Program-made: the position numbers and the translations under genes
Part shown: positions 1-64,000 of the stretch, one piece after another
Numbering within the stretch: position 1 is the first letter of the stretch
How the letters are laid out: the number at the start of each line of letters is the position of its first letter
The notes under the pieces: generated by a model
The model's database searches: none
Told to the model about the DNA's origin: nothing
The model's input: only the letters and a program-made list of their open reading frames with translations
NCBI GenBank assembly: GCA_963826785.1
Contig: CAWGYD010000006.1
Coordinates: 1 to 64,000 of the forward strand
Reading direction: 5' to 3'
Source of the DNA: an uncultured delta proteobacterium
Lineage (GTDB): Bacteria > Desulfobacterota > Desulfobacteria > Desulfobacterales > Desulfosalsimonadaceae
DNA length: 64,000 nucleotides

Positions 1-314
1 GACACCCTCAGCGATTAATTTTACCTTCTGCTGCTTTGGAGTTTAAGAGATAGCTGAAATTCTTCACAATTCATGATGATAGAAAAAGAATTCACCATGG
101 AAAAGTATTGATTGCTGGAATAAATAAGATGACTTCGCAGGAGTGGTGCGGGCTAACCTTGGGATGCTCAGGGTTGTTAAAATTAGCCATGCGCCGGCCA
201 CGGGGAAGATGATCAAATTTGAGGAATGTCTTTTGCAAAGTGCAGGGGAAAAAATTCAGCAAGAACAATGTGGCTATATGCAGTCTGAACCGAAAATAAT
301 CGTGGTGAAATTTT

Positions 315-3047
315 CTAAATTCGATTAGAGGTCCCGTAAATCGCATTTAGAAGTTCTTCGGTGGATGCGGTTTTATTCACAAATGCTTCGGCCCCGGCTT
401 CGCGCATGGTTTTCGCGATCTGTTCATTTCCATGCATGGAAAGGCCGATCACGCGCACTCCAGGCAATTCGGCTTTGATGTGCCGGGTCGCCTCCACACC
501 ATCCATCTTCGGCATTAAAATATCCATTATAACCACATCGGGTTTCAGGCGGCGAGTCGATTCCAAGGCTTCTTCGCCATTTTCTGCTTCACCCACCACC
601 TGGATATCCGGCTGTAATGAAACCATGCTGATCAGGCCCTGCCGGATGACCCTATGATTGTCGGCAAAAAGCACCCGCGTTTTGGGCCGGGTTGCTGAAG
701 GTGGCGGTATAGATGCAGTCGGCCGATTTTCTGCCGCCGTAGCGGCTTTGTCCGGTTCACCCATTGTCACAAGGTTTAGCGGAACCGTTATGGTAAAGCG
801 GCTGCCCTTGCCGGGCGCGCTCTCAATGTTCAGACTGCCCCCGATGGAGCGGGTGCGCTCTTTCAGGCCCGTCAGACCCAATCCGATTTTGCCGCTTGTG
901 GAAAGCGCCTCGGGGATAAACCCCTGTCCCTGATCGCTCACCTCTATGATCAGGTTGTCGCCGTTTCGGGAAAGGACCACCTGCACGCTGTCTACCCCGG
1001 CATGCTTGGCAGTGTTGAAAAGCAGTTCCTGTACGGCGCGGAATAAAAATACTTTCAGGGGGGCGTTTTCGATTTGCTGCATGGCTTCTGTTTCGAGGCG
1101 GACATGAAGGCCGAATTGATCCGCCATCCGATTGGCCAGCCACTCGACGGCGGTGGACAGATTTGCATGTTGAAGTACCGGGGGAGTCAACTCGTGCGAT
1201 AGATGCCGGGACTTTTCAATGGATTCGGTCAGCAGATGCTCGATTTTTTTGAGGCGATCGATGGCAGGATGCGCATCTCTTGCCGACTGCACCTGCATCC
1301 GCGCACCCACCAGGAGTTGCTGCAGATCATCATGCAAAAGATTGGCAATCCGCCGGCGCTCCCGCTCTTCGGCCTCAACAAGGTCCATGGCCAGTTTCTG
1401 TAGCTGTCGCGCCCGGGTTTTTGCCAGTCTGGTGCGTTCAACCACCTGCTGCTCAAGGGTATCCGTCAGATGCTGCAGGGCTTCTTCGGCTTTTTTGCGC
1501 TTGGTTATATCTTCAATAATGGCGATTTCATAATCCGGTGAACCGTGACTGTCCCGCACCATGGAAAGCGTCAAGGACGCCCACACATAGTGGCCGTGCT
1601 TATGAATAAAGCGTTTTTCAACCGAATAGCTTTCCAGATCACCGGCCGCCATCTGCCGGAAAGGGATAAGGCCCAAATCGACATCCTCCGGATGCGTAAT
1701 ATCCGGCCAGGGCGTCGCTTGCATTTCTTCGCGAGTGTAGCCAAGCATACTACAAAATGCGTCATTCACATCGATCCAGCGGGCATCGGTGAAACTGACA
1801 CGCCCCATGCCGATGGCAGACTGTTCAAAGACGGACCGGAACTTCGCTTCACTTTCCCGCAGGGCCTCCTCGGTCTGCTTGCGTGCGGTAATATCGTTGA
1901 TATAGATAATTGATCCAACTTTTTTGAAGTCAGTCTCATATTCAGGTTCCACTTGTATCATTACAAACCGATCGTCATATGCGATTTCAATTGCCTGATC
2001 CTCTTTTTTCAGGAAAGCATCGTCAACGGCCTTGTTTAGCGGACCGAGAATATCCTCCGGCAGTCCTGTCTGGTCCAGGATGGCGCCTTCGATTGCTTCC
2101 GCTTTTTTCCCCACCAGTTCGGCAAAGGCACGATTGGCAAACCGGCAGGTTCTTTCTGTATCAATGCCGAGTATCGCATTTTTTGATGCGTTCACGATAT
2201 TGAATGCCTCCCGGGCTTGCCTCCTGAGATCACGCACAGGCGTCATGTCGTTGCCGTCAATCAAAATGGAAGTTTCATTATTTTCAGGGTCCGTAAAAAG
2301 GCGGCTGCTCCAGGATATCCAGATCTTCTCGCCATCCTTTGTGCGCCCTTCGCTTTCATTGAAATAATAGCGTTCCGGGTTGCGAAACAGATCGGCAATA
2401 AGATTCGTATTGTCCGTTCCCTGACTGTCCCGCTCGGGCAGAATGGTGCCGACTATGTTTTTCCCGATGAGTTCATCGCGTGAATAGCCAAATATTTTTT
2501 CTGTGAACCGGTTTGAAAATCGGATCTCGCCATTGCGGTTGAGTTCAATGATGATGCTGTTGATTTCTTCCACAAATTTTCGAAGCCGGGCTTCTGCTTC
2601 CTCCAACTCGCGGCGGGATTCGATTTGTTCGGTAACATCCTCAATGGCCAGCAGGATAAGATTCTCTTTACCGCCTTTCTGGTCTAACTTCCGGGCATTG
2701 AGCTGCATGATCCGGTGGCCGAGATCCGGAAAATCATGCTCCATCTCGAAGTTTTCAAAATTGGCATTTTCCGGAATAATTTTTTCAAGCAATTCTCGTA
2801 GTGCCGGAATATCCCATTGGCGATTGCCCAGGGTATAGATGCGCTTACCTTCCGTTTCAGCCTCTTCCGCTTTGAATTTCCGGTAAAAGGCAGGATTGGC
2901 GGCTACCACTTTCAGGTCTTTGCCAAGCACCAGGAGGGGTTCCCGAATGGTTTCGACAATGCTCTCGGCAAATAGACGCGCATCTTCTATCTTTTGAGTA
3001 CCTGAGTCATTCATGTCCATATCGCTGTTTTGTTTGGTTGATTTCAA
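315..3047 (-). CDS. Multi-PAS hybrid sensor histidine kinase (HisKA_3 + HATPase_c + REC)
   Basis: Several PAS/PAC-like repeats; H-box [18 protein letters not shown]-lid motifs DQGQGF and [11 protein letters not shown]-terminal REC with [13 protein letters not shown]. Exact start uncertain. Confidence 0.9.
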
Positions 3048-3425
3048 TTGAGTGAATACGGCTCATTAAATATATACATGTCTGTTTGAATTGACAGGTG
3101 AATCATCCCATGATTAAAGCTGCACAATATTGATGGGCTAAAGGACAGGAAGCCATGCGGCTATGGTCTTCCAGTAATGCGGAAATTGGCCCGCTGAGGA
3201 TTGTCAGATTAAAGTTTCATGGGGAAATGCAGCAGGATTGCGCCAGGGGATGGCAAGTTTACTGCCTGGATGCATTGCGATACTGCCGGAATAGTTATGT
3301 GCAACCGGGGCCGACGCATTGGTTCTCACTAATGAGCGGAAAGATAGAAAAACGGAAGGGGAACACATAGAAAGATTATCGTAATTGGAGGGGGTTCGGA
3401 AATAAATCCGGTGTATTTACGGTCC

Positions 3426-3713
3426 CTAAGCATCCATAAGTTCAACATGGAGCCTCTTTCCTAAAACTATAGCGGCTCGATCCATGGTCTGGAGTGTAAC
3501 CGAAGTATTTCCCGGATCAAGCAGCCGATCCAACGCAGAGCGGCTGGTTTTCATCCTGGCCGCCATTTTCGTTTTGCTCAGTCCCTCTTTTTTCATAGTT
3601 TCGGTGATCTGCCAGGCAAGGACCTTTTTCAAAGCCCGGGTCGTCACCTCAGTCTGAATCCCTTCTTCTTGAAGGAAATCATCAAATTTTGAGCCGATAT
3701 GCCTGTTATTCAT
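3426..3713 (-). CDS. XRE-family HTH antitoxin
   Basis: 95 aa; HIGSKFDDFLQEEGI N-terminus and HTH (SKTKMAARMKTSRSALDRLLDP); 2 nt downstream of the toxin gene. Confidence 0.85.
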   Translation of the reverse strand: MNNRHIGSKFDDFLQEEGIQTEVTTRALKKVLAWQITETMKKEGLSKTKMAARMKTSRSALDRLLDPGNTSVTLQTMDRAAIVLGKRLHVELMDA

Positions 3714-3715
3714 GT

Positions 3716-4066
3716 TTATTTTTCCTCCAAATCATTCTTACGTTTTAAAGCCAAATCCAGATCCGCTTTTTCAGTTTTTTGAGTTTTTTTGATAAACCCA
3801 TGAAGCAAAAACATCTGTCCTTCCTTGACACAAAATAGGACTCGGGAAATTCGGTTGCCGGGAAGGTTGGTCCGGATCTCAAACAACCCTTTTCCCATCG
3901 GTTTACATGTTGGCATTCCAATAGGCCAACCGAACTCCACTGTCATGATGTCCTCGCCGATAAGCGTGCAATCCGGCCGGCCAAGTTTCCTTAACCACTC
4001 CCTAACTGGTTCGCCTCCGGATTCTGTCCGATAAAATCTGGCAGTGAGTCTCTTCAATTCATTCAT
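3716..4066 (-). CDS. RelE/ParE-superfamily (Gp49-like/HigB) toxin
   Basis: FYRTESGGEPVREWL, GLFEIR and LLHGFIKKTQKT motifs; likely start ATG at 4066. Confidence 0.85.
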   Translation of the reverse strand: MNELKRLTARFYRTESGGEPVREWLRKLGRPDCTLIGEDIMTVEFGWPIGMPTCKPMGKGLFEIRTNLPGNRISRVLFCVKEGQMFLLHGFIKKTQKTEKADLDLALKRKNDLEEK

Positions 4067-4075
4067 AAATAATAA

Positions 4076-4091
4076 GTACCAATTTTGGTAC
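4076..4091. promoter_or_regulatory. Palindromic operator of the TA operon
   Basis: GTACCAA-TT-TTGGTAC inverted repeat about 10 nt upstream of the toxin start. Confidence 0.6.
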
Positions 4092-4337
4092 AAACAAGCA
4101 AGGAAATTTTTTACCAAAAAATATGCTGAGGCAACGTTTCATGCGAACTTTCCAAACACGATGAAGGCGCAAGATCAAAACACTCGCGATGCATCATGCG
4201 GCTATGGCCTGACAGTAATGCAATCATCAGTGTGCCGAGGATTGTCAGTTCAAATTTTTTTGAGGCAGACAAGGCAGAATTGCTGTAAGCACTGGAAAGA
4301 ATTCGTGGCTCTGATTTAAATATTGAATGGTTGTATT

Positions 4338-4598
4338 TTATGGTGGAGGCCCGAAATCCATCAAGTTAATAAGAAATAAAATAAGGCTTAAAATAAACAG
4401 GAAAAAATTGAGTAACAGCCCTGCTAAAGCTATTTTATTGATACTTTCTTTATCGGATATGTTTGAACCTAATACCGAGGCCGATAATGCTATGCAAACT
4501 ATAAATATTAACGGTGAAAGGAAAAGAGTAGTAAGGATTAAAGATCCATCTTTGATTATTCCGAATATGGTGAGAAGAAACAAGAATAATATCGCCAT
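4338..4598 (-). CDS. Small hydrophobic membrane protein in an AT-rich segment
   Basis: 86 aa with about 3 hydrophobic stretches; segment visibly more AT-rich than its flanks. Confidence 0.5.
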   Translation of the reverse strand: MAILFLFLLTIFGIIKDGSLILTTLFLSPLIFIVCIALSASVLGSNISDKESINKIALAGLLLNFFLFILSLILFLINLMDFGPPP

Positions 4599-5423
4599 AG
4601 GTAATATTAGGCGATAAAACGCAATTGGATTTATTCCCCTCTTCTCCAGTGTATTCTCTCCATGTATCCGGTGTAATTTTTATCTGGTTCTTCTGAGAAC
4701 CGTACAAAGAAAAGAATTACAATGTCAAACAATTAAAATAACATAAGATTGGCAAAAGGATCTGGCCAATGGTTCACGAATGCAACATGCGGCTATGGAC
4801 CGACAGCATTGCTGGGTCTTTCAGCTGGGAGGACTATCGATAACATACCTGAAATTAATGATTCAGAGATCAGCACAATATATTGTGAAAAACTTGACCT
4901 CCGGACTTTGATTGATAAAAATCAAGAACTCTACTGATATTGCTCGTTCTAAACACACTTAAATTCACGGCATGGTTGCCATAGCCCCTTCCATTATCCC
5001 ACTTTTTCAAGCGCGCTCTTTAAAAAAATCCGGCTTTTTTCACCATTTCCATTGCTGTTGAAGTTAATGAAAACCATCCTCTCCCCGCAGGCGCTTTTCT
5101 TTCCTGTACTCGTTGCCGAAGTCAGGCTACCATCTTTTCACACGATTTCTTCCTGAGTGAGTGGGTTTGAAATCGAGGCGCTGCCAGGGTTTGGCGAATC
5201 CGGATCTGTCGTCCCGTTTGGAAAGGCACCCGAAGCACGTGTTATTGCAAACAGGAGACGGGATTTTCTGATAGGTTTTGTAATGATGCCCATCCAGTGC
5301 TATTGTGCACGGCGGCAATAATCAGGCATAACTATAAAAAAAAACGACGGATCCCGCAACGGAGATGCCCGAGGGTGGGCAAAAACTTGAGGCGGGTGGA
5401 ATCGTTTTTCAGGGGACACAGGG

Positions 5424-7254
5424 ATGAAATCAGGCAAACAGATGATTGGAAAACTCCTTTTGGAATCGCTCACCACCGAGCAGCTTTCCCTTTTACTGGA
5501 TGCGGTTTTTACCGTAAGCGGATAAAACCGCGCTGATGGAACGTCTGCGCAAGTCCGATGCGGATATGGCCGAAGCCGTGGGCAAAATCCTTACCCTTGG
5601 CAGAGACAAAATCACGGATATTACCGGGACCCCGGCACGGAATATCAAATCGGAAGGCCGGATGCTTGCAAACTGGGAAGCATTGTGGGGCAAATGGTCT
5701 ATCATCATATCCGAACTCGGCGATGAAGCGGGAAGATACGCATACCAGGAGAATTCCTGGGAGGCGCCGTATTTTGACGGGCCCACGCTTGCCGCGGACC
5801 TGGAAACCGGGGCAGCGCAGATGCTCGACTGCATAGATGAAGTATATGATCTGGTTCAGGAACCGGATCTTTTCAGGGACGCGCTGGAACAGATTGTTCT
5901 CGGGATCCGTGACTATCCGGAATGGATGGGTGCGGAATATCAGGATGGATGTGATCTGGAAGCAAACACCACCCGCTGTGTTTTGAAATGGTATTGGCTG
6001 GGAGCGAAAAACGAAGTCAATGCAGGAGGCATATTCCTTGAAAAGATATTTTCGCTTGGAAAATCAATTGATCTTGTTTCTCTGGATCGAGAGGAATGCA
6101 TCTCTTTTTTCTCCAGCCTTCCGGAGGAGGTATGCCGGCATGTTCATACCTGCCTTGGCGGGGAACGCGACCGGTTTGACGTGGAAATGACCTATAGCCT
6201 CTGGCATGATATTTTCCATATGTATTCGGGCCGATTCGATCCAGCGGAATTTTTAAAGACCTGCCGGACCCATCTTGCCAAAAACTGGCGCTACGGCCCT
6301 CCGCTTGTAAATGATATATTTCAGAAAGAAGATTTTGCACAAACCGAATCCTGCCTGGTGGATACATTCTCCACTTTCCTTCATCTTGCGGATGGAAAAG
6401 TTTGGTATCCCGAGGATTGTCTGTTGGGAAACAGGTTCCTCTGCAGGGAAAGGGACCCGGATATCTCCACGATGCTGGAAATCTGGTCCAAGGCAGCCGC
6501 TTCGACCGGAAACCCGGGAAGGAGCGCCGCGGCCAGACTTCAGCGGATCATTTTCATGGACCGTCAGAACTGGGATGCGGTCGCTGACGCCTATAAGGAA
6601 GAATCCGGCAGCGAAATTCAGAAATTTCTTGAACCGCTGATTCGTGAATGGACGGACGAAATGGCTTCGAGCAGTGTCCGGATGCGGATTGCAGGCAAAA
6701 CACCCCACTGGTATGGCTGGGTCCATTGGCTGATCGAGATTCTTCTCGATCCGGCAGTGCAAAAGGAGGCCTTTTTCCAGAAATTAGAAGCATGGCTGAA
6801 CCGGATGGCATCGGACAAAAAGATTTTCCGGGAACAATGGCCCCTCCTGGCCCGTCTCACCAAGGATCTCTCGGAAACCGGGAACCTGGAAATGAAGCAT
6901 CCGGCATTTTGCAAAGCGGTGTTGTCTGGTGAACCCGATGACCGGATGCTGGACAAATGCCGCCGCGAGGCACTGTGCGGAATAGAGGCGGACCGCTTCT
7001 TCCCGGCAATCATGGAAATCTGGAAAAGTCGCATTTCAGATCTCATTCCCGATCCGTCCCAGGCATCTGGCTCCAATTACGAGTCACACGCCAAGTGGAT
7101 GAAGGCCCTTTTAGAATTGAACTGCAACGAATACCACCGCACCCTGGTGAAGTGGCGAGAGGTACATAAACGCCGCCGCAACCTCTGGCGCGACTTGCAA
7201 GCGGCCGGCTTACCCCTGCAAACTTCAGCGACGGACACGGCCGGATGGCGTTGA
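5424..7254 (+). CDS. Hypothetical alpha-helical protein (about 610 aa), N-terminus split by an indel near 5517
   Basis: ATG 5424 (MKSGKQMIGKLLLESL...) joins the 572-aa ORF if one base is removed near 5517; C-terminus HKRRRNLWRDL. Confidence 0.7.
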
Positions 7255-7445
7255 AGCCCCCTGGGCTCCCGGCCAGCATGGTCATGATCAGCCGTATCAT
7301 GATCTCTTTTTTTGCGGGATCGGATTCGGCCACCAGCAGCGTGAGGGCGGCCAGTCCGATATCGTTTACCACCGGCTCCCCCCTGTGGGTTTGTCAGCCG
7401 CCCGTTCCGTTGGAGAAAATCGATAAAGAGGAAAGCGGCACTGCG
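7255..7445 (-). pseudogene. C-terminal remnant of a RhuM/Fic-DOC family protein
   Basis: RSAAFLFIDFLQRNGRL then VNDIGLAALTLLVAESDPAKKEIMIRLIM (one indel); begins at the last Arg of the Fic motif HPFxDGNKR. Confidence 0.75.
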
Positions 7446-7522
7446 CGGGCGGGTGTGTCAATCGGAACATTTTGGAAAACGTTGGAAAAGAATGTTGAGG
7501 GGGACGGGTTGGCCGGAATCTG

Positions 7523-7560
7523 AAATCCCCCCCCGCCCCCCTTTGAAAAAAGGGGGGAGA
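7523..7560. repeat. REP-like palindrome, type B single arm
   Basis: AAATCCCCCCCCGCCCCCCTTTGAAAAAAGGGGGGAGA; related copies at 20388, 46543 and 58049. Confidence 0.75.
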
Positions 7561-7616
7561 AGGGAACACAACCTACAGTTACATGGATAAGACATGCCAG
7601 AGTGAGCCGAAATGTT

Positions 7617-9488
7617 TTATGCCGGCTCCACCTCATAATACAGCGTGTAGCGCGACAACACCTCGGCGATTTTTTCCCTGACGGCGGCTATATCCGTTCC
7701 GGCGGCGGGCTTGACGGCGATCTTGACGATTGTACCGTGGACTTTGTCCTCGCCCACGGTTACAGCGACCGATTGGACCATATCGCCCAGGGCGGCCAGT
7801 TCCTGTTCATAGACCCGTTTGGTGGCATCCCAGCGTAGGGCCGGTTTGAAGATCTTACCCACCGGGGTCAATGGGATCTGGGGCGTGATAACCACCTCCT
7901 TGGGTACGGCCGCTTTTTCACCCACGTGGTCCCTTGCCCAGGCCATGACCTGGTCCGCGTTCACACCCGATCCTTCCGCCACCTCCACGTAGGCCACGGG
8001 CACCTCCCCGGAATGGGGGTCCGGGCGGCCCACGGCGGCCACCATTTTGATGTTGGGCATCTTGTAGATCGGCTCCTCGATGGCGGCCGGGTCGATGTTG
8101 TGCCCGCCCCGGATGATCAGCTCTTTTTTGCGGCCGGTGAGCCAGAAATAGCCGTCCGCGTCCATCCGTCCCAGATCCCCGGTGTTGAAAAATTCGTCGG
8201 GCAGCCAGATCTTCTGGTTGTGGATCTCCTCCACATATCCTTTAAACACATTGGGCCCCTTGATGGCCACCACCCCGATCTCGCCCACCGCGGCATCCCG
8301 CACGTAATTTCCCTCATCATCTAAAACGGCGGTCTTCATCTGCTGGTAGGGCATGCGGATGCCGATGCTGCCGACTTTGCGCTCGCCGTCTCTGGGGTTG
8401 ATGGCCGAGGCCACCGCCCCTTCAGTCAGGCCGTATCCTTCCAGCACCCGCATGCCGGTGTGGGCCTCGAACCGCTTGAACAGCTCCACGCTCAGAGGCG
8501 CAGCCCCGCAGATGGCATAACGCAGCGAGGAGATATTGGCATCCCCCACCGGGATGTCCAGCAGCACGGACAGGATAGTGGGAACCGCGGAGAAGGTCTC
8601 CGCACGGTAGAGATCCACGATTTTATAAAAATTTTTCATGATGCCCGGGTCCCGGTACCCCATGGGAGAGAGCATCACCACGTGGGCGCCGAAGGAAAAG
8701 GGGGCAAGCCCGGTGACGATGGTGCCGTTGCAGTGAAACAGGGGCAATCCGCACAACAGCGTCATGCGCGGCTCGAACCCGCCCATGATGATCAGGTCAT
8801 AGGCCATCACCACTTCGTTGTAATGGGTCCGCCGGGCCAGTTTGGGCGTCCCCGTGGTCCCCCCGGTATGATAGAGGGAAGCGATGTCGTCTTTATCGAT
8901 TGTGCGATCGAATATGAAGCGGTCTGCGGGAAAGGTTTCCACCGCCTCCTCGTATCCCGTGATATTTTGGGCCGGGTCACTCTTGCCCATGATCTGCACC
9001 ACATGGGTCAGGGTGGGGATCTGGTAACGGATGGCATCGATTTTCTTCCACATCTCCGTTCCCGGCAGGTCGGCCAGGGTTACCAGGACCTTTGTTTTTG
9101 CCGCATTGCAGATATCCCGGATGGTGGCCCCTTCCAGCAGCGGATTGATGGGATTGGCAATACCCGCGGCTTCCGCCCCCCAGAGCACATAGTGGGTCTG
9201 GGGAAGATTGGGGAGCACATAGGTGACCACATCTTCCGGCCCCACCCCCAGATCATGAAACAGATTGGCGGTCTGGCGGATTTTGCCCATGAGGGTCTCG
9301 TAAGTGATGGGCATGGGCTGATCATAGGTGTCACCGTTTAAAAGGAAACTGATGGCCACCGCATCCGGGTTGATCGCGGCCCCCTTCTCCAGCAGTTCCA
9401 CCGTATTTTTTTCCTTTACGCGTTCGCTGCAGGGAATCTTTTCGATTTCCTCGATATCGGCAAGCCCCCGGATCGTATACTTTTCCAT
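7617..9488 (-). CDS. Acyl-CoA synthetase (AMP-forming)
   Basis: YHTGGTTGTPK, EGYGLTE, NTGDLG, GRKKELIIRGGHNIDP and TPVGKIFK motifs. Confidence 0.92.
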   Translation of the reverse strand: MEKYTIRGLADIEEIEKIPCSERVKEKNTVELLEKGAAINPDAVAISFLLNGDTYDQPMPITYETLMGKIRQTANLFHDLGVGPEDVVTYVLPNLPQTHYVLWGAEAAGIANPINPLLEGATIRDICNAAKTKVLVTLADLPGTEMWKKIDAIRYQIPTLTHVVQIMGKSDPAQNITGYEEAVETFPADRFIFDRTIDKDDIASLYHTGGTTGTPKLARRTHYNEVVMAYDLIIMGGFEPRMTLLCGLPLFHCNGTIVTGLAPFSFGAHVVMLSPMGYRDPGIMKNFYKIVDLYRAETFSAVPTILSVLLDIPVGDANISSLRYAICGAAPLSVELFKRFEAHTGMRVLEGYGLTEGAVASAINPRDGERKVGSIGIRMPYQQMKTAVLDDEGNYVRDAAVGEIGVVAIKGPNVFKGYVEEIHNQKIWLPDEFFNTGDLGRMDADGYFWLTGRKKELIIRGGHNIDPAAIEEPIYKMPNIKMVAAVGRPDPHSGEVPVAYVEVAEGSGVNADQVMAWARDHVGEKAAVPKEVVITPQIPLTPVGKIFKPALRWDATKRVYEQELAALGDMVQSVAVTVGEDKVHGTIVKIAVKPAAGTDIAAVREKIAEVLSRYTLYYEVEPA

Positions 9489-9651
9489 GATCGCGCTCCT
9501 TTGTGTTTTCTATGGTTGTCGAATCTAATCGTATTGGCTGATCATTATAATACGGGGATATTATCGGGAACCACCATATCTCCCTGCTGAAGTAGTGGAT
9601 TGTTCAAATAATTAAATTACTATATTGGTCGATCCAGTATGACTTGTATTC

Positions 9652-9734
9652 TGAATCTACTTCAAAAATAAATCTTGACATCAATTGAACCTGATTCTAA
9701 TGTTGAATCAGATTTTAGTTATGAACTGTATTAA
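9652..9734 (+). promoter_or_regulatory. Sigma70-type promoter with an overlapping operator array
   Basis: TTGACA (9675-9680), 17 nt, TAATGT (9698-9703); TGAA-N5-TTCA-like boxes at 9652, 9686, 9704 and 9722; IR CTGATTC-N7-GAATCAG over the -10. Confidence 0.65.
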
Positions 9735-9803
9735 AAAGCATAATCGCTTTAACCTATCGGATCCACGTTCAATTTAACCGGAAAAAAAGCATGGGAGACG
9801 CAG

Positions 9804-10946
9804 ATGGATTTTGAATTCACCAAAGAACAGCTGATGTTCAAAAAGGAGATCATCCGGTTCGCCAAAAAGGAGATCGTCCCGAGGGTCCAGGAGTTTGAAC
9901 TCAAGAAGCAGTTTGATTTCGAATCCTTCCGCAAGCTGGGGAATTTCGGTATTCTGGGGCTTCACTTTCCGGAAGCCTACGGGGGGGGCGGCGCGGACGT
10001 CATTACCACCGTCATGGCGGGCGAAGCCCTGGGCGAGGCCGGAGTGGACGGCGGTTTGACGCTGGCCTACGGCGCCCATACCTTTTTGTGCGCGGACACC
10101 ATCTTCCGCCACGGCACCGAGGAACAGCGGAAAAAATATATCCCCAAACTGGCTTCGGGCGAATGGATCGGCTGCATGGGGCTGACCGAACCCAATGCCG
10201 GCTCGGACGTGGCCTCCATGGCCACCACCGCCGAGAAGCAGGGCGACTCCTATGTGTTGAACGGCAGCAAGATATTTATCACCAACGGCCCCATCTCCGA
10301 CGTGGCGGTGGTGTACGCCAAGACCGAACCGGAAAAGAAGCACGCCGGCATATCGGCCTTCATAGTGGATAAAGACACCAAAGGCTTTTCCGCCGGCCCC
10401 AATCTCATCAAGATGGGGGTGTGCACCTCCCAGACCTCGGAGCTGTTCTTCAACGACTGCGTGATCCCGGCCGAAAACCTGCTGGGCAAAGAGGGCGACG
10501 GGTTCAACATGTCGCTGCAGACGGTGGAATGGGACCGGAGCGCGCTGCTCGCCCCCTTTATCGGCGCCTCCACCTACATGCTCAACCGGTGCGTGGAATA
10601 TGCCAAAAAGCGGGAGCAGTTCGGCCGCACCATTTCCCAGTTTCAGGCCATCAAGCACAAGATCGCCAACATCCGCATCTTCGGAGAAGCCGCCCGCAGC
10701 CTGGTCTACCGCATCGCCTGGTGCAAGGACCAGGGCCGGCCCTTGAACCACCTGGAAGCGGCCGTGGCCAAGCTGTTCGTGGGCGACTGGAGCATGGCCC
10801 CGGCAAACGATGCCATGGTGCTGTTCGGCGGCTACGGGTACTGCCATGAATACGACATGGAGCGGATCTTCCGGGACAGCCGCCTGGCCCCCATCGGCGG
10901 CGGGACCTCGGATATTCAGAAGATGATCATTTCCAAATTGATTTAA
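9804..10946 (+). CDS. Acyl-CoA dehydrogenase (putative catalytic alpha subunit)
   Basis: MGLTEPNAGSD, LNGSKIFITNG, REQFGRTI, FGGYGY and IGGGTSDIQK motifs. Confidence 0.93.
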   Translation: MDFEFTKEQLMFKKEIIRFAKKEIVPRVQEFELKKQFDFESFRKLGNFGILGLHFPEAYGGGGADVITTVMAGEALGEAGVDGGLTLAYGAHTFLCADTIFRHGTEEQRKKYIPKLASGEWIGCMGLTEPNAGSDVASMATTAEKQGDSYVLNGSKIFITNGPISDVAVVYAKTEPEKKHAGISAFIVDKDTKGFSAGPNLIKMGVCTSQTSELFFNDCVIPAENLLGKEGDGFNMSLQTVEWDRSALLAPFIGASTYMLNRCVEYAKKREQFGRTISQFQAIKHKIANIRIFGEAARSLVYRIAWCKDQGRPLNHLEAAVAKLFVGDWSMAPANDAMVLFGGYGYCHEYDMERIFRDSRLAPIGGGTSDIQKMIISKLI

Positions 10947-10961
10947 TATAGGAGAGCCCGC

Positions 10962-12096
10962 ATGAACTACGACTTCACCGAACAGGAATTCACCTTCTTC
11001 ATAAAGCTCCATGAACTGGTCACCCCCTATGCGGATGAAAAGGCCGCCGCCTTAAACGATCCGGACCAGAGCCGGGCATACCTGGACCCGGTCCTCTCGC
11101 TGCTGGCCCTCACCCCCTATCTGAAACTGGGAATCGAACCGGTGGCGGGCACAAACGGCCTGATTACCCTCATGGGCGCAATGGAAGTGGTGGCCGCCAT
11201 CTCCCCCTCCCTGGCCCTGTCCGTGGGGCAGAGCACCCACGTGTTCGGCCGGATCATCTCCTCCTGGGGAAACGATGCCCAAAAGGAAAAATGGCTGGCC
11301 CCTCTGCTTTCCGGAAAACTGCTGGGGGCAGTGGCCTTATCCGAGGACAGCCTCAATATCGACAACGCCCCCCTGGAAACTCTCGGGGTAAAAGACGGGA
11401 ATTTCGTCACGGTCAACGGCCGAAAGCAGTATGTGATCAACGCCCCCATCGCCGACTGGATTGCGGTGGCCGGAAATTATGAACGATCACCCGGTGATCT
11501 TCATGATCGAAAAGAACACGCCGGGCCTGACCGTGGGAGCGCGCAAGCACACCGTGGGCTATGACGGCGCACTCATTGCCGACATCGAGCTGGACAGCTG
11601 CCAGATCCCGGCGGACCAGGTGATTTCTGCCGGCAGCACCGATCTGCCGGCCCGGATCCGGATGTTCGAAAACCAGGTGCTCACGGGTATCAGCCTGGGA
11701 CTGATGAAAAGCGCGTTCGAAACCGCCAAAACCTATGCCAAGACCCACAAGAGCGGCAAAAAGCCCATCATTGCCTACCAGGAGATCGGTTTCAAGCTTT
11801 CAGAGATGCTGACCCTCTTCCAGACATCCCAGCTGTTTGCCTTCCGGTCGGCCTGGACGGTCCAAGCCAATCCCCGGGAAGCCGAATCCCTGACGCAATG
11901 CGCCAAGGTGTTCTGCACGGAATCATCCGAAACCGTGACCGGCGAAGCACTACGAATTCTCGGCGGCGCCGGGTACCTGGCCGGAAACGACGTGGAGCGG
12001 GCCTACCGCTGCGCCAAGTACGGCCAGATCGCCGGCACCTCCACGGAAATCGCCAGGGTCAAGATCGGCGACAATGCCCTGGGGCTCCGCAATTAG
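10962..12096 (+). CDS. Degenerate acyl-CoA dehydrogenase (putative non-catalytic beta subunit), frameshift near 11475
   Basis: Two ORFs joined by a 1-nt indel; VNGRKQYVINAP and ILGGAGY present, but TEPxAGSD is replaced by LSEDSLNID. Confidence 0.85.
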
Positions 12097-12110
12097 GAGA
12101 AAGGAGCAAT

Positions 12111-12782
12111 ATGCCCGGAAAGAAAGAAAACAATACGGAGAAGCTGTCCAAATCGGCGCTCCGGCGCCAGCGGGAGCGGGAGCACCGGTACCAGACCATC
12201 CTGGCGGCCGCGGAGAAGCTGTTTGCCCGGGAAGGCTACACCAAGGCCAGTATGGAGCAGATCGCCGATGCGGCCGAAGTGTCGGTGGGAGCGGTCTACT
12301 TTTATTTCAAGAACAAGGAGGACCTGCTGGTCCATTTGATGGACGAAATCGGCTACCTGCTCAGGAGCATCCTGGGCAAGGCCTTCAAAGCGCAGGGATC
12401 CACCAAGGAAGCTTTCAAACGCGCGGGGTATGCCTTTTTCGAGGATTTCTGCGTCAATTACCCGGAAAAGTGCGCCATCCTTTTCCGGGAATCGGTGGGC
12501 AAGAGCTCCGAAGTGGAGCAGCACCGAAAGGCCCTGTTCGACAAGTGCACGAACGACGTGCTCACCGCCCTGACCACGGTCTGTGAAAAGCAGGGACTGG
12601 TCTACACCGGCAAATTTTCCGCAGAAGTGGTCGCAGTCTCCATCATGGGCATCTACGAGCGGGTCGCCTACCAGTACATCATGTGGCAGAACCGGGCCGA
12701 GGACCTGAAAAACATCGGCCGGGATGCGGTAGAGTTCATCCTGGGCGGCGTCGACAACCTTTTCGAAGAATCTTCATCGTAA
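12111..12782 (+). CDS. TetR/AcrR family transcriptional regulator
   Basis: ILAAAEKLFAREGYTKASMEQIADAAEVSVGAVYFYFKNKEDL; RBS AAGGAG before ATG 12111. Confidence 0.93.
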   Translation: MPGKKENNTEKLSKSALRRQREREHRYQTILAAAEKLFAREGYTKASMEQIADAAEVSVGAVYFYFKNKEDLLVHLMDEIGYLLRSILGKAFKAQGSTKEAFKRAGYAFFEDFCVNYPEKCAILFRESVGKSSEVEQHRKALFDKCTNDVLTALTTVCEKQGLVYTGKFSAEVVAVSIMGIYERVAYQYIMWQNRAEDLKNIGRDAVEFILGGVDNLFEESSS

Positions 12783-12785
12783 ATC

Positions 12786-13367
12786 ATGCTGTTAAAAGGG
12801 GCACTTCACGTACACACCACCTGCTCGGACGGAGAATTGAGCGTCGAAGAGGTGGTGAAAATCTACACAGCGCTGGGATTTGATTTCATCGCACTGACGG
12901 ATCACGACTATCTGCTCCGGCCCAACTGCTATGATGTCATCAAAACGATTCAAACCGACATGATCATCTTCAAGGGGCTGGAACTCACGGTGTTTGAAAA
13001 AGGATACGTCCATGTCAACCGGATCAAGGGGGACAAGGAGCGGCTGCACATCTTCAATCACCCGTCGGAACTCGACCTCCCCATGGAGAAAGTGATCGAT
13101 CGCATCACCTCGGTGGCCAAACGGTTTCCCATCGACGCGGTGGAGGTCACCTCCAAGGGCTTTCGGACCCCCGAATACGAAACCGGGGAAATTCCGTTTT
13201 CCAAGGTGGCCACCGACGACTCCCACACCCGCTTGGGGTGTGGCCGGGCCTGGATCGAAATGGACTGCAAGCGGAACAAGGACAGCATCATCCGGGCCAT
13301 CCGGCGCGGCGACTTCTGGAACTGCTACACGGAGGGGCATCACCAATTTACGCAGAATGGGCGATAA
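12786..13367 (+). CDS. PHP-domain metal-dependent phosphoesterase
   Basis: LHVHTTCSDG, ALTDHD, NHP and TDDSH motifs. Confidence 0.85.
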   Translation: MLLKGALHVHTTCSDGELSVEEVVKIYTALGFDFIALTDHDYLLRPNCYDVIKTIQTDMIIFKGLELTVFEKGYVHVNRIKGDKERLHIFNHPSELDLPMEKVIDRITSVAKRFPIDAVEVTSKGFRTPEYETGEIPFSKVATDDSHTRLGCGRAWIEMDCKRNKDSIIRAIRRGDFWNCYTEGHHQFTQNGR

Positions 13368-13398
13368 ATTGTGAAAATAACCTTTCGCCAGTGCCGAA

Positions 13399-13592
13399 AC
13401 ACCCCCCTACCCCCCTCGAGGGGGGAATAAAAAGGGGATGTACCCTCAGGGGGGAATAAAAAGGGGATGTACCCTCAAGGGGGGAATCAAAGGGGATGTT
13501 CCCTCGAGGGGGGAATTTTCCATGGGATATAAAGCCGAATCCCCCCTTGAGGGGGGTTGGGGGGTGTCCCATTGAGGGGAGTTGGGGGGTGT
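13399..13592. repeat. Type A palindromic element with internal tandem hairpins
   Basis: ACACCCCCC ... GGGGGGTGT ends; repeated CCCTC(G/A)AGGGGGGAATAAAAAGGGGATGT units of about 29-30 bp. Confidence 0.8.
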
Positions 13593-13712
13593 CCTCAGCG
13601 GTTTTTGCGAGAGCCATAAACAGGAGCATAAGTAAGAAGAACAGCTGAGTGCCGGGAAATCTATCCTTCAGCCTTCAGCCTAAATACCGACCAATTCAAG
13701 GAGGGGCACGAC

Positions 13713-14870
13713 ATGGCAAGAAAAGTTGCAATTTGTGCGGTTGCGCAGACGACATACGAGCGCAGCAAGTGGGACCAGCGGTTCCAGGGCATGGCCCTGG
13801 AGGTTTTGGAAAAGCTAAGAGAGCAGGTGGAGGTCACATTTTCCCGCCACCGTCCCGAAGTGCAGGGAATCGACATGTCCATCAACGTCTCCGATGACAT
13901 ATTCGACGCCCGCACCATTTCAGACAATGCCATGACCGACGTGCTGGGCGCCCATTTCGGATGCGAGGAAAAAGTGGCCCAGGAAGGCATCCAGGCGGTT
14001 TACTACGGACTGGCCGCCATCGCCTCGGGGCACAACGACATGGTCCTGATCATCGGCCATTGCAAGGAATCCCAGGGCAAAAGCCGCAACATGGTCACCC
14101 ATGTGGCTTTCGACCCCTTCTACACCCGGCCGGTGGGGCTCGACTTCTGCGCGGCCGCCGGCCTCCAGGCCCAGGCCTATGCGCAAAAATCGGGTATTTC
14201 CGATGCACAGCTGGCCAGGGTGGTGGTGGAAGCCCGGAAAAACGGCGGCAAAAATCCCTATATTACCGGCCTCGATCCGGTCACCGCCGATCAAGTCATG
14301 AAATCCGACCTGCTGGCCGATCCCATCCGGCAGCTCCACGCCTACCCGGTCTCCGACGGTGCGGTGGGCCTGGTGCTGGCATCCGAGGAAATCGCCCGCA
14401 AGATCACCGACAAACCCGTCTGGATCACCGGCACGGGCAACTGCATGGACAGCTTCTTTCTGGGCGACCGGGATCTGGCCGGAAACTTCGCCCTGAAAAA
14501 AGCGGCCGAACGCGCCTGCAAGCGCGCCGGCGTCAGCGACCCCAATTCCTTCGACGTGGTGGAACTCTCCGATCAGTACGCCTACCAGCTTCCCCTGTGG
14601 GCCGAGGGCCTTGGCCTGTGCGGCGAAGGGGAAGGCGCCAGGTGGATCGAAGCCGACGGCCCGGCCCGGCAGCACGTGAATCCTTCCGGCGGCATGCTTT
14701 GCGGCAACCCCCTGATCCTGGGCGGGCTGGTCCGCACGGCAGAGGCCGCGCTTCAGCTCCGGGGCGAGGCGGGCGAGCGGCAGGTGGACGGCGCGAAAAC
14801 CGCCCTGGCCCACGGGGTCATGGGACCGGCCGGACAGTTTCATTCCATCATTACACTGCAACGGGATTAG
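13713..14870 (+). CDS. Thiolase-fold protein, Ltp4-like (no catalytic Cys), module 1
   Basis: SDDIFDARTISD...EEKVAQEG...GHCKES resembles actinobacterial Ltp4; PVSDGA and VNPSGG present. Confidence 0.8.
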   Translation: MARKVAICAVAQTTYERSKWDQRFQGMALEVLEKLREQVEVTFSRHRPEVQGIDMSINVSDDIFDARTISDNAMTDVLGAHFGCEEKVAQEGIQAVYYGLAAIASGHNDMVLIIGHCKESQGKSRNMVTHVAFDPFYTRPVGLDFCAAAGLQAQAYAQKSGISDAQLARVVVEARKNGGKNPYITGLDPVTADQVMKSDLLADPIRQLHAYPVSDGAVGLVLASEEIARKITDKPVWITGTGNCMDSFFLGDRDLAGNFALKKAAERACKRAGVSDPNSFDVVELSDQYAYQLPLWAEGLGLCGEGEGARWIEADGPARQHVNPSGGMLCGNPLILGGLVRTAEAALQLRGEAGERQVDGAKTALAHGVMGPAGQFHSIITLQRD

Positions 14871-14881
14871 GAGGGCGATCC

Positions 14882-16078
14882 ATGAAGAAGAATCGAAACG
14901 TCGGCATCATCGGCGTCGGACAGTCGGTATTTTCGAGTCACCGGGAGGATGTGAACCAGCCTGAATTGATCCACGAGGCCGTGGCCGAAGCCCTGGCCCA
15001 TGCGGGCATGACCATGGATGATGTGGACTGCGTAGTCCACGGCAACATGGAACTGTTTGAAATGGTTCACCAGCCGGACTTGTGGCACACCCTGGGGACC
15101 GGGGCCTTCGGCAAGGAAACCCTGCGGGTGACCACCGGCGGCACCACCGGCGCCACGCTGTGCTGCACGGCCGACAACCTGGTGGCCTCGGGCCTGCACG
15201 ATGTGGTGCTGGCCATCGGGTTTGAAAAGCTCCAGGAGGGGCACACCACCGGCGGCATCACCAACATGGCCGACCCCCTGTGGGCCAGGCAGCTCCAGAC
15301 CGGGGCGCTCACCGGCATGACCGCCGCCGATGTCATCGAAGAGTTCGGCGAGGAGCGGGCCAAGAAGGCTTCCATGAAATACCGCATCCTCATGGACAAG
15401 CACGCCATGAAAAACCCCAAGGCCCATCGCCGCCTGGGGCTGGAATTCGACCAGGCCGATGACCTGATGGTCAACTCCCCGGCCCTGGTGGGGGAACTGC
15501 GCATGATCCACATGTGCTCACAAAGTGACGGCGCCTGCGCCATGATCTTTGCTTCTGAAGAAAAGGCAAAACAGTTCCGCAAGAACCCGGCCTGGATCAA
15601 GGACCATATCACCGTGCACCGGGAAGAAAGCTTCTGCGCCTTCGGGGACGCCCCGGTGCTCATGAGCCACCGGTATGCCGCGGAAAAGCTGTTTGCCCGA
15701 AACGGCATCAAGGATCCCCGCAAGGAGATCGACGTATTTGAGATGTATGATCCTTCCTCCTGGTGGGGGCTGGACTGGATGCGGGAATTTCTGCTCCTGG
15801 AAGGCGACGAGCACCTGCGGATGGTGGAAAACGACGCCATCACCCTGACCGGTGATTTTCCCATCAACCCGTCGGGGGGCGTGACCGCCTCCAACCCCAT
15901 CGGCGCCACCGCCATGGTCCGGGTGGCCGAGGCGGCCCTGCAGATCATGGAAGATGCCGGCGAGCACCAGGTGGCCCGGAAAGTCAACCAGGCCCTGGCA
16001 TCCGGATTCGGCGGCACCCTCTGGACGGTTTTGTTCCTGCTCACCCGGGACGTCCCCTGGCAGACCGAAGCGAAGTAG
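14882..16078 (+). CDS. Thiolase-fold protein, Ltp3-like retro-aldolase candidate, module 1
   Basis: RVTTGGTTG at the nucleophilic Cys position, FEKLQE, EMYDP (Tyr at the His/Asn site), INPSGG...NPIGATA; true start ATG 14882. Confidence 0.82.
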   Translation: MKKNRNVGIIGVGQSVFSSHREDVNQPELIHEAVAEALAHAGMTMDDVDCVVHGNMELFEMVHQPDLWHTLGTGAFGKETLRVTTGGTTGATLCCTADNLVASGLHDVVLAIGFEKLQEGHTTGGITNMADPLWARQLQTGALTGMTAADVIEEFGEERAKKASMKYRILMDKHAMKNPKAHRRLGLEFDQADDLMVNSPALVGELRMIHMCSQSDGACAMIFASEEKAKQFRKNPAWIKDHITVHREESFCAFGDAPVLMSHRYAAEKLFARNGIKDPRKEIDVFEMYDPSSWWGLDWMREFLLLEGDEHLRMVENDAITLTGDFPINPSGGVTASNPIGATAMVRVAEAALQIMEDAGEHQVARKVNQALASGFGGTLWTVLFLLTRDVPWQTEAK

Positions 16079-16119
16079 TTGGCAATGATAATGAGAGCCC
16101 TTGCAATCTGCCAGGCAGC

Positions 16120-16341
16120 AACACCCCCCTTTAATTCCCCCCTCAAGGGGGGATTCGAGGAGTGTTCCCCCTCGAGGGTCGGTTCGATGATTGTTCTCCC
16201 CTCGAGGGTCGGTTCGATGATTGTTCTCCCCTCAAGGGGGGACTCGGCAACGACCCTCCAGCAAGGGGAATTCGATTGGTTTCCCTCTGCAAAGGGGATT
16301 GTGTATTTATTCCCCCCTCGAGGGGGGATTAGGGGGGTGTT
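16120..16341. repeat. Type A palindromic element with about 7 tandem hairpins
   Basis: AACACCCCCCT ... AGGGGGGTGTT terminal inverted repeat; CCCCTCGAGGG-type hairpins at about 30-bp period. Confidence 0.8.
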
Positions 16342-16407
16342 CGGCGATTCGAACAGCCATTGGAATTTCAACGGGCCAAACTGATATTTTAAAGAAGGAG
16401 ACCGATC

Positions 16408-19400
16408 ATGGCGCATAATCTTGGTCAATATATCGATGACGCGATAGCGAAATTTGCGGACAAGCCCTACATCAATTTCTATGACACCGTCTACACCTAT
16501 ACGGAACTTGCCCAGAAGATCCACACCCTGGCAAACGCCCTGACGAAACAAGGTTTTAAAAAAGGCGACTTCATCCACGTCTGGGTCCAGAACAGCCCGG
16601 AAACCCTGATCGCCTATTACGCCATCATCAAGATCGGGGCAGTGGCCGGACCCATCAACGGCTGGTGGAAAGGGTCGGAAGTCCAGTACCTGTTAAACGA
16701 CTCCCAGGGGTCGGGGCTCATCGTGGAAGACCAGTACCTGTCGATTTTCGATGAAATCAAGGGCAATTGCCCGCATCTCAAAACCGTCATTGAAATCGGA
16801 AAAACACCGCGGCCCGAGCACGTCTCCTTTGACAGCCTGATGGCCCAGGGGGATGACACGCCGGTGGTCTGCGACGCCGATGCCGAAGACACCGCCTTTA
16901 TCTTCTACACCTCGGGCACCACGGGAAACCCCAAGGGCGTGCTCCTGTCCCACAAGAACGTGGTGGCCGACGCCAACGGCATCAACGCGGCTTTAAATAC
17001 GGCTGAAAATAAAAATTTTCTCTGTTTTCTCCCGCTGTTTCACGTCAACGCCATGCTCACCTGCACCTCCTCCATGGAAAAAGGGCACCAGATCGTTTTG
17101 CGCAAGGCGTTTTCCGCAGGCGAGTTCTGGGAGACGGTGGCCAAATACCGGATCAATTTCTGGTCCGCCGTTCCCGCGGTCTACCAGATCCTGCTGTCCG
17201 ACCCCTCCGCCCAGAAATACGACCTGTCCTCCATCGAGTTCGGCATCTGCGGAGCCGCCCCCTGACCGAGGAGGTGATGAAGAAATTCGAGAACACCTTC
17301 AAGATCCCCATCGTGGAAGGCTACGGCCTCACCGAGGGGACCTGCGTCTCCACCATCAACCCCCGGGAAGGGGTGCGCAAAATCGGTTCCATCGGCATCG
17401 CCCTGCCCGGCCAGGAGATCAAGATCGTCGATGAACAGGGCAACGAAGTGCCCACCGGCGAGCGGGGCGAGATCATCATCAAGGGCGACAACATCATGAA
17501 GGGATACTACAACAAGCCCGAAGAGACCGCAAACACCATCATTGACGGGTACCTGCACACCGGGGACGTGGGGATCAAGGATTCGGACGGCTACATCTTC
17601 ATCGTGGACCGGATCAAGGACATGATCATCCGGGGCGGGGAAAACATCTACCCCAAGGAGATCGACAACCTGCTGGCCACCCATCCCAAAATCTCCGAAG
17701 CCGCCACCGTGGGGGTTCCGGACAAGACCATGGGCGAGGAGGTCAAGGTGTTCGTGGTGGCCGAAGACGACAGCCTCACCGAAGAAGAAGTCATCGAGTT
17801 CTGCAAGAAAAACCTGGCCAAGTTCAAGGTGCCAAAATTTGTGGAGATCCTGGACGAGGATTTTCCCCGAAACCCCGTGGGCAAGGTCCTGAAAAAGACC
17901 TTGCGGCAGTGGGGGATGGACGGCGCGCCCACTAAAAAGAAAGGCCCTGAGGTGACCGTGGCCGACATCTTCGGTACCATGGAAAGCCGGGCCATCCCGG
18001 AAAACTTAAAAGGCATCAAGGCCAATTACGGATACAAGATCACCGGCACCGGCGGCGGCGAGTGGAGCGTGTGCGTGGACGACGGCACCGTCAAAGTGGT
18101 GGAAGGGATCAAGGACCCCAGCGTCACCACCACCGTGGCCGCCAAGGACTGGATCGCCATCACCCTGGGCAAGCTCGACGGCATGACCGCGTTTACCTCC
18201 GGCAAGCTCAAGGTGGAAGGCGACCTGGGGCTGCTCACCAAGGCCACTTCTTTCTTTAAAAAATACACCCCGCCCGCGGCCGCCCCCGAGGTGACCGTGG
18301 CCGACATCTTCGGCACCATGGAAAGCCGGGCCATCCCGGAAAACTTAAAAGGCATCAAGGCCAACTACGGATACAAGATCACCGGCACCGGCGGCGGCGA
18401 GTGGACCGTGTGCGTGGATGACGGCACCGTCAAGGTGGTGGAGGGGATCAAGGATCCCGATGTCACCACCACAGTGGCCGCCAAGGACTGGATTGCCATC
18501 ACACTGGGCAAGCTCGACGGCATGACCGCCTTTACCTCCGGCAAGCTCAAGGTGGAAGGCGATCTGGGGCTGCTCACCAAGGCCACTTCCTTCTTTAAAA
18601 AATACACCCCGCCGGCCCCTGCCGCCGAGGTCACGGTGGCTGACATCTTCGGCACCATGGAAAGCCGGGCCATCGCCGAAAACCTCAAAGGCATCAAGGC
18701 CAACTACGGTTATAAAATCAATGGCACCGGCGGCGGCGAGTGGACCGTTTGCGTGGATAACGGCACTGTCAAGGTGGTGGAGGGGATCAAGGACCCCGAT
18801 GTCACCACCACCGTGGCCGCCAAGGACTGGATTGCCATCACACTGGGCAAGCTCGACGGCATGACCGCGTTTACCTCCGGCAAGCTCAAGGTGGAAGGCG
18901 ACCTGGGGCTGCTCACCAAGGCCACAAAATTCTTCAAGAAATATACCCCGCCGGCAGGTGAAATGGAGGAAAAGGGAGAAGAGCTGATCGTGAAAAAGCA
19001 GGTTCTCTCCATTCCCCAGAAGTTCTCCACCGGCCCCGTGATGGGAAAATTTCTAAACGCTTTCAAGGAGAAAAAAATACTGGCCAACAAATGCCCCTCC
19101 TGCGGCCGGCTCCAGCTTCCTCCCCGGGAAGTCTGCGCCGAATGCGTGGTTGCCGCCGATGAATGGGTGGAAGTGGGACCCGAGGGGGTGATCACCATCA
19201 TGGACATCACCTATTACGCCAGCCCCGACCCCCTGACCGGTGAAAGCAGGGAGACCCCCTATGTGTCCGCCCATTTTCTGCTGGACGGCTGCAAGGGGCA
19301 CGAGACCCTCTGGCACGAACTCAAGCCCGAGGACCGGGACCGGGCCAAAAAGGGCGACCGGGTGCGCCCCGTTTGGGAAGATAACCGGAAGGGCGCCGTT

Positions 19401-19433
19401 ACCGACATCATGTACTTCGAACTCATTGACTGA
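16408..19433 (+). CDS. Fusion of acyl-CoA ligase + 3x SCP2 lipid-binding domain + DUF35 (Zn-ribbon/OB), about 1008 aa, frameshift in C-run 17258-17262
   Basis: YTSGTTGNPKG; adding one C restores CGAAPLTEEVMKK; EGYGLTE; three SCP2 repeats (GKLDGMTAFTSGKLKVEGD); CPSC...CAEC Zn ribbon. Confidence 0.88.
17949..18957 (+). repeat. Three tandem 339-bp intragenic repeats encoding SCP2 domains
   Basis: Units start at 17949, 18288 and 18627; near-identical 113-aa translations. Confidence 0.95.
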
Positions 19434-19479
19434 TCCACTTGACTGATCCAATTGATTGATGCACATAAGGAGACCCATT

Positions 19480-20373
19480 ATGACCGCAAAAGAAGACAGC
19501 TATGTCGTCGATGGAAAACTCGCCCTCCCCTACCAGTACTTTGCCGGGAAAACGGGAAGCCGGTTTCTCATCAGCCTGCGCGATGACAAGAAGATCCGCG
19601 GCTTAAAATGCGAAAAATGCGAAAAGGTGTTCGTCCCGCCCCGGTCCACCTGCGAGCTGTGCGGGGAAAACATCGCCGACAACTGGGTGGATGTGAAAAA
19701 CACCGGCATTATCACCGGATACACCGTCATCCGCTACGAGGAGCCGCACCAGCCGGTCAAGCCCCCCTACATCCTGGCCATGATCAAACTCGACGGTGCG
19801 GACACCCCCATCGCCCACATCGTCAAGGGCATCCCATTGACCAAGGTCAAGACCGGCATGAAGGTCCAGGCGGTCTTTGCCAAGAAAACCACCTCCTCCA
19901 TCATGGATATCGACCATTTCCGGCCGTTGGAGGAAAAACCCAAGTTCGAGCTGGGGTATTCCTATGATGAGCTGGAAGTGGGGATGAGCGCCTCGTTTTC
20001 CAAGACCATCTCCGAAACCGACGTCTACCTGTTTGCCGGCATTTCCGGGGACTTCAACCCCATGCACTTAAATGAGGAGTTTGCCAAACTAACCCCGTTT
20101 GGCACCCGCATCGCCCACGGGGCCCTGCCCCAGAGCCTGATCGCGCCGGTGCTGGGAATGAAGCTGCCCGGCCTGGGGACGGTGATCCCGGAACTGACCG
20201 TGCGCTTTCGCAAACCCACCTATTTCGGCGACACCATCACCGCCATTGGCGAGGTGGTGGAAAAGATCGAAAAGCGCCGATGGGTCCGCATGGACCTGCG
20301 CTGGCTCAACCAGAACGGCGAACTGGTGGCCGAGGGGAGTTGCCTGGCCATTCCGCCGACACCGATGCAATAA
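19480..20373 (+). CDS. Fusion of DUF35 (Zn-ribbon/OB) + MaoC-type (R)-enoyl-CoA hydratase
   Basis: CEKC...CELC Zn ribbon; hot-dog hydratase motif FAGISGDFNPMHLNEEFA...RIAHG. Confidence 0.88.
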   Translation: MTAKEDSYVVDGKLALPYQYFAGKTGSRFLISLRDDKKIRGLKCEKCEKVFVPPRSTCELCGENIADNWVDVKNTGIITGYTVIRYEEPHQPVKPPYILAMIKLDGADTPIAHIVKGIPLTKVKTGMKVQAVFAKKTTSSIMDIDHFRPLEEKPKFELGYSYDELEVGMSASFSKTISETDVYLFAGISGDFNPMHLNEEFAKLTPFGTRIAHGALPQSLIAPVLGMKLPGLGTVIPELTVRFRKPTYFGDTITAIGEVVEKIEKRRWVRMDLRWLNQNGELVAEGSCLAIPPTPMQ

Positions 20374-20387
20374 CAAGCATTCACCCC

Positions 20388-20558
20388 AAAATCCCCCCTA
20401 ACCCCCCTTTGAAAAAGGGGGGAACTTGGTTTGTACTCAACTTTGAAAAAATGGGGAAGAGGGGTTTGAAACCCAAGTAAATGGGTGAATGGGAAGACAA
20501 ATTCGATATGGCACAGCCTGAAGTCCCCCTTTAAAAAAGGGGGATTTAGGGGGATTTT
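20388..20558. repeat. REP-like type B inverted doublet
   Basis: AAAATCCCCCCTAACCCCCCTTTGAAAAAGGGGG ... CCCCCTTTAAAAAAGGGGGATTTAGGGGGATTTT. Confidence 0.8.
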
Positions 20559-20575
20559 AAAAAAGGACAAAAATC

Positions 20576-21738
20576 ATGGCATACGACTTTAAAACCGAAA
20601 ACACCTGCCAGGAGTACTTTACCAAGGCCCATGACATGGTTCGCAAATCCGTGCGGGATTTTATCAAAAAGGAAGTGCTTCCCTTCATCGATGACTGGGA
20701 GGAGGCCGGCGAATTTCCAAAAGAGTTGTATAAAAAGGCCGCGGACGTGGGAATCCTGGGGATGGGGTTTCCCGAGGAATACGGCGGCACACCCGGCGAC
20801 GTCTTCTTCAAGATCGCCGTCAGCGAGGAGCTGATGCGCTCGGGCTCCGGGGGATTTTGCGCGGGGCTGGGGTCGCTCAACATCGCCATCCCGCCGATTC
20901 TCGCCCTGGGAACCGAAGATCAGAAGCAGAAATTCGTCGTTCCCGTTCTGGCCGGTGACAAAATCGCGGCCCTGGGCATCACCGAGCCCGGCGGCGGGTC
21001 CGACGTGGCCAGCCTGACGACCACGGCGGTAAAGGACGGCGACGATTACATCGTCAACGGCTCAAAGACGTTCATCACCAGCGCCTGCCGGGCCGATTTC
21101 GTCACCTGCGCCGTGCGCACCGGCCCCGAGGGGCCCACGGCGTCAGCCTGCTGGTCATCGAAACCGACACCCCGGGCTTTTCCGTGGCCAACAAGCTCAA
21201 AAAAACCGGCTGGTGGGCAAGTGACACCGGGGAGATCTTCTTCGACAACTGTCGGGTGCCGGCACAAAACCTCATCGGCAAAGAAAACGAGGGATTCTAC
21301 GGCATCATGATCAACTTCCAGGCCGAGCGGCTGGCGCTGGCCATCATGGCCAACATGACCGCCCGCATGGCCCTGGAGGAATCGATGAAGTACGCCAAGG
21401 AACGGATGGCCTTCGGCAAGAAGCTGACCGGGTTCCAGGTGACCCGGCACAAGCTGGCCGACATGGCCACCCTGGTGGAGGCCAGCACCGAATTCACCTA
21501 CCGGGTGGCCGCCAAAATCGGTGCCGGGGTGGACCAGATCAAGGAGGTCTCCATGGCCAAGAACTTCGCCTGCAGCGTCTCCGACAAGGTCACCTATGAT
21601 GCGGTCCAGATCTTCGGCGGGTACGGCTACATGCGGGGCTACCTGGTGGAGCGGCTCTACCGGGACAACCGGATACTGTCCATCGGCGGCGGCACCACCG
21701 AGATCATGAAGGAGATCATCACGCGCTTCATTCTATAA
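20576..21738 (+). CDS. Acyl-CoA dehydrogenase (IVD/LCAD-type catalytic Glu), frameshift in G-run near 21132
   Basis: ITEPGGGSD, VNGSKTFITS, FQAERL and IGGGTTEIMK; one extra G restores GAHGVSLLVIE. Confidence 0.9.
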
Positions 21739-21756
21739 TTTTTCTGAGGGGAGAAA

Positions 21757-23574
21757 ATGGAAAAGACCATTAACGAGGTATTCGCCAGTCGGGCCGCCAA
21801 GTACAGGGACCGGCTGGCTATCGAGAAAAAGCGCAGCGGCGCGTGGGAAAAAGCCAGTTGGAACCACTACTACGAATCGGCGAGGGCCGCCGGCCTTGGG
21901 CTGTACAGTCTGGGGCTGCGCAAGGGGGACATGGCGGCGATTCTGTCCGAAAACCGGCTGGACTGGCTCTATGCCGATATGGGCACGCTGGGCATCGGCG
22001 GCGTGGTGATCCCCGTATACACCACACTGGTGGCCGAAGAGGTTAAATACCTCATCCAGAATTCCGGTAGCAAAGTGCTGTTTGTGGAAAACCGGCTGCA
22101 GCTGGAAAAGGCCCTGGAATTTGCCGATGAGGCAGAAACCCTGGAGAAGATCGTGGTGTTTGAGGCATCCGATGCGGCCGACCATCCCAAGGTCATAAGT
22201 TTCGATGAACTCTGCGCATTGGGCCGAAAAGCCCATGAAGAAAGCCCGGATCTGTTCACTCAACTGGCCGCCTCCGTTTCCCCTGAGGATCTGGCCACCA
22301 TCGTCTACACCTCCGGGACCACCGGGGTGCCCAAGGGCGCCATGATCACCCACAAGAACATCATGGCAGTCATTCACTCCCTGGACAGCATCCAGCCGAA
22401 ATTTGCCTTTGAAACCGACCAGACCGTCCCCTTCCTGCCGCTGAGCCACGTGTTCGAGCGGATCGCCGGCCATTTTTACGGCATGTACGTGGGGCTCACC
22501 GCCTCCTATGCGGAAAGCATCGACACCTTTGCCAGTGATGTAAAGGAAAGGCGGCCCACCGTGGTCCTGGCCGTCCCCCGGGTCTGCGAAAAGGTCTACC
22601 AGCGCATCCTGGGCCAGGTCCAGGAGCAGCCGGCGTGGAAGCAGAAGATGTTTGCCTGGGGATACAATATCGGCTTAAAAATCAGTGAACTGCGCGAGCA
22701 GAAAAAGCCGGTGCCGCTGCTGCTGGATCTTCAGTACAAGCTTGCCTATAATTTAATTTTCAAGAAACTGGCCGACGCTTTGGGGGGCCGGGTCCGCTGG
22801 ATGACCGCCTCGGGCGCGCCCACCTCGCGCGACATCGTCCTGTTCTTCAATGCATCGGGTATCACCGTGATCGAGGGATACGGCATGACCGAGACCTGCG
22901 CCCCGGCCACCATGAGCAGCCTTGACGACTACAAGATCGGCACCGTGGGCAAGCCCATCCCAAACGTTTCCGTCAAGATCGCCGAAGACGGCGAGATCCT
23001 CATCAAGGGGGACAACGTCTTTGCCGGGTACTGGAACATGGCGCGCGAAACCAAAGACGCATTCACCGATGACGGCTGGCTCATGAGCGGGGATATCGGC
23101 AGGTTCGATGAAGACGGCTTCCTGATGATCACCGACCGGAAAAAAGATTTGATCATCACCTCTGGCGGCAAAAACGTCGCCCCCCAGAAGATCGAGGGGA
23201 TATTCAAGTTCGACCCGCTTTTCGCCCATTTCATCGTGGTGGGCGAGCGTCAGAAATTTCTTTCCGCCCTGATCAACATCAACCTGGAGCAGGCCGAACA
23301 CCTGGCCCAGCAGAACAACATCGCCTACACCCGGCCGGAAGAACTGCTGGACAACCCGGCCTTCTTGAAAATCGTAGATGAACACGTGGCCGAGAAGAAC
23401 AAGCAGCTGGCCCGGTACGAGACCATCAAAAAATACCGCATCCTGAAAAACGAATTCTCCCAGGAAGGCGGGGAACTGACCCCCTCCTTGAAAATGAAGC
23501 GAAACGTGATCTATAAAAAGTATGCGGACCAGATTGAAAAGATGTATGGGGAGCCGGCGCAGCCTGCAAACTGA
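21757..23574 (+). CDS. Long-chain fatty acid-CoA ligase
   Basis: YTSGTTGVPKG, FLPLSHVFER, EGYGMTET, DRKKDLIITSGGKNVAP and ELTPSLKMKR. Confidence 0.93.
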   Translation: MEKTINEVFASRAAKYRDRLAIEKKRSGAWEKASWNHYYESARAAGLGLYSLGLRKGDMAAILSENRLDWLYADMGTLGIGGVVIPVYTTLVAEEVKYLIQNSGSKVLFVENRLQLEKALEFADEAETLEKIVVFEASDAADHPKVISFDELCALGRKAHEESPDLFTQLAASVSPEDLATIVYTSGTTGVPKGAMITHKNIMAVIHSLDSIQPKFAFETDQTVPFLPLSHVFERIAGHFYGMYVGLTASYAESIDTFASDVKERRPTVVLAVPRVCEKVYQRILGQVQEQPAWKQKMFAWGYNIGLKISELREQKKPVPLLLDLQYKLAYNLIFKKLADALGGRVRWMTASGAPTSRDIVLFFNASGITVIEGYGMTETCAPATMSSLDDYKIGTVGKPIPNVSVKIAEDGEILIKGDNVFAGYWNMARETKDAFTDDGWLMSGDIGRFDEDGFLMITDRKKDLIITSGGKNVAPQKIEGIFKFDPLFAHFIVVGERQKFLSALININLEQAEHLAQQNNIAYTRPEELLDNPAFLKIVDEHVAEKNKQLARYETIKKYRILKNEFSQEGGELTPSLKMKRNVIYKKYADQIEKMYGEPAQPAN

Positions 23575-23630
23575 AAAAATGGAAAATTGGAGTTTAGAAA
23601 AGCACAAGACTGACGGGAAGGGGAATGCTT

Positions 23631-24773
23631 ATGAGTAGAGTCGCTGTCTGCGCGGTGGCGCAGATCAAGAACGAGCCCGATATCTGGTACCAGCGGTTCC
23701 AGGGAATGCTCATGGACTGCTTCGAGTCCATCATGGGTCAGACCGGGGTCACCTTCGACATGGAAAAGGGGATCCGCAACGTGGTCACCTGCTCCGACGA
23801 CGTGTTCGACGCCCGCACCATTTCAGACAACGCCATCACCGACGTGGTGGGGGCGCACTTCCGGGGCGAGGAAAAGGCCGCCCAGGACGGCGTCAACGCC
23901 CTGGGGTATGCCATGGCCTCCATCCTGTCCGGCCATGACGACCTGGTCCTGGTGATGGGGCACTGCAAGGAATCCCAGACCGAGAGCCGGCTCATGAACA
24001 CCAACCTGGCCTTCGACCCCTTCTACTGCCGCCCCCTGGGGCTGGATTATCTCAATGCCGCCGCCCTGCAGGCCCGGGCCTACATGAAAAAGTCGAACAT
24101 TTCCGACGCACACCTGGCCCGGATCGTGGCCCGCTCAAGATTGAACGGCGCCAAAAACCCCTATGCCCGGAAAAACGACCCAGTGCAGGAAACCGACGTG
24201 ATGAATTCGCCTTTCATCTCCGACCCCATCCGGGAGCTGCACGCCTACCCGGTCACCGACTGGGCGGTGGGCATGCTTTTGTGCTGCGAGGAGCGGGCCC
24301 GTGAATTCACGGACAAGCCGGTGTGGCTCACGGGATTCGGCAGCTGCATGGACAGCTATTTTCTAGGGGACCGGGATCTGACCTCCAATTTCGCCCTGAA
24401 AAAAGCCGCCCGGCGCGCCTATGACATGGCCGGCATCTCCGATCCCAAAACCGCCTTTGATCTGGCGGAATTAAACGACGCCTACGCCTACCAGCTCCCC
24501 ATGTGGGCAGAAGGGGCCGGGCTTGCAGACGAGGGCGACGGCGGCCAGTGGATCGACAGCAACGGCATGGACAATGCCAAAGTCAACCTTTCCGGCGGGA
24601 TGCTCAACGGCAACCCCATCATGCTGGGGGGGCTCGCCCGGGCCCTGGAGTGCGTCCTGCAGCTCAAAGGCGAAGCCGGAGACCGGCAGGTGGACGGCGC
24701 CAAACGGGCCCTGGCCCACGGCACCACCGGCCCGGCCGGCCAGCATCACGCGGTCATCGTTCTTGAAAAGTAG
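23631..24773 (+). CDS. Thiolase-fold protein, Ltp4-like, module 2
   Basis: Clear paralogue of 13713..14870 (QRFQGM, SDDVFDARTISDNA, MDSYFLGDRDL). Confidence 0.8.
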   Translation: MSRVAVCAVAQIKNEPDIWYQRFQGMLMDCFESIMGQTGVTFDMEKGIRNVVTCSDDVFDARTISDNAITDVVGAHFRGEEKAAQDGVNALGYAMASILSGHDDLVLVMGHCKESQTESRLMNTNLAFDPFYCRPLGLDYLNAAALQARAYMKKSNISDAHLARIVARSRLNGAKNPYARKNDPVQETDVMNSPFISDPIRELHAYPVTDWAVGMLLCCEERAREFTDKPVWLTGFGSCMDSYFLGDRDLTSNFALKKAARRAYDMAGISDPKTAFDLAELNDAYAYQLPMWAEGAGLADEGDGGQWIDSNGMDNAKVNLSGGMLNGNPIMLGGLARALECVLQLKGEAGDRQVDGAKRALAHGTTGPAGQHHAVIVLEK

Positions 24774-24822
24774 AAGCATGATATGGGTTTACTTTTTGAA
24801 TGGCCTGATACTTCGCTGCTGA

Positions 24823-24931
24823 TAATGGAATGATGGAATATTGGAAAAGACATTGTTTATGCTCCCCAGCTATCTATTCTCAAACGATTTTCAGGGGGAA
24901 CCCATTATTCCACCATTCCATCATTCCATTA
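24823..24931. repeat. Inverted element built from octamer repeats
   Basis: TAATGGAATGATGGAAT ... ATTCCATCATTCCATTA arms. Confidence 0.75.
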
Positions 24932-24980
24932 CTCTGACTTAATGAAAGGTTATACCTAACTAAAGATAAGGGGCAGGAGA

Positions 24981-26183
24981 ATGGCATACAAACAAAAAAA
25001 CAGACACGTGGGCATCGTGGGGATCGGCGAGACCAAGTTTTCCAGCCACCGGGAGGACGTGAACCAGCCGGAGATGATCCACGAGGCGGTCCGCCAGGCT
25101 TTGGATGACGCGAAACTGAAAATCGACGACATCGACTGCGTGGTGCACGGGAACATGGAACTGTTCGAAATGGTCCACCAGCCGGACCTGTGGCACACCC
25201 TGGGAACCGGCGCATTCGGCCGCGATTCCTTTCGCCTGACCACCGGCGGCACCACCGGCGGCACCCTGGTGTGCGCGGCGGACAACCTGGTGGCATCGGG
25301 CATGTACGACACGGTCATGGCCATCGGATTCGAAAAGCTCCAGGAGGGGCACACCACCGGCGGCATCACCAACATGGCAGACCCCCTGTGGGCCCGCAAG
25401 CTCCAGTCCGGGGCGCTCACCGACCAGGCGGCCCGCAAGCTCATCGCCGAATTCGGGGAGGACCGGGCCCGGCGTGCGGCCATGACCTACCGCATCATCA
25501 TGGACAAGCACGCCTGCAAGAACCCCAACTCCCACCGGGCCTTCGGCCTGGACTGGGACCAGATGGACGACCTGATGACCACCTCGCCGCCGCTCATCGG
25601 CGACCTGCGGCTGATTCACATGTGCTCCCAGAGCGACGGGGCCTGCGTCATCATCTTCGCCGCCGAGAAGAAGGCCAAAGAGATCACCGACTCGCCGGTC
25701 TGGATCCGGGACCACATCACCATCCACCGGGAAGAGACCCTGAACCTGTGCAACAATTACTACCCCACCGACACTACCCATAAGTTCGCCGCTGAACAGC
25801 TCTATGCCCGAAACGGCATCGATAATCCCATAGCGTACTTCGATGTGTTTGAGATGTACGACCCATCGGCATGGTGGGGGGTGGACTGGCTGCGCGACTT
25901 TTTCCTGCTGGAAGGCGACGAGCACCTCAAGCTGGTGGAAGACCACGAGATCATGATGGACGGAAAAATGCCCATCAACCCGTCGGGCGGGGTAATCGCG
26001 GCCAATCCCATCGGCGCCACCGCCATGGTCCGGGTGGCCGAGGCCGCCAAGCAGATCCGGGGAAACGCCGGCCCGCACCAGATCCCAAAGCCGGTCAACC
26101 ATGCCCTGGCTTCCTCGTTTGGCGGCACCATGTGGACCGTGCTGACCATACTTGAAAAAGAACTCAACTGGCAGGGGGTGTGA
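24981..26183 (+). CDS. Thiolase-fold protein, Ltp3-like retro-aldolase candidate, module 2
   Basis: Paralogue of 14882..16078; TTGGTTG, EMYDPSAWW and NPIGATAMVR. Confidence 0.82.
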   Translation: MAYKQKNRHVGIVGIGETKFSSHREDVNQPEMIHEAVRQALDDAKLKIDDIDCVVHGNMELFEMVHQPDLWHTLGTGAFGRDSFRLTTGGTTGGTLVCAADNLVASGMYDTVMAIGFEKLQEGHTTGGITNMADPLWARKLQSGALTDQAARKLIAEFGEDRARRAAMTYRIIMDKHACKNPNSHRAFGLDWDQMDDLMTTSPPLIGDLRLIHMCSQSDGACVIIFAAEKKAKEITDSPVWIRDHITIHREETLNLCNNYYPTDTTHKFAAEQLYARNGIDNPIAYFDVFEMYDPSAWWGVDWLRDFFLLEGDEHLKLVEDHEIMMDGKMPINPSGGVIAANPIGATAMVRVAEAAKQIRGNAGPHQIPKPVNHALASSFGGTMWTVLTILEKELNWQGV

Positions 26184-26185
26184 AC

Positions 26186-27035
26186 ATGAGTGCGTATTTC
26201 GGCGTAAACGTTGAAGATATTTTTAATTCCATGAAGGAGCGGTTCCGGCCGGACGGGGCGGCGGGGGTGGAAAACACCTTCGGCTACGATATCAAGGGCG
26301 AAGGCAAATGGAAGCTTGACCGTCAAGGACGGGCAGATGGCTCTTGAAAAGACAGACGACCTGTCCGGGTGCGATGTGACCCTGATCACCGACGGAGAAA
26401 CCTACGTGGGGATGAATCTCGGCAAGATCGACGGGATGCAGGCCCTGACTGCGGGCAAGCTCAAGGTGGAGGGCGACATCAACACCTTTGCCCAGACCAG
26501 CCGCATCTTCCAGAAATACGTGGCCCCGGGGGAGGATTCCGAACCCCAGCAGGAACTGCTGGTGCTGAAAAAAACCATCTCCGTGGACCAGGTTTTTGCC
26601 ACCGGCCCGGTGTTCGGCAAATTTTTAAAAGGGCTCAAAGACAAGAAAATCCTGGCCATCAAGTGCCCTTCCTGCGGCCGGCTCCAGTCGCCGCCCCGGG
26701 AGGCCTGCGCCGTCTGCCGGGTGCGAAACACCGACTGGGTGGAGATCGGCCCCAAAGGGGAGATGCGGATGATGGAATACTGCTTCTATGCCAGCCCGGA
26801 CCCGCTCACCGGGGAAACCCGGGAAACCCCCTATGGCGCCATCGGCGTCCTGCTCGACGGATGCAAAGATGAAGAGGTGTTCTGGCACCTGATGCGGCCC
26901 GATCAGCTGGATCAGGCCAAAATGGGGATCGTGCTGGGGGACAAAGTGGTGCACGGCAGCCGCCTGCGGCCGGTGTGGAACGAAAACCGGACCGGCAGCA
27001 TCAACGACATCAAATATTTCGAACTCGACGAATAA
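26186..27035 (+). CDS. Fusion of SCP2 + DUF35, frameshift near 26315
   Basis: MSAYFGVNVEDIFNSM...GKWK joins LTVKDG...GKIDGMQALTAGKLKVEGD; CPSC...CAVC Zn ribbon. Confidence 0.85.
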
Positions 27036-27046
27036 GGAGGCCGCCC

Positions 27047-27511
27047 ATGAAAGACCAATTTGACACATCCGACTGCTACACGGTCAAGGGCAAGCTCGCC
27101 CTCCCCTACACCTATTTCGCCGGCCGGGTGGGGAGCACGTTTCTCACCACCATCCGGGACCAGCACAAGATCATGGGGGTGAAATGCAACACCTGCGGCA
27201 AGGTCTTCGTCCCGCCCCGGCAAACCTGCGAAAAATGTATGGAGGACATCCGGGACAACTGGGTGGAGGTGGGCAACACCGGCATCCTGGAAAATTTCAC
27301 CGTGGTGCGCTACGCGGACAAGCACCTGCCGAGAAAGCCCCCCTTCGTGCTTGGCCTGATCAAACTCGACGGTGCGGACACCCCGCTCACCCACATCGTT
27401 TCCGGCGTCGACGTCAACGAGGTGGTGGAAGGCATCAAGGTAAAGGCGATTTTTTCCAGCAAGCCGGAGAATACGATTCTGGGGATTTATCAATTCGAAC
27501 CGGTGGAATAG
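27047..27511 (+). CDS. Stand-alone DUF35 (Zn-ribbon/OB) protein
   Basis: CNTC...CEKC and IKLDGADT; RBS AAGGAGG before ATG 27047. Confidence 0.9.
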   Translation: MKDQFDTSDCYTVKGKLALPYTYFAGRVGSTFLTTIRDQHKIMGVKCNTCGKVFVPPRQTCEKCMEDIRDNWVEVGNTGILENFTVVRYADKHLPRKPPFVLGLIKLDGADTPLTHIVSGVDVNEVVEGIKVKAIFSSKPENTILGIYQFEPVE

Positions 27512-27518
27512 ATGACAT

Positions 27519-27643
27519 AGAAGCCAGGAGCCAGAATCCAGAAGTCAGAAGCGTCAGATGTCGCTTCGCTCCGCATTTTTTAAAATGATTGAGCCGGAGG
27601 CGAAACCGCTATTCTGAATTCTGGATTCTGGCTCCTGAATTCT
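27519..27643. repeat. Inverted element built from heptamer repeats
   Basis: AGAAGCCAGGAGCCAGAATCCAGAAGTCAGAA ... TTCTGAATTCTGGATTCTGGCTCCTGAATTCT. Confidence 0.75.
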
Positions 27644-27688
27644 TTATCAGCATACATACATATCCAGCCCATAAAAGGACACGAAATC

Positions 27689-28492
27689 ATGGCCCTGATC
27701 TACGAAAAGAAAAACCACATAGCCTACATCACCTTAAACCGCCCCGAGGCCCAGAACGCCTTCGACCCGGAGACGGTTGTGGACATTTTAGACGCCTGGA
27801 CCGACTACCGGAATGACGATTCCCTCCGGTGCGCCATCCTCACCGGATCAGGGGATGAAGTCTTTTCCTCGGGGGCGGATTTAAAGCGCCTCATCCCCCT
27901 GATGACCGGGGCCCGGCAGCCGGAAACCGAGGCGGACCACAAGATCCAGAAAGACCCCTACATGACTCAGAAAGCCTTTCTGCGCAATTTCAAACTCTAC
28001 AAGCCGGTGATCGCGGCCATCAACGGCCACGCCATCGCCGGCGGGTTTGAGATCCTCTACGGCACGGACATCCGCATCGCCGCAGAAGGCGCCCGGTTCG
28101 GGCTCCAGGAGGTCAAGTGGTCCATCGTCCCGCTGATGGGATCAACGGTGAAACTCCCGCGGCAGATCCCCTATGCCATTGCCATGGAGCTCATGCTCAC
28201 CGGCGAGCTAATCGACGCCGAGGAAGCGCTCCGGATCGGTTTCATCAACAAGATCGTCCCCAAAGGCCAGGTCATGGCCGAAGCCGAGCGGTTTGCCGGC
28301 ATCATCGTGAAAAACGGCCCCCTGGCCTTAAAAGCGGTCAAACAGTCGGCCTTGGAAGGCATCGGCATCCCGCTCAAAGACGGCCTGGCAAAAGAACTCG
28401 AAATCGGCATCCCGGTTTTTCTGAGCGAAGACGCCAAGGAAGGCCCCCGGGCCTTCAAGGAGAAGCGGGAGCCCAAGTTTCAGGGAAAATAG
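27689..28492 (+). CDS. Enoyl-CoA hydratase (crotonase family)
   Basis: FSSGADLK, INGHAIAGGFE and LQEVKW (both catalytic Glu). Confidence 0.92.
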   Translation: MALIYEKKNHIAYITLNRPEAQNAFDPETVVDILDAWTDYRNDDSLRCAILTGSGDEVFSSGADLKRLIPLMTGARQPETEADHKIQKDPYMTQKAFLRNFKLYKPVIAAINGHAIAGGFEILYGTDIRIAAEGARFGLQEVKWSIVPLMGSTVKLPRQIPYAIAMELMLTGELIDAEEALRIGFINKIVPKGQVMAEAERFAGIIVKNGPLALKAVKQSALEGIGIPLKDGLAKELEIGIPVFLSEDAKEGPRAFKEKREPKFQGK

Positions 28493-28582
28493 AAGATGTT
28501 GTATTCTGTCAGAGGAAGTGCGTAAAAAGCTACGAACTTGGCTTCACCGCGTTTTTACAGAAAGAAACTGTCCAGAACAGGG

Positions 28583-28658
28583 CGTCATGCCGGACTCGAT
28601 CCGGCATCCAGAGCTGCAGGACACGCTTTTCTGGGTGCCCGCCTTCGCTGGCAAGACG
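28583..28658. repeat. GTCAT-type REP-like inverted doublet
   Basis: CGTCATGCCGGACTCGATCCGGCATCCAGA ... TCTGGGTGCCCGCCTTCGCTGGCAAGACG; half copy at 50191-50223. Confidence 0.7.
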
Positions 28659-28950
28659 GTCGAAGCTTTGAAATAAATTCCTCCGAAGCATTTTACCCTC
28701 TTGCGTGGTACTTTCACGCATTGTCAGTGAAGCGACAGCGCAACGGTTGTCAATCGTAATCGAATTGATACAACGATTACGATTGCAGCAACCACAACTG
28801 GTAAGAAGCAAAAGTGGGCAACGCCCCATGTGAATCGCCGATATCTGTTTGTAAACTGAATATAAAAGCATTATAAAGAAATCTGAACTTATATCATTCG
28901 CCTTCTCTTCGCTTTTGAAAAATTCAATAAACCACCTGAATGGAGGATGT

Positions 28951-29019
28951 ATGCCAGAGCAATCCTTCGATCACGACCACATCGTCATCGGCCCGGGATC
29001 CGGGGGGAGCGGGAAATAA
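28951..29019 (+). pseudogene. Possible 5' remnant of an FAD-dependent oxidoreductase
   Basis: RBS GGAGG followed by MPEQSFDHDHIVIGPGSGGSGK*, resembling a Rossmann D-x-I-V-I-GxGxGG start. Confidence 0.4.
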
Positions 29020-29020
29020 G

Positions 29021-29320
29021 ATGGAAACCAGTAACCTGAAAAAAATCGAAAATGCCCTGCGAAACAGACGAGCCGAAATGGCTCGAGATTACGGGGTTTC
29101 AGAAATTGGAATTTTCGGATCACATGTCAGGGGAGAATCTTCCGCCGACAGCGATATTGATATCCTTGTCGAGTTCGATAGACCGATCGGGTTTTTTAAA
29201 TTTCTGGAGTTCGAGGAGCGCCTGAGTAAATGGCTGGGCACAAAGGTGGACCTGGTCACAAAAAACGCGCTCAAACCGCATATAGGTCAAAATATCTTGA
29301 ATGAAGTAAGGAAGATATGA
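29021..29320 (+). CDS. MNT (minimal nucleotidyltransferase) antitoxin
   Basis: GIFGSHVRGESSADSDIDILVEF (GSX10DXD). Confidence 0.9.
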   Translation: METSNLKKIENALRNRRAEMARDYGVSEIGIFGSHVRGESSADSDIDILVEFDRPIGFFKFLEFEERLSKWLGTKVDLVTKNALKPHIGQNILNEVRKI

Positions 29321-29409
29321 AAAGAGACTATCGGGATTACCTGAAGGATATTCTGACCGCTATCGATGAATCGGCCGAATTCACGAAGTTTTTTGGTTCG
29401 TGGATTTGA
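29317..29409 (+). pseudogene. Truncated HepT/DUF86 toxin
   Basis: ATGA overlap with MNT; MKRDYRDYLKDILTAIDESAEFT then a stop after 30 aa. Confidence 0.75.
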
Positions 29410-29498
29410 GCATTGTAGGATGGTCTCAGGGAAGAATTGATTGCGTGAAGCTACAAATGGAAGGCAGGATGTAAATCATCTCAAAGAAAGGATAGGGA

Positions 29499-31422
29499 AT
29501 GGCCACCAGGTACAAGGGATACATGGGCAGGGTGTTGGACATCAACCTTTCCACCGGCAGCATTGGCGAATACCCGCTGACCGACATCGACCGGGAAAAA
29601 TTTTTAGGCGGCCGGTTCATCAGCACCAAGATCCTGTGGGATGAGCTTTCACCCGGCGTCGACCCGCTCTCGCCGGAAAACATCCTGGTGGTCATGACCT
29701 CCCCCCTGACCGGCACCAACGCCCCCTCCACCAGCCGCTTCGACATCTCCGCCAAGAGCCCGCTGACCGGGGGCATCGGTCACTCCAACTCCGGCGGCAG
29801 CTTCGGCATCCATTTAAAGCGCGCCGGGTATGACGGCATGGTCATCCGGGGAAAAGCCGAAAAGCCGGTTTACATCGACATCGAAGAAGATGCGGTGCAG
29901 ATCAAACCCGCAGACCACCTGTGGGGCAAAAACACCGAAAAGACCCAGGAGGCAATGGAAAAGGCCGGCACGCTGGTCATCGGCCCGGCCGGGGAAAACA
30001 GGGTCAAGTACGCGGTGGTGGTGGCCGGCGAGCGGGTCCACGGCCGCACCGGCATGGGGGCGGTCATGGGATCCAAAAATTTAAAGGCCATCACCGCCTC
30101 GGGCAAGAAGAAGATTGAGCTGGACAAGCCGGAAAAATTCAAGTCCGGAGTGAAAAAATGGATCGACATGATCAAGCGCCACCCGGCCACCGGCGATTCC
30201 ACGCCCAGGCTCGGCACCGCCCAGTTCGTCAACATCCTGACCAAAGAAGAACGCCCTGCCCACCCGCAATTTCTCCCGGGGCTCCTTTGAAGGGGCGCAA
30301 AACATCAGCGGCGAGCGGCTGGCCGAAGATTTTCTGGTCAAAAACTCCGGGTGCACCTCCTGCCCCATCCGGTGCGGCCGGGTGGTGGAACTCGACGGAA
30401 AAGAGATCAAGGGTCCGGAATACGAGATGCTCTGCCTGATGGGATCGAACCTCGAAATCGACGACCTGCCCGCCATCATCCGGTGGAACTACGAACTCGA
30501 CCTTCTGGGGCTGGACACCATCACCACCGGCAACACCCTGGGGTTTGCCATGGAATTAAATGAAAAAGGGATCTGGAAAACCGACCTCGAGTTCGGCAAA
30601 AAGGAGAACATCTCCCAGACCATAGAAGACATCGCCTATCGCCGGGGAATCGGGGATGATCTGGCCGAAGGGGTGCGGTTTCTGTCGGAAAAATACGGGG
30701 GCAAGGAGTTTGCCGCCCACTCCAAGGGGCTGGAAATCGCCGGATACGAGCCCCGGGCCGCCGTCGGCCATGCCTTGGGGTATGCCACGGCCAACCGGGG
30801 GGCCTGCCACCTGGACGGCGGGTACATGATCTATTTCGAAGTCTCCGGCCCGCTCACCCTCAAACCGTCCCATTACCGATCCAAGCCCTCCTGGACCATC
30901 CTGGACCAGAACCTCATGGCCGCAGTCGGCGCCGGCGGCAACTGCCTGTTCACCGCCTGGACCTTTGTCCCCGGCTTCGCCTACAAGCTGCCCGGCATGA
31001 AATGGACGTCTAAAATCGTCACCGCCATGCTGACCTACACCTGGTTTCTGATCACCCTGACGCTCAAGATGCCGCCCATGCTGCTCAAATTCAACCTGCC
31101 GCTGCTGCCCCACCCCAAATTCATCCGGCTGGCCACCGGCATGAAGATGGACTTCGGCAGATACATGCGCGCCGGCGACCGGGGCTACAACCTGGAGCGC
31201 CTGTTCAACCTGCGAGAAGGCATCGGCAAAGAAAAGGACAGCCTGGCGTCGCGATTCACCGACGAGCCCCTGCTCCCGGGAAAACCCAAGTCCATCGTGC
31301 CTTTGGATAAAATGCTCCCAAAATACTACAAGATCCGCGGCTGGGACGAAAACGGTATCCCCCGGCAAAAAACGCTCAAGAAACTGGGGCTGGAGTTTGC
31401 GGATGAAAGACGGATGAACTGA
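29499..31422 (+). CDS. aor: Aldehyde:ferredoxin oxidoreductase (W/Mo-pterin AOR family), frameshift near 30244
   Basis: GYMGRVLDINLS, AKSPLTG, GAVMGSKNLKA, LPTRNF, CTSCPIRC, GPEYE, GLDTI and YYKIRGWD. Confidence 0.9.
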
Positions 31423-31442
31423 CAGGAATTGTTTTTCGTGAT

Positions 31443-31475
31443 GCCCTCAGGTGTTTGATCAAAATGCCTGAGGGC
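31443..31475 (+). terminator. Hairpin after the AOR gene
   Basis: GCCCTCAGG ... CCTGAGGGC stem; no U-tract. Confidence 0.4.
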
Positions 31476-31704
31476 GCATCCCCTCCTCCCTGCCGCCCCG
31501 GCATCATCTTGAATGCAAAATTAAATAAGGTCAGCTGCAATTCCGATTCCTATCTTTTCCGGACCCATATGGGCGTTGGACCTGATTGTCCCCTCCCGAC
31601 GACTTCTGTAGCTTAATCAAAGGCATACCGAGTTTTGAAACCCTGCGGCAGGTGAACACCGCCGCAGGGACGGATATATCTGAACCGCAAAGGAGGAAGA
31701 ACCG

Positions 31705-32226
31705 ATGCGCGAGCATATGGATCTGCCCGGCGGGGTCCCGGTGGAAAGGACCATCACCATCGACCGGCCGGTGCAGGAAATGTATCAGTTCTGGCGCAGG
31801 CTGGACAACCTGCCAAAGATTATGCAGCACCTGGAAAGTGTCGATGTTCTGGATGAAAAGCGCTCTCGCTGGAAAGCACAGGGGCCCATGAAATCATCTT
31901 TTGAATGGCATGCGGAGATCATCAGCGATGTGCCGGATCAGCACATCGAATGGAAATCCGTGGAAGACTCCGAAATAAAGACCGCGGGCGGTGTCTATTT
32001 CAGCCCGGCGCCCGGCGGACGGGGGACCCAAATCAAGGTGGCCCTCTCCTATGTGCCGCCCGGCGGCACCGCGGGGGCCAATCTGGCCTGGCTCATGGGC
32101 CAGGAGCCTTCCCAGCAGATCGCCGAAGACCTGCGCAAATTCAAACAGCTCATGGAAGCCGGGGAAGTCGCCACCATCGAGGGGCAGCCGTCAGGCGCTT
32201 CCCGCCCGGAAAAAAAGGAGGCATGA
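31705..32226 (+). CDS. SRPBCC (cyclase/dehydrase) family protein
   Basis: [10 protein letters not shown]...[17 protein letters not shown]...[14 protein letters not shown]. Confidence 0.88.
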
Positions 32227-32227
32227 T

Positions 32228-33402
32228 ATGAAAGCCGTATGCTGGTACGGAATAAACGATGTGCGGGTGGAGGAAGTGCCGGACCCGAAGATTCTCAACC
32301 CCAGAGACGCCGTCATCAAGGTGACCCTCACCGCCATCTGCGGATCGGATCTGCATCTTTACGACGGCTATGTGCCCACCATGGAAAAGGGCGACATCCT
32401 GGGGCATGAATTCATGGGCGAGGTGGTGGAAACCGGAAGTGAGATCAGGTCCCTCAAGCCCGGCGACCGCGTGGTGGTCCCCTTCCCCATCTCCTGCGGC
32501 CGGTGCTTCTACTGCAAGCAGGAACTCTGGTCCCTGTGCGACAATTCCAATCCCAATGCCTGGATGGCCGAAAAGCTCTACGGCTATTCCGGCGCGGCCC
32601 TGTTCGGCTATTCCCACATGCTGGGCGGATATGCCGGCGGGCAGGCCGAGTACGTGCGCGTCCCGTTTGCCGATGTGGGCCCCATCAAGATCCCCGAAGG
32701 CACACCGGACGACAAGGTGCTGTTCCTGTCGGACATTTTCCCCACCGGCTACCAGGCCGCGGAAAACTGCGGGATCAAGCCGGGCGATGTGGTGGCGGTA
32801 TGGGGCTGCGGCCCGGTGGGGCTGTTTGCCATCCGCAGCGCCTACATGCTGGGCGCCGAGCATGTCCTGGCCATCGACCGCGATCCCCGAGCGGCTGCGC
32901 CTGGCGCGAAGAGTTCGGCGGTGCGGAAACCATCAATTACGAAGAAACCGACGACGTCATCGAGACCCTGCGCCAGAAAACCGGCGGGCGCGGACCGGAT
33001 GCCTGCATCGATGCGGTGGGCATGGAATCCCACGGCACCGGGATGAGCTACTACTATGACAAGATTAAGCAGACCCTGCGGCTGGAAACCGACCGCCCCT
33101 ATGCCCTGCGGGAAGCCATCCAGTCCTGCCGCAAGGGGGGCACCCTGTCGGTCCCCGGCGTGTATGCGCTGTTTCTGGATAAATTTCCCTTCGGGTCCGC
33201 CTTTGCCAAGGGGCTGAATTTCAAGATGGGCCAGACCCATGTGCAGAAATATTTGCCCACGCTGTTGGGCCACATCCTGGAGGAGCGGATCGATCCGTCG
33301 GCCATCATCTCCCACCGCCTCCCCCTGGACCAGGCCCCTGAAGCGTACAAAAACTTTAAAAACAAGGAAGACCAGTTCATCAAGGTGGTGATGACGCCAT
33401 AA
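32228..33402 (+). CDS. Zn-dependent alcohol/formaldehyde dehydrogenase, indels near 32883-32910
   Basis: ICGSDLH, GHEFMG, CGRCFYC...C, LSDIFPTG and GCGPVG. Confidence 0.88.
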
Positions 33403-33428
33403 AAAATCATTTGCCTGGGCCCGCGCCC

Positions 33429-34249
33429 ATGCCGCTGTATACCGTCATCCGCCGGTTTGCCGCCGGCAGGATCATTCTGGAAAGCCGGCAATATCCGGTG
33501 GGCCCCAAACCGGATCCACGCCCTGGCGGCACCCGGGCCGCATGCACCGGATTCGATCCCCGTGGTCCTGGTGCACGGCCTGGGCGTCTCCGGCCGATAC
33601 ATGATCCCGCTGGCCGGGCAGCTCGGCGCCTGCCTCCCCACCTATGTCCCCGATCTGCCGGGGTTCGGCAAAAGCAGCCGGCCGGCCGCCACGCTTACCC
33701 TGGCCGAACTGGCCGACGCTCTGGCCGCCTGGATGGATGCGGCGGAAATGGATACGGCGGTGCTGCTGGGAAACTCGTTTGGCTGCCAGGTGATCGTCGA
33801 GCTGGCAATGCGCCGAGCCAAGGCGCGCCGCCGCCCTGGTCCTGCAGGCCCCCACCATGGATATCGATGCCCGCAATGCCGGGGGGCAGCTCCGGCGGTT
33901 CATCATGGACAGTTGGCGGGAGCCGCCCGCCCTGATTCCGGTGGTGGTCTCAGACTACCTGAAGGCGGGTCCCAGGCGCATCCTGGCCACTTTCCGGGCA
34001 GCCCTGGACGATCCCATCGAACGCAAGGTGCCCGGCATCGAGGTGCCCGCCCTGGTTATCCGGGGGGAATCCGACCCCATCGCCCCGGAGCGCTGGACCC
34101 GGGGACTATGCCGGCGCTTTCCCCAGGCCCGGCACGCGATCCTGCCCAAAGCGGCCCATGCCGCCGTCTTTTCCGCACCGGCGCCCTTCTCCCGTCTGGT
34201 CATTTGCTTCATCGCCCGCCACGTTTTCCAGGCGGTATCCGGCCCATAG
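33429..34249 (+). CDS. Alpha/beta hydrolase, indels near 33508 and 33820
   Basis: VLVHGLG, PDLPGFGKS, GNSFG nucleophile, GESDPI and AAH. Confidence 0.8.
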
Positions 34250-34484
34250 GAGATGGCCCAGCCCGCCTGGGCATGGGGCAACTTCCCCCGCCTGACCTCC
34301 CCCATAAAGAAAGAAGTATCTCCAGATCGGGGAAAATTGTTCAGCGGCGATATCCGATATAATGATTATATTTTAGGCATTGCCTTATTGGGCGATGATA
34401 TAAGGAGATATTCGGCGCCTGATAATTGAAAACGGCATCTGCGCGCCGGTTTGCGTCATTTTACATACATACAAGGAGGCGTCC

Positions 34485-35099
34485 ATGAAAATTTTGACCG
34501 TTTATTATTCGATGTACGGGCACATGCTTGAAATGGCCAAGGCCGTCCACGCGGGGGTTCAACGGGTCGACGGCGTTGAAGCGGTGCTGCGCCGGGTCCG
34601 GGAATTCGATGAAGTGAACAAAATCATCGACGGGAATGAATTTGCCGCAAAGATCCGGGAAAATCAGAAGGAAATCCCGGTGTGCACTTTAGACGACCTG
34701 CGGGAAGCCGAGGGGTACATCTTCGGCTCGCCCACGCGCTACGGCAACATGACCGCCCAGATGAAACAGCTGTTCGACAGCACGGCCGACCTGTGGAGCA
34801 AGGGCGAACTGGAGGGCAAACCCGCCGGCCTGTTTACGTCCACCGCCTCCACCCACGGGGGCCAGGAAACCACCCTGCTCACCATGATGCCGCCCCTGAT
34901 TCACCTGGGAATGATCATCGTGGGGGTGCCCTATTCCACCAGCGGCATGCTCCACACCGAGGCCAGGGGCGGCACGCCCTACGGGCCATCCACCATTGCC
35001 GGCCCGAAAGGCGAGCTGACGCCGCATGAAACCGACCTTCAGATCGCCTCGTTCCTGGGCGAACGGGTGGCCAACATCGCCAAACGCCTCCGGGGATAA
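34485..35099 (+). CDS. wrbA: NAD(P)H:quinone oxidoreductase WrbA
   Basis: YYSMYGH, GSPTRYGNMTAQMK, STASTHGGQETT and GGTPYG. Confidence 0.92.
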   Translation: MKILTVYYSMYGHMLEMAKAVHAGVQRVDGVEAVLRRVREFDEVNKIIDGNEFAAKIRENQKEIPVCTLDDLREAEGYIFGSPTRYGNMTAQMKQLFDSTADLWSKGELEGKPAGLFTSTASTHGGQETTLLTMMPPLIHLGMIIVGVPYSTSGMLHTEARGGTPYGPSTIAGPKGELTPHETDLQIASFLGERVANIAKRLRG

Positions 35100-35173
35100 A
35101 AGCGGCCGCGGCTTCCAGGGAACTTGACCCGGTAAAACGTTTTTCACCGTTTATTTTTTGATTTCGCAGGGTC

Positions 35174-35292
35174 CAACCCCCCCTGCCTTCCCTCGATGGG
35201 GGAATTTGAGACCTGCTCCCCCTCGAAGGGAGAATTCGGTCGCAATTTCAAGGCCTAATCCCCCCTTGAGGGGGGAATTAAAGGGGGGTGTT
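35174..35292. repeat. Type A palindromic element
   Basis: AACCCCCCCT...CCCTCGATGGG...CCCCTCGAAGGG...CCCCCCTTGAGGGGGGAATTAAAGGGGGGTGTT. Confidence 0.75.
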
Positions 35293-35449
35293 CCTTCCGG
35301 CTGCCGTGAAAAATTCATTCCGGCAAAAATACCGCCCTGCGGGGTCGAAAGCTTTCAAGAAAAGAACCTGCACCGGCACACAGGGGCGGCCCTGCGGGGG
35401 GGCACCGCCCAAAAGTCCCCTTTTGTCGAGAGTACCTTGGGGAGAAAAA

Positions 35450-35896
35450 ATGACCCGATCCACAACTGATGCACGCCATGCTTCAACGCTGCTGCTGATA
35501 GCTGTCCTTCTGGCCGCGCTTCTTCCGGGCTGCGGCCGGACATCGGAACCGGTGCTGCAGATCCCGGACTGGATCATCGGAACGTGGACCGGCGCCTTTG
35601 GATTCGAACACGAGCCGGTCGAATACGCGTTTGTCATGAAACTGGAAAAAAACGGAAAAGGCACCCTCACCCTGTCCGGTCGCGGGGCCAGTTTCAGGTT
35701 GACGATGGAATCGGCTTCACCCCGCCAGGTGCGGTATAAAATGACATCGGATGATCCGGATGCGGACGCCATCGTCTCGCCGGGGATTATGGACCTGATC
35801 CGTCTGCCGGAACAGCCGCAAGACGTCATCCATGTCCAGTTTTACCCGGCCGGAAAAGAAGAACTCTGGCTGGGCCGGGCCAGAAGAATGAAATAA
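35450..35896 (+). CDS. Putative lipoprotein
   Basis: RBS GGAG; hydrophobic signal ending in the lipobox LPGC. Confidence 0.65.
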   Translation: MTRSTTDARHASTLLLIAVLLAALLPGCGRTSEPVLQIPDWIIGTWTGAFGFEHEPVEYAFVMKLEKNGKGTLTLSGRGASFRLTMESASPRQVRYKMTSDDPDADAIVSPGIMDLIRLPEQPQDVIHVQFYPAGKEELWLGRARRMK

Positions 35897-35907
35897 CAGG
35901 CCGCTGT

Positions 35908-36504
35908 TCAGAGCCCCGGCACACCCGCGATCAAGCTTTTCAGCCGCTCGACCGGCTGCACGCCGGACAGCACCACCTTTTCGTCCATCACAAAGGCGGG
36001 CACCGCCCGCACATTGAACCTGGCCGCGTCCTGTACATCGGCAGCAACCGATTTTTCAAACAGCCGCCGCTCCAATGCGGCTTCCAGCGCGCTGCCGTCA
36101 AGGCCAAGGTCGGCCGCCAGCCGGACCAGGACATCGATTTCGCCGATATTTTCCCCGCGCTCGAAAAAGGCGCGGAAAACCGCCGCGTGATAAGTCTCGA
36201 ATGCGCCCTGTTCCCGGGCCCAGTGGGCCGCCTCGTGTGCCTGCCGGGACCGGGGCTGCACCGGCGGCAGGTTCATGGTGACATTCAGCCGCTGTGCCAG
36301 CGGCTTTACCGAATCCCTCCAGGCGTTCTGAATGTACGCGGAATTCGGGTCCAGAACCGGCACGGGCTCCGGCCGCAGCTCAAATGCCCGCCACCGGAAT
36401 TCCACATCCGGGTTTTCGGATTTAACGATTTCCATGGCCGGCTCCGCCAGCCAGCAGAACGGTCAAAGATAATCGGAAAAGACCTGTATCACCAGATTGC
36501 TCAT
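35908..36504 (-). CDS. DsbA/FrnE-family thioredoxin-fold selenoprotein (UxxC)
   Basis: AAGGAG RBS, ATG 36504, MSNLVIQVFSDYL-TGA-PFCWLAEP in frame with the 175-aa ORF; FELRP and AVPAF cis-Pro loop. Confidence 0.88.
36430..36459 (-). promoter_or_regulatory. Bacterial SECIS-like hairpin
   Basis: UUCUG(C)UGGCUGGC-GGA-GCCGGCCAUGGAA; the loop begins with G, 17 nt after the UGA at 36465-36463. Confidence 0.75.
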
Positions 36505-36507
36505 TTT

Positions 36508-37221
36508 TCACTCCTTGCAGCAGCAGCTGATTTCCTTCATTCGCTTGAGTATTAAACCTGCGCGAGCCTGGCTTGCCGGGTCCGGAGGCAGGTGGCCCGG
36601 CAGAGCTTCAAAAAAAGAACGATTTTTCAATAAAGAAATAATGCGCCCTTTGAGATAAGCATTCAACTTAGAATCCGATGCATTTACTTCTTCAACGATT
36701 TCCGGTCTGCCATCGAGTACGGCAACAATATCTTCCATGTCCCGGCTCATCAGGTAATCGGCATTCCCCCTGCCATCGAAGGCTTCCAACTTCGTCGCCA
36801 GAAAATAAGGCGCTGGCAATATCCGGATTTCGGTGCCATCTGAAAGGCAAATCCATTTAGATGCCGCAAATGCCGGACCATACCATTGATTTCCGAAACC
36901 AAGTATCTGAGAATCTACCGGCATAACATCCAGTATAATAATTTCTCTAATCCATCTGCATATCGGCGCTCCAGGGCTCAAATCTTCTTTAAATCCCCGG
37001 TCACGTAATGTTTCCGACAGCTTGTGATATGCGGCCAAAGATGAAACTTCAACTAAAACATCGACATCAATTGTTGGTCGAACCGGGGCGGCTGCGGGAT
37101 CTGTTATGAGCAGACCGGTTGCGCAACCGCCGAGAAAGACCATTTCATTTTTCATAGCGCCCAAAAAGGAAGCGGCTTTTTCCAGCAGAATGATATTGGG
37201 ATGCCGGCTCGACTTCATCAT
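36508..37221 (-). CDS. Nucleotidyltransferase, AbiEii-like toxin candidate
   Basis: VFLGGCA...RPTIDVD, LATKLEAFDGR and SRDMEDI. Confidence 0.7.
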   Translation of the reverse strand: MMKSSRHPNIILLEKAASFLGAMKNEMVFLGGCATGLLITDPAAAPVRPTIDVDVLVEVSSLAAYHKLSETLRDRGFKEDLSPGAPICRWIREIIILDVMPVDSQILGFGNQWYGPAFAASKWICLSDGTEIRILPAPYFLATKLEAFDGRGNADYLMSRDMEDIVAVLDGRPEIVEEVNASDSKLNAYLKGRIISLLKNRSFFEALPGHLPPDPASQARAGLILKRMKEISCCCKE

Positions 37222-37730
37222 TCAAGCTTTCTCCTGATTTCATGAACAGCCATTTCTTTTTCTCTTGCCCGGCCTCCCCTAATGGCATCGACCAGTGATA
37301 AAAGCGCATACAACTCCTGATCCTTCCGCGCCGCTTTCGGGACGGATTTGTACAGCGGTGAAAAAGCCGTACCCCTTGTTTCCCCCATTGGATCCGGCCA
37401 GATCGGGCAAGGCTCATCGGATGAAAGAAGAATGCCATTCAATGGCGGCACATTATAGATGGTGGGCATTCCACGGGTCATTTCGCCGCGTTCAGGAACA
37501 AAGACATACTTTAACCCATGACAAAGGAATTCTTTTAAAGCGCTTTTATTAACAGTGATATTCTCCTTAATCGAGGTCAGTAAATGTGCAGTAATGGAGC
37601 GTTTAACGGCTGCATGCACTTCCGAAGAACTCATCGAAAGATCCACCGCCAATTCATTATACGTCCATTGCGCCTGCTCCAGAGTAACAAGCTTCAGGAC
37701 CACCAAAACATCCTGCGGTTTTAATATCAT
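37218..37730 (-). CDS. wHTH-containing protein, AbiEi-like antitoxin candidate
   Basis: WTYNELAVDLSMSSSEVHAAVKR HTH; C-terminal LVDAIRGGRARE; 4-nt overlap with the NTase gene. Confidence 0.65.
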   Translation of the reverse strand: MILKPQDVLVVLKLVTLEQAQWTYNELAVDLSMSSSEVHAAVKRSITAHLLTSIKENITVNKSALKEFLCHGLKYVFVPERGEMTRGMPTIYNVPPLNGILLSSDEPCPIWPDPMGETRGTAFSPLYKSVPKAARKDQELYALLSLVDAIRGGRAREKEMAVHEIRRKLE

Positions 37731-37741
37731 GATGATTACCC

Positions 37742-37776
37742 CTATTCTCTATTCGCGATTCGCAAATAGAGAATAG
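37742..37776. promoter_or_regulatory. Long inverted-repeat operator upstream of the wHTH-NTase pair
   Basis: CTATTCTCTATTCGCGA-T-TCGCAAATAGAGAATAG, 17-bp arms with one mismatch. Confidence 0.7.
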
Positions 37777-37890
37777 ATAATTCAAAGGGCTTTTTCAACA
37801 GTTTTTTAGTTAACCGCATCTTCTTTGCGGCAACGCACTGTTAAAAAACGTATCCTTGATTTGCCATTCTTTTTATTCTACTAAATTTCT

Positions 37891-38295
37891 ATGCATCATA
37901 TTCACGTCACCTGTGCAATTCTTGAGCACGGCGGTCGCGTTATGGCAGCCCAAAGGAGTGCTTCAATGAAGATGCCTTTCAAATGGGAGTTTCCCGGTGG
38001 AAAGATCAATCCCGGTGAAAGCCCTGAAGCCTGCCTTCAACGGGAACTTCTGGAAGAACTGGCTTTGACCGTATACATTAAGTTAGCGCTTCCGCCGACT
38101 ACACACGATTATCCGAATATGCGCGTGACCCTCTATCCCTATGTCTGTGCCATCCAGGAAGGCGAGCCGAAGCTGAACGAACATGCCGCACTAAAATGGC
38201 TTTCGCCGAAAGCGCTTGGCACGCTTGATTGGGCCGAGGCCGATCTACCCGTTATTGACGCCTATCGGCACTGGCTGGAAAAGTCATCGCAATGA
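37891..38295 (+). CDS. NUDIX hydrolase (MutT-like)
   Basis: WEFPGGKINPGESPEACLQRELLEEL Nudix box; WAEAD. Confidence 0.9.
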   Translation: MHHIHVTCAILEHGGRVMAAQRSASMKMPFKWEFPGGKINPGESPEACLQRELLEELALTVYIKLALPPTTHDYPNMRVTLYPYVCAIQEGEPKLNEHAALKWLSPKALGTLDWAEADLPVIDAYRHWLEKSSQ

Positions 38296-41200
38296 CTTCC
38301 AAACTCCCCTTTGGCATCTATGATGCGCTGATCGACCGGAATCTGAGGGAAACCCTTGCGCAATATCCAGATCTGAGGGCAGTGCTGGGGAAAATTGATA
38401 CTGAGGAGCAACCGGCGCGGTATGCGGATTTCATTTCCAGAATCGTGGAGCAGGTCCTGCGCGAAGAATCCGACCCGGAAAAGCGGCTTGCGTTATGCAA
38501 CACGATTCTTGAGCACATATCAATAGATTTTGGCCATGAGGATGGAAAGAACCATCTGGTTTCCGGCAAAAAATCCCTGCTTTTGGAAATAATGCCGCCG
38601 CATTATGGTGCTGCGGGGCTTCCCCGCCCCCATACGCCTATATCAGAAAGCAGTCTCTTCACCGGATCACCGCGCGACCCCCAGCTTGTTCATGAACTGC
38701 AGGCTGAAATGCGCTCCGCCGACGCAGTAGACATTCTGGTTTCTTTTATCAAGTGGTCCGGCCTGCGCCTGTTGATGCCGGCTTTTGAAGACCTGAAGGA
38801 CCGGGATGTGCCGGTGCGGGTGATCACAACTTCGTACATGGGGGCATCCGATGCCCCAGCAATTGAATGGATAGCGGGCATGCCCAATGTGAACGTGCGG
38901 GTCTCCTATGATACAGAGAGAACCCGGCTTCACGCCAAAGCCTATCATTTCAAGCGCTTCTCTGGCTATTCTACCGCGTACATCGGTTCCGCAAACATGT
39001 CCCAGGCCGCCATGACGAGCGGCCTCGAGTGGAATCTGAAGGTTACCGAGCAGGACATGCTGCACATTCTTGAAAAGTTCGCGGCAGAATTCGAGACCTA
39101 TTGGAACAGCCGCGAGTTTGTCCCTTTTGATCCGTGTAATCCTGCTCCGCTGCGCAATGCGATCAGTCACGCCCGAAATCCGCAGGCACAGCAAATGGTA
39201 TTTTTCGACCTGCGGCCCCATCCCTTCCAGGAGCGGATCCTCGAAGCCCTGGAACGGGAGCGCAGCATTCGGCAAAACCATCGCAACCTGGTCATTGCAG
39301 CAACCGGCACGGGCAAAACCGTGATTGCCGCTTTCGATTACCATCACTTTTATGAACGCAAACAACGCCAGGCGCGATTGCTCTTTGTAGCCCATCGGCT
39401 GGAAATCCTGCAGCAGGCGCTGGGAACCTTTCGAAATGTCTTGCGGGACGCCAATTTCGGGGAACTGCTTGCCGGCACCCATTCGGCGGATCGGTACGAC
39501 CACCTGTTTTGTTCGGTGGGAATGCTTACCAACCGGCGCCTGTGGGAACAGGTAGGGCGAAACTTTTACGATTACATCGTCATCGATGAGGCGCATCATG
39601 GCACGGCAGCCAGCTACCGACCGATCTTCGAAAAATTCGATCCGGAAGTGCTGCTTGGTCTGACAGCCACCCCGGAGCGGATGGACGGCGGCAATGTGCT
39701 CGCGGATTTCGGCAACCGATTTGCCGCTGAAATCCGGCTGCCCGAAGCGCTGGAAGAAAAACTGCTCTGCCCGTTTCACTATTTCGGAGTGGCAGACCCG
39801 ATATCTCTGAAAGAAGACCGATTCTGGACGAACGGCAAGTATAACATCACAGAACTTGAAAATATCTATACCGGCGCCCACATGCTGGCCCGCCAGCGCC
39901 TCGACCTTATTCTCGACGCCCTCAAAAGATATGAGCCCGAGTGGGATCTGATTAAGGGAGTCGGCTTCTGCGTTTCCATTAATCATGCGAAATTCATGGC
40001 AGAGATGTTTACCCATCGTGGATTGGCATCGGCTGCATTCGTGTCCGGCATAAACGGAGACGACTGTGCCGCCCTCTTGAAAGATCTTAAATTCGGGCGA
40101 TTGAAGTTCCTGTTTACGGTGGATAAATTCAGCGAAGGCATCGACCTGCCGGCAATCAATGTTGTCCTGTTTTTGCGGCCGACCGAAAGCCTCACCGTAT
40201 TTCTCCAGCAGCTGGGTCGCGGGCTCCGGTTTGCACCGGGAAAAGACTGCCTCACGGTCCTCGACTTTGTTGGCCAGGCCCACCGGAAATACCGCATCGA
40301 TACCAAGCTAAAGGCGCTGCTGCCCAAACACCGCTTTTCCATCGACCGGGAGGTCGAAATGGATTTCCCCCATCTGCCCGCGGGATGCGCCATCCAGTTC
40401 GACCGGCTCTCCCGGCGGCACGTGCTTGAAAATATCCGGGAAAACCTGCGAAATCTGGCGCTGCAGGTACCCGAACGCATCCAGACATTTGAAAATGAAG
40501 CCCACCAGGAACTGACCTTCGGCAATTTTATCCGGCACCACGATTACGAACCCGAGCGACTCCTGGTCAAAGAAACATGGACCGGCTGGAAGGCAAAGGC
40601 GCAGCTAACTGCCCCGCCAAAAGACCCGGACCTGCAAAGGCTGAAAAAGGCCCTCGTCCGGTTCGCCTTCATTAACGGGCCACAGGAAATCGCGCTGCTG
40701 CAGCAAATTATCTCGCGGATACGGCAGGGGGCCATTGCCGATGCCATGGCCCTTGCCGGAGATACTGGAATTTTGGTGCACTTCCGGATCTGGGCGGACA
40801 AGGGGGAAAATTTGGGGATGACTTCACTTGCAGATTCCTTCCGGCGTCTTTCCCGAAATTCGTCGATCCTTGATGACATGGAAGAAATCCTGGCATGGGC
40901 GGAATCAGGAACGCCGGTGAGCGGATTGGTCCCCGATCTGCCGTTTTCGTGCCCGCTTGAGCTGCACGCGCAGTATGGATATACCGACATTCAGGCTGTG
41001 CTGGGGATGGCCAACCTTGACACGGCAGGGCAACGGGGCGTCGGAATTGTGCATCTCTCTGATCTCAAGGCCTATGCCCTCATGATCACTTTCCAGAAAA
41101 CCGAGCGGGAGTTTTCGCCCTCCACCATGTACGCCGACTACCCCATCAGCCGCGAACTCCTGCACTGGGAATCCCAGTCAAACACCACCCAGACATCCCC

Positions 41201-41417
41201 GACCGGGCAAAATTTGATTTACCATGACGAGCGAGGGTACACCATCCTTCTCTTTGCCCGCGGACAGAAAAACCAGAACGGCTGTACCGTCCCCTTCACC
41301 TATCTCGGCCCGGCCGACCGAGTGAGTTTTGAAAGCGAACGCCCCATCAAGATGATTTGGCGTTTACAATATTCGATGCCAGTGGAAATGTTTGAAGAGA
41401 ACCGAAAAGGAGGGTAG
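38292..41417 (+). CDS. PLD nuclease-SF2 helicase-DUF3427 protein (SauUSI-like type IV restriction enzyme candidate)
   Basis: LHAKAY...YIGSANMS...EWN (PLD); ATGTGKT, DEAHH, LTATPER, QQLGRGLR (helicase); C-terminal YADYPISRELLHWESQS. Confidence 0.85.
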   Translation: MTSKLPFGIYDALIDRNLRETLAQYPDLRAVLGKIDTEEQPARYADFISRIVEQVLREESDPEKRLALCNTILEHISIDFGHEDGKNHLVSGKKSLLLEIMPPHYGAAGLPRPHTPISESSLFTGSPRDPQLVHELQAEMRSADAVDILVSFIKWSGLRLLMPAFEDLKDRDVPVRVITTSYMGASDAPAIEWIAGMPNVNVRVSYDTERTRLHAKAYHFKRFSGYSTAYIGSANMSQAAMTSGLEWNLKVTEQDMLHILEKFAAEFETYWNSREFVPFDPCNPAPLRNAISHARNPQAQQMVFFDLRPHPFQERILEALERERSIRQNHRNLVIAATGTGKTVIAAFDYHHFYERKQRQARLLFVAHRLEILQQALGTFRNVLRDANFGELLAGTHSADRYDHLFCSVGMLTNRRLWEQVGRNFYDYIVIDEAHHGTAASYRPIFEKFDPEVLLGLTATPERMDGGNVLADFGNRFAAEIRLPEALEEKLLCPFHYFGVADPISLKEDRFWTNGKYNITELENIYTGAHMLARQRLDLILDALKRYEPEWDLIKGVGFCVSINHAKFMAEMFTHRGLASAAFVSGINGDDCAALLKDLKFGRLKFLFTVDKFSEGIDLPAINVVLFLRPTESLTVFLQQLGRGLRFAPGKDCLTVLDFVGQAHRKYRIDTKLKALLPKHRFSIDREVEMDFPHLPAGCAIQFDRLSRRHVLENIRENLRNLALQVPERIQTFENEAHQELTFGNFIRHHDYEPERLLVKETWTGWKAKAQLTAPPKDPDLQRLKKALVRFAFINGPQEIALLQQIISRIRQGAIADAMALAGDTGILVHFRIWADKGENLGMTSLADSFRRLSRNSSILDDMEEILAWAESGTPVSGLVPDLPFSCPLELHAQYGYTDIQAVLGMANLDTAGQRGVGIVHLSDLKAYALMITFQKTEREFSPSTMYADYPISRELLHWESQSNTTQTSPTGQNLIYHDERGYTILLFARGQKNQNGCTVPFTYLGPADRVSFESERPIKMIWRLQYSMPVEMFEENRKGG

Positions 41418-41434
41418 ATATTTCGGAGTCAGAC

Positions 41435-43325
41435 ATGAAAATTCTTAAATTAACGGTTTGGTCGCTGATCGGGCTGTCGGTTTTCGCTGTGGCAGTGTAT
41501 CTCCTGCTGCCCCGGGGGCCGAGAGATCCCATGGCGTTTGATGATCCGCACCAGGTGCCGCGGGCGTCTGTTTCGGCCAAAAAGTATATGGCGGCGACCG
41601 GCACCCCCTGGGCCACGCGGGCCGCGATTGACATCCTGGACGAGGGCGGCAACGCGTTCGATGCCGGCATGGCGGCCCTGCTGGCGCTGAATGTGACGTA
41701 CCCGGAGGCGGCCAGCTTCCCTTCGATTGCGCCGACCCTCATCTATGATGCAGAGACGGACGAGATCTGGAGCTACTGCGGGGTGGGAACGGCGCCGGCA
41801 AAGGCGACCATCGATTACTTCACCGCCAAAGGGTACGAGACCATCCCCGAGATGGGCATCCTTGCGCAGCTGATCCCTTCCTCTCCGGACGCCATTATCG
41901 CTGTTTTAGACAAGTACGGGACCATGAGCTTTACAGAGATCAGCGCAGAAGCGGTTCGGCTGGCAAAAGAAGGTTTTCCGCTCCATGAGATGACGGTCGA
42001 GCACCTGGATCTCAACATCATCGAGCGCATCTGGTATTCTTATGCGATGCCCTACAATTCCGAAGTCTACCTGAAGGGCCAATGGTGGCGGCCATTATAC
42101 CACAAGGACCGCTTCCGCCAGCCCGACCTGGCCCGGACGCTCAAGGCCATGGCCGATGCGGAGCAGAAGGTGCTCACGGCCGGGGGAAGCCGCTCCGATG
42201 GGCTGAAGGCGGTGCGCGATTACTTCTACCGGGGGCCGGTGGCCGACGCCATCGTGAAACTGCATGAAGAGCAAGACGGATTGATCACGCGCAAGGACCT
42301 GGCCGATTACACGGGTTACTGGGAGCAGCCGCTTGCGGGCCGGTTCGGCGACTACACGATTTATGCGAATCGCACCTGGTGCCAGGGCGCGGTGGTCCCC
42401 ATGGCCCTGCAGATCCTGGAGGGGTGCGATGTGGGATCGATGGACCGGGAGTCTCCCGAATATATTCACACGGTGATCCAGGCCTTAGAGCTGGCCATGG
42501 CCGACCGGGAGGCATTTTTCGGCGATCCCGAATTTGTGGATGTTCCGGTCAAAGGGCTTCTCGAGCAGGGAATACGCGGACCTGCGGCGCAGGGCCATGA
42601 CGCCGGGCCGGGCATTCGGGAAGATGCCGCCGCCCGGCGACCCCTCGACATTTGATGTGGATGGAACTCCGGCGGTGGCTGATCCCGGGGGGCGGCCCGA
42701 TGCGCGGCCCGGCCGGCAGCATGCATACAGACCCATGGGGGAAATCGACACCAGCTACCTGGCGGTGACCGATCAATACGGGAATTCCATATCGCTTACG
42801 CCCAGCGACTTTCCCCTGTCGCCCATGGTGCCGGGAACGGGCCTGTGCCTGGGCATACGGATGACGCAGTTCCGGCTCGATCCCGCTCATCCGGCCGCCC
42901 TGGCGCCGGGGAAGCGGCCGCGGGTCACGCCCAACGCCAGCATGGTCACCAGGGACGGCCATCTCTTCATGACCTTCGGGACCCCCGAGGGGGACCAGCA
43001 GCCCCAGGCCCTGGTCCAGGTCTTTCTCAACCGGGTGGTTTTCGGCATGGACATCCAGGACGCCATCGACGCGCCGCGGTTCCGTTCGCACAATTTCCCG
43101 GATTCCTTTTCGCCCCACGAATACACGCCGGGGGTGGTCGAGCTGGAACAGGGGCTCTATGACAAGGTCGGCAGGGCGCTGGAACAGATGGGGTACACCG
43201 TCAAGGTGGTTGAGGACTGGCACTATGAAATGGGCGCCGTCTGCGCGATCATCCGGGACCCGGAGACGGGCCAACTCATCGGCGGCGCTGATCCGCGGCA
43301 GGAGAACTGGGCAGAGGGGCGTTAA
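41435..43325 (+). CDS. Gamma-glutamyltransferase family protein with an N-terminal membrane anchor, frameshift near 42563
   Basis: GGNAFDA, LAMADRE...GDP, DTSYLAV (Thr nucleophile), PGKRPR, GTPEGD and GGADPR. Confidence 0.88.
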
Positions 43326-43485
43326 ACTTTTAAAATTTCCTGAGTGATCCGGATTATTTCGGCAGGAATTAATGTGAGATGGAAATTTCGATATCTTCGA
43401 CAGGCCAGGCTGCATATCGAGGTGAATTTAATTTAATAAATCCTGATTCTATTGTCGCCATTTCCACTATTTCGTTAACCAGCTA

Positions 43486-43860
43486 TCAGTTACCTGCCAG
43501 ATCTTCGATGATACTTCTTTTGTTCGCTTGGACCTTCATATGCCTTTCGCATACAATAAAAATGGCCTCTTCATTAATGTCAAAATAGTGATGACTGATG
43601 ATGTCGCGTAAGGCCTTGGCCTTTGTCCAATCAACTTCAGGATAGTTTGGCAATAGCCTTTTGTCAGTTACCTTGTCGAGGTTTTTCAGCCCCTCTCCGA
43701 TGGCAATCAGTTGCATGCAAATGGCATCCAATTTTACCAGACCGGCTTCGGATCCGGTGAAATCATCCGGAGATTGGATCGATTCAAAGCGGCGCAAAAC
43801 GGTCTTTGATGATTCAAGGATTTGCGATAATATCTCAATCGCCAATTCCCGATCATACAT
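43486..43860 (-). CDS. HepT-like (DUF86) RNase toxin
   Basis: RDIISHHY matches RX4HXY. Confidence 0.88.
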   Translation of the reverse strand: MYDRELAIEILSQILESSKTVLRRFESIQSPDDFTGSEAGLVKLDAICMQLIAIGEGLKNLDKVTDKRLLPNYPEVDWTKAKALRDIISHHYFDINEEAIFIVCERHMKVQANKRSIIEDLAGN

Positions 43861-44143
43861 AGACCGCCTCTTGGTCGATTTTTCTACGAAGGAAAGGGTT
43901 CATTTTGCTTCTATAGCTGACAATATCCACATGGCGGTTAAGCCTGTATTCGAGCTCTTGTTTAATCCCAATCAAATTGAATAAGTCCTGGTCATCAAGG
44001 ACGACAACAACATCCACATCACTTTCGCGATCCATCCTGTTTCTGGCACAAGAGCCGAAAATACCAATTTTTCGGATGTAATACTTCTCTTTTGCCTGAT
44101 CGTAAAATTCATTGATTACGGCGAGAACATCCTGTTTGTTCAT
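43853..44143 (-). CDS. MNT antitoxin
   Basis: GIFGSCARNRMDRESDVDVVV. Confidence 0.88.
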   Translation of the reverse strand: MNKQDVLAVINEFYDQAKEKYYIRKIGIFGSCARNRMDRESDVDVVVVLDDQDLFNLIGIKQELEYRLNRHVDIVSYRSKMNPFLRRKIDQEAVYV

Positions 44144-44354
44144 GGCTCGAAGTCCCACACACAAATAAAGTCCAAAATTAAAAGCTTTGTCGGTTTGGGA
44201 GTAATTTATCGTTATTTCTATAAATTGTCAACTGCCGGGCATGGTCAGCTCGTGAACGTCACGCCAGGATAAACCATGGGCTTTTAGCTGGTTTCCTCCA
44301 GGGGCCGAGGCGATGAGCCATTTTTCTGCATAATTTGTAAATTGAAGTTACAAA

Positions 44355-44759
44355 TTATCCGTGAACGCTTGCTGGCGCAATGCGTCAGTTTCTGTTTTGA
44401 AACCGTTTTTTCGCCCCCTTCGAAGATCGATTTCATTGCAGCGGCCAAAGGACTGGGGTATACGGTGGTTCTCGTCTGCATCCACCTGAACACCCCCGGC
44501 CTGAACGAGGCCCGCGTTTCTCAGCGGGTTTCCGAGGAAGGGCACAGCGTCCCCATCGAAAAAATCCACACCCGCCTTCCCCGCACCCTGAAGCGCATTT
44601 CAACCGCTCTTCCGCTGGCCGATGATGCCAGGCTCCTGAACAACTCCTTCCGGGATGATCCTTTCCGGCTGGTGGCCATCGTGAAGAAAGGCAGGCGCAA
44701 ATGGACTTGCGACCGTCCTGCCGGATTGGGCCGGGCAGATAATGGAAGGCATTCCATGA
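44355..44759 (+). pseudogene. C-terminal remnant of a zeta-toxin-like P-loop ATPase
   Basis: SFCFETVFS...AKGLGY...RVSQRVSEEGHSVP...LPDWA; no Walker A segment and no credible start. Confidence 0.7.
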
Positions 44760-44883
44760 TGGGGCGGGTTTTGCCTTTTCAGGGACTGGAGATTTCCCCC
44801 AGGAATTTTAAAAAGTTCCATTGAAAAAAGGAGAAAAGGTATATACGTTTGATTATTAAATTAATTTTAGAGAGGGCCAACCA

Positions 44884-45093
44884 ATGACACGAGAATTTAA
44901 TGTTGTAATTGAAAAAGATGAAGATGGATATTTCATCGCTTCAGTTCCTGCGCTTCGAGGATGCCACACGCAGGCAAAATCACTGGATGTTCTGATGAAA
45001 AGGATTAAAGAAGCCATTGAACTGTGTGTCGAAGTTGAGGAACCTGTTTTAAATGAGTTTGTCGGTGTTCAGCGGGTAGCGATCAGCGCATGA
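44884..45093 (+). CDS. hicB: HicB-family antitoxin (short form)
   Basis: FNVVIEKDEDGYFIASVPALRGCHTQAKSLD...IKEAIEL. Confidence 0.9.
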   Translation: MTREFNVVIEKDEDGYFIASVPALRGCHTQAKSLDVLMKRIKEAIELCVEVEEPVLNEFVGVQRVAISA

Positions 45094-45314
45094 CATCATT
45101 TCCATCTATTAAAGGAACTGCTTTAATCAAGGCCATTCAAAAAGCAGGATTTGAAGTAATCCGCACCAAAGGGAGTCATCGTTTTCTTAAACACCCGGAC
45201 GGGCGTTGTACTGTCGTTCCAGTTCATCGGGGTGAGCCTATCGGAAGAGGGCTCCTTGCCCAGATTCTTCGAGATTGCGAGATTTCAAGAAAAGATCTCC
45301 AAGATTTGCTTTAA
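45090..45314 (+). CDS. hicA: HicA-family toxin
   Basis: GFEVIRTKGSHRFLKHPDGRCTVVPVH. Confidence 0.9.
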   Translation: MTSFPSIKGTALIKAIQKAGFEVIRTKGSHRFLKHPDGRCTVVPVHRGEPIGRGLLAQILRDCEISRKDLQDLL

Positions 45315-45355
45315 GCTAAATCGATCTACTCGACTCCAAAGACTGTCCGACCGTC

Positions 45356-46465
45356 TCAGGCTTTCTTGTATAGACCCCTTTCCGGGGTGACGATCCTGCC
45401 CGATTTTCTCAGTTGAAAGATGATGTTGCGGAGCCGGGTTTCCGCAATCCCGGTTTTTTTCAGCAAGGCCGGGAAGCCGATCCCTTTGCGGCTTTTGCCG
45501 ATCACCGCTTCCACCCGGCCGCTGTCGCCGGCAAACGATAAAACCTGTTTTACTGCATCTGTTTTTGCGCCGGACGCTTCGGCGGTTTTAGGCGTTTTTT
45601 TCCTTCCTGCTTCCCGGGCCTGCTTTTTTCTTCCGGCAGGCTTTGCCCTTTCAGGGGGCTGCACTTCCCCTTTTTTCACCGTCTTCTTTCGGCGCGGTTT
45701 TTCCGGTGTGGCTGCCGCTTTCCCATAGGGCGCAACCGGTTCGTCCAGTTCGATGCCGAAGATATCGGAAAGATTTCCCTCGTTGATGACCCGGGCGCTT
45801 TTCCGGCCGGCCTTTCCCAGCAGCTGGCGGGTTTTGTCTTCGACGGCATGGGAGATCAATTCGTTTACATCCGCGTTTCGCAGGGTGAAAAAGAGCATGG
45901 GGTCATGGTCCAGGCGCGCGCCGATGCCATAGAGGGCGGCGGCCACGTGCTTGCACATGGAGGCCCAGTCCGGGCAGGAGCAGGAAAATTTAATCTCATT
46001 GGGCGTGGGGAACAGCCCTTTGCCGCTGGCCATGAAGATTTCGCCCAAAGACTTTGGGAATTTGCCTTCCAGAAGCTCCGGCAGGGAGCCGAAGGTCCCC
46101 TGGCAGGCATTTTTGATCTGCCGCCAGTTTGCTATTTTAATGGGCTCGATCTGCACGGAAACTGAATAGGGCTTTGCCCGGGTCCCCTGGACCAGGGCGG
46201 TGACTGCACCGGAGGCGATCTGAAGGTCGAGCACCATGCCGTTGCACACATAGCTGCGGCCCCGCCCGATGCGGTTGCTGTAGTCGGCGTACCGTTCCAG
46301 GTTGGTGTTCCAGGACTTGCCCCACCAGGTCCGGGCGATGGTGCGCCCCTCCACCACCACGGGGGCGATGTTCGGGTTCTTTTTCATGAGCTGTTCCAGC
46401 TTTTTTGCCGCCTTGGCCTTTTTCTCCGCCACGCTCACGTAGGGCGGATATTCCCAGTACGCCAT
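45356..46465 (-). CDS. SWIM zinc-finger protein with a Lys-rich linker and putative C-terminal wHTH
   Basis: CSCPDWASMCKHVAA; NRIGRGRSY. Confidence 0.88.
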   Translation of the reverse strand: MAYWEYPPYVSVAEKKAKAAKKLEQLMKKNPNIAPVVVEGRTIARTWWGKSWNTNLERYADYSNRIGRGRSYVCNGMVLDLQIASGAVTALVQGTRAKPYSVSVQIEPIKIANWRQIKNACQGTFGSLPELLEGKFPKSLGEIFMASGKGLFPTPNEIKFSCSCPDWASMCKHVAAALYGIGARLDHDPMLFFTLRNADVNELISHAVEDKTRQLLGKAGRKSARVINEGNLSDIFGIELDEPVAPYGKAAATPEKPRRKKTVKKGEVQPPERAKPAGRKKQAREAGRKKTPKTAEASGAKTDAVKQVLSFAGDSGRVEAVIGKSRKGIGFPALLKKTGIAETRLRNIIFQLRKSGRIVTPERGLYKKA

Positions 46466-46542
46466 TTCACCCTCGATTGTTAAAGTTTAAAGAAATCTGC
46501 TTATCCATGAAACTCCAGCAGCATTTTTGTTCTTTTATTTTC

Positions 46543-46642
46543 TTCCCCCCTTTCTTCAAAAGGGGGGCCGGGGGGGATTTAAATTTCGGCGCGTCAACAT
46601 CTCTTGAAATCCCCCTAAATCCCCCTTTTTCAAAGGGGGACT
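46543..46642. repeat. REP-like type B doublet (arms in the opposite arrangement to 20388)
   Basis: CCCCCTTTCTTCAAAAGGGGGGCCGGGGGGGATTT ... AAATCCCCCTAAATCCCCCTTTTTCAAAGGGGGA. Confidence 0.8.
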
Positions 46643-46793
46643 TTTGTGCCCGGTTCTCGACTTAAAGAGAGTTCATTTACTTGTTATCCGGATAACCAAG
46701 TTGATAATGTAAAGGGACCATGGCCGAAAAACAATTGAGAACTATCAATTACCAGTTGTAAATTATCAATTAGCAAATCAGACCCACAGCCGA

Positions 46794-49466
46794 TCATAGT
46801 GTCAGCCGGAACATGTCCATCAACTCGTCGGTCTTCATTTCGGTGATCCAGCTCTCGCCCGTGGCGGCCACCACCTCCCGGGTGAGTTTCTGCTTTTCTC
46901 CAAGCATCCGGTCGATCTTTTCCTCGACGGTTCCCCGGGTCAGGAATTTGTGCACCATCACGTTCTTCTTTTGCCCGATCCGGAAGGCCCGGTCCGTGGC
47001 CTGGTCCTCCACCGCCGGGTTCCACCAGCGGTCGAAATGGATCACATGGTTGGCCGCCGTCAGGTTCAGTCCTACGCCGCCGGCCTTGAGGGAAAGGACC
47101 ATGAACGGCACGTATTTTTCATTCTGAAAAGTTTCGATGAGCTTCTTTCGTTTCCCCACGGCAACGCTGCCGTGAAGGATAAGCCCTTCCCGCTGGAACA
47201 CGCCCGCGAGAAATTCACTCAACGGCTGGGTCATTTCCTTGAACTGGGTGAACACCAGGACTTTTTCGCGCTTCTCGTAAATGGTCTCGCAGATCTCCTT
47301 GAGCCGGGCAAATTTGCCGCTGTCCGCTTCGTCAAATCCCCCGGTCCCCAGGTACTGGTCCGGGTGGTTGCAGATCTGCTTGAACTTCATCAACGAGGCC
47401 AGGATCAGCCCCTTTCGCGCAATCCCATCGGTTTCGTCGATGATCCGGGCGAGGTCGGCCACCAGCTGGCCGTACAGGACCACCTGCTTTTTGCTCAGGT
47501 CCGCATAGGTTTTCATCTCCACCTTGTCCGGCAGGTCGCTGATGACCGCCCGATCGGTTTTCATCCGCCGCAGGATATAGGGGGAGATGATTTTCCGGAG
47601 CCGGCCATAGCCGGACGCATCGGTGCCGATGTTTTTGGCAAATGCGCCAAACTCTTTGGAGGTCCCCAGGAGCCCGGGGTTTAAAAAGTCGAACAAGGAC
47701 CACAGATCGGAGAGCCGGTTTTCGATGGGGGTGCCGGTCATGACGATCCGGTTTTGGGCTGAAAGCTTCTTGACCGCCCGGGTCTGCCGGGTCCCCGGGT
47801 TCTTGATGGCCTGGGCCTCGTCCAGGATCACGTAATTCCAGGTGTGCGTTCGGAGCCAGTCATATTTCTGGGCCAGGGCATAGGTGGTGATCACCAGGTC
47901 GAGGATATCGGTGTCCTCGGGTGGTTGGGCTTTTTTTCCATTGGCGCGGTGTGCCGACGGGTGGGCCACGTAGAACTTGAGATCCGGGGCGAACCGCTCG
48001 ATCTCGGATGTCCAGTTGGGGATCAGGGATGCGGGGATGATCAGCAGGCTGGCGTTTTGCTGATTTTTCGGGTCGGTTTTGAGGGCGCTTAAAAAGCCGA
48101 GCAGCTGCACGGTTTTCCCCAGGCCCATGTCATCGGCCAGGCATGCGCCGAATTTCAGCGAATGGAGAAACCACAGCCAGTCCAGGCCCTTTTGCTGATA
48201 CGGCCTCAGTTTTGCGCAAAACCCCTCTCCGGGGTCGGCCGACGGGATATCCACGGGATCGATCAGCTTGGCCATGACCGATTTCAGCCACTGACCGTTT
48301 GAAAATTCTATTTCCTTCGCGTTCTTTTCATCCAGGAAATTCTCCGGGTTCAGTTGTAAACGCAGGGCGTCTCGCAGGGTAAACCCTTGGGCCATCAACG
48401 CTTTCGCCTTTTCATAGGCTTCAAGGGTCTGCTCGATTTTCTCCGGGTCCGCGGCCACCCACCGATTTTTGATAAACGCCAGGCCCTCGGATTCCTCGAG
48501 CAGTTTTCTGGCCTCGGCCTCGGTGATTTCCTGGCCGCCCAGGAGAAGCTTCGGACTGAAATTCAAAATGGCATTCATTCCCACAAACGAAGGCTGCTTA
48601 TCGCCGATGCTGATCGTAAGGCCCAGGCTGGAGGTCTTTGCCTTCCACCAGTTGGGAATCCGGCACAGGATTCCGGCCTCCTCATAGAGGGGGACTTCCT
48701 TCAAAAAAGTAAACGCCTCCCCGGCCGTCCAGCCCAGGGGGTGGAAGAGTTCACCGGAATCGAGGATCTGTGCAATCAGCGCGCTCTTTTCCGCGGCCCG
48801 GTGGACCGTGACCAGAAGCTCCAGTAGCTTTGCGCTCTGCTCCCCGTATTCCTGGAGGGCATGGCGAAGGGGAAGATGCCTGGATTTTCCCTCCGCGTCC
48901 AGCCGGGTGGAATAAGTGGCCAGAAACGCAAAGGGGTACTCGCCGTCCTTGTTTTCCACCAGGTGAAAATACACACGGCCGGCCACGTGCACATCCGGGC
49001 GGTAGGATCGGATGAACGCCTCCACCGTGCCGTCGAAGGACTCGACCGCTACGGCAAAAGCGTTCTCCAGCCGATCCCACACGGACTGCAGAACCCCGGG
49101 ATTGACGTACTCCGCCCCGGTCATCAGGGGCATGCGTTGCAGAAATTCGAAACGTTCCCCTTCTTCCAGGGGGATATGCGCCCGGTGCCGAAGCGTCTCG
49201 ATATCCGGGATGCGCCGCAGTTTTCGGACAAAGGCGCTCGCAAAATCCCTCAAATAATCAAGAGAAGGCGACAGCGTGATGCTTTTGTCGCAAAACCCGA
49301 TAAACAAAAGGCATTCATCCGGATCGGCCGTCCACCGGCCATGGATTTTTTCCTGTAGCTGCTGCGAACGGGGTGAGGCGGCTGCCTCGCCGGTGCCGTA
49401 TTCCAGGTTCAGCGAACCGTCGGGCATGATGACAAGATCAAGCTGTCGGTTTAATCTCTTTTCCAA
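46794..49466 (-). CDS. SNF2-family helicase/ATPase
   Basis: LADDMGLGKT, LDEAQAIKN, TGTPIEN, SLKAGGVGLNL and WWNPAVEDQATDRAFRIGQ; start uncertain. Confidence 0.93.
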   Translation of the reverse strand: MEKRLNRQLDLVIMPDGSLNLEYGTGEAAASPRSQQLQEKIHGRWTADPDECLLFIGFCDKSITLSPSLDYLRDFASAFVRKLRRIPDIETLRHRAHIPLEEGERFEFLQRMPLMTGAEYVNPGVLQSVWDRLENAFAVAVESFDGTVEAFIRSYRPDVHVAGRVYFHLVENKDGEYPFAFLATYSTRLDAEGKSRHLPLRHALQEYGEQSAKLLELLVTVHRAAEKSALIAQILDSGELFHPLGWTAGEAFTFLKEVPLYEEAGILCRIPNWWKAKTSSLGLTISIGDKQPSFVGMNAILNFSPKLLLGGQEITEAEARKLLEESEGLAFIKNRWVAADPEKIEQTLEAYEKAKALMAQGFTLRDALRLQLNPENFLDEKNAKEIEFSNGQWLKSVMAKLIDPVDIPSADPGEGFCAKLRPYQQKGLDWLWFLHSLKFGACLADDMGLGKTVQLLGFLSALKTDPKNQQNASLLIIPASLIPNWTSEIERFAPDLKFYVAHPSAHRANGKKAQPPEDTDILDLVITTYALAQKYDWLRTHTWNYVILDEAQAIKNPGTRQTRAVKKLSAQNRIVMTGTPIENRLSDLWSLFDFLNPGLLGTSKEFGAFAKNIGTDASGYGRLRKIISPYILRRMKTDRAVISDLPDKVEMKTYADLSKKQVVLYGQLVADLARIIDETDGIARKGLILASLMKFKQICNHPDQYLGTGGFDEADSGKFARLKEICETIYEKREKVLVFTQFKEMTQPLSEFLAGVFQREGLILHGSVAVGKRKKLIETFQNEKYVPFMVLSLKAGGVGLNLTAANHVIHFDRWWNPAVEDQATDRAFRIGQKKNVMVHKFLTRGTVEEKIDRMLGEKQKLTREVVAATGESWITEMKTDELMDMFRLTL

Positions 49467-49646
49467 TGGGTTCCGAATGCTGAAGAATCATGTGCGTTTT
49501 TTACACTGCAGGATGCGTGTTTCGGGGCGCGCCCTTTCCATCCGCAAATGATTATTATTTCATGCCGGCTGGAAATTTTCAACGCCAGTTTACAGGGAAA
49601 AATCGATTTGCAAGCAGATGCTCCAGAAAAGCATTTTTCCTTCACA

Positions 49647-49985
49647 CTACTTATTCTGATCCAGTTCTTCCTGGATCCGTCTGACCGTTTCATTTTCCAG
49701 CAGCTTCATGAAATCCGGATTTTTGATCAGGGCCGGATAGTCGTTTTCATCGATTGCTTTCATGATGTCCGGATCATTGAGCGCTTTGATAAAATCCGGG
49801 TCATGCTGCAGGGCAACAATCATATCCATGATCTGCTGGTCACTCATCATGCTCTGCTGCAGGCCCTGGACTTCCTGCGGGATATTTGCGTTTGCATCAG
49901 AGTCGCTATCCGGATTTTGGGCATACGCGTGCGCTGCCAGAAAAATGGAAAAAATGCACAATATGATCATGGAATATGTTTTCAT
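49647..49985 (-). CDS. Small secreted protein with DP-repeat (STI1-like) helices
   Basis: RBS GAGGAG; signal peptide ending AHAYA; HDPDF, NDPDI and KNPDF repeats. Confidence 0.65.
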   Translation of the reverse strand: MKTYSMIILCIFSIFLAAHAYAQNPDSDSDANANIPQEVQGLQQSMMSDQQIMDMIVALQHDPDFIKALNDPDIMKAIDENDYPALIKNPDFMKLLENETVRRIQEELDQNK

Positions 49986-50370
49986 AGAAGGTCTCCTCAA
50001 TTGATGAGCAGGTCAAAGCCGCGTTAACGGCGGATCAAAAAGCCTATCTTCCCCGGTTTCAAGAAATGATGCGCGTGCGAAAAGACCGGAAGTGATGCAA
50101 AGATGACAACAGGCCTTTTCGCCGGCACCATCAGGAGATGAACTAATAAATAATCACTGGATGGTTTGATTGCCGCCAGTTTTTGTCTTCCTGGATTCCG
50201 GCTTAGAGATTGGCGGAATGACGCATTGTGTTTCGCAATCGAACTGGAGTTTTCCGGATAAATAGAAAAAAAACCAAAAAAGGATTGAAATTAAAAGGTT
50301 TTGTGATTATTTATAGCGTTGAATAAGGTTTTACCATCTGCGGGGAAACAATGAATTTAAATTCAGGTTG

Positions 50371-50670
50371 ATGATGGATAAACAGCAGGTTCTTGAAAAA
50401 TTAAAAAACGAAAGACATCAGTTGAATGAGTTCAATGTGGATGCTTTATACCTTTTCGGGTCAATCGTAAAAGGCGGGCAGAACCCCCAAAGTGATGTCG
50501 ATATTTTAGTCGAGTTTGAACCGGACGCGAAAATCGGATTTTTTACATTTGTCCGTCTGCAAAAATCACTTGAAATCATTCTGGGATGCAAAGTCGATCT
50601 GACCACCCGTGAGGCGCTAAATAAACACCTGAAAGATAAAATCCTGAAGGAATCGGTCCGTGCAGCATAG
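50371..50670 (+). CDS. MNT antitoxin
   Basis: YLFGSIVKGGQNPQSDVDILVEF. Confidence 0.88.
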   Translation: MMDKQQVLEKLKNERHQLNEFNVDALYLFGSIVKGGQNPQSDVDILVEFEPDAKIGFFTFVRLQKSLEIILGCKVDLTTREALNKHLKDKILKESVRAA

Positions 50671-51013
50671 GGACTGGAAATTTAGAACAGCAGATATCCT
50701 TGACGCGATTGCCGCTATTCAGAAATATTCCGATAACATGAATTTTCAGCAGTTTGTATCTGATCGCAAAACCGTGGATGCAGTTATCCGCAACCTGATC
50801 ATCATTGGTGAATCAGCTTCTCATATACCCGAAGAAATATACCGGGAATTTCCGGAAATTCCATGGGCGGAAATGCGCGGAATGCGTAATCTGGTGGTTC
50901 ATGAATATTTTGGCGTAAACGATAAGATCCTGTGGGATACCATTCAAATTGATCTTCCGCAACTCTTGAAAAAGCTGCAAAACCTGATAGATAGAGGACC
51001 TGCTCCGTTCTGA
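50660..51013 (+). CDS. HepT-like (DUF86) RNase toxin
   Basis: RNLVVHEY matches RX4HXY. Confidence 0.9.
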   Translation: MQHRDWKFRTADILDAIAAIQKYSDNMNFQQFVSDRKTVDAVIRNLIIIGESASHIPEEIYREFPEIPWAEMRGMRNLVVHEYFGVNDKILWDTIQIDLPQLLKKLQNLIDRGPAPF

Positions 51014-51248
51014 AATTCCCCCGCCCCCGATACAAGAGGAAAAATCGCACATCCTTTCTTTACATTCCCCTATTGTATTGATATAGCGTGCTTTCCATTT
51101 ACCTGAACTTCCATCAAATTATTTGAAGCCGGAATTTACGCAGAAATGCACGGCGTTTCGGGGTATAAAGCCGGAGGCGATCGTTTCCGATGGCCCTGTG
51201 CGGGCATGACATTAAACCTGAATTGTATAACAATAGAAATATAGAAGT

Positions 51249-52838
51249 ATGGACAAACATTTTAAAAAAGAAATCGACCGGCGCCGTACGTTTGGGATCA
51301 TCAGCCACCCGGACGCCGGGAAAACCACACTTACGGAGAAAATCCTGCTTTTCGGCGGGGCCATCCAGCAGGCGGGGTCGGTCAAGGCCCGCAAGGCCCA
51401 GCGGCACGCTACCAGCGACTGGATGGCCATCGAAAAGGAGCGGGGGATCTCCGTGACCTCGTCGGTGATGAAATTCAATTACCGGGACTATGAGATCAAC
51501 CTGCTGGACACCCCCGGCCACGAGGATTTCTCCGAAGACACCTACCGGGTGCTCACCGCCGTGGACAGCGCCCTGATGGTCATCGACTCTGCAAAAGGGG
51601 TGGAACCCCAGACCGAAAAGCTCATGGCGGTCTGCCGGATGCGAAACACGCCCATCATCACCTTCATCAACAAGCTGGACCGGGACGGGATATCCCCCAT
51701 CGACATCCTGGGCGAAATCGAAGACAAGCTGCAGGTGGAATGCACGCCCCTTTCCTGGCCCATCGGAATGGGAAAACTTTTCAGGGGGGTATACAACCTG
51801 TACCATCGGCGGCTGCACCTGTTTTCCCCGGGAGAAGCCACCCGGGACCAGGACGGCATCACCATAAATGATCTTGCCGACCCCAAGCTCGACGAACTCC
51901 TGGGCTCCCAGGCCGATGCCTTGAGGGAGGACATCGAACTGCTCGAAGGCGCGGCCGACCCCTTTTCCATGGAGCACTTTCTAAACGGCAGCCAGACCCC
52001 GGTCTTCTTCGGATCGGCCATCAACAATTTCGGGGTGCGGGAAATGCTCGATGCGTTTGTGGAAATGGCCCCCCATCCCGCGGCGCGCGCTGCAGTCGAA
52101 CGCGACGTGTCCCCCTATGAGGAGGCGTTTTCCGGGTTTGCCTTTAAGATCCAGGCCAACATGAACCCGGCCCACCGGGACCGCATCGCCTTTGTCCGGA
52201 TCTGCTCGGGGAAATTCACCCGGGGGATGAAAGTAATGCACCACCGCATCGGAAAGGAAGTGGCCCTTTCCAACGCCACCATCTTCATGGCCCAGGACCG
52301 GGAAAACGTGGAAGAAGCCTATCCCGGCGACATCATCGGCATCCACAACCACGGCACCATCAAGATCGGCGACACCTTCACGGAAAAAGAACCCCTGAAA
52401 TTCACCGGCATCCCCAACTTCGCCCCCGAGCATTTCATGCGGGTGCAGCTCAAAAACCCCATCAAGGCCAAGGCCCTCCAGAAAGGACTGGTCCAGCTGG
52501 CCGAGGAAGGGGCCGTGCAGGTGTTCAAGCCCAAGAACGCCAACGCCTACATCCTTGGCGCCGTGGGCATGCTGCAGTTCGATGTGACCATGGCCCGGCT
52601 CAGGGCGGAATACGGGGTGGATGCGGTTTATGAACCCGTAAGCTTCACCGTGGCCCGCTGGGTCGAATCCGACGACCGCAAGAAACTGGCCGAATTCGAA
52701 GCCAGGCATCCAAGCAACATGGCCGTGGACGCCGAAGGCTGCCTTTCATTTCTGACCACCAGCGAATGGCAGCTCGGCTATGCCGTGGAGCAATGGCCGG
52801 CCATCCGGTTCCACAAGACCCGGGAGTTCAACCTGTAG
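51249..52838 (+). CDS. prfC: Peptide chain release factor 3
   Basis: [35 protein letters not shown] and GIPNFAPE. Confidence 0.97.
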
Positions 52839-52889
52839 GGGCGTGCCCCTGTGCCCGGCCCTCCTGCCGACGAATGACGGAGCATCTTC

Positions 52890-53267
52890 CTACGACATGG
52901 TGTGGATCCCGATGCGGTTTCCTTCGCTGTCCTGAAAAATCCCGATGTATCCATATTCCCCGATACGGGTGCGGCTCAGCAGGACCCGGCCCCCCCGGGT
53001 TTCGACACGGGTAAGGGTCTTCATGATATCCGGCGTACTGAAATACACCAGGACCCCGCCGGAAGAGGGCTCATACCCTTCGCCTTTGGCCAGTGTCCCT
53101 GCGGCCCCCGGCACCCCTTCCCGCATGGGAAACCACGCCATCTGGACCTCGCCCACCATGTGCTCCTCCAGGTTCATTTCAAATACATGCTCATAAAATT
53201 TTCGGGCACGGTTGAAGTCTTTCACCGGGATTTCAAACCACCCCACTGGATTTGTCTTTTCGCTCAT
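52890..53267 (-). CDS. VOC/glyoxalase family protein
   Basis: NPVGWFEIPVKDFNRARKFYEHVF...FQDSEGNRIGI. Confidence 0.88.
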   Translation of the reverse strand: MSEKTNPVGWFEIPVKDFNRARKFYEHVFEMNLEEHMVGEVQMAWFPMREGVPGAAGTLAKGEGYEPSSGGVLVYFSTPDIMKTLTRVETRGGRVLLSRTRIGEYGYIGIFQDSEGNRIGIHTMS

Positions 53268-53524
53268 GGCCGTATCTCCTGTATACTTGCCGGGCACCGG
53301 TTTGCCAGCCATATACCTTTGACCAATCTGCCGGGCCCGGCCATATGGTGATGATAATGTTCCTGATGAACCGCCTTAAAATCCATCAGCCCCTTGCGCA
53401 TAGGATAGAACCGGATGCCCCGTTTTCAATTGGGCGCCTTCAATCAAACTTGTCAATCGGGGAATCTTCATTTAGAGTGATACCTTTAATCAATCGCTAT
53501 CGTTTAGCCTCCGCTGGCGGTCCG

Positions 53525-53625
53525 AACACCCCCCTTGGTCCCCCCTCGCAGGGGGGAATAAAAAAAGGAGTCCCCCCTTGTATGGGGAAGAAAGAACTCG
53601 GAGGGTGGAGTTAAGGGGGGGGGTG
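53525..53625. repeat. Type A palindromic element (degenerate)
   Basis: AACACCCCCCTTGGTCCCCCCTCGCAGGGGGGAATAAA ... TTAAGGGGGGGGGTG. Confidence 0.7.
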
Positions 53626-53736
53626 CTGGCGACGGCCGTTAGGATTCAAAAATTTCCTTGCTGCAAAACACCGTCCGGCGGGGGCGGAAGAGTTTATGAT
53701 TTCATCTTAACGGATGCATGGATCAAAGGGAGAAAA

Positions 53737-54933
53737 ATGGCGTCAGCCGGCAAAAAATATAAATGGATGATCGGGATGATCATCGTGGCGGGTCTTATCG
53801 GATGGGTCGTTTCCGGCCGGTTCGGTCATCAGTCGGAATCCGGGGGTCGAAACGATGCGCCTGAAGCGGTGCCCGTAAAGGTCGCTCCTGTTCGGCACGG
53901 CCCCATTGAACTGCGGCGCATGTTTTCCGGCGCCCTGGAAGCCACCGCCCAGTTCGTGGTGGCCCCCAAGGTGGGCGGCCGCGTGGAGCGCCTGGCCGTG
54001 GATCTTGCCGACCCGGTGGACCGGGGCCAGGTGGTGGCCCAGCTCGACGATGACGAGTACGTGCAGGCCGTGGCCCAGGCCCGGGCGGATCTTGCCGTGG
54101 CAAACGCCAACCTCTCGGAAGCCAAAAACGCCCTTGAGATCGCCAACCGGGAATATAACCGGCTGGAAACCCTGCGCAAGCGCGGGGTGGCCTCGGAATC
54201 CCAGCTGGATGTGGCCCGGGCGGGTCAGCTGGAGAAGCAGGCCGGGGTGGAGGTGGCCGAGGCCCAGCTGCTCAAGGCAGATGCATTTCTCGAAACCGCC
54301 AACATCCGGCTCGGGTACACCCGGGTGACCGCCGACTGGACCGGCGGCAATGAACAGCGGGTAGTGGCCGAACGGCTCATCGACGAAGGCAACATGGTAT
54401 CGGCCAACACCCCCCTGCTGGCCATCGTGGAACTCGATCCCATCACCGGCGTCATCTTCGTCACCGAGAAGGATTACGCCCGGATGGCCCCCGGACAGTC
54501 CGCCGACCTGACCACGGATGCTTTTCCCGGCGAAACCTTTACCGGCCGCATTACCCGCATTTCCCCGGTATTCCGCCAGGCCACCCGGCAGGCGCGGGTG
54601 GAGCTTTCCATCGACAACCCGAACCGCCGGCTCAAGCCGGGCATGTTCATCCGGGCCACGGTGGTGCTCGACCGGGTGGATGATGCCCTGATCATACCGG
54701 AGCAGGCGCTGACCCGGAGGGGGGATCGCGAAGGGGTGTTTGTGGTGCCGGACGACGGACAAACCGCCAAATGGCGCGAGGTGGAGCTGGGCATCCGGGA
54801 GGACGGCCAGGTGCAGGTCAAGGGAAATGCGCTTTCCGGCCGGGTGGTGGTGCTGGGCCAGCAGCTCCTGGACGACGGATCGACGGTCACCATTCCCCGG
54901 GAAAACCCGGCCGCCGAGGGTTTTGCACAATGA
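53737..54933 (+). CDS. RND efflux periplasmic adaptor subunit
   Basis: N-terminal TM, lipoyl-like motif (VGGRVERL...VDRGQVVAQLD), coiled coil and LKPGMF. Confidence 0.92.
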   Translation: MASAGKKYKWMIGMIIVAGLIGWVVSGRFGHQSESGGRNDAPEAVPVKVAPVRHGPIELRRMFSGALEATAQFVVAPKVGGRVERLAVDLADPVDRGQVVAQLDDDEYVQAVAQARADLAVANANLSEAKNALEIANREYNRLETLRKRGVASESQLDVARAGQLEKQAGVEVAEAQLLKADAFLETANIRLGYTRVTADWTGGNEQRVVAERLIDEGNMVSANTPLLAIVELDPITGVIFVTEKDYARMAPGQSADLTTDAFPGETFTGRITRISPVFRQATRQARVELSIDNPNRRLKPGMFIRATVVLDRVDDALIIPEQALTRRGDREGVFVVPDDGQTAKWREVELGIREDGQVQVKGNALSGRVVVLGQQLLDDGSTVTIPRENPAAEGFAQ

Positions 54934-57900
54934 ACCTCCCGCGCTTCAGCGTTCAGCGGCCCATCTTCACCACAATGGTCACACTGATCGTGGTCATCAT
55001 CGGAGCGGTTTCTTTAAGCCGCCTGCGGATCGATCTTCTGCCCGATATCGAAATGCCCACCGTCTCCGTCTCCACCGAGTACGAGGGGGCAAGCCCGGAG
55101 GTGATGGAGCGGCTGGTCACCCGGATTATCGAAGAAATCGTGGCCACCGTTCCCGGGGTGGAAGAGATCACCTCCCAGTCGTCCGAGGGGAGCAGCACCA
55201 TCCGGGTCAGCTTCGTCTGGGGAACCGACATCAACACCGCCGCCCTGGATGTCCAGTCCAAGATCGAAGACGAAATCAACGAACTGCCCGAAGATGTGGT
55301 CCGCCCCGGTATCCGGAAATTCGACATCTCCGGCTTCCCCGTGGTGATCCTGGGGGTATCGAGCAATCTCGACCCCGTGGAGATGACCGAACTGGTGGAA
55401 AACCAGATCCGCTACCGCTTCGGCCGCATCCCCGGGGTGGCCCAGGTGGACGTGTGGGGGGGGTTCAACCGGGAGGTCCGCATCGAACTGGACCCCGACC
55501 GGATCAAAGCCCTGGGCCTTCCGTTAAACCTCGTGATCGCATCCCTCGAGAACGCCAATGTCGACCTTCCCGCGGGCAAGATCGAGCAGGGCCGCTTCGA
55601 GGTGACCCTTCGGGCCCCGGCAGAATTCAACAACCTGGACCAGATCCGCAACACGGTACTTGTCACCCGAAACGGGGCCGCGGTCACTTTGGGACAGATC
55701 GCCGACGTCACCGACACCTATGAGAAGATCACGCGGGTTGTCCGGGTCAACGGCGAACGCGGCATCCGGGTGGGCATCCGCAAGCAGGCCGATGCCAACA
55801 CCGTTGAAGTCTCCAATGCCATATTAAAGGAAATCGATGCCGTGAACCGGGCCTTTCCCCAGGTTCACATCGTGCCGGTGATCAACCAGGGAAACTTCAT
55901 CGAGCGCTCCATCGACAACGTGGCCAACTCGGTGATGTACGGCGGCGGGCTGGCCATCCTGGTGCTGCTGTTTTTCCTGCGCAACATCCGCAGCACCGTG
56001 GTGATCTCCCTGGCCATTCCCATATCGATTATCGCCACCTTTGCCCTGATCTATTTCGGGGGATTCACCTTGAACCTGATGACCCTGGGCGGCCTGGCTT
56101 TAGGGGTGGGCATGATGGTGGATACCTCCATCGTGGTGCTGGAAAATATCTACCGGCGCCGGGACGAGGAGCATGAATCCGCCGAAACCGCATCCGTGGA
56201 AGGCACCCGGGAGGTCAGCGCCGCCATTGTGGCCAGCACACTGACCACCCTGGTTATTTTTCTGCCCCTGGTATTCGTGCGCGGGGTGTCGGGCATCCTG
56301 TTCAAGGAACTGGCTTATGTCATCATCTTCTCCCTGATCTGCTCCCTGCTGGTGTCGCTGAGCCTGGTGCCCATGCTGGCCTCGAGGCTGCTGCGGGCGC
56401 CCGGATCGGCAAAGTCCGGGGGGTTCGGAAAGTTCGCCGCCGCATCGGAGCGCTTTTTCACCGGTTTGACCACCGCATACCGCAACCTGCTCTCAAAGGT
56501 GCTGGCCCACCGGCTGATGACCGTGGCTGCGGCCGCGGCGATTCTTGGCGCCAGCCTGCTGCTGCTCCCCCTGATCGGCACGGAATTTCTCCCTCCCAGC
56601 GACGAGGGGGAGGTTCGGGTGACCGGAGAAATGGAGATCGGAACCCGCCTTGCACTGGTGGATCAGCAGACCCGGAAGATGGAATCCATCGTCATGCCCG
56701 CAGTCCCCGAAGCCATTTCATCTGTGGTGAGCGTGGGCGCCTCCGGCCGCCACGCCGCTGAATCCGCCCAGGGCGAGATCCGGCTGTCGCTCACCCCGTC
56801 GGCCCAGCGCAAGCGCTCCAACGTGGAGATCGCGGCAGACCTGCAGGCAGCGCCTGGCCGGCAAAATCCCCGGGATGGAAATCCGCACCCGGGCGCCCCA
56901 GGGCCAGTTTATCCTGGACCGGATTTTAGGCGGGGACGAGGGGGTGACCATCGACATCCGGGGATTTGAACTCGATACCCTGGATGAACTGGCCCGGCAG
57001 GCCGCCGGGGCCATAAAAGACGTGGAAGGGATCACCGACATCGATATTTCCAAGGAAGCCGGCATTCCCCAGCAGGAAATCCAGGTGGACCGGAACAAGA
57101 TCGCCGATTTCGGGCTTTCCGTGCGCGATGTCACCGAGGTGATCGAAACGGCGGTGGCCGGATCAAATGCCGGCGAATACCGGACTGAAGGAAACTCCTA
57201 CCGCATGCTGGTGCAGCTCAAGGATGCACAAAAGCGGTCCCTGGATGAAATCCTGGACCTTACCCTGGCCACGACATCGGGAGACCAGGTGTCCCTGCGC
57301 AACGTGGTCTCCACCGAGTCCGGACGGGGCCCCATCGTCATCGACCGCAAGGGGCAGCAGCGCCTGGTCACGGTTACCGCAAACGTGGCCGGACGGGACC
57401 TGGGATCGGTGGCCGCCGACGTGCAGACCCGGCTGGACAAAATCCCCCGGCCGGTGGGATATGACCTGACGGTGGCGGGCAATTTCGAGGAGCAGCAAAA
57501 GGCCTTCGGGGAACTGATCGTCTCCCTGCTGCTGGCCCTGGTCCTGGTTTACATGGTGCTGGCCTGCCAGTACGAATCCCTGATCAATCCACTGGTGGTC
57601 ATGCTCAGTGTTCCGGTGGCGGCCGTGGGCGTGCTGGTCACCCTGTTTCTGACCCACACCACCCTGAATATCCAGTCCTACATCGGCTGCATCATGCTGG
57701 GCGGCATCGTGGTCAACAATGCCATCCTGCTGGTGGACCAGGCCGGGCAGCTGGGCCGGACGGGGATGGGGGTGCGCGAAGCCGTGGCCGAAGCCGGCCG
57801 GCGGCGCCTGCGGCCCATCCTGATGACCACCCTGACCACCATCCTGGGGCTGATGCCCCTGGCGCTGGGCATCGGCGAAGGGGCCGAAGCCCAGGCGCCC

Positions 57901-58005
57901 CTGGCCCGCGCCGTGGTGGGCGGGCTCACCGGATCGACCTTGATCACCCTGGTGCTCATCCCGGCGGTCTATTCCCTGTTCCACAGGGAGAAGGCCGTCG
58001 GATAG
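54930..58005 (+). CDS. RND efflux permease (AcrB/MdtB-like), frameshift near 56845
   Basis: [34 protein letters not shown] and RLRPILMTT. Confidence 0.92.
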
Positions 58006-58048
58006 AAATTTCTACATCGTGAATATGACGTACACGGAAATTTGATCA

Positions 58049-58083
58049 AGTCCCCCCCGCCCTCTTTGCGAAAGGGGGGAGAA
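58049..58083. repeat. REP-like type B single arm
   Basis: AGTCCCCCCCGCCCTCTTTGCGAAAGGGGGGAGA. Confidence 0.7.
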
Positions 58084-58180
58084 AGTGCACCCAAACGCAA
58101 TGCTGGAGTCATATAGATACGCACAAAAAATGTATCATGGGACATCGGGACATTGGGCAAGAAAAGGAAACCGAAGAAGT

Positions 58181-59809
58181 ATGCTCCAGAAAAATTTTTT
58201 AAATTTGAGGTCTCTTTCAGCCCTCCTGCTGATCCTGTTCATATCCGCCTGCGCCCCCGACCGATGGGCGATTTTCTCCTATGATCAAAACCGGTATGCG
58301 CCGGAGAAAATGGATTCGCCCGTCGACATCCCGGATACGGTCAAACCCGAATTCGCCGAAAAACCCATAGAGGCAGGCTCCCGTGCCTGCCCTGTCAACG
58401 GCACCCTGGACCTCTCCATCGAACAGGCGGCCATGCTGGCCCTGGGCCAGAATCGGGATCTTCGGGTCCGGCAGCTCAACCCGGTGATCACCGGCACCTT
58501 CGAGCAGATCGAGCGGGGGGTGTTCGACCCGGAGCTGTTTGCGGATTTTGAATACTTCGATGAACGGGCCACGGAAACCTCCCGGGCCACCGGCGAACAA
58601 TTTTCAGTGGAAGGAAGCGATACCATTTCCGAGGCCGGAGTCCGTCAGGACCTGCCCACCGGCACCACCCTGGAGGCATCCGTCGCCCAGCAGCGCAGCG
58701 CCTCCAACCGCACCCCCGAGGAGCAGACCGCCCGGGTGGGTTTGAGCATCACCCAGTCGCTGCTGCAGGGGTTCGGGCCCGCAGTCAACCTGGTGGATGT
58801 TCGACAGGCCGAACTGGAAACCGAAATCAGTTTTTATGAACTGCGGGGGTTTGTGGAAGCCCTGTTGGCCGAAACCGAAACCGCTTACTGGAATTTCGTG
58901 CTGGCCAAGAAGGAAATCGCCATTTTCGACCAGTCCCTGGCCATTGCCGAACAGCAGCTCAATGAGGTGGAGCAGCAGATCTCGGTGGGGCTGCTGCCGG
59001 AAGTGGAGGCCGCCGCGGCCCGGGCCGAAGTGGCCCGGCGGAACCAGGCACTGATCGAGGCCCGCAGCCTGCTGGAGGAGCGGCGCTTGAGGCTCCTGCG
59101 GCTGATCAATCCAGCAGAGGACGGATTTTCCCTCCACGTGAATGCCGTCAGCGAACCGCTTATCGATCCGGAGCCGATCACGGACCTGGCCGACCGCATC
59201 GAGCTGGCGCTGCACTCCCGGCCGGACCTGAACGAGGCCCGCCTGCGCCTGCGGCAGAACCGCCTGGAAACCATTCTCACCCGAAACGGGATGCTGCCCC
59301 GCCTGGACTTGTTTGCCGCCCTGGGACAAACCGGGTATGCAGACAGCTTTTCCCGTTCATTTAAAGAACTCGACGGCAACACCTATGATTTTTCAGCAGG
59401 TTTCCGCTTTTCCCATTACCTGGGCAACCGGGCCGCTAACGCCGCCGACCTGCAAGCCCGGGCAAGCCGGCTCCAGGCAGCCGAATCGGTGGAGAACCTG
59501 GCCCAGATCATTCGCCTGGATGTCCGGCTGGCCGCCAACGAAGTGGAGCGCACCCGGCAGCAGATCGGAGCCAGCCGGGCCACCCGCATCCTCCAGGAGC
59601 AGTCCCTGGCCGCGGAAAAGGAGCGCTTCAAGGTCGGCACCTCCACCTCCCTGCTCATCGCCCAGGCCCAGCGAGACCTCCTGGCCGCCAGCATCGTCGA
59701 AGTCACCTCCATCGTCAACTACCGCATCGCCTTAGTCCAGCTCTACCTGGCTGAAGGGACATTGCTGGAACGCCGGGGGGTGAAGATGGCCGAAATCGGC
59801 AGATTGTAA
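58181..59809 (+). CDS. TolC-family outer membrane efflux lipoprotein
   Basis: Lipobox ISAC; ITQSLLQGFG, TAYWNFV, RPDL and ERFKVGTST. Confidence 0.88.
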   Translation: MLQKNFLNLRSLSALLLILFISACAPDRWAIFSYDQNRYAPEKMDSPVDIPDTVKPEFAEKPIEAGSRACPVNGTLDLSIEQAAMLALGQNRDLRVRQLNPVITGTFEQIERGVFDPELFADFEYFDERATETSRATGEQFSVEGSDTISEAGVRQDLPTGTTLEASVAQQRSASNRTPEEQTARVGLSITQSLLQGFGPAVNLVDVRQAELETEISFYELRGFVEALLAETETAYWNFVLAKKEIAIFDQSLAIAEQQLNEVEQQISVGLLPEVEAAAARAEVARRNQALIEARSLLEERRLRLLRLINPAEDGFSLHVNAVSEPLIDPEPITDLADRIELALHSRPDLNEARLRLRQNRLETILTRNGMLPRLDLFAALGQTGYADSFSRSFKELDGNTYDFSAGFRFSHYLGNRAANAADLQARASRLQAAESVENLAQIIRLDVRLAANEVERTRQQIGASRATRILQEQSLAAEKERFKVGTSTSLLIAQAQRDLLAASIVEVTSIVNYRIALVQLYLAEGTLLERRGVKMAEIGRL

Positions 59810-59866
59810 ATAGAAAATTCGACGCCGCCGCCCCCGGGCATCAGTCCCCTTTGCCCGCTTCAGTGT

Positions 59867-61355
59867 CTAACGCGGTTACCCTGGGCAACCATGAGTTCGA
59901 CTGGGGGCCCCAGGGGCTGGCGATGCTGCTTGGCAACGGGCTGGCTAACGGATTTTCGGTGCCCATTGTGGCATCAAATATGGCCTCAAACGGTTCGGCC
60001 CTTGATTTGCTTCCGCCGGGCACAATTATCAACAAAAAAATATCCATTTTGCCCAACGGCTTTAAAATCGGACTCCTCGGCCTGACGGGGCCGGATTCGG
60101 ATGAAAAGGCACCCGTGGCCTCACCGGTGACCTTTAATCATGACTACGTTTTTATCCAGAACTGCGTAAATGATCTGCGGAACAATGACGAGGTCGACCT
60201 GGTGGTGGTGCTGTCCCACGGCGGAGTGGAAAACGACGGGTCCGGAGACGACGCCGACCTCGCTGAAAATGTCAGCGGCATCGATATCATCGCATCGGGT
60301 CATTTTCATACGGCAACGGAGGGAGCCGTGGTTTCGGGCGCTTCGAATTCCATCATCTTTTCCCCCGGTGAATACGGTGAATTTTTGAGCCGGCTGGATG
60401 TCACCTACAGCCCGGATCTGGACCGGGTGGTTGGATTCAATTTGAACCTGCTGGCTGTGGATGATACCGTGCCTGGAAATGAGGATGTCCAGGAAGTGGT
60501 GAACGAATATAACTCAAAGATCAACCTGGCACTCGCCAGTGGAGACCTTCCCCAACTGGCCGACACCGTCTCCAATACCGGTTTTGATCTCACGCTTTCC
60601 CCCTTCCAGGTGACCGGACTGGGCAGCCTCTGCGCGGACGCGGTGCGAAACGTGTCCAATGCCGTGGCAGAATTTGACTTTTAGGGACCCCCATTGACAT
60701 CGGCATCGTACCCAGCGGCGTGATCCGGGATCCGATCCTTGCCGGAAACACGGGGGTTATATCTTTTATGGATACTTACAACTGCCTGCCCTTAGGGATA
60801 TCGCCCTATCAAAACCCGAACGACCCTCCCGGCTACCCTCTGATGCATGCCTATCTAAATGGTATGGAAGTCTACACCATGTGCGAGGTCGGGATGACGC
60901 TTTCCCGGATGATCGGGTCGGATTATTACCTGAATTTTTCGGGACTCAAAATCGACTATGATCCATCCCAGGCAATGGACTTCCACGGGGTGCAGGCGGT
61001 ATACCTCTATTCACCTGCGGACCCGTTCTGCACGGGAACACCGACCGTGATCAACCCCTATGATCCGGACAATCTCTATCATATCGCTGTCGACCTCTAC
61101 GCCCTGCAAATGTTAAATGTAGTCACAGGTTATGGATTTCCCCTTGTTCCCAAAAAAGCCGATGGAACACCCCTTACCTCGGCCGACTACATCAACTACC
61201 GCATCGATGCGACACCCGACGCCGGTGTGATGGAACTCAAGGAATGGCTGGCCCTGCTCGAATATCTTCCAACTTTCGGGGGTGCCGTTCCTTCTGAGGT
61301 TTATGGTCCGGGCGGAGCAGTTATGGGCCGCGTAAATTACACAACTGCACCTTAA
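59867..61355 (+). pseudogene. 5'-truncated 5'-nucleotidase/metallophosphatase, indel near 60680
   Basis: Starts at AVTLGNHEFDWG; has LSHGG, SGHFH and the C-terminal domain (SGVIRD), but lacks the N-terminal DxH and GD motifs. Confidence 0.75.
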
Positions 61356-61378
61356 GTTTTAACTTCCAAGCATCCCTC

Positions 61379-61591
61379 TTGGTAATGATTAACGTTTGGA
61401 ACCGGCAAGAGATCCCTCCGCTTGCGGCCAAGCGCATTTTTCAGCGCAACTTCAGCACCAAGGCCGAGTACGGCCGGGGGATCGGCACCTATTCCATGAA
61501 AATCATCGGCGAGCAGATCCTGTCCGGAAATGTTTCCTTTTGCAGTTCGGCTGCGGAGGGGACGACGTTTTTTCTCAGCCTCCCGCTTTGA
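61379..61591 (+). pseudogene. C-terminal HATPase_c remnant of a histidine kinase
   Basis: RIFQRNFSTKAEYGRGIGTYSMK...GTTFFLSLP. Confidence 0.75.
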
Positions 61592-64000
61592 GCGCCTCGT
61601 ATTCCCATTCCCGCCAACCCGCCAGCCGGGGATAATACAGCCCCAGACGGATGGGCCGGTCTTCCGATGCGGCCATGAGCCTGGCGTATTTCTGCATCTG
61701 GGGGAGATAGCGTTCCTGTTCCCGGTCGAGAAATTCGGCCGTGGATCCGCCTTCGTGGGTTCCGGTCTTGTAGTCGATAATCCAGCGGGTGCCGTCCGGG
61801 TCCACAAACGTCCGGTCCATCACCACGCTGATGACCTCATCGTCGATTCTGCCGGTCAGGGCGAACTCGCAGGCGCTTTTCTCGTGTTTCGACAATATCC
61901 AGGTTCCCCTTTCATCTGCCAGCATGTTGATTAATGCGGACATCACCTGGTTTGCCGCTTCCCCAATCGGGCTTTTGTTTTCAGGAGGGGCGCCCGGCGG
62001 CGGGTCGGGCACCATACCGGCCCGAACCAGATCCTGCTCAAAAAAATGGCGCATGTTCTTGATCCGTTCGACGGGCCAGCGTTCTATCCCCTGCTCACAG
62101 ATGATCCGGAGCCAGTCATGAATGACAATCCCCACCAGCCGGGCGGCTTCCCCCGCCCAGTCAAATACCGGCATTGCGTCGGGCACCTTTATTTCCGGGT
62201 GGTGCCGGTATTCGGGGCTTTTTTCTGCATCCGGCGGCGGCGCCGGCATTTTCCAGGTGCGATTCAGACGCCGGATATGGGGAATGGTGATCTGCCCCCG
62301 CGTGTCTTTGGAAGCCGGGGAAGCACATTTACCCTCTTGCGCCGCGGCACGGGTGAAACTGTCCTCCACCGCCGGCCAGAGGGCATGAAGCAGCGATTTT
62401 GAATCCGGGGACTTTACCCGCCCGGGTTCTTCCGCCGGAGCGGCGCCGCCGATCACGTGCAGCTGTTTTCTGGCCCGGGTGACGGCGACATAGAGGAGCC
62501 GGGTATCTTCGAAGGCGCGCTTTTTCGAATGGAGTGCACTGATAAAGTCATAAATGGGATTTTGCTGCCCCCCGGCCCCGGAGATGGGCGCCAGCAGCAG
62601 CCGGCTTTCCTCATTTACGCTTCGCTCCAGCCAGAGCAGAAGCTGCTTTTCCGAACCATGGGGTTTGCGTTCCAACCCCGGCAGGATGACCGTATCAAAT
62701 TCCAGCCCCTTGGCCTTGTGGATGGTCATGACCTGGAGATTTTCCTCCGACTCGGCATCGAAAACCGCATACAGCTTCGAAAGCGCCGATTCCAGGGCGG
62801 CCGCATCAATCCAGGGGTCTGCCTGCTGATCCAGAAGATCGAAAAAAGCCCTCGTATCCGTAAGATCGGATATGGAGAACACGCAGGCCGGTCCGCCCAA
62901 CGCCAGCCAGGCCCCTTCCACCTGCCGCCGGAATGATCTTTTGGACCGGTTACCCATAATCGGCGCCAGGACACTCATGACCCGGGTCAGCCGCTCCCGG
63001 CCGTCTTGGCTCAGTTCCGCCAGGCGCGCGGGATCTCTTGCGATTTCATACACGGTCCGCCCGGGGGCGCCGTCCACCAGTTTGTACATATCCGAAAGCA
63101 GCAGCCCGCACCAGGGGGCCCTCAGCACCGCCAGCCATGCGATCCGGTCCGCCGGGTGGGAAAGGGCCCGGGCCAGGGAGACAAGGTCCCGGATAACGAC
63201 CCGGTCCTTCAGGGATTCAATCTCCACTGCCCGGAACTTAAGCCCGGCCTCCTTTAATTTTGGCACGATCCGTTCCAGGTGGGGACGGCTTCGCACCAGG
63301 ATGGCGATGGTTCCATCGGGGTCCCGGCGGCGCGCCTGATGAATGCATTGGACCACAAGTTTGGCCTCCCCTTCCTTGTCCGCGGGCACCAGCGGGTGGA
63401 CGGCCACGGATGCGCCCACACCTTCGGGATGAAAGGCCGCGGCTTTCGCATAGGAGACCGCACCGGTGGTGATATTCTCTACTGCCGGCATGATGACGGG
63501 AAAACAGGCGTTTACCCATTCCACGATCTGCTGCTGGGAGCGGAAATTGACCGAAAGTGTAAGCGGATGCAGGTCGATATTTTCCAGGCCCTGCTTTCGT
63601 GCCTTGAGAAAAAGCCCCACCTCGGCCTCCCGGAAGGCGTAAATGGACTGCATGGGATCGCCCACGGCAAAAAAGGTGCGGCCGTCACCCGGTTCCCACC
63701 CGGCAGTGAGCTGTTCCAGGAGTTTGAACTGGGTAAAGCTGGTATCCTGAAATTCGTCAATCAGGATATGCCAAAGACGGTAATCCATTGACAGCGTCAG
63801 ATCGGTGGGCTGGTCCGGGGGGCCCAGGGCGGCTCCTGCCCGAAGCGCCACCTCGGCAAAATCCACCTGCCCCGCCTGGGCAAACACCAGCTGCAAGTGG
63901 CCCACCGCCACGGTGAGGATTTCAAACAGAGCGCGCATGATCTGCCACTGATCGTCCTCATACCGGTCCGGAGGCAGCCCCCTCACCCCCTGCAGAAGTC
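61575..64000 (-). CDS. AddA/RecB-like UvrD helicase with a C-terminal PD-(D/E)XK nuclease (runs off the window)
   Basis: ILIDEFQDTS, VGDPMQSIYAFR, NFRS, MTIHKAKGLEFD, LLYVAVTRAR and DRTFVD...IIDYKTG. Confidence 0.92.
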   Translation of the reverse strand, partial: LLQGVRGLPPDRYEDDQWQIMRALFEILTVAVGHLQLVFAQAGQVDFAEVALRAGAALGPPDQPTDLTLSMDYRLWHILIDEFQDTSFTQFKLLEQLTAGWEPGDGRTFFAVGDPMQSIYAFREAEVGLFLKARKQGLENIDLHPLTLSVNFRSQQQIVEWVNACFPVIMPAVENITTGAVSYAKAAAFHPEGVGASVAVHPLVPADKEGEAKLVVQCIHQARRRDPDGTIAILVRSRPHLERIVPKLKEAGLKFRAVEIESLKDRVVIRDLVSLARALSHPADRIAWLAVLRAPWCGLLLSDMYKLVDGAPGRTVYEIARDPARLAELSQDGRERLTRVMSVLAPIMGNRSKRSFRRQVEGAWLALGGPACVFSISDLTDTRAFFDLLDQQADPWIDAAALESALSKLYAVFDAESEENLQVMTIHKAKGLEFDTVILPGLERKPHGSEKQLLLWLERSVNEESRLLLAPISGAGGQQNPIYDFISALHSKKRAFEDTRLLYVAVTRARKQLHVIGGAAPAEEPGRVKSPDSKSLLHALWPAVEDSFTRAAAQEGKCASPASKDTRGQITIPHIRRLNRTWKMPAPPPDAEKSPEYRHHPEIKVPDAMPVFDWAGEAARLVGIVIHDWLRIICEQGIERWPVERIKNMRHFFEQDLVRAGMVPDPPPGAPPENKSPIGEAANQVMSALINMLADERGTWILSKHEKSACEFALTGRIDDEVISVVMDRTFVDPDGTRWIIDYKTGTHEGGSTAEFLDREQERYLPQMQKYARLMAASEDRPIRLGLYYPRLAGWREWEYEALKAGG

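Follow-up and report, generated by a model that had tools for sequence, protein, structure and literature searches.

Cysteine-less thiolase-fold pairs related to Ltp3/Ltp4 as candidate retro-aldolases for methyl-branched acyl chains in anaerobic bacteria

An operon of an uncultured delta proteobacterium of the sulfate-reducer type encodes two pairs of thiolase-fold proteins that lack the nucleophilic Cys, and these pairs likely cleave fatty acids of an isoprenoid-like, methyl-branched kind in the absence of oxygen. From the gene inventory, conserved residues, phylogeny, neighbourhoods and co-occurrence we infer a possible, if far from assured, function: the pairs would be DUF35-scaffolded retro-aldolases that act on 3-hydroxy, 3-methyl-branched long-chain acyl-CoAs and release acetyl-CoA and a ketone or beta-keto acid. 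The window is the whole 64,000-nucleotide stretch of contig CAWGYD010000006.1 that was analysed; the genome (G000) is 87.8% complete.

Most of the inventory in the preliminary description of this DNA is borne out (Table 1). The interval encodes three CoA ligases, all AMP-forming, three acyl-CoA dehydrogenases (ACADs), two hydratases (one MaoC, one crotonase), four DUF35 domains, all of which have a C4 zinc ribbon, and four SCP2 domains (three in LigB and one with DUF35 no. 3). The reported lack of a 3-hydroxyacyl-CoA dehydrogenase (HAD) and of a canonical thiolase is true of the interval 7617..31422; elsewhere the genome has six HAD matches in five places, four canonical thiolases and nine aldehyde:ferredoxin oxidoreductases (AORs). 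A TetR regulator, a PHP-domain gene and an MNT/HEPN-remnant insertion had been overlooked; the insertion is outside the system, and MNT adjoins the module in none of 77 related loci. ACAD2 is possibly the partner subunit of ACAD1, given their adjacency and divergence. In G112 an orthologue of LigA (66%) has this operator, a crotonase and a related cassette next to it; otherwise LigA is rare beside the module (one weak match in the 77 loci). In three of the 77 loci a PRK08279 very-long-chain ligase takes LigC's place.

Table 1. Features of the operon and its surroundings in the window.
Feature	Position	Strand	Remarks
LigA, acyl-CoA synthetase (PRK07529, above cut-off)	7617..9488	-	divergent from operon; operator region in common
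Predicted TetR operator	9651..9717	.	three copies of palindromic motif TTGAAYYNRRTTCAA
ACAD1, acyl-CoA dehydrogenase	9804..10946	+	
ACAD2, divergent acyl-CoA dehydrogenase	10962..12096	+	frameshift near 11480
TetR-family regulator	12111..12782	+	47-49% identity to TetR of relatives' Atu-like operons
Small PHP-domain metallohydrolase	12786..13367	+	conserved member; present in 47/77 loci
L4a, Ltp4-like thiolase-fold subunit	13713..14870	+	without nucleophilic Cys or aldolase Tyr
L3a, Ltp3-like subunit	14882..16078	+	Cys position is Gly; YDHF-type Tyr retained
LigB, acyl-CoA ligase fused to three SCP2 and DUF35 no. 1	16408..19433	+	frameshift near 17260
DUF35 no. 2-MaoC hydratase fusion	19480..20373	+	Shy-like architecture
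ACAD3, LCAD-clade dehydrogenase	20576..21738	+	frameshift near 21130
LigC, long-chain acyl-CoA ligase	21757..23574	+	
L4b, second Ltp4-like subunit	23625..24773	+	~60% identity to L4a
L3b, second Ltp3-like subunit	24981..26183	+	67% identity to L3a
SCP2-DUF35 no. 3 fusion	26186..27035	+	frameshift near 26317
DUF35 no. 4, separate protein here	27047..27511	+	BKACE-fused in Spirochaetota/Smithella-type loci
Crotonase	27689..28492	+	top NCBIfam match EchA19, 293 bits, cut-off 400
MNT nucleotidyltransferase and truncated, presumably HEPN-like, remnant	28940..29410	+	insertion ahead of AOR
AOR, distinct subfamily	29499..31422	+	frameshift near 30243; optional member

Five genes (ACAD2, LigB, ACAD3, SCP2-DUF35 and AOR) are broken by frameshifts, across which orthologues in L001, L014, L019 and L072 are intact at 56-89% identity (LigB in L001 has 1,006 aa). 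The breaks are likely assembly indels, because the window's unrelated ADH, hydrolase and AcrB genes are split in the same manner.

The four thiolase-fold proteins form two Ltp4-like/Ltp3-like pairs, cassettes a and b. All four are Cys-less, as first described; the motif assignment needs correction, since GGTTG and EMYDP occur together in the same two proteins, the Ltp3-like ones, and the Ltp4-like proteins of the window have AQEG or AQDG at the Cys position and ELSD or ELND in place of the Tyr motif. All 107 Ltp3-like proteins have Gly at the Cys position (Gly90 in L3b), where 99 Ltp4-like proteins have Gln, Gly or Ser. Both L3 and L4 lack the NEAF or HDCF motif and the GHP His of canonical and SCP2-type thiolases; the L3 proteins have YDPS and ANP, and the window's L4 proteins xDxY and GNP. 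Tyr293 of L3b matches the Tyr of Ltp2's YDHF motif, the base in aldolases of this type (PMC12329534); it is invariant in all 107 Ltp3-like proteins and is retained in Ltp3-like subunits only. In the alignment, the general-acid positions of Ltp2 (Tyr344) and Sal (Cys304) are Asn (Asn342 region) and Pro (Pro295), and because Ltp3-like proteins have no general acid like either, the aldolase mechanism is incomplete.

The phylogeny that had been proposed as a check, against Ltp2/3/4, BbsB and SCP2-type thiolases, unites all four proteins with Ltp3/Ltp4 (support 96/93; Ltp4 side 97/94, Ltp3 side 90/90) in a tree that leaves out Sal; Ltp2, BbsB, SCP2-type and canonical thiolases stand outside. These sequence comparisons support the conclusion that the four are not thiolases and are kin of Ltp3/Ltp4. 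A heterodimer of L3b and L4b is predicted with a score of 0.95 (best control 0.00), at a mark reached by 116 of 157 solved pairs and 2 of 215 mismatched pairs, though this score may reflect likeness to solved dimers, because thiolase-fold dimers have already been solved. At least 94% of contacts recur between model runs, with partner pLDDT of at least 92; the active-site loops of the Ltp3-like model have low pLDDT.

The module recurs widely across Desulfobacterales, Smithella-like bacteria and Spirochaetota. An Ltp4-like gene next to an Ltp3-like one, accompanied by two DUF35 domains, is found twice in the window and throughout the 77 loci, none of which has a HAD next to the module. No aldehyde dehydrogenase and no steroid-ring gene was found among 66 neighbour proteins scanned. 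For co-occurrence, 16 cassette genomes (seven with two cassettes, nine with one) were compared with 185 others; the counts overstate the associations, because the genomes are kin (the five without AtuA represent about three lineages).

The predicted operator motif has 18 sites with at most two mismatches in 13 upstream regions, compared with 0.37 in shuffles. A co-regulated HAD elsewhere in the genome, which had been named as part of a possible refutation, was looked for, and none lies at the 17 best intergenic operator matches. The best match in the genome belongs instead to a dienoyl-CoA-reductase-like gene, found in 12 of 16 cassette genomes versus 24 of 185 others, whose flavoenzyme has 2,4-dienoyl-CoA reductase as its best solved relative and also matches BaiCD (467 bits, cut-off 825). 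This gene, ACAD3 and the TetR family are common to relatives' Atu-like operons, where the ACAD3 orthologues are 66-79% identical in the C-terminal part. ACAD3 is not AtuD itself: it belongs to the LCAD clade and shares only 40-41% identity with the ACAD that takes the place of AtuD in an Acinetobacter atu operon. An AtuD-type ACAD (52-53%) adjoins the cassette in three of the 77 loci.

Among genomes with an AtuC-like carboxylase, AtuA is present in two of seven with a cassette versus 30 of 33 without; the carboxylase is missing from nine of the 16 cassette genomes. BKACE requires a beta-keto acid (PMC11961710). A BKACE occupies the AtuA slot in G138 and G004, and 25 of 27 Spirochaetota/Smithella-type loci encode BKACE as a fusion with DUF35 no. 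4. The subfamily seen in these fusions lies behind a perfect operator in G014; it occurs in five of seven two-cassette genomes, none of nine one-cassette genomes and eight of 185 others. In the 87.8% complete genome of the window we found no AtuC-like carboxylase (best match 39%), no AtuA (the same search recovered a positive control), no AtuD-type ACAD, and no BKACE or CoA-transferase of the matching subfamilies; AtuCF (geranyl-CoA carboxylase), AtuD and AtuA are present in same-family relatives. Ltp3/Ltp4 cleave a carboxylated, branched substrate according to a review account of genetic work (PMC6678751), and a keto product rather than an aldehyde is therefore expected. Several lines of evidence favour beta-methyl-branched (isoprenoid) chains as the substrate, with a ketone or beta-keto acid as the product rather than an aldehyde.

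The AOR was correctly placed about 1 kb downstream, its start at 29499 being 1,007 bases past the crotonase. It has a hydrophobic insert (about 30952-31123) that the other AORs of the genome lack in so far as they align. The expected co-occurrence with the cluster holds in part. The AOR subfamily is present in seven of 16 cassette genomes versus five of 185 others (in five of the seven two-cassette genomes, the same frequency as BKACE), and an AOR follows the crotonase in seven of 77 loci, three times at a distance of 39-82 bases; these adjacent AORs fall in two separate clades. It is missing beside most loci: counting loci with at least 2.5 kb of downstream DNA, 14 of 20 Desulfobacterales-type and 20 of 20 Spirochaetota/Smithella-type loci have none. 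The closest relatives (85-86%) stand alone, in genomes without a detected Ltp3-like gene; none of 15 AOR upstream regions has an operator of its own; and nine of 12 genomes with the subfamily, including four of five without a cassette, have the AtuC-like carboxylase. The AOR is thus a real but optional partner of the cassette, and more likely feeds acids in than closes the cycle.

We suggest the following scenario. A ligase with SCP2 lipid carriers would activate the branched acid, ACAD3 or ACAD1/2 would form the enoyl-CoA, and the tethered MaoC or the crotonase would put water on the branched carbon, the methyl group being carboxylated beforehand or not, as in the Atu and sitosterol routes. 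The Ltp4/Ltp3-like pair would then cut the 3-hydroxy-3-methyl acyl-CoA, a step that a HAD could not perform, with Tyr293 of the Ltp3-like subunit taking the hydroxyl proton and the Ltp4-like subunit acting as structural partner. A ligase or CoA-transferase would convert a beta-keto-acid product back to its CoA ester for an ordinary thiolase; in relatives, the docked BKACE would cleave the product instead. The AOR would most probably oxidise lipophilic aldehydes, derived from alcohols such as phytol or farnesol, to acids for the ligases.

The preliminary description had proposed an aldolytic cycle closed by the AOR. In that case the pairs would cleave a secondary 3-hydroxyacyl-CoA to an aldehyde, which the AOR would oxidise, reducing ferredoxin, before a ligase re-activated the acid: the logic of Sal and Sad, with the AOR replacing Sad. 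We consider this rather unlikely. The kinship with Ltp3/Ltp4, the HAD-free loci, the missing operator at the genome's HAD genes and the enrichment and position of the AOR stand, the DUF35-MaoC fusion is built like Shy, which partners the aldehyde-forming Sal (PMC12329534), and all cassette genomes may use other AORs. However, the AOR is optional and lies behind cassette b, not cassette a, which tethers MaoC and ligase and to which such a cycle may be restricted; the Cys of Sal's YDCY is missing, the proteins cluster with Ltp3/Ltp4 and not Ltp2, and a keto product is expected. Each round would also need one AMP-forming ligation, avoided by thiolysis (PMC8399759), a cost that would be high for sulfate reducers and syntrophs.

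It seems improbable that the pathway shortens the side chain of a sterol, bile acid or hopanoid while leaving the rings closed. Sterol-type chains had been put forward earlier, and Ltp3/Ltp4 kinship, the EchA19-like crotonase, the SCP2 domains, the BaiCD match and two divergent ACADs side by side, like those of steroid side-chain systems, are consistent with them. What weighs more is that the 87.8% complete genome has no KstD-like protein beyond a match to the FAD-binding start (best E 9e-8; cut-off 788 bits), which makes sterols and bile salts unlikely; the 66 neighbour proteins scanned include no steroid-ring gene product, the flavoenzyme resembles 2,4-dienoyl-CoA reductase, and the common parts point to Atu-like operons. 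We likewise give little credence to the idea that the pairs are not degradative lyases, but perform thiolysis via another nucleophile, join acetyl-CoA to a ketone by aldol addition, or form the scaffold on which enzymes dock. All 107 Ltp3-like proteins have Cys215 and Cys222, no general acid is identifiable, and the closest solved folds of L3b are SCP2-type thiolases; yet Cys215 aligns with a Cys of Ltp3, Ltp2 and BbsB off the nucleophile position, the GHP His is Asn, the neighbours (ligases, ACADs, hydratases) are catabolic, and Tyr293, itself invariant, coincides with the base that both characterised aldolases use.

The actinobacterial Ltp3-Ltp4 system, for C24-branched sterol side chains, has the same gene order, Ltp4-like then Ltp3-like, and its reference locus L092 has two DUF35 domains per pair and an EchA19-like crotonase and ligase nearby, as here. 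Gly at the Cys position, YxP and xNPIGA are held in common; identity is only 30-36%. Against PRK08313 (cut-off 514) and PRK07937 (cut-off 419), which we take to stand for Ltp3 and Ltp4 in view of the L092 gene order, the window proteins score 275 and 251 bits and 167 and 177 bits, all well below, whereas the L092 pair passes both (734 and 593 bits). The known system combines a tandem-DUF35 protein with EchA19 and FadD19; here the pair is duplicated, the DUF35s are separate proteins carrying ligase with SCP2s, MaoC, SCP2 or BKACE, the hosts are strict anaerobes, and no steroid-ring genes were found.

Sal-Shy-Sad of Pseudomonas and Comamonas and the Sterolibacterium denitrificans route share the Cys-less fold, DUF35-MaoC partner, Tyr base, several ligases and a cluster without HAD or thiolase. 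Sal is a homodimer with YDCY (Cys304 acid), whereas the assembly here is predicted to be heteromeric, with YDP; where that route has Sad, an NAD-linked dehydrogenase, the systems here have an AOR, and in some genomes only, so that no aldehyde-oxidising enzyme is a constant cluster member. Aldolytic side-chain beta-oxidation without HAD or thiolase is known from denitrifiers growing without oxygen (PMC6678751, PMC8399759); for strict anaerobes, to which the preliminary description had confined its remark on novelty, we found no report in the literature. Ltp2-ChsH2(DUF35) (PDB 6OK1) likewise has a Tyr base and a DUF35-tethered hydratase, and cleaves a tertiary 3-hydroxyacyl-CoA to a ketone, as the pairs here would; Ltp2 forms a separate clade (about 22-24% identity), and its YDHF His and acid Tyr344 are missing here. 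BbsAB and SCP2-type thiolases have the fold, and BbsAB the DUF35 partner, in common, but retain the nucleophilic Cys, HD and GHP motifs; the window proteins score 59-90 bits with the BbsB model NF053628, below its 750-bit cut-off.

Finally, the Atu/Liu pathway for acyclic terpenes (AtuA-H) overcomes the same chemical obstacle, the beta-methyl branch, and the cassettes and AtuA tend toward mutual exclusion among carboxylase-bearing genomes; orthologues of atuA, atuC and atuD were not found in this 87.8% complete genome. For AtuA, the listed reaction yields acetate and a 3-oxoacyl-CoA (PMC4847356), although another review assigns the lyase of the route to LiuE (PMC4097962). In contrast to AtuA, an aldolase with the thiolase fold would yield acetyl-CoA and a free keto acid.

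The window's operon begins with the divergently transcribed ligase gene LigA, followed by the acyl-CoA dehydrogenase genes ACAD1 and ACAD2, a TetR gene, a PHP-domain gene, the Ltp4-like/Ltp3-like thiolase-fold pair L4a and L3a, a ligase-SCP2x3-DUF35 fusion (LigB) and a DUF35-MaoC fusion. The second half consists of ACAD3, the ligase LigC, the pair L4b and L3b, SCP2-DUF35, a stand-alone DUF35, a crotonase, an MNT insertion and an aldehyde:ferredoxin oxidoreductase (AOR). There are two cassettes, a and b, each made up of a thiolase-fold gene pair and two DUF35 proteins. An ORF listing and Pfam/NCBIfam scans bear out the gene counts of the preliminary description, with three each of ligases and ACADs, two hydratases (MaoC and crotonase), four thiolase-fold genes, and four domains each of DUF35 and SCP2. 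The AOR, described as about 1 kb downstream, starts 1,007 bases after the crotonase. Frameshifts split five operon genes, but these are likely assembly errors, because the orthologues are unbroken, with equal similarity on either side of each break, and because window genes outside the operon are likewise split. Frameshifts occur in many unrelated genes throughout the window's genome (G000; 4.43 Mb, 87.8% complete, with nine AORs, four canonical thiolases and five loci for 3-hydroxyacyl-CoA dehydrogenase, HAD), and claims of gene loss from this assembly therefore call for caution.

Several local features deserve mention (see table). The near-identity of the LigB SCP2 copies, together with their variable number among orthologues, suggests recent expansion or conversion. 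The palindromes in the operon gaps look like REP-type elements and differ between relatives. Farther along the window, two adjoining ORFs resemble what we take to be a nucleotidyltransferase-type abortive-infection pair, and the region is possibly a defence island.

Coordinates of features in the window, in its genome and in related loci
Feature	Location	Remarks
PHP-domain protein	window 12786-13367	193 aa; just 5' of the first Ltp4-like gene in 47/77 loci, in two phyla; no paralogue in G000
SCP2 domains of LigB	window 17945-18922	three 339-base tandem copies, 91-95% identical
GC-rich palindromic repeats in operon gaps	window 7523-7555, 13399-13581, 16121-16342, 20388-20558	types CCCCCTCxAGGGGG and CCCCCTTTxAAAAAGGGGG
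Further short inverted repeats	window 24823-24931, 27513-27649	
Frameshifted unrelated genes (examples)	window 31991-34362, 54771-58005; G000 contigs C10:263759-264848, C6:438113	
Two adjoining ORFs	window 36508-37730, 38292-41417	no Pfam match; beside a NUDIX gene and a PLD-helicase-DUF3427 protein
Flavoenzyme gene	G000 contig C4:121296-123296	
Operator-like site	locus L148 (G138:C84)	5' of the gene for a 2-hydroxyacyl-CoA dehydratase subunit; one case, possibly chance
Neutral ceramidase gene	locus L030:13635-15737	after the crotonase, the AOR's slot elsewhere; single case
Crotonase, ligase, Ltp4-like/Ltp3-like pair, two small partner genes	locus L093 (Cupriavidus necator record) 4331-10206	one partner gene with a DUF35 OB-fold match; host a cultured aerobe

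Judged by sequence, the four thiolase-fold proteins are kin of Ltp3 and Ltp4 and not members of these families, because identity is 30-36% and the NCBIfam cut-offs are missed widely. The phylogeny against Ltp2/3/4, BbsB and SCPx that had been put forward as a check was run on 61 rows, after four partial proteins and the near-duplicates at six loci had been left out. Here the proteins from the window group with Ltp3 and Ltp4 in a joint clade (96/93; Ltp4 side 97/94, Ltp3 side 90/90) and are separate from Ltp2, BbsB, SCP2-type and canonical thiolases; some long branches meet in the tree. The Ltp3/Ltp4 references were actinobacterial loci with the order crotonase-ligase-DUF35-ltp4-ltp3 (L090, L092 and L094), of which L092 clears the PRK08313, PRK07937 and EchA19 cut-offs. 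The other references were BbsB genes and, for Ltp2, a Nocardia homologue (L096) recognised by its YDHF motif; Sal and the PDB Ltp2 were not among the rows.

As claimed earlier, the nucleophilic Cys is absent: Gly90 of L3b aligns to the Cys of SCP2 thiolase and does not vary among the 107 Ltp3-like sequences of window and loci, and the Cys is also lacking in 99 Ltp4-like ones. Tyr293 is invariant in the same 107 sequences and absent from the 99; it aligns with the Tyr in YDHF of Ltp2, and this Tyr or its equivalent is the base in Ltp2 and in Sal (PMC12329534, in part). The general acids Tyr344 of Ltp2 and Cys304 of Sal are absent from the window's proteins in the alignment. A fold search returned SCP2-type thiolases, BbsB, Ltp2 and Sal at 18-26% identity, with no solved structure of the Ltp3/Ltp4 branch among the PDB matches, and the L3b monomer model (mean pLDDT 79, active-site loops weak) gives fold information only. 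An L3b-L4b dimer is predicted (score 0.95, best control 0.00; contact agreement 94% or more, partner pLDDT 92 or higher). The mark applied is attained by 116 of 157 solved pairs and by 2 of 215 mismatched ones, although the score may stem from resemblance to thiolase dimers already solved. The pairs are probably retro-aldolases of some kind. Databases label them acetyl-CoA acetyltransferases, so that they are miscounted as thiolases when the metabolism of many sediment and digester genomes is reconstructed.

A third Ltp4/Ltp3-like type of pair, about 40% identical and with plain DUF35 partners (L031-L060, L170), goes together with cassette b in loci of Spirochaetota and of the Smithella type, and with cassette a in some Desulfobacterales. 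Of the named relatives seen, the Ltp4-like protein of the C. necator locus comes closest (40-41%), and that locus could serve as a genetic model.

The module is real, widespread and uncharacterised. A scan found 262 stretches that encode relatives, of which 77 loci were kept, from Desulfobacterales (including the nearest to the window's operon), Smithella/Syntrophaceae, Spirochaetota and others. HAD, described as missing from the cluster, is found in none of the 77; a canonical thiolase, described likewise, is absent from the window's cluster but occurs in three loci, lying divergently on the other side of the same promoter region. PHP genes are present in 47 loci, CoA-transferase in 19 and the AOR in 7. 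Among 201 genomes spread evenly over the order, a sample partly overlapping the 77 loci, seven have both cassettes, nine have cassette a only, and eight more have only a distant type (36-43%). The statement that no strict-anaerobe example has been characterised agrees with our search, which found no study of the module, subscription papers and supplements being outside its scope.

A palindrome, TTGAAYYNRRTTCAA, lies 5' of ACAD1 in 13 sequences (18 sites, versus 0.37 in shuffles, a count that flatters because the pattern was derived from those same regions). Three copies lie in the window, but with two mismatches allowed, matches to the bare pattern are not uncommon in 64 kb. Independent support for the operator is the sites found elsewhere. 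When the window was left out of its training set, a matrix gave 17 intergenic hits scoring 13 bits or more in G000. The top hit is 35 bases 5' of the gene for a flavoenzyme, for which 2,4-dienoyl-CoA reductase is the best relative with a solved structure, and an orthologue (68%) lies physically within the cluster in two loci (L003, L004). This dienoyl-CoA-reductase-like gene is found in 12 of 16 cassette genomes, as compared with 24 of 185 others. Most of the other 15 hits, before unrelated genes, are probably chance. No hit falls at any HAD gene of G000, in keeping with the expected absence of a co-regulated HAD elsewhere. Exact-match scans of 10 genomes gave mostly intragenic sites or sites before unrelated genes, and we used only those at cassette promoters and at two other places: a perfect operator 5' of an unlinked operon for BKACE (an enzyme that cleaves beta-keto acids) and CoA-transferase in G014, and another between LigA-like and LigC-like genes in G112. 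Because of the latter arrangement, LigA would belong to the system as well. At 14 PHP genes from loci of the Spirochaetota/Smithella type, the 5' regions contained no operator (top score 10.6 bits).

The AOR stands behind the crotonase in 7 of 77 loci. Where at least 2.5 kb lies downstream, it adjoins cassette b in 6 of 20 Desulfobacterales-type loci (a seventh contig ends inside the AOR) and in 0 of 20 Spirochaetota/Smithella-type loci. With at most six candidates scored per genome, its subfamily occurs in 5/7 two-cassette, 2/9 one-cassette and 5/185 other genomes, and it adjoins the cassette in three of the seven cassette genomes that carry it. The AOR-cassette link is real but optional. The in-cluster AORs form two clades, with stand-alone AORs nested within one, and the nearest relatives (85-86%) have no beta-oxidation neighbours and come from genomes without a detected Ltp3-like gene. 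An AtuC-like carboxylase accompanies 9 of 12 subfamily carriers (including 4/5 without a cassette). The AOR thus goes with a lipid or terpenoid lifestyle no less closely than with the aldolases. Its hydrophobic insert, absent from other G000 AORs where alignable, would fit lipophilic aldehydes. No operator was found in 15 regions upstream of the AOR (best 6.5 bits, versus at least 11.7 in training sites), and a promoter/terminator scan of the crotonase-AOR gap was at chance level. Biotin carboxylase was rejected as a general occupant of the slot behind the cassette, with one instance in 77 loci, in a Liu-type block (L022).

Relatives have an operon resembling that for acyclic terpene utilization (Atu), with carboxyltransferase, biotin carboxylase, crotonase, AtuA, AtuD-type ACAD, TetR, TIGR03084, the dienoyl-CoA-reductase-like gene and an ACAD3 orthologue; its TetR is 47-49% identical to the window's. 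The operon (loci L168 and L182-L186) is common in the order (carboxyltransferase of at least 70% in 40/201 genomes, AtuA in 50/201), and some copies carry BKACE at the AtuA position; the literature looked at gave no account of such an operon from sulfate reducers. ACAD3 was considered as AtuD and dropped at 40-41% identity, being a separate LCAD-clade enzyme that occurs in Atu-like operons. The Atu-like carboxyltransferase is found in 7/16 cassette genomes and 33/185 others, and among these carboxylase-bearing genomes AtuA accompanies 2/7 with a cassette and 30/33 without. BKACE occupies the AtuA slot in G138 and G004, and G119 has both. The rarity of AtuA and the BKACE in its slot suggest that the cassettes can stand in for AtuA, given as the lyase of the Atu route in PMC4847356 (in part), although PMC4097962 (in part) assigns this step to LiuE instead. 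This is a lead only, because the five AtuA-less genomes represent about three lineages. Against replacement, AtuC-like, AtuD-type and AtuA genes were not found in the 87.8% complete G000, which has a Liu-type block of carboxyltransferase, HMG-CoA-lyase-like protein and acetoacetate-CoA ligase; the carboxylase is present in three of four same-family genomes.

All of the reactions considered here are inferred. We tentatively favour a retro-aldol reaction on beta-methyl-branched long chains, in which a tertiary 3-hydroxyacyl-CoA is split into acetyl-CoA and either a ketone or a beta-keto acid. HAD would be missing because a tertiary alcohol cannot be oxidised (PMC8399759, in part), and the spare ligases are best read as re-activating the keto acid. 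Cleavage by Ltp3-Ltp4 is described in a review as following carboxylation and hydration of the C24 branch and as leaving a carboxylate that needs re-thioesterification (PMC6678751, in part), chemistry that therefore points to a keto-acid product. BKACE, which converts a beta-keto acid and acetyl-CoA to acyl-CoA and acetoacetate (PMC11961710, in part), is fused to the fourth DUF35 in 25/27 Spirochaetota/Smithella-type and 0/30 Desulfobacterales-type cassette-b loci. The same subfamily occurs unfused, often 5' of a CoA-transferase pair, in 5/7 two-cassette, 0/9 one-cassette and 8/185 other genomes, and adjoins the operon in G098 and G138; G000 has only a distant BKACE (27-36%). A ketone carboxylase for a methyl-ketone product was dropped, the sole hydantoinase-B match in G000 having no supporting neighbours. 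Anoxic phytol decay has been linked to a C18 methyl ketone, which we do not use as evidence.

The preliminary description instead had the retro-aldol product as an aldehyde, oxidised by the AOR and re-activated by a ligase. The AOR link and the absent HAD agree with such a cycle, but we consider it rather unlikely, chiefly applicable to cassette a; under the favoured keto product the AOR would supply acids to the pathway. A steroid substrate is a further, unlikely alternative; no KstD-like gene was found in G000, which counts against it. It is also conceivable, though rather unlikely, that both cleavages operate as alternating machines in a complete HAD- and thiolase-free isoprenoid beta-oxidation in strict anaerobes. 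Cassette b would cut at every methyl branch, leaving the beta-keto acid for a BKACE that is docked or co-regulated; cassette a, with its tethered MaoC and ligase, would cut the unbranched step to an aldehyde, and a membrane-leaning AOR would oxidise it with ferredoxin. If so, AtuA would be replaced, and acids derived from phytol and archaeal lipids would be usable by sulfate reducers, Smithella and spirochaetes.

To our knowledge, the genes that let strict anaerobes pass the beta-methyl branches of isoprenoids such as phytol and archaeal lipids are poorly defined. The operon offers named, expressible candidates, an operator with which to define the regulon, and a clear test of aldehyde versus keto product.

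Finally, thiolase-fold aldolases with DUF35 partners are known, as is HAD-free aldolytic side-chain shortening in anoxic denitrifiers (PMC12329534, PMC6678751 and PMC8399759, each in part), and FadD19/EchA19 is a known precedent (PMC6273163, in part). Set beside these systems, the proteins described here would give the Ltp3/Ltp4 branch of thiolase-fold aldolases its first non-steroid members.

Follow-up and report, generated by a model that had tools for sequence, protein, structure and literature searches.

A probable selenocysteine-containing DsbA/FrnE-family protein encoded by an uncultured Desulfobacterales bacterium

The window, by which we mean the whole 64,000-nucleotide stretch of DNA analyzed here, carries on its minus strand a DsbA/FrnE-family gene whose active site has been lost from the database annotation. 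Taken as a whole, it is very likely that the gene encodes a DsbA/FrnE-fold protein in which residue 14 is almost certainly selenocysteine (U-P-F-C) and which probably works as a cytoplasmic disulfide reductase. That the gene is a selenoprotein gene in origin is close to certain, and the decoding of its UGA as selenocysteine in the host organism, where we infer Sec insertion, is highly probable. As judged from aligned sequences, the decisive evidence is conservation, both of the TGA at this site and, in the hairpin that follows it, of synonymous positions that are frozen in stem and loop alike. The initial annotation had proposed a DsbA/FrnE selenoprotein with a UxxC motif and a SECIS element. 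This proposal is now supported by the match to PF01323, the conservation of the TGA, the selection on the hairpin, the co-occurrence with selA and selB, and the tRNA-Sec and TGA-bearing MvhD genes of the host's own genome.

The TGA codon and the hairpin that follows it

Read from the ATG at 36504 (-), the frame gives MSNLVIQVFSDYL-TGA-PFCWLAEPAM and continues to the terminal TGA at 35910-35908 (Table 1). With codon 14 read as U, the protein matched PF01323 in a Pfam profile search with 128.1 bits (cut-off 25.6) over residues 6-192. In the alignment with homologues, the TGA sits where DxxCPFC has its first Cys. The initial annotation had given a ribosome-binding site followed by the ATG and the UGA, and had placed the UGA at the first Cys of DxxCPxC; its coordinates were all right when the sequence was read again, and Cys-containing homologues agree with the placement. 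The AAGGAG motif overlaps the end of the coding sequence of PDC-M21B, the gene upstream. Codons 1-13, which are conserved among relatives, encode the D-Y motif as well as strand beta-1, and an ATG stands 13 codons ahead of the Sec site in 61 of 94 near-clade loci. Cys17, the sole Cys of the protein, is kept in 66/66 TGA representatives. Val168-Pro169 is predicted to be the cis-Pro site typical of the family.

Table 1. Coordinates of the gene and of its parts in the window
Feature	Position	Strand	Basis and remarks
DsbA/FrnE-family selenoprotein CDS (PF01323)	35908..36504	(-)	198 aa + stop; profile match, fold, alignment
Shine-Dalgarno-like AAGGAG	36511..36516	(-)	sequence; six bases before ATG 36504
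In-frame TGA, codon 14, predicted selenocysteine U14 of U-P-F-C	36463..36465	(-)	sequence and homologue alignment
Predicted bacterial SECIS	36430..36459	(-)	upper stem 36453-36446 with 36442-36435; GGA loop 36445-36443; variable lower stem
Cys17 (TGC), predicted resolving cysteine	36454..36456	(-)	sequence and TGA representatives
Internal ATG (Met24), false start of gene callers	36433..36435	(-)	ORF track and database protein
Val168-Pro169, predicted cis-proline loop of thioredoxin fold	35998..36003	(-)	invariant in alignment; aligned to VP of D. radiodurans FrnE
Terminator-like hairpin and U-rich tail just past stop	35854..35885	(-)	consensus scan only; 7 such sites found versus 4.5 expected

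The TGA is common to many relatives. Confirmed metagenome loci numbered 344; in the best 80 of them (56-69% identity), codon 14 was TGA in 76, TAA in one and TGC in three. The site was covered in 14 of the 18 GTDB loci, with ten TGA and four Cys, and 60 genomes of order- and family-level relatives yielded 19 places, of which 14 have TGA, three have Cys and two lack coverage of the site. Most DsbA/FrnE homologues across the host phylum carry TGA as well (L008-L025, L162-L190). Both selA and selB scored above cut-off in 10/10 TGA-bearing named GTDB genomes (9/9 without G069, which is unpublished); the four Cys-bearing named genomes are divided, two having both genes and the other two not. In one region (L100:2540), a TAA stands at the Sec codon and the hairpin is intact. 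The near-identical loci L117, L129, and L131 have TGC at the site and keep most of the hairpin, and their TGC is likely a recent reversion. In two Vicinamibacterales loci (L048 and L051), the site is Cys and the hairpin is absent, even though both selA and selB occur in their genomes.

The hairpin, UGGCUGGC-GGA-GCCGGCCA, has an 8-bp upper stem and a 3-nt GGA loop that begins 17 nt past the UGA; its lower stem (5 bp, two G-U pairs) is variable among relatives. The folding energy is -16.6 kcal/mol, with z about -1.9 against dinucleotide shuffles (7/200 as good). The initial annotation had described a hairpin with a lower stem and a G-initiated loop 17 nt from the UGA, which folds as it said, and had found it to fit the bacterial SECIS model. 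As given in PMC13188914, this model has a loop of 3-9 nt and an upper stem of 4-16 bp (Fig. 2 legend), with a G in the first two loop positions, a distance of 16-37 nt from the UGA, and an energy of -7.5 kcal/mol or lower. The hairpin lies within all four constraints (3-nt loop, 8 bp, 17 nt, -16.6 kcal/mol), so the earlier claim stands, and the fit by itself is weak evidence. Our own implementation of the published model is lenient: it passed 84/300 random Cys codons, 36/200 true TGA stops, and 236/400 synonymous re-samplings of the same 20 codons. The generic model was therefore rejected as proof. Only 5/400 re-samplings produced a hairpin of this particular kind, with at least 7 bp and a G loop at 17 nt. 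An Rfam search of positions 30000-46000 gave no match.

More can be learned from the relatives. Of the 76 TGA metagenome loci, 66 are predicted to have the GGA loop at the same distance of 17 nt. For a test of synonymous sites, 94 near-clade loci were reduced to 70 representatives with less than 90% nucleotide identity, 66 of them with TGA. Among these 66, which are kin and whose third-base counts are not independent, Leu19 ends in G in 65/66, Ala20 is GCG (loop G) in 63/65, Glu21 is GAG in 63/65, Ala23 is GCC in 59/61, and Pro22 ends in a purine in 62/65. Synonymous positions in the stem and loop are 97-98% fixed. In comparison, the frequency of the commonest third base has a mean of 0.54 and a maximum of 0.88 at 59 other conserved Leu/Ala/Pro/Gly/Val/Arg/Ser columns, and a mean of 0.66 and a maximum of 0.79 at 21 two-fold columns. 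The hairpin codons are lost in three of the four Cys representatives; the fourth, L117, keeps most of them. The alignment thus indicates selection on the hairpin over and above that on the protein sequence. A covariation test found no compensatory double changes in the hairpin, and pairing (94.6%) was not above that of column shuffles (493/500 as high); this test has little room because the stem lies in conserved codons.

Fold and probable function

The closest solved relative is the FrnE of D. radiodurans (DrFrnE; DR_0659; PDB 5CNW, 5COH, 5CP1), both by sequence (E 8.5e-21, 27-28% identity) and by fold (TM 0.83-0.89 for an AlphaFold model with U read as C, pLDDT 90). The two proteins have in common the DsbA fold, the cytoplasmic type, and a CP(W/F)C-type site; the protein studied here differs in having Sec for the first Cys, in its length (198 residues versus 260 in the solved DrFrnE chain), and in the absence of the C-terminal CxxxxC tail found in DrFrnE. 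PMC8945050 assigns DrFrnE to cd03024 and describes it as a cytoplasmic disulfide reductase that acts as an isomerase as well and for which TrxR/NADPH can supply the reducing power. According to the same paper, the CxxxxC tail recycles DrFrnE and occurs in many but not all FrnE proteins, being absent in those of S. roseofulvus and D. maricopensis (PMC8945050). In the protein studied here, no signal peptide could be read from the sequence, strand beta-1 starts at residue 4, and U-P-F-C occupies residues 14-17. No NCBIfam model scored above its cut-off, and the Rcas_1661 selenolipoprotein model reached 40 of 190 bits.

In bacteria, SelB bound to the SECIS loop delivers Sec-tRNA to the UGA. Here, translation would start at the ATG at 36504, and SelB is predicted to bind the GGA-loop hairpin, with Sec-tRNA delivered to the UGA. 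By analogy with DrFrnE, the U14 selenolate would attack a substrate disulfide, and Cys17 would resolve the mixed bond to give a U14-C17 selenenylsulfide. Because the CxxxxC tail is absent, we propose that an outside reductant, likely thioredoxin reductase with NADPH, may regenerate the U14-C17 selenenylsulfide; a thioredoxin reductase gene is present in the host assembly at C6:933774.

A role of the cytoplasmic disulfide reductase type is the one we favor, with reasonable though limited confidence. The selenoprotein could instead be a disulfide isomerase or chaperone, or a small-thiol enzyme similar to kappa GST and HCCA isomerase. DrFrnE has isomerase activity besides its reductase activity (PMC8945050), the fold neighbors of the model include kappa GST, HCCA isomerase, YjbH, and DsbM, and the regenerating tail is missing. 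However, DrFrnE is the top match in both sequence and fold and has the same CP(W/F)C motif, Cys17 is invariant, and gshB was not found in the incomplete host assembly, which makes the alternative roles unlikely, if worth keeping in mind.

The surroundings of the gene offer no conserved neighborhood pointing to a substrate among the 94 loci; one other locus shares a neighbor family (WrbA). In the window, a WrbA-type NAD(P)H:quinone oxidoreductase gene lies 800 bases downstream (34485-35099, +), and L118 also has a WrbA-like gene nearby. Directly upstream and co-oriented are PDC-M21A (170 aa) and PDC-M21B (237 aa) at 37730-36508 (-), a candidate defense pair of PADLOC with 47% GC versus 62% and no Pfam or NCBIfam match. 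The stop of PDC-M21B is a TGA in frame, one codon before the ATG at 36504 and after C-C-C-K-E. A read-through fusion with PDC-M21B was considered and rejected, as the RNA after this TGA has no fitting hairpin and a folding energy of just -5.0 kcal/mol, and the match to the PADLOC profile extends to residue 234 of 237. A Nudix gene (PADLOC PDC-S07) overlaps the gene of a 1041-aa PLD-helicase-DUF3427 type IV methyl-directed restriction enzyme (37891-41417, +), a pair that resembles SauUSI with its Nudix partner. PDC-M21A/B, the Nudix gene, and the restriction enzyme are chance neighbors.

Selenium machinery of the host and other readings of the TGA

The host assembly is 87.8% complete and consists of 11 contigs. 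The initial annotation had named selA, selB, selC, and selD as the genes to look for, and the outcome is mixed. The tRNA-Sec gene (selC) is intact at C2:46605-46702, with a TCA anticodon and a long variable arm. selA is present at C3:45209-46665 with a frameshift near residue 188, and both halves score well. selB and selD were not found in the 87.8%-complete assembly by HMM search or by relaxed tblastn with the proteins of relatives, the latter returning only EF-Tu-type and noise matches. Four of the 11 MvhD matches in the assembly contain a TGA, and each of these four, when checked, has it at a Cys position together with a G-loop hairpin.

This picture raises the possibility that the gene is a relic, that is, a former selenoprotein gene in a host that is losing Sec decoding, where the UGA has become a stop and the gene is silent. 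selA and yedF (C5:322976-323589) are both frameshifted, which for two selenium genes is somewhat more than the background predicts (of 88 control genes chosen from relatives, 4 have a frameshift in the assembly), and selB and selD are missing. However, selB is present in 46 and selD in 45 of 47 near-complete relatives, and the regions that hold them in family relatives are almost without orthologue in the host assembly: purM, tsaD, mltG, gmk, pdxA, and uvrA are missing with them, and the absence of gmk and tsaD was confirmed by HMM search. Because these housekeeping neighbors are missing too, gaps in the assembly are indicated, and indel errors seem to be common in it because yedF and 4/88 controls are frameshifted. 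The absence of selB and selD and the frameshift of selA are likely due to such gaps and errors. In addition, the host assembly retains an intact tRNA-Sec, intact MvhD genes with TGA, and this gene, likewise intact, together with its SECIS. We therefore regard a relic as improbable and decoding as Sec as the preferred reading. A LysR-type regulator is divergent from yedF, and selD does not adjoin yedF, unlike in three order-level relatives. In the ORF list of the window, three genes, named from reading their sequences, are seemingly split across frames: one like aldehyde:ferredoxin oxidoreductase (29499-31422), one like zinc-dehydrogenase (31991-33402), and one like gamma-glutamyltransferase (41435-43325), a pattern that agrees with an assembly containing indel errors.

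The public database protein P0002 (175 aa) begins at 36435 without the active site, as the initial annotation had remarked of the ORF track. If this product from Met24 were real, the TGA would be a true stop or a private nonsense mutation, which a single change from TGC could produce. Besides P0002, 80 similar shortened proteins are found in databases, so that 81 of the 120 best database proteins begin just after the Sec site (one being this gene's own product); W stands at the site in five of the 120 and C in 34, although a database C without DNA is indistinguishable from U and such rows were not counted as Cys forms. Several observations speak against a real Met24 product. The 13 codons ahead of the TGA, needed for beta-1 and the D-Y motif, are conserved, as is the distance to the ATG; of the 77 metagenome loci with a stop at the site, 76 have TGA; the hairpin is under selection; and Met24 is not conserved. 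The comparative data refute this reading as far as sequences can do so. Gene callers cut off the active site because the in-frame TGA is taken as a stop. The finding is mostly an annotation correction, which moves the gene start to 36504 with U14 and is likewise needed for the 81/120 best database matches. An alternative code in which TGA is read as Trp or another residue can be dismissed, since W in five database relatives reflects their gene calling, the TCA-anticodon tRNA with its long variable arm is called tRNA-Sec, TGA also serves as the stop of ordinary genes, this one among them, Cys stands at the site in homologues, and TGA is found together with selA and selB.

Origin of the gene and its place in the family

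DsbA-like selenoproteins (COG2761, UxxC) were described in 2005 from nine Sargasso Sea sequences (PMC1088965) and in 2006 from four genomes, including Deltaproteobacteria and Clostridia (PMC1794560), and the initial annotation was right that they are already known. In a 2026 inventory (PMC13188914), Table 1 lists "DsbA-like protein form 1" with UxxC, and such families are said to be largely uncharacterized. By its description there, form 1 shares with the protein studied here PF01323, UxxC, and a coding-region SECIS, with no difference in kind. The same table gives "DsbA-like protein form 2" as PF01323 with DxxUP, which D-Y-L-U-P also fits; the invariant resolving Cys (UxxC) is the motif given for form 1. 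The gene is an ordinary member of the selenoprotein family described in 2005, a family known by prediction. In the mainly open-access literature, we found no biochemical study of a Sec-containing member, and in mainly open-access main texts Acidobacteria are scarcely named with DsbA selenoproteins, although supplements may list acidobacterial members. The close natural U and C forms, some keeping the hairpin and others lacking it, would make a convenient set for studying what Sec adds to an FrnE-type enzyme.

The relationships of the gene were analyzed with an unrooted tree of 43 rows, made by careful search with the Sec site masked. The gene falls in a clade with support of 100/100 that contains Acidobacteriota, Betaproteobacteria, and metagenome sequences, where its neighbors are L065 and L067/L070; L070 has a stretch of 80 residues in common with two proteins labeled Desulfobacterales by NCBI. 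A clade with the copies of family relatives was rejected (p-AU 6.8e-11, for a group named after a quick tree had been seen). Among 400 genomes of the host phylum, 112 have a homologue, mostly with TGA, and none scores above 130 bits, versus 328 for this gene. At least three other TGA clades exist in the phylum (DYI-U-PWC, DYI-U-PFC, and DYV-U-PYC), with different downstream sequences; compared with the DYI-U-PWC and DYI-U-PFC copies, this copy lies in a separate clade with its own fixed hairpin. Many DYI-U-PWC copies fail the SECIS test, yet a GGG/GUG some 21 nt past the UGA is conserved in them. The placement in an Acidobacteria-rich clade and the low scores within the phylum suggest horizontal movement of the gene, as far as a tree of this kind can indicate.

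A further proposal is tentative, and we put it no higher than a conjecture with a fair share of doubt. The gene might belong to a separate and widespread Sec FrnE lineage (DY[LV]-U-PFCWLAEPA), common in Acidobacteriota and present also in Betaproteobacteria and a few Desulfobacterales, which would have gained Sec and a WLAEPA-coded SECIS independently of the Desulfobacterota lineages, moved by horizontal transfer as a single gene, and gone back to Cys on several occasions. If the proposal is true, this lineage would be an unrecognized common selenoprotein of soil Acidobacteria.
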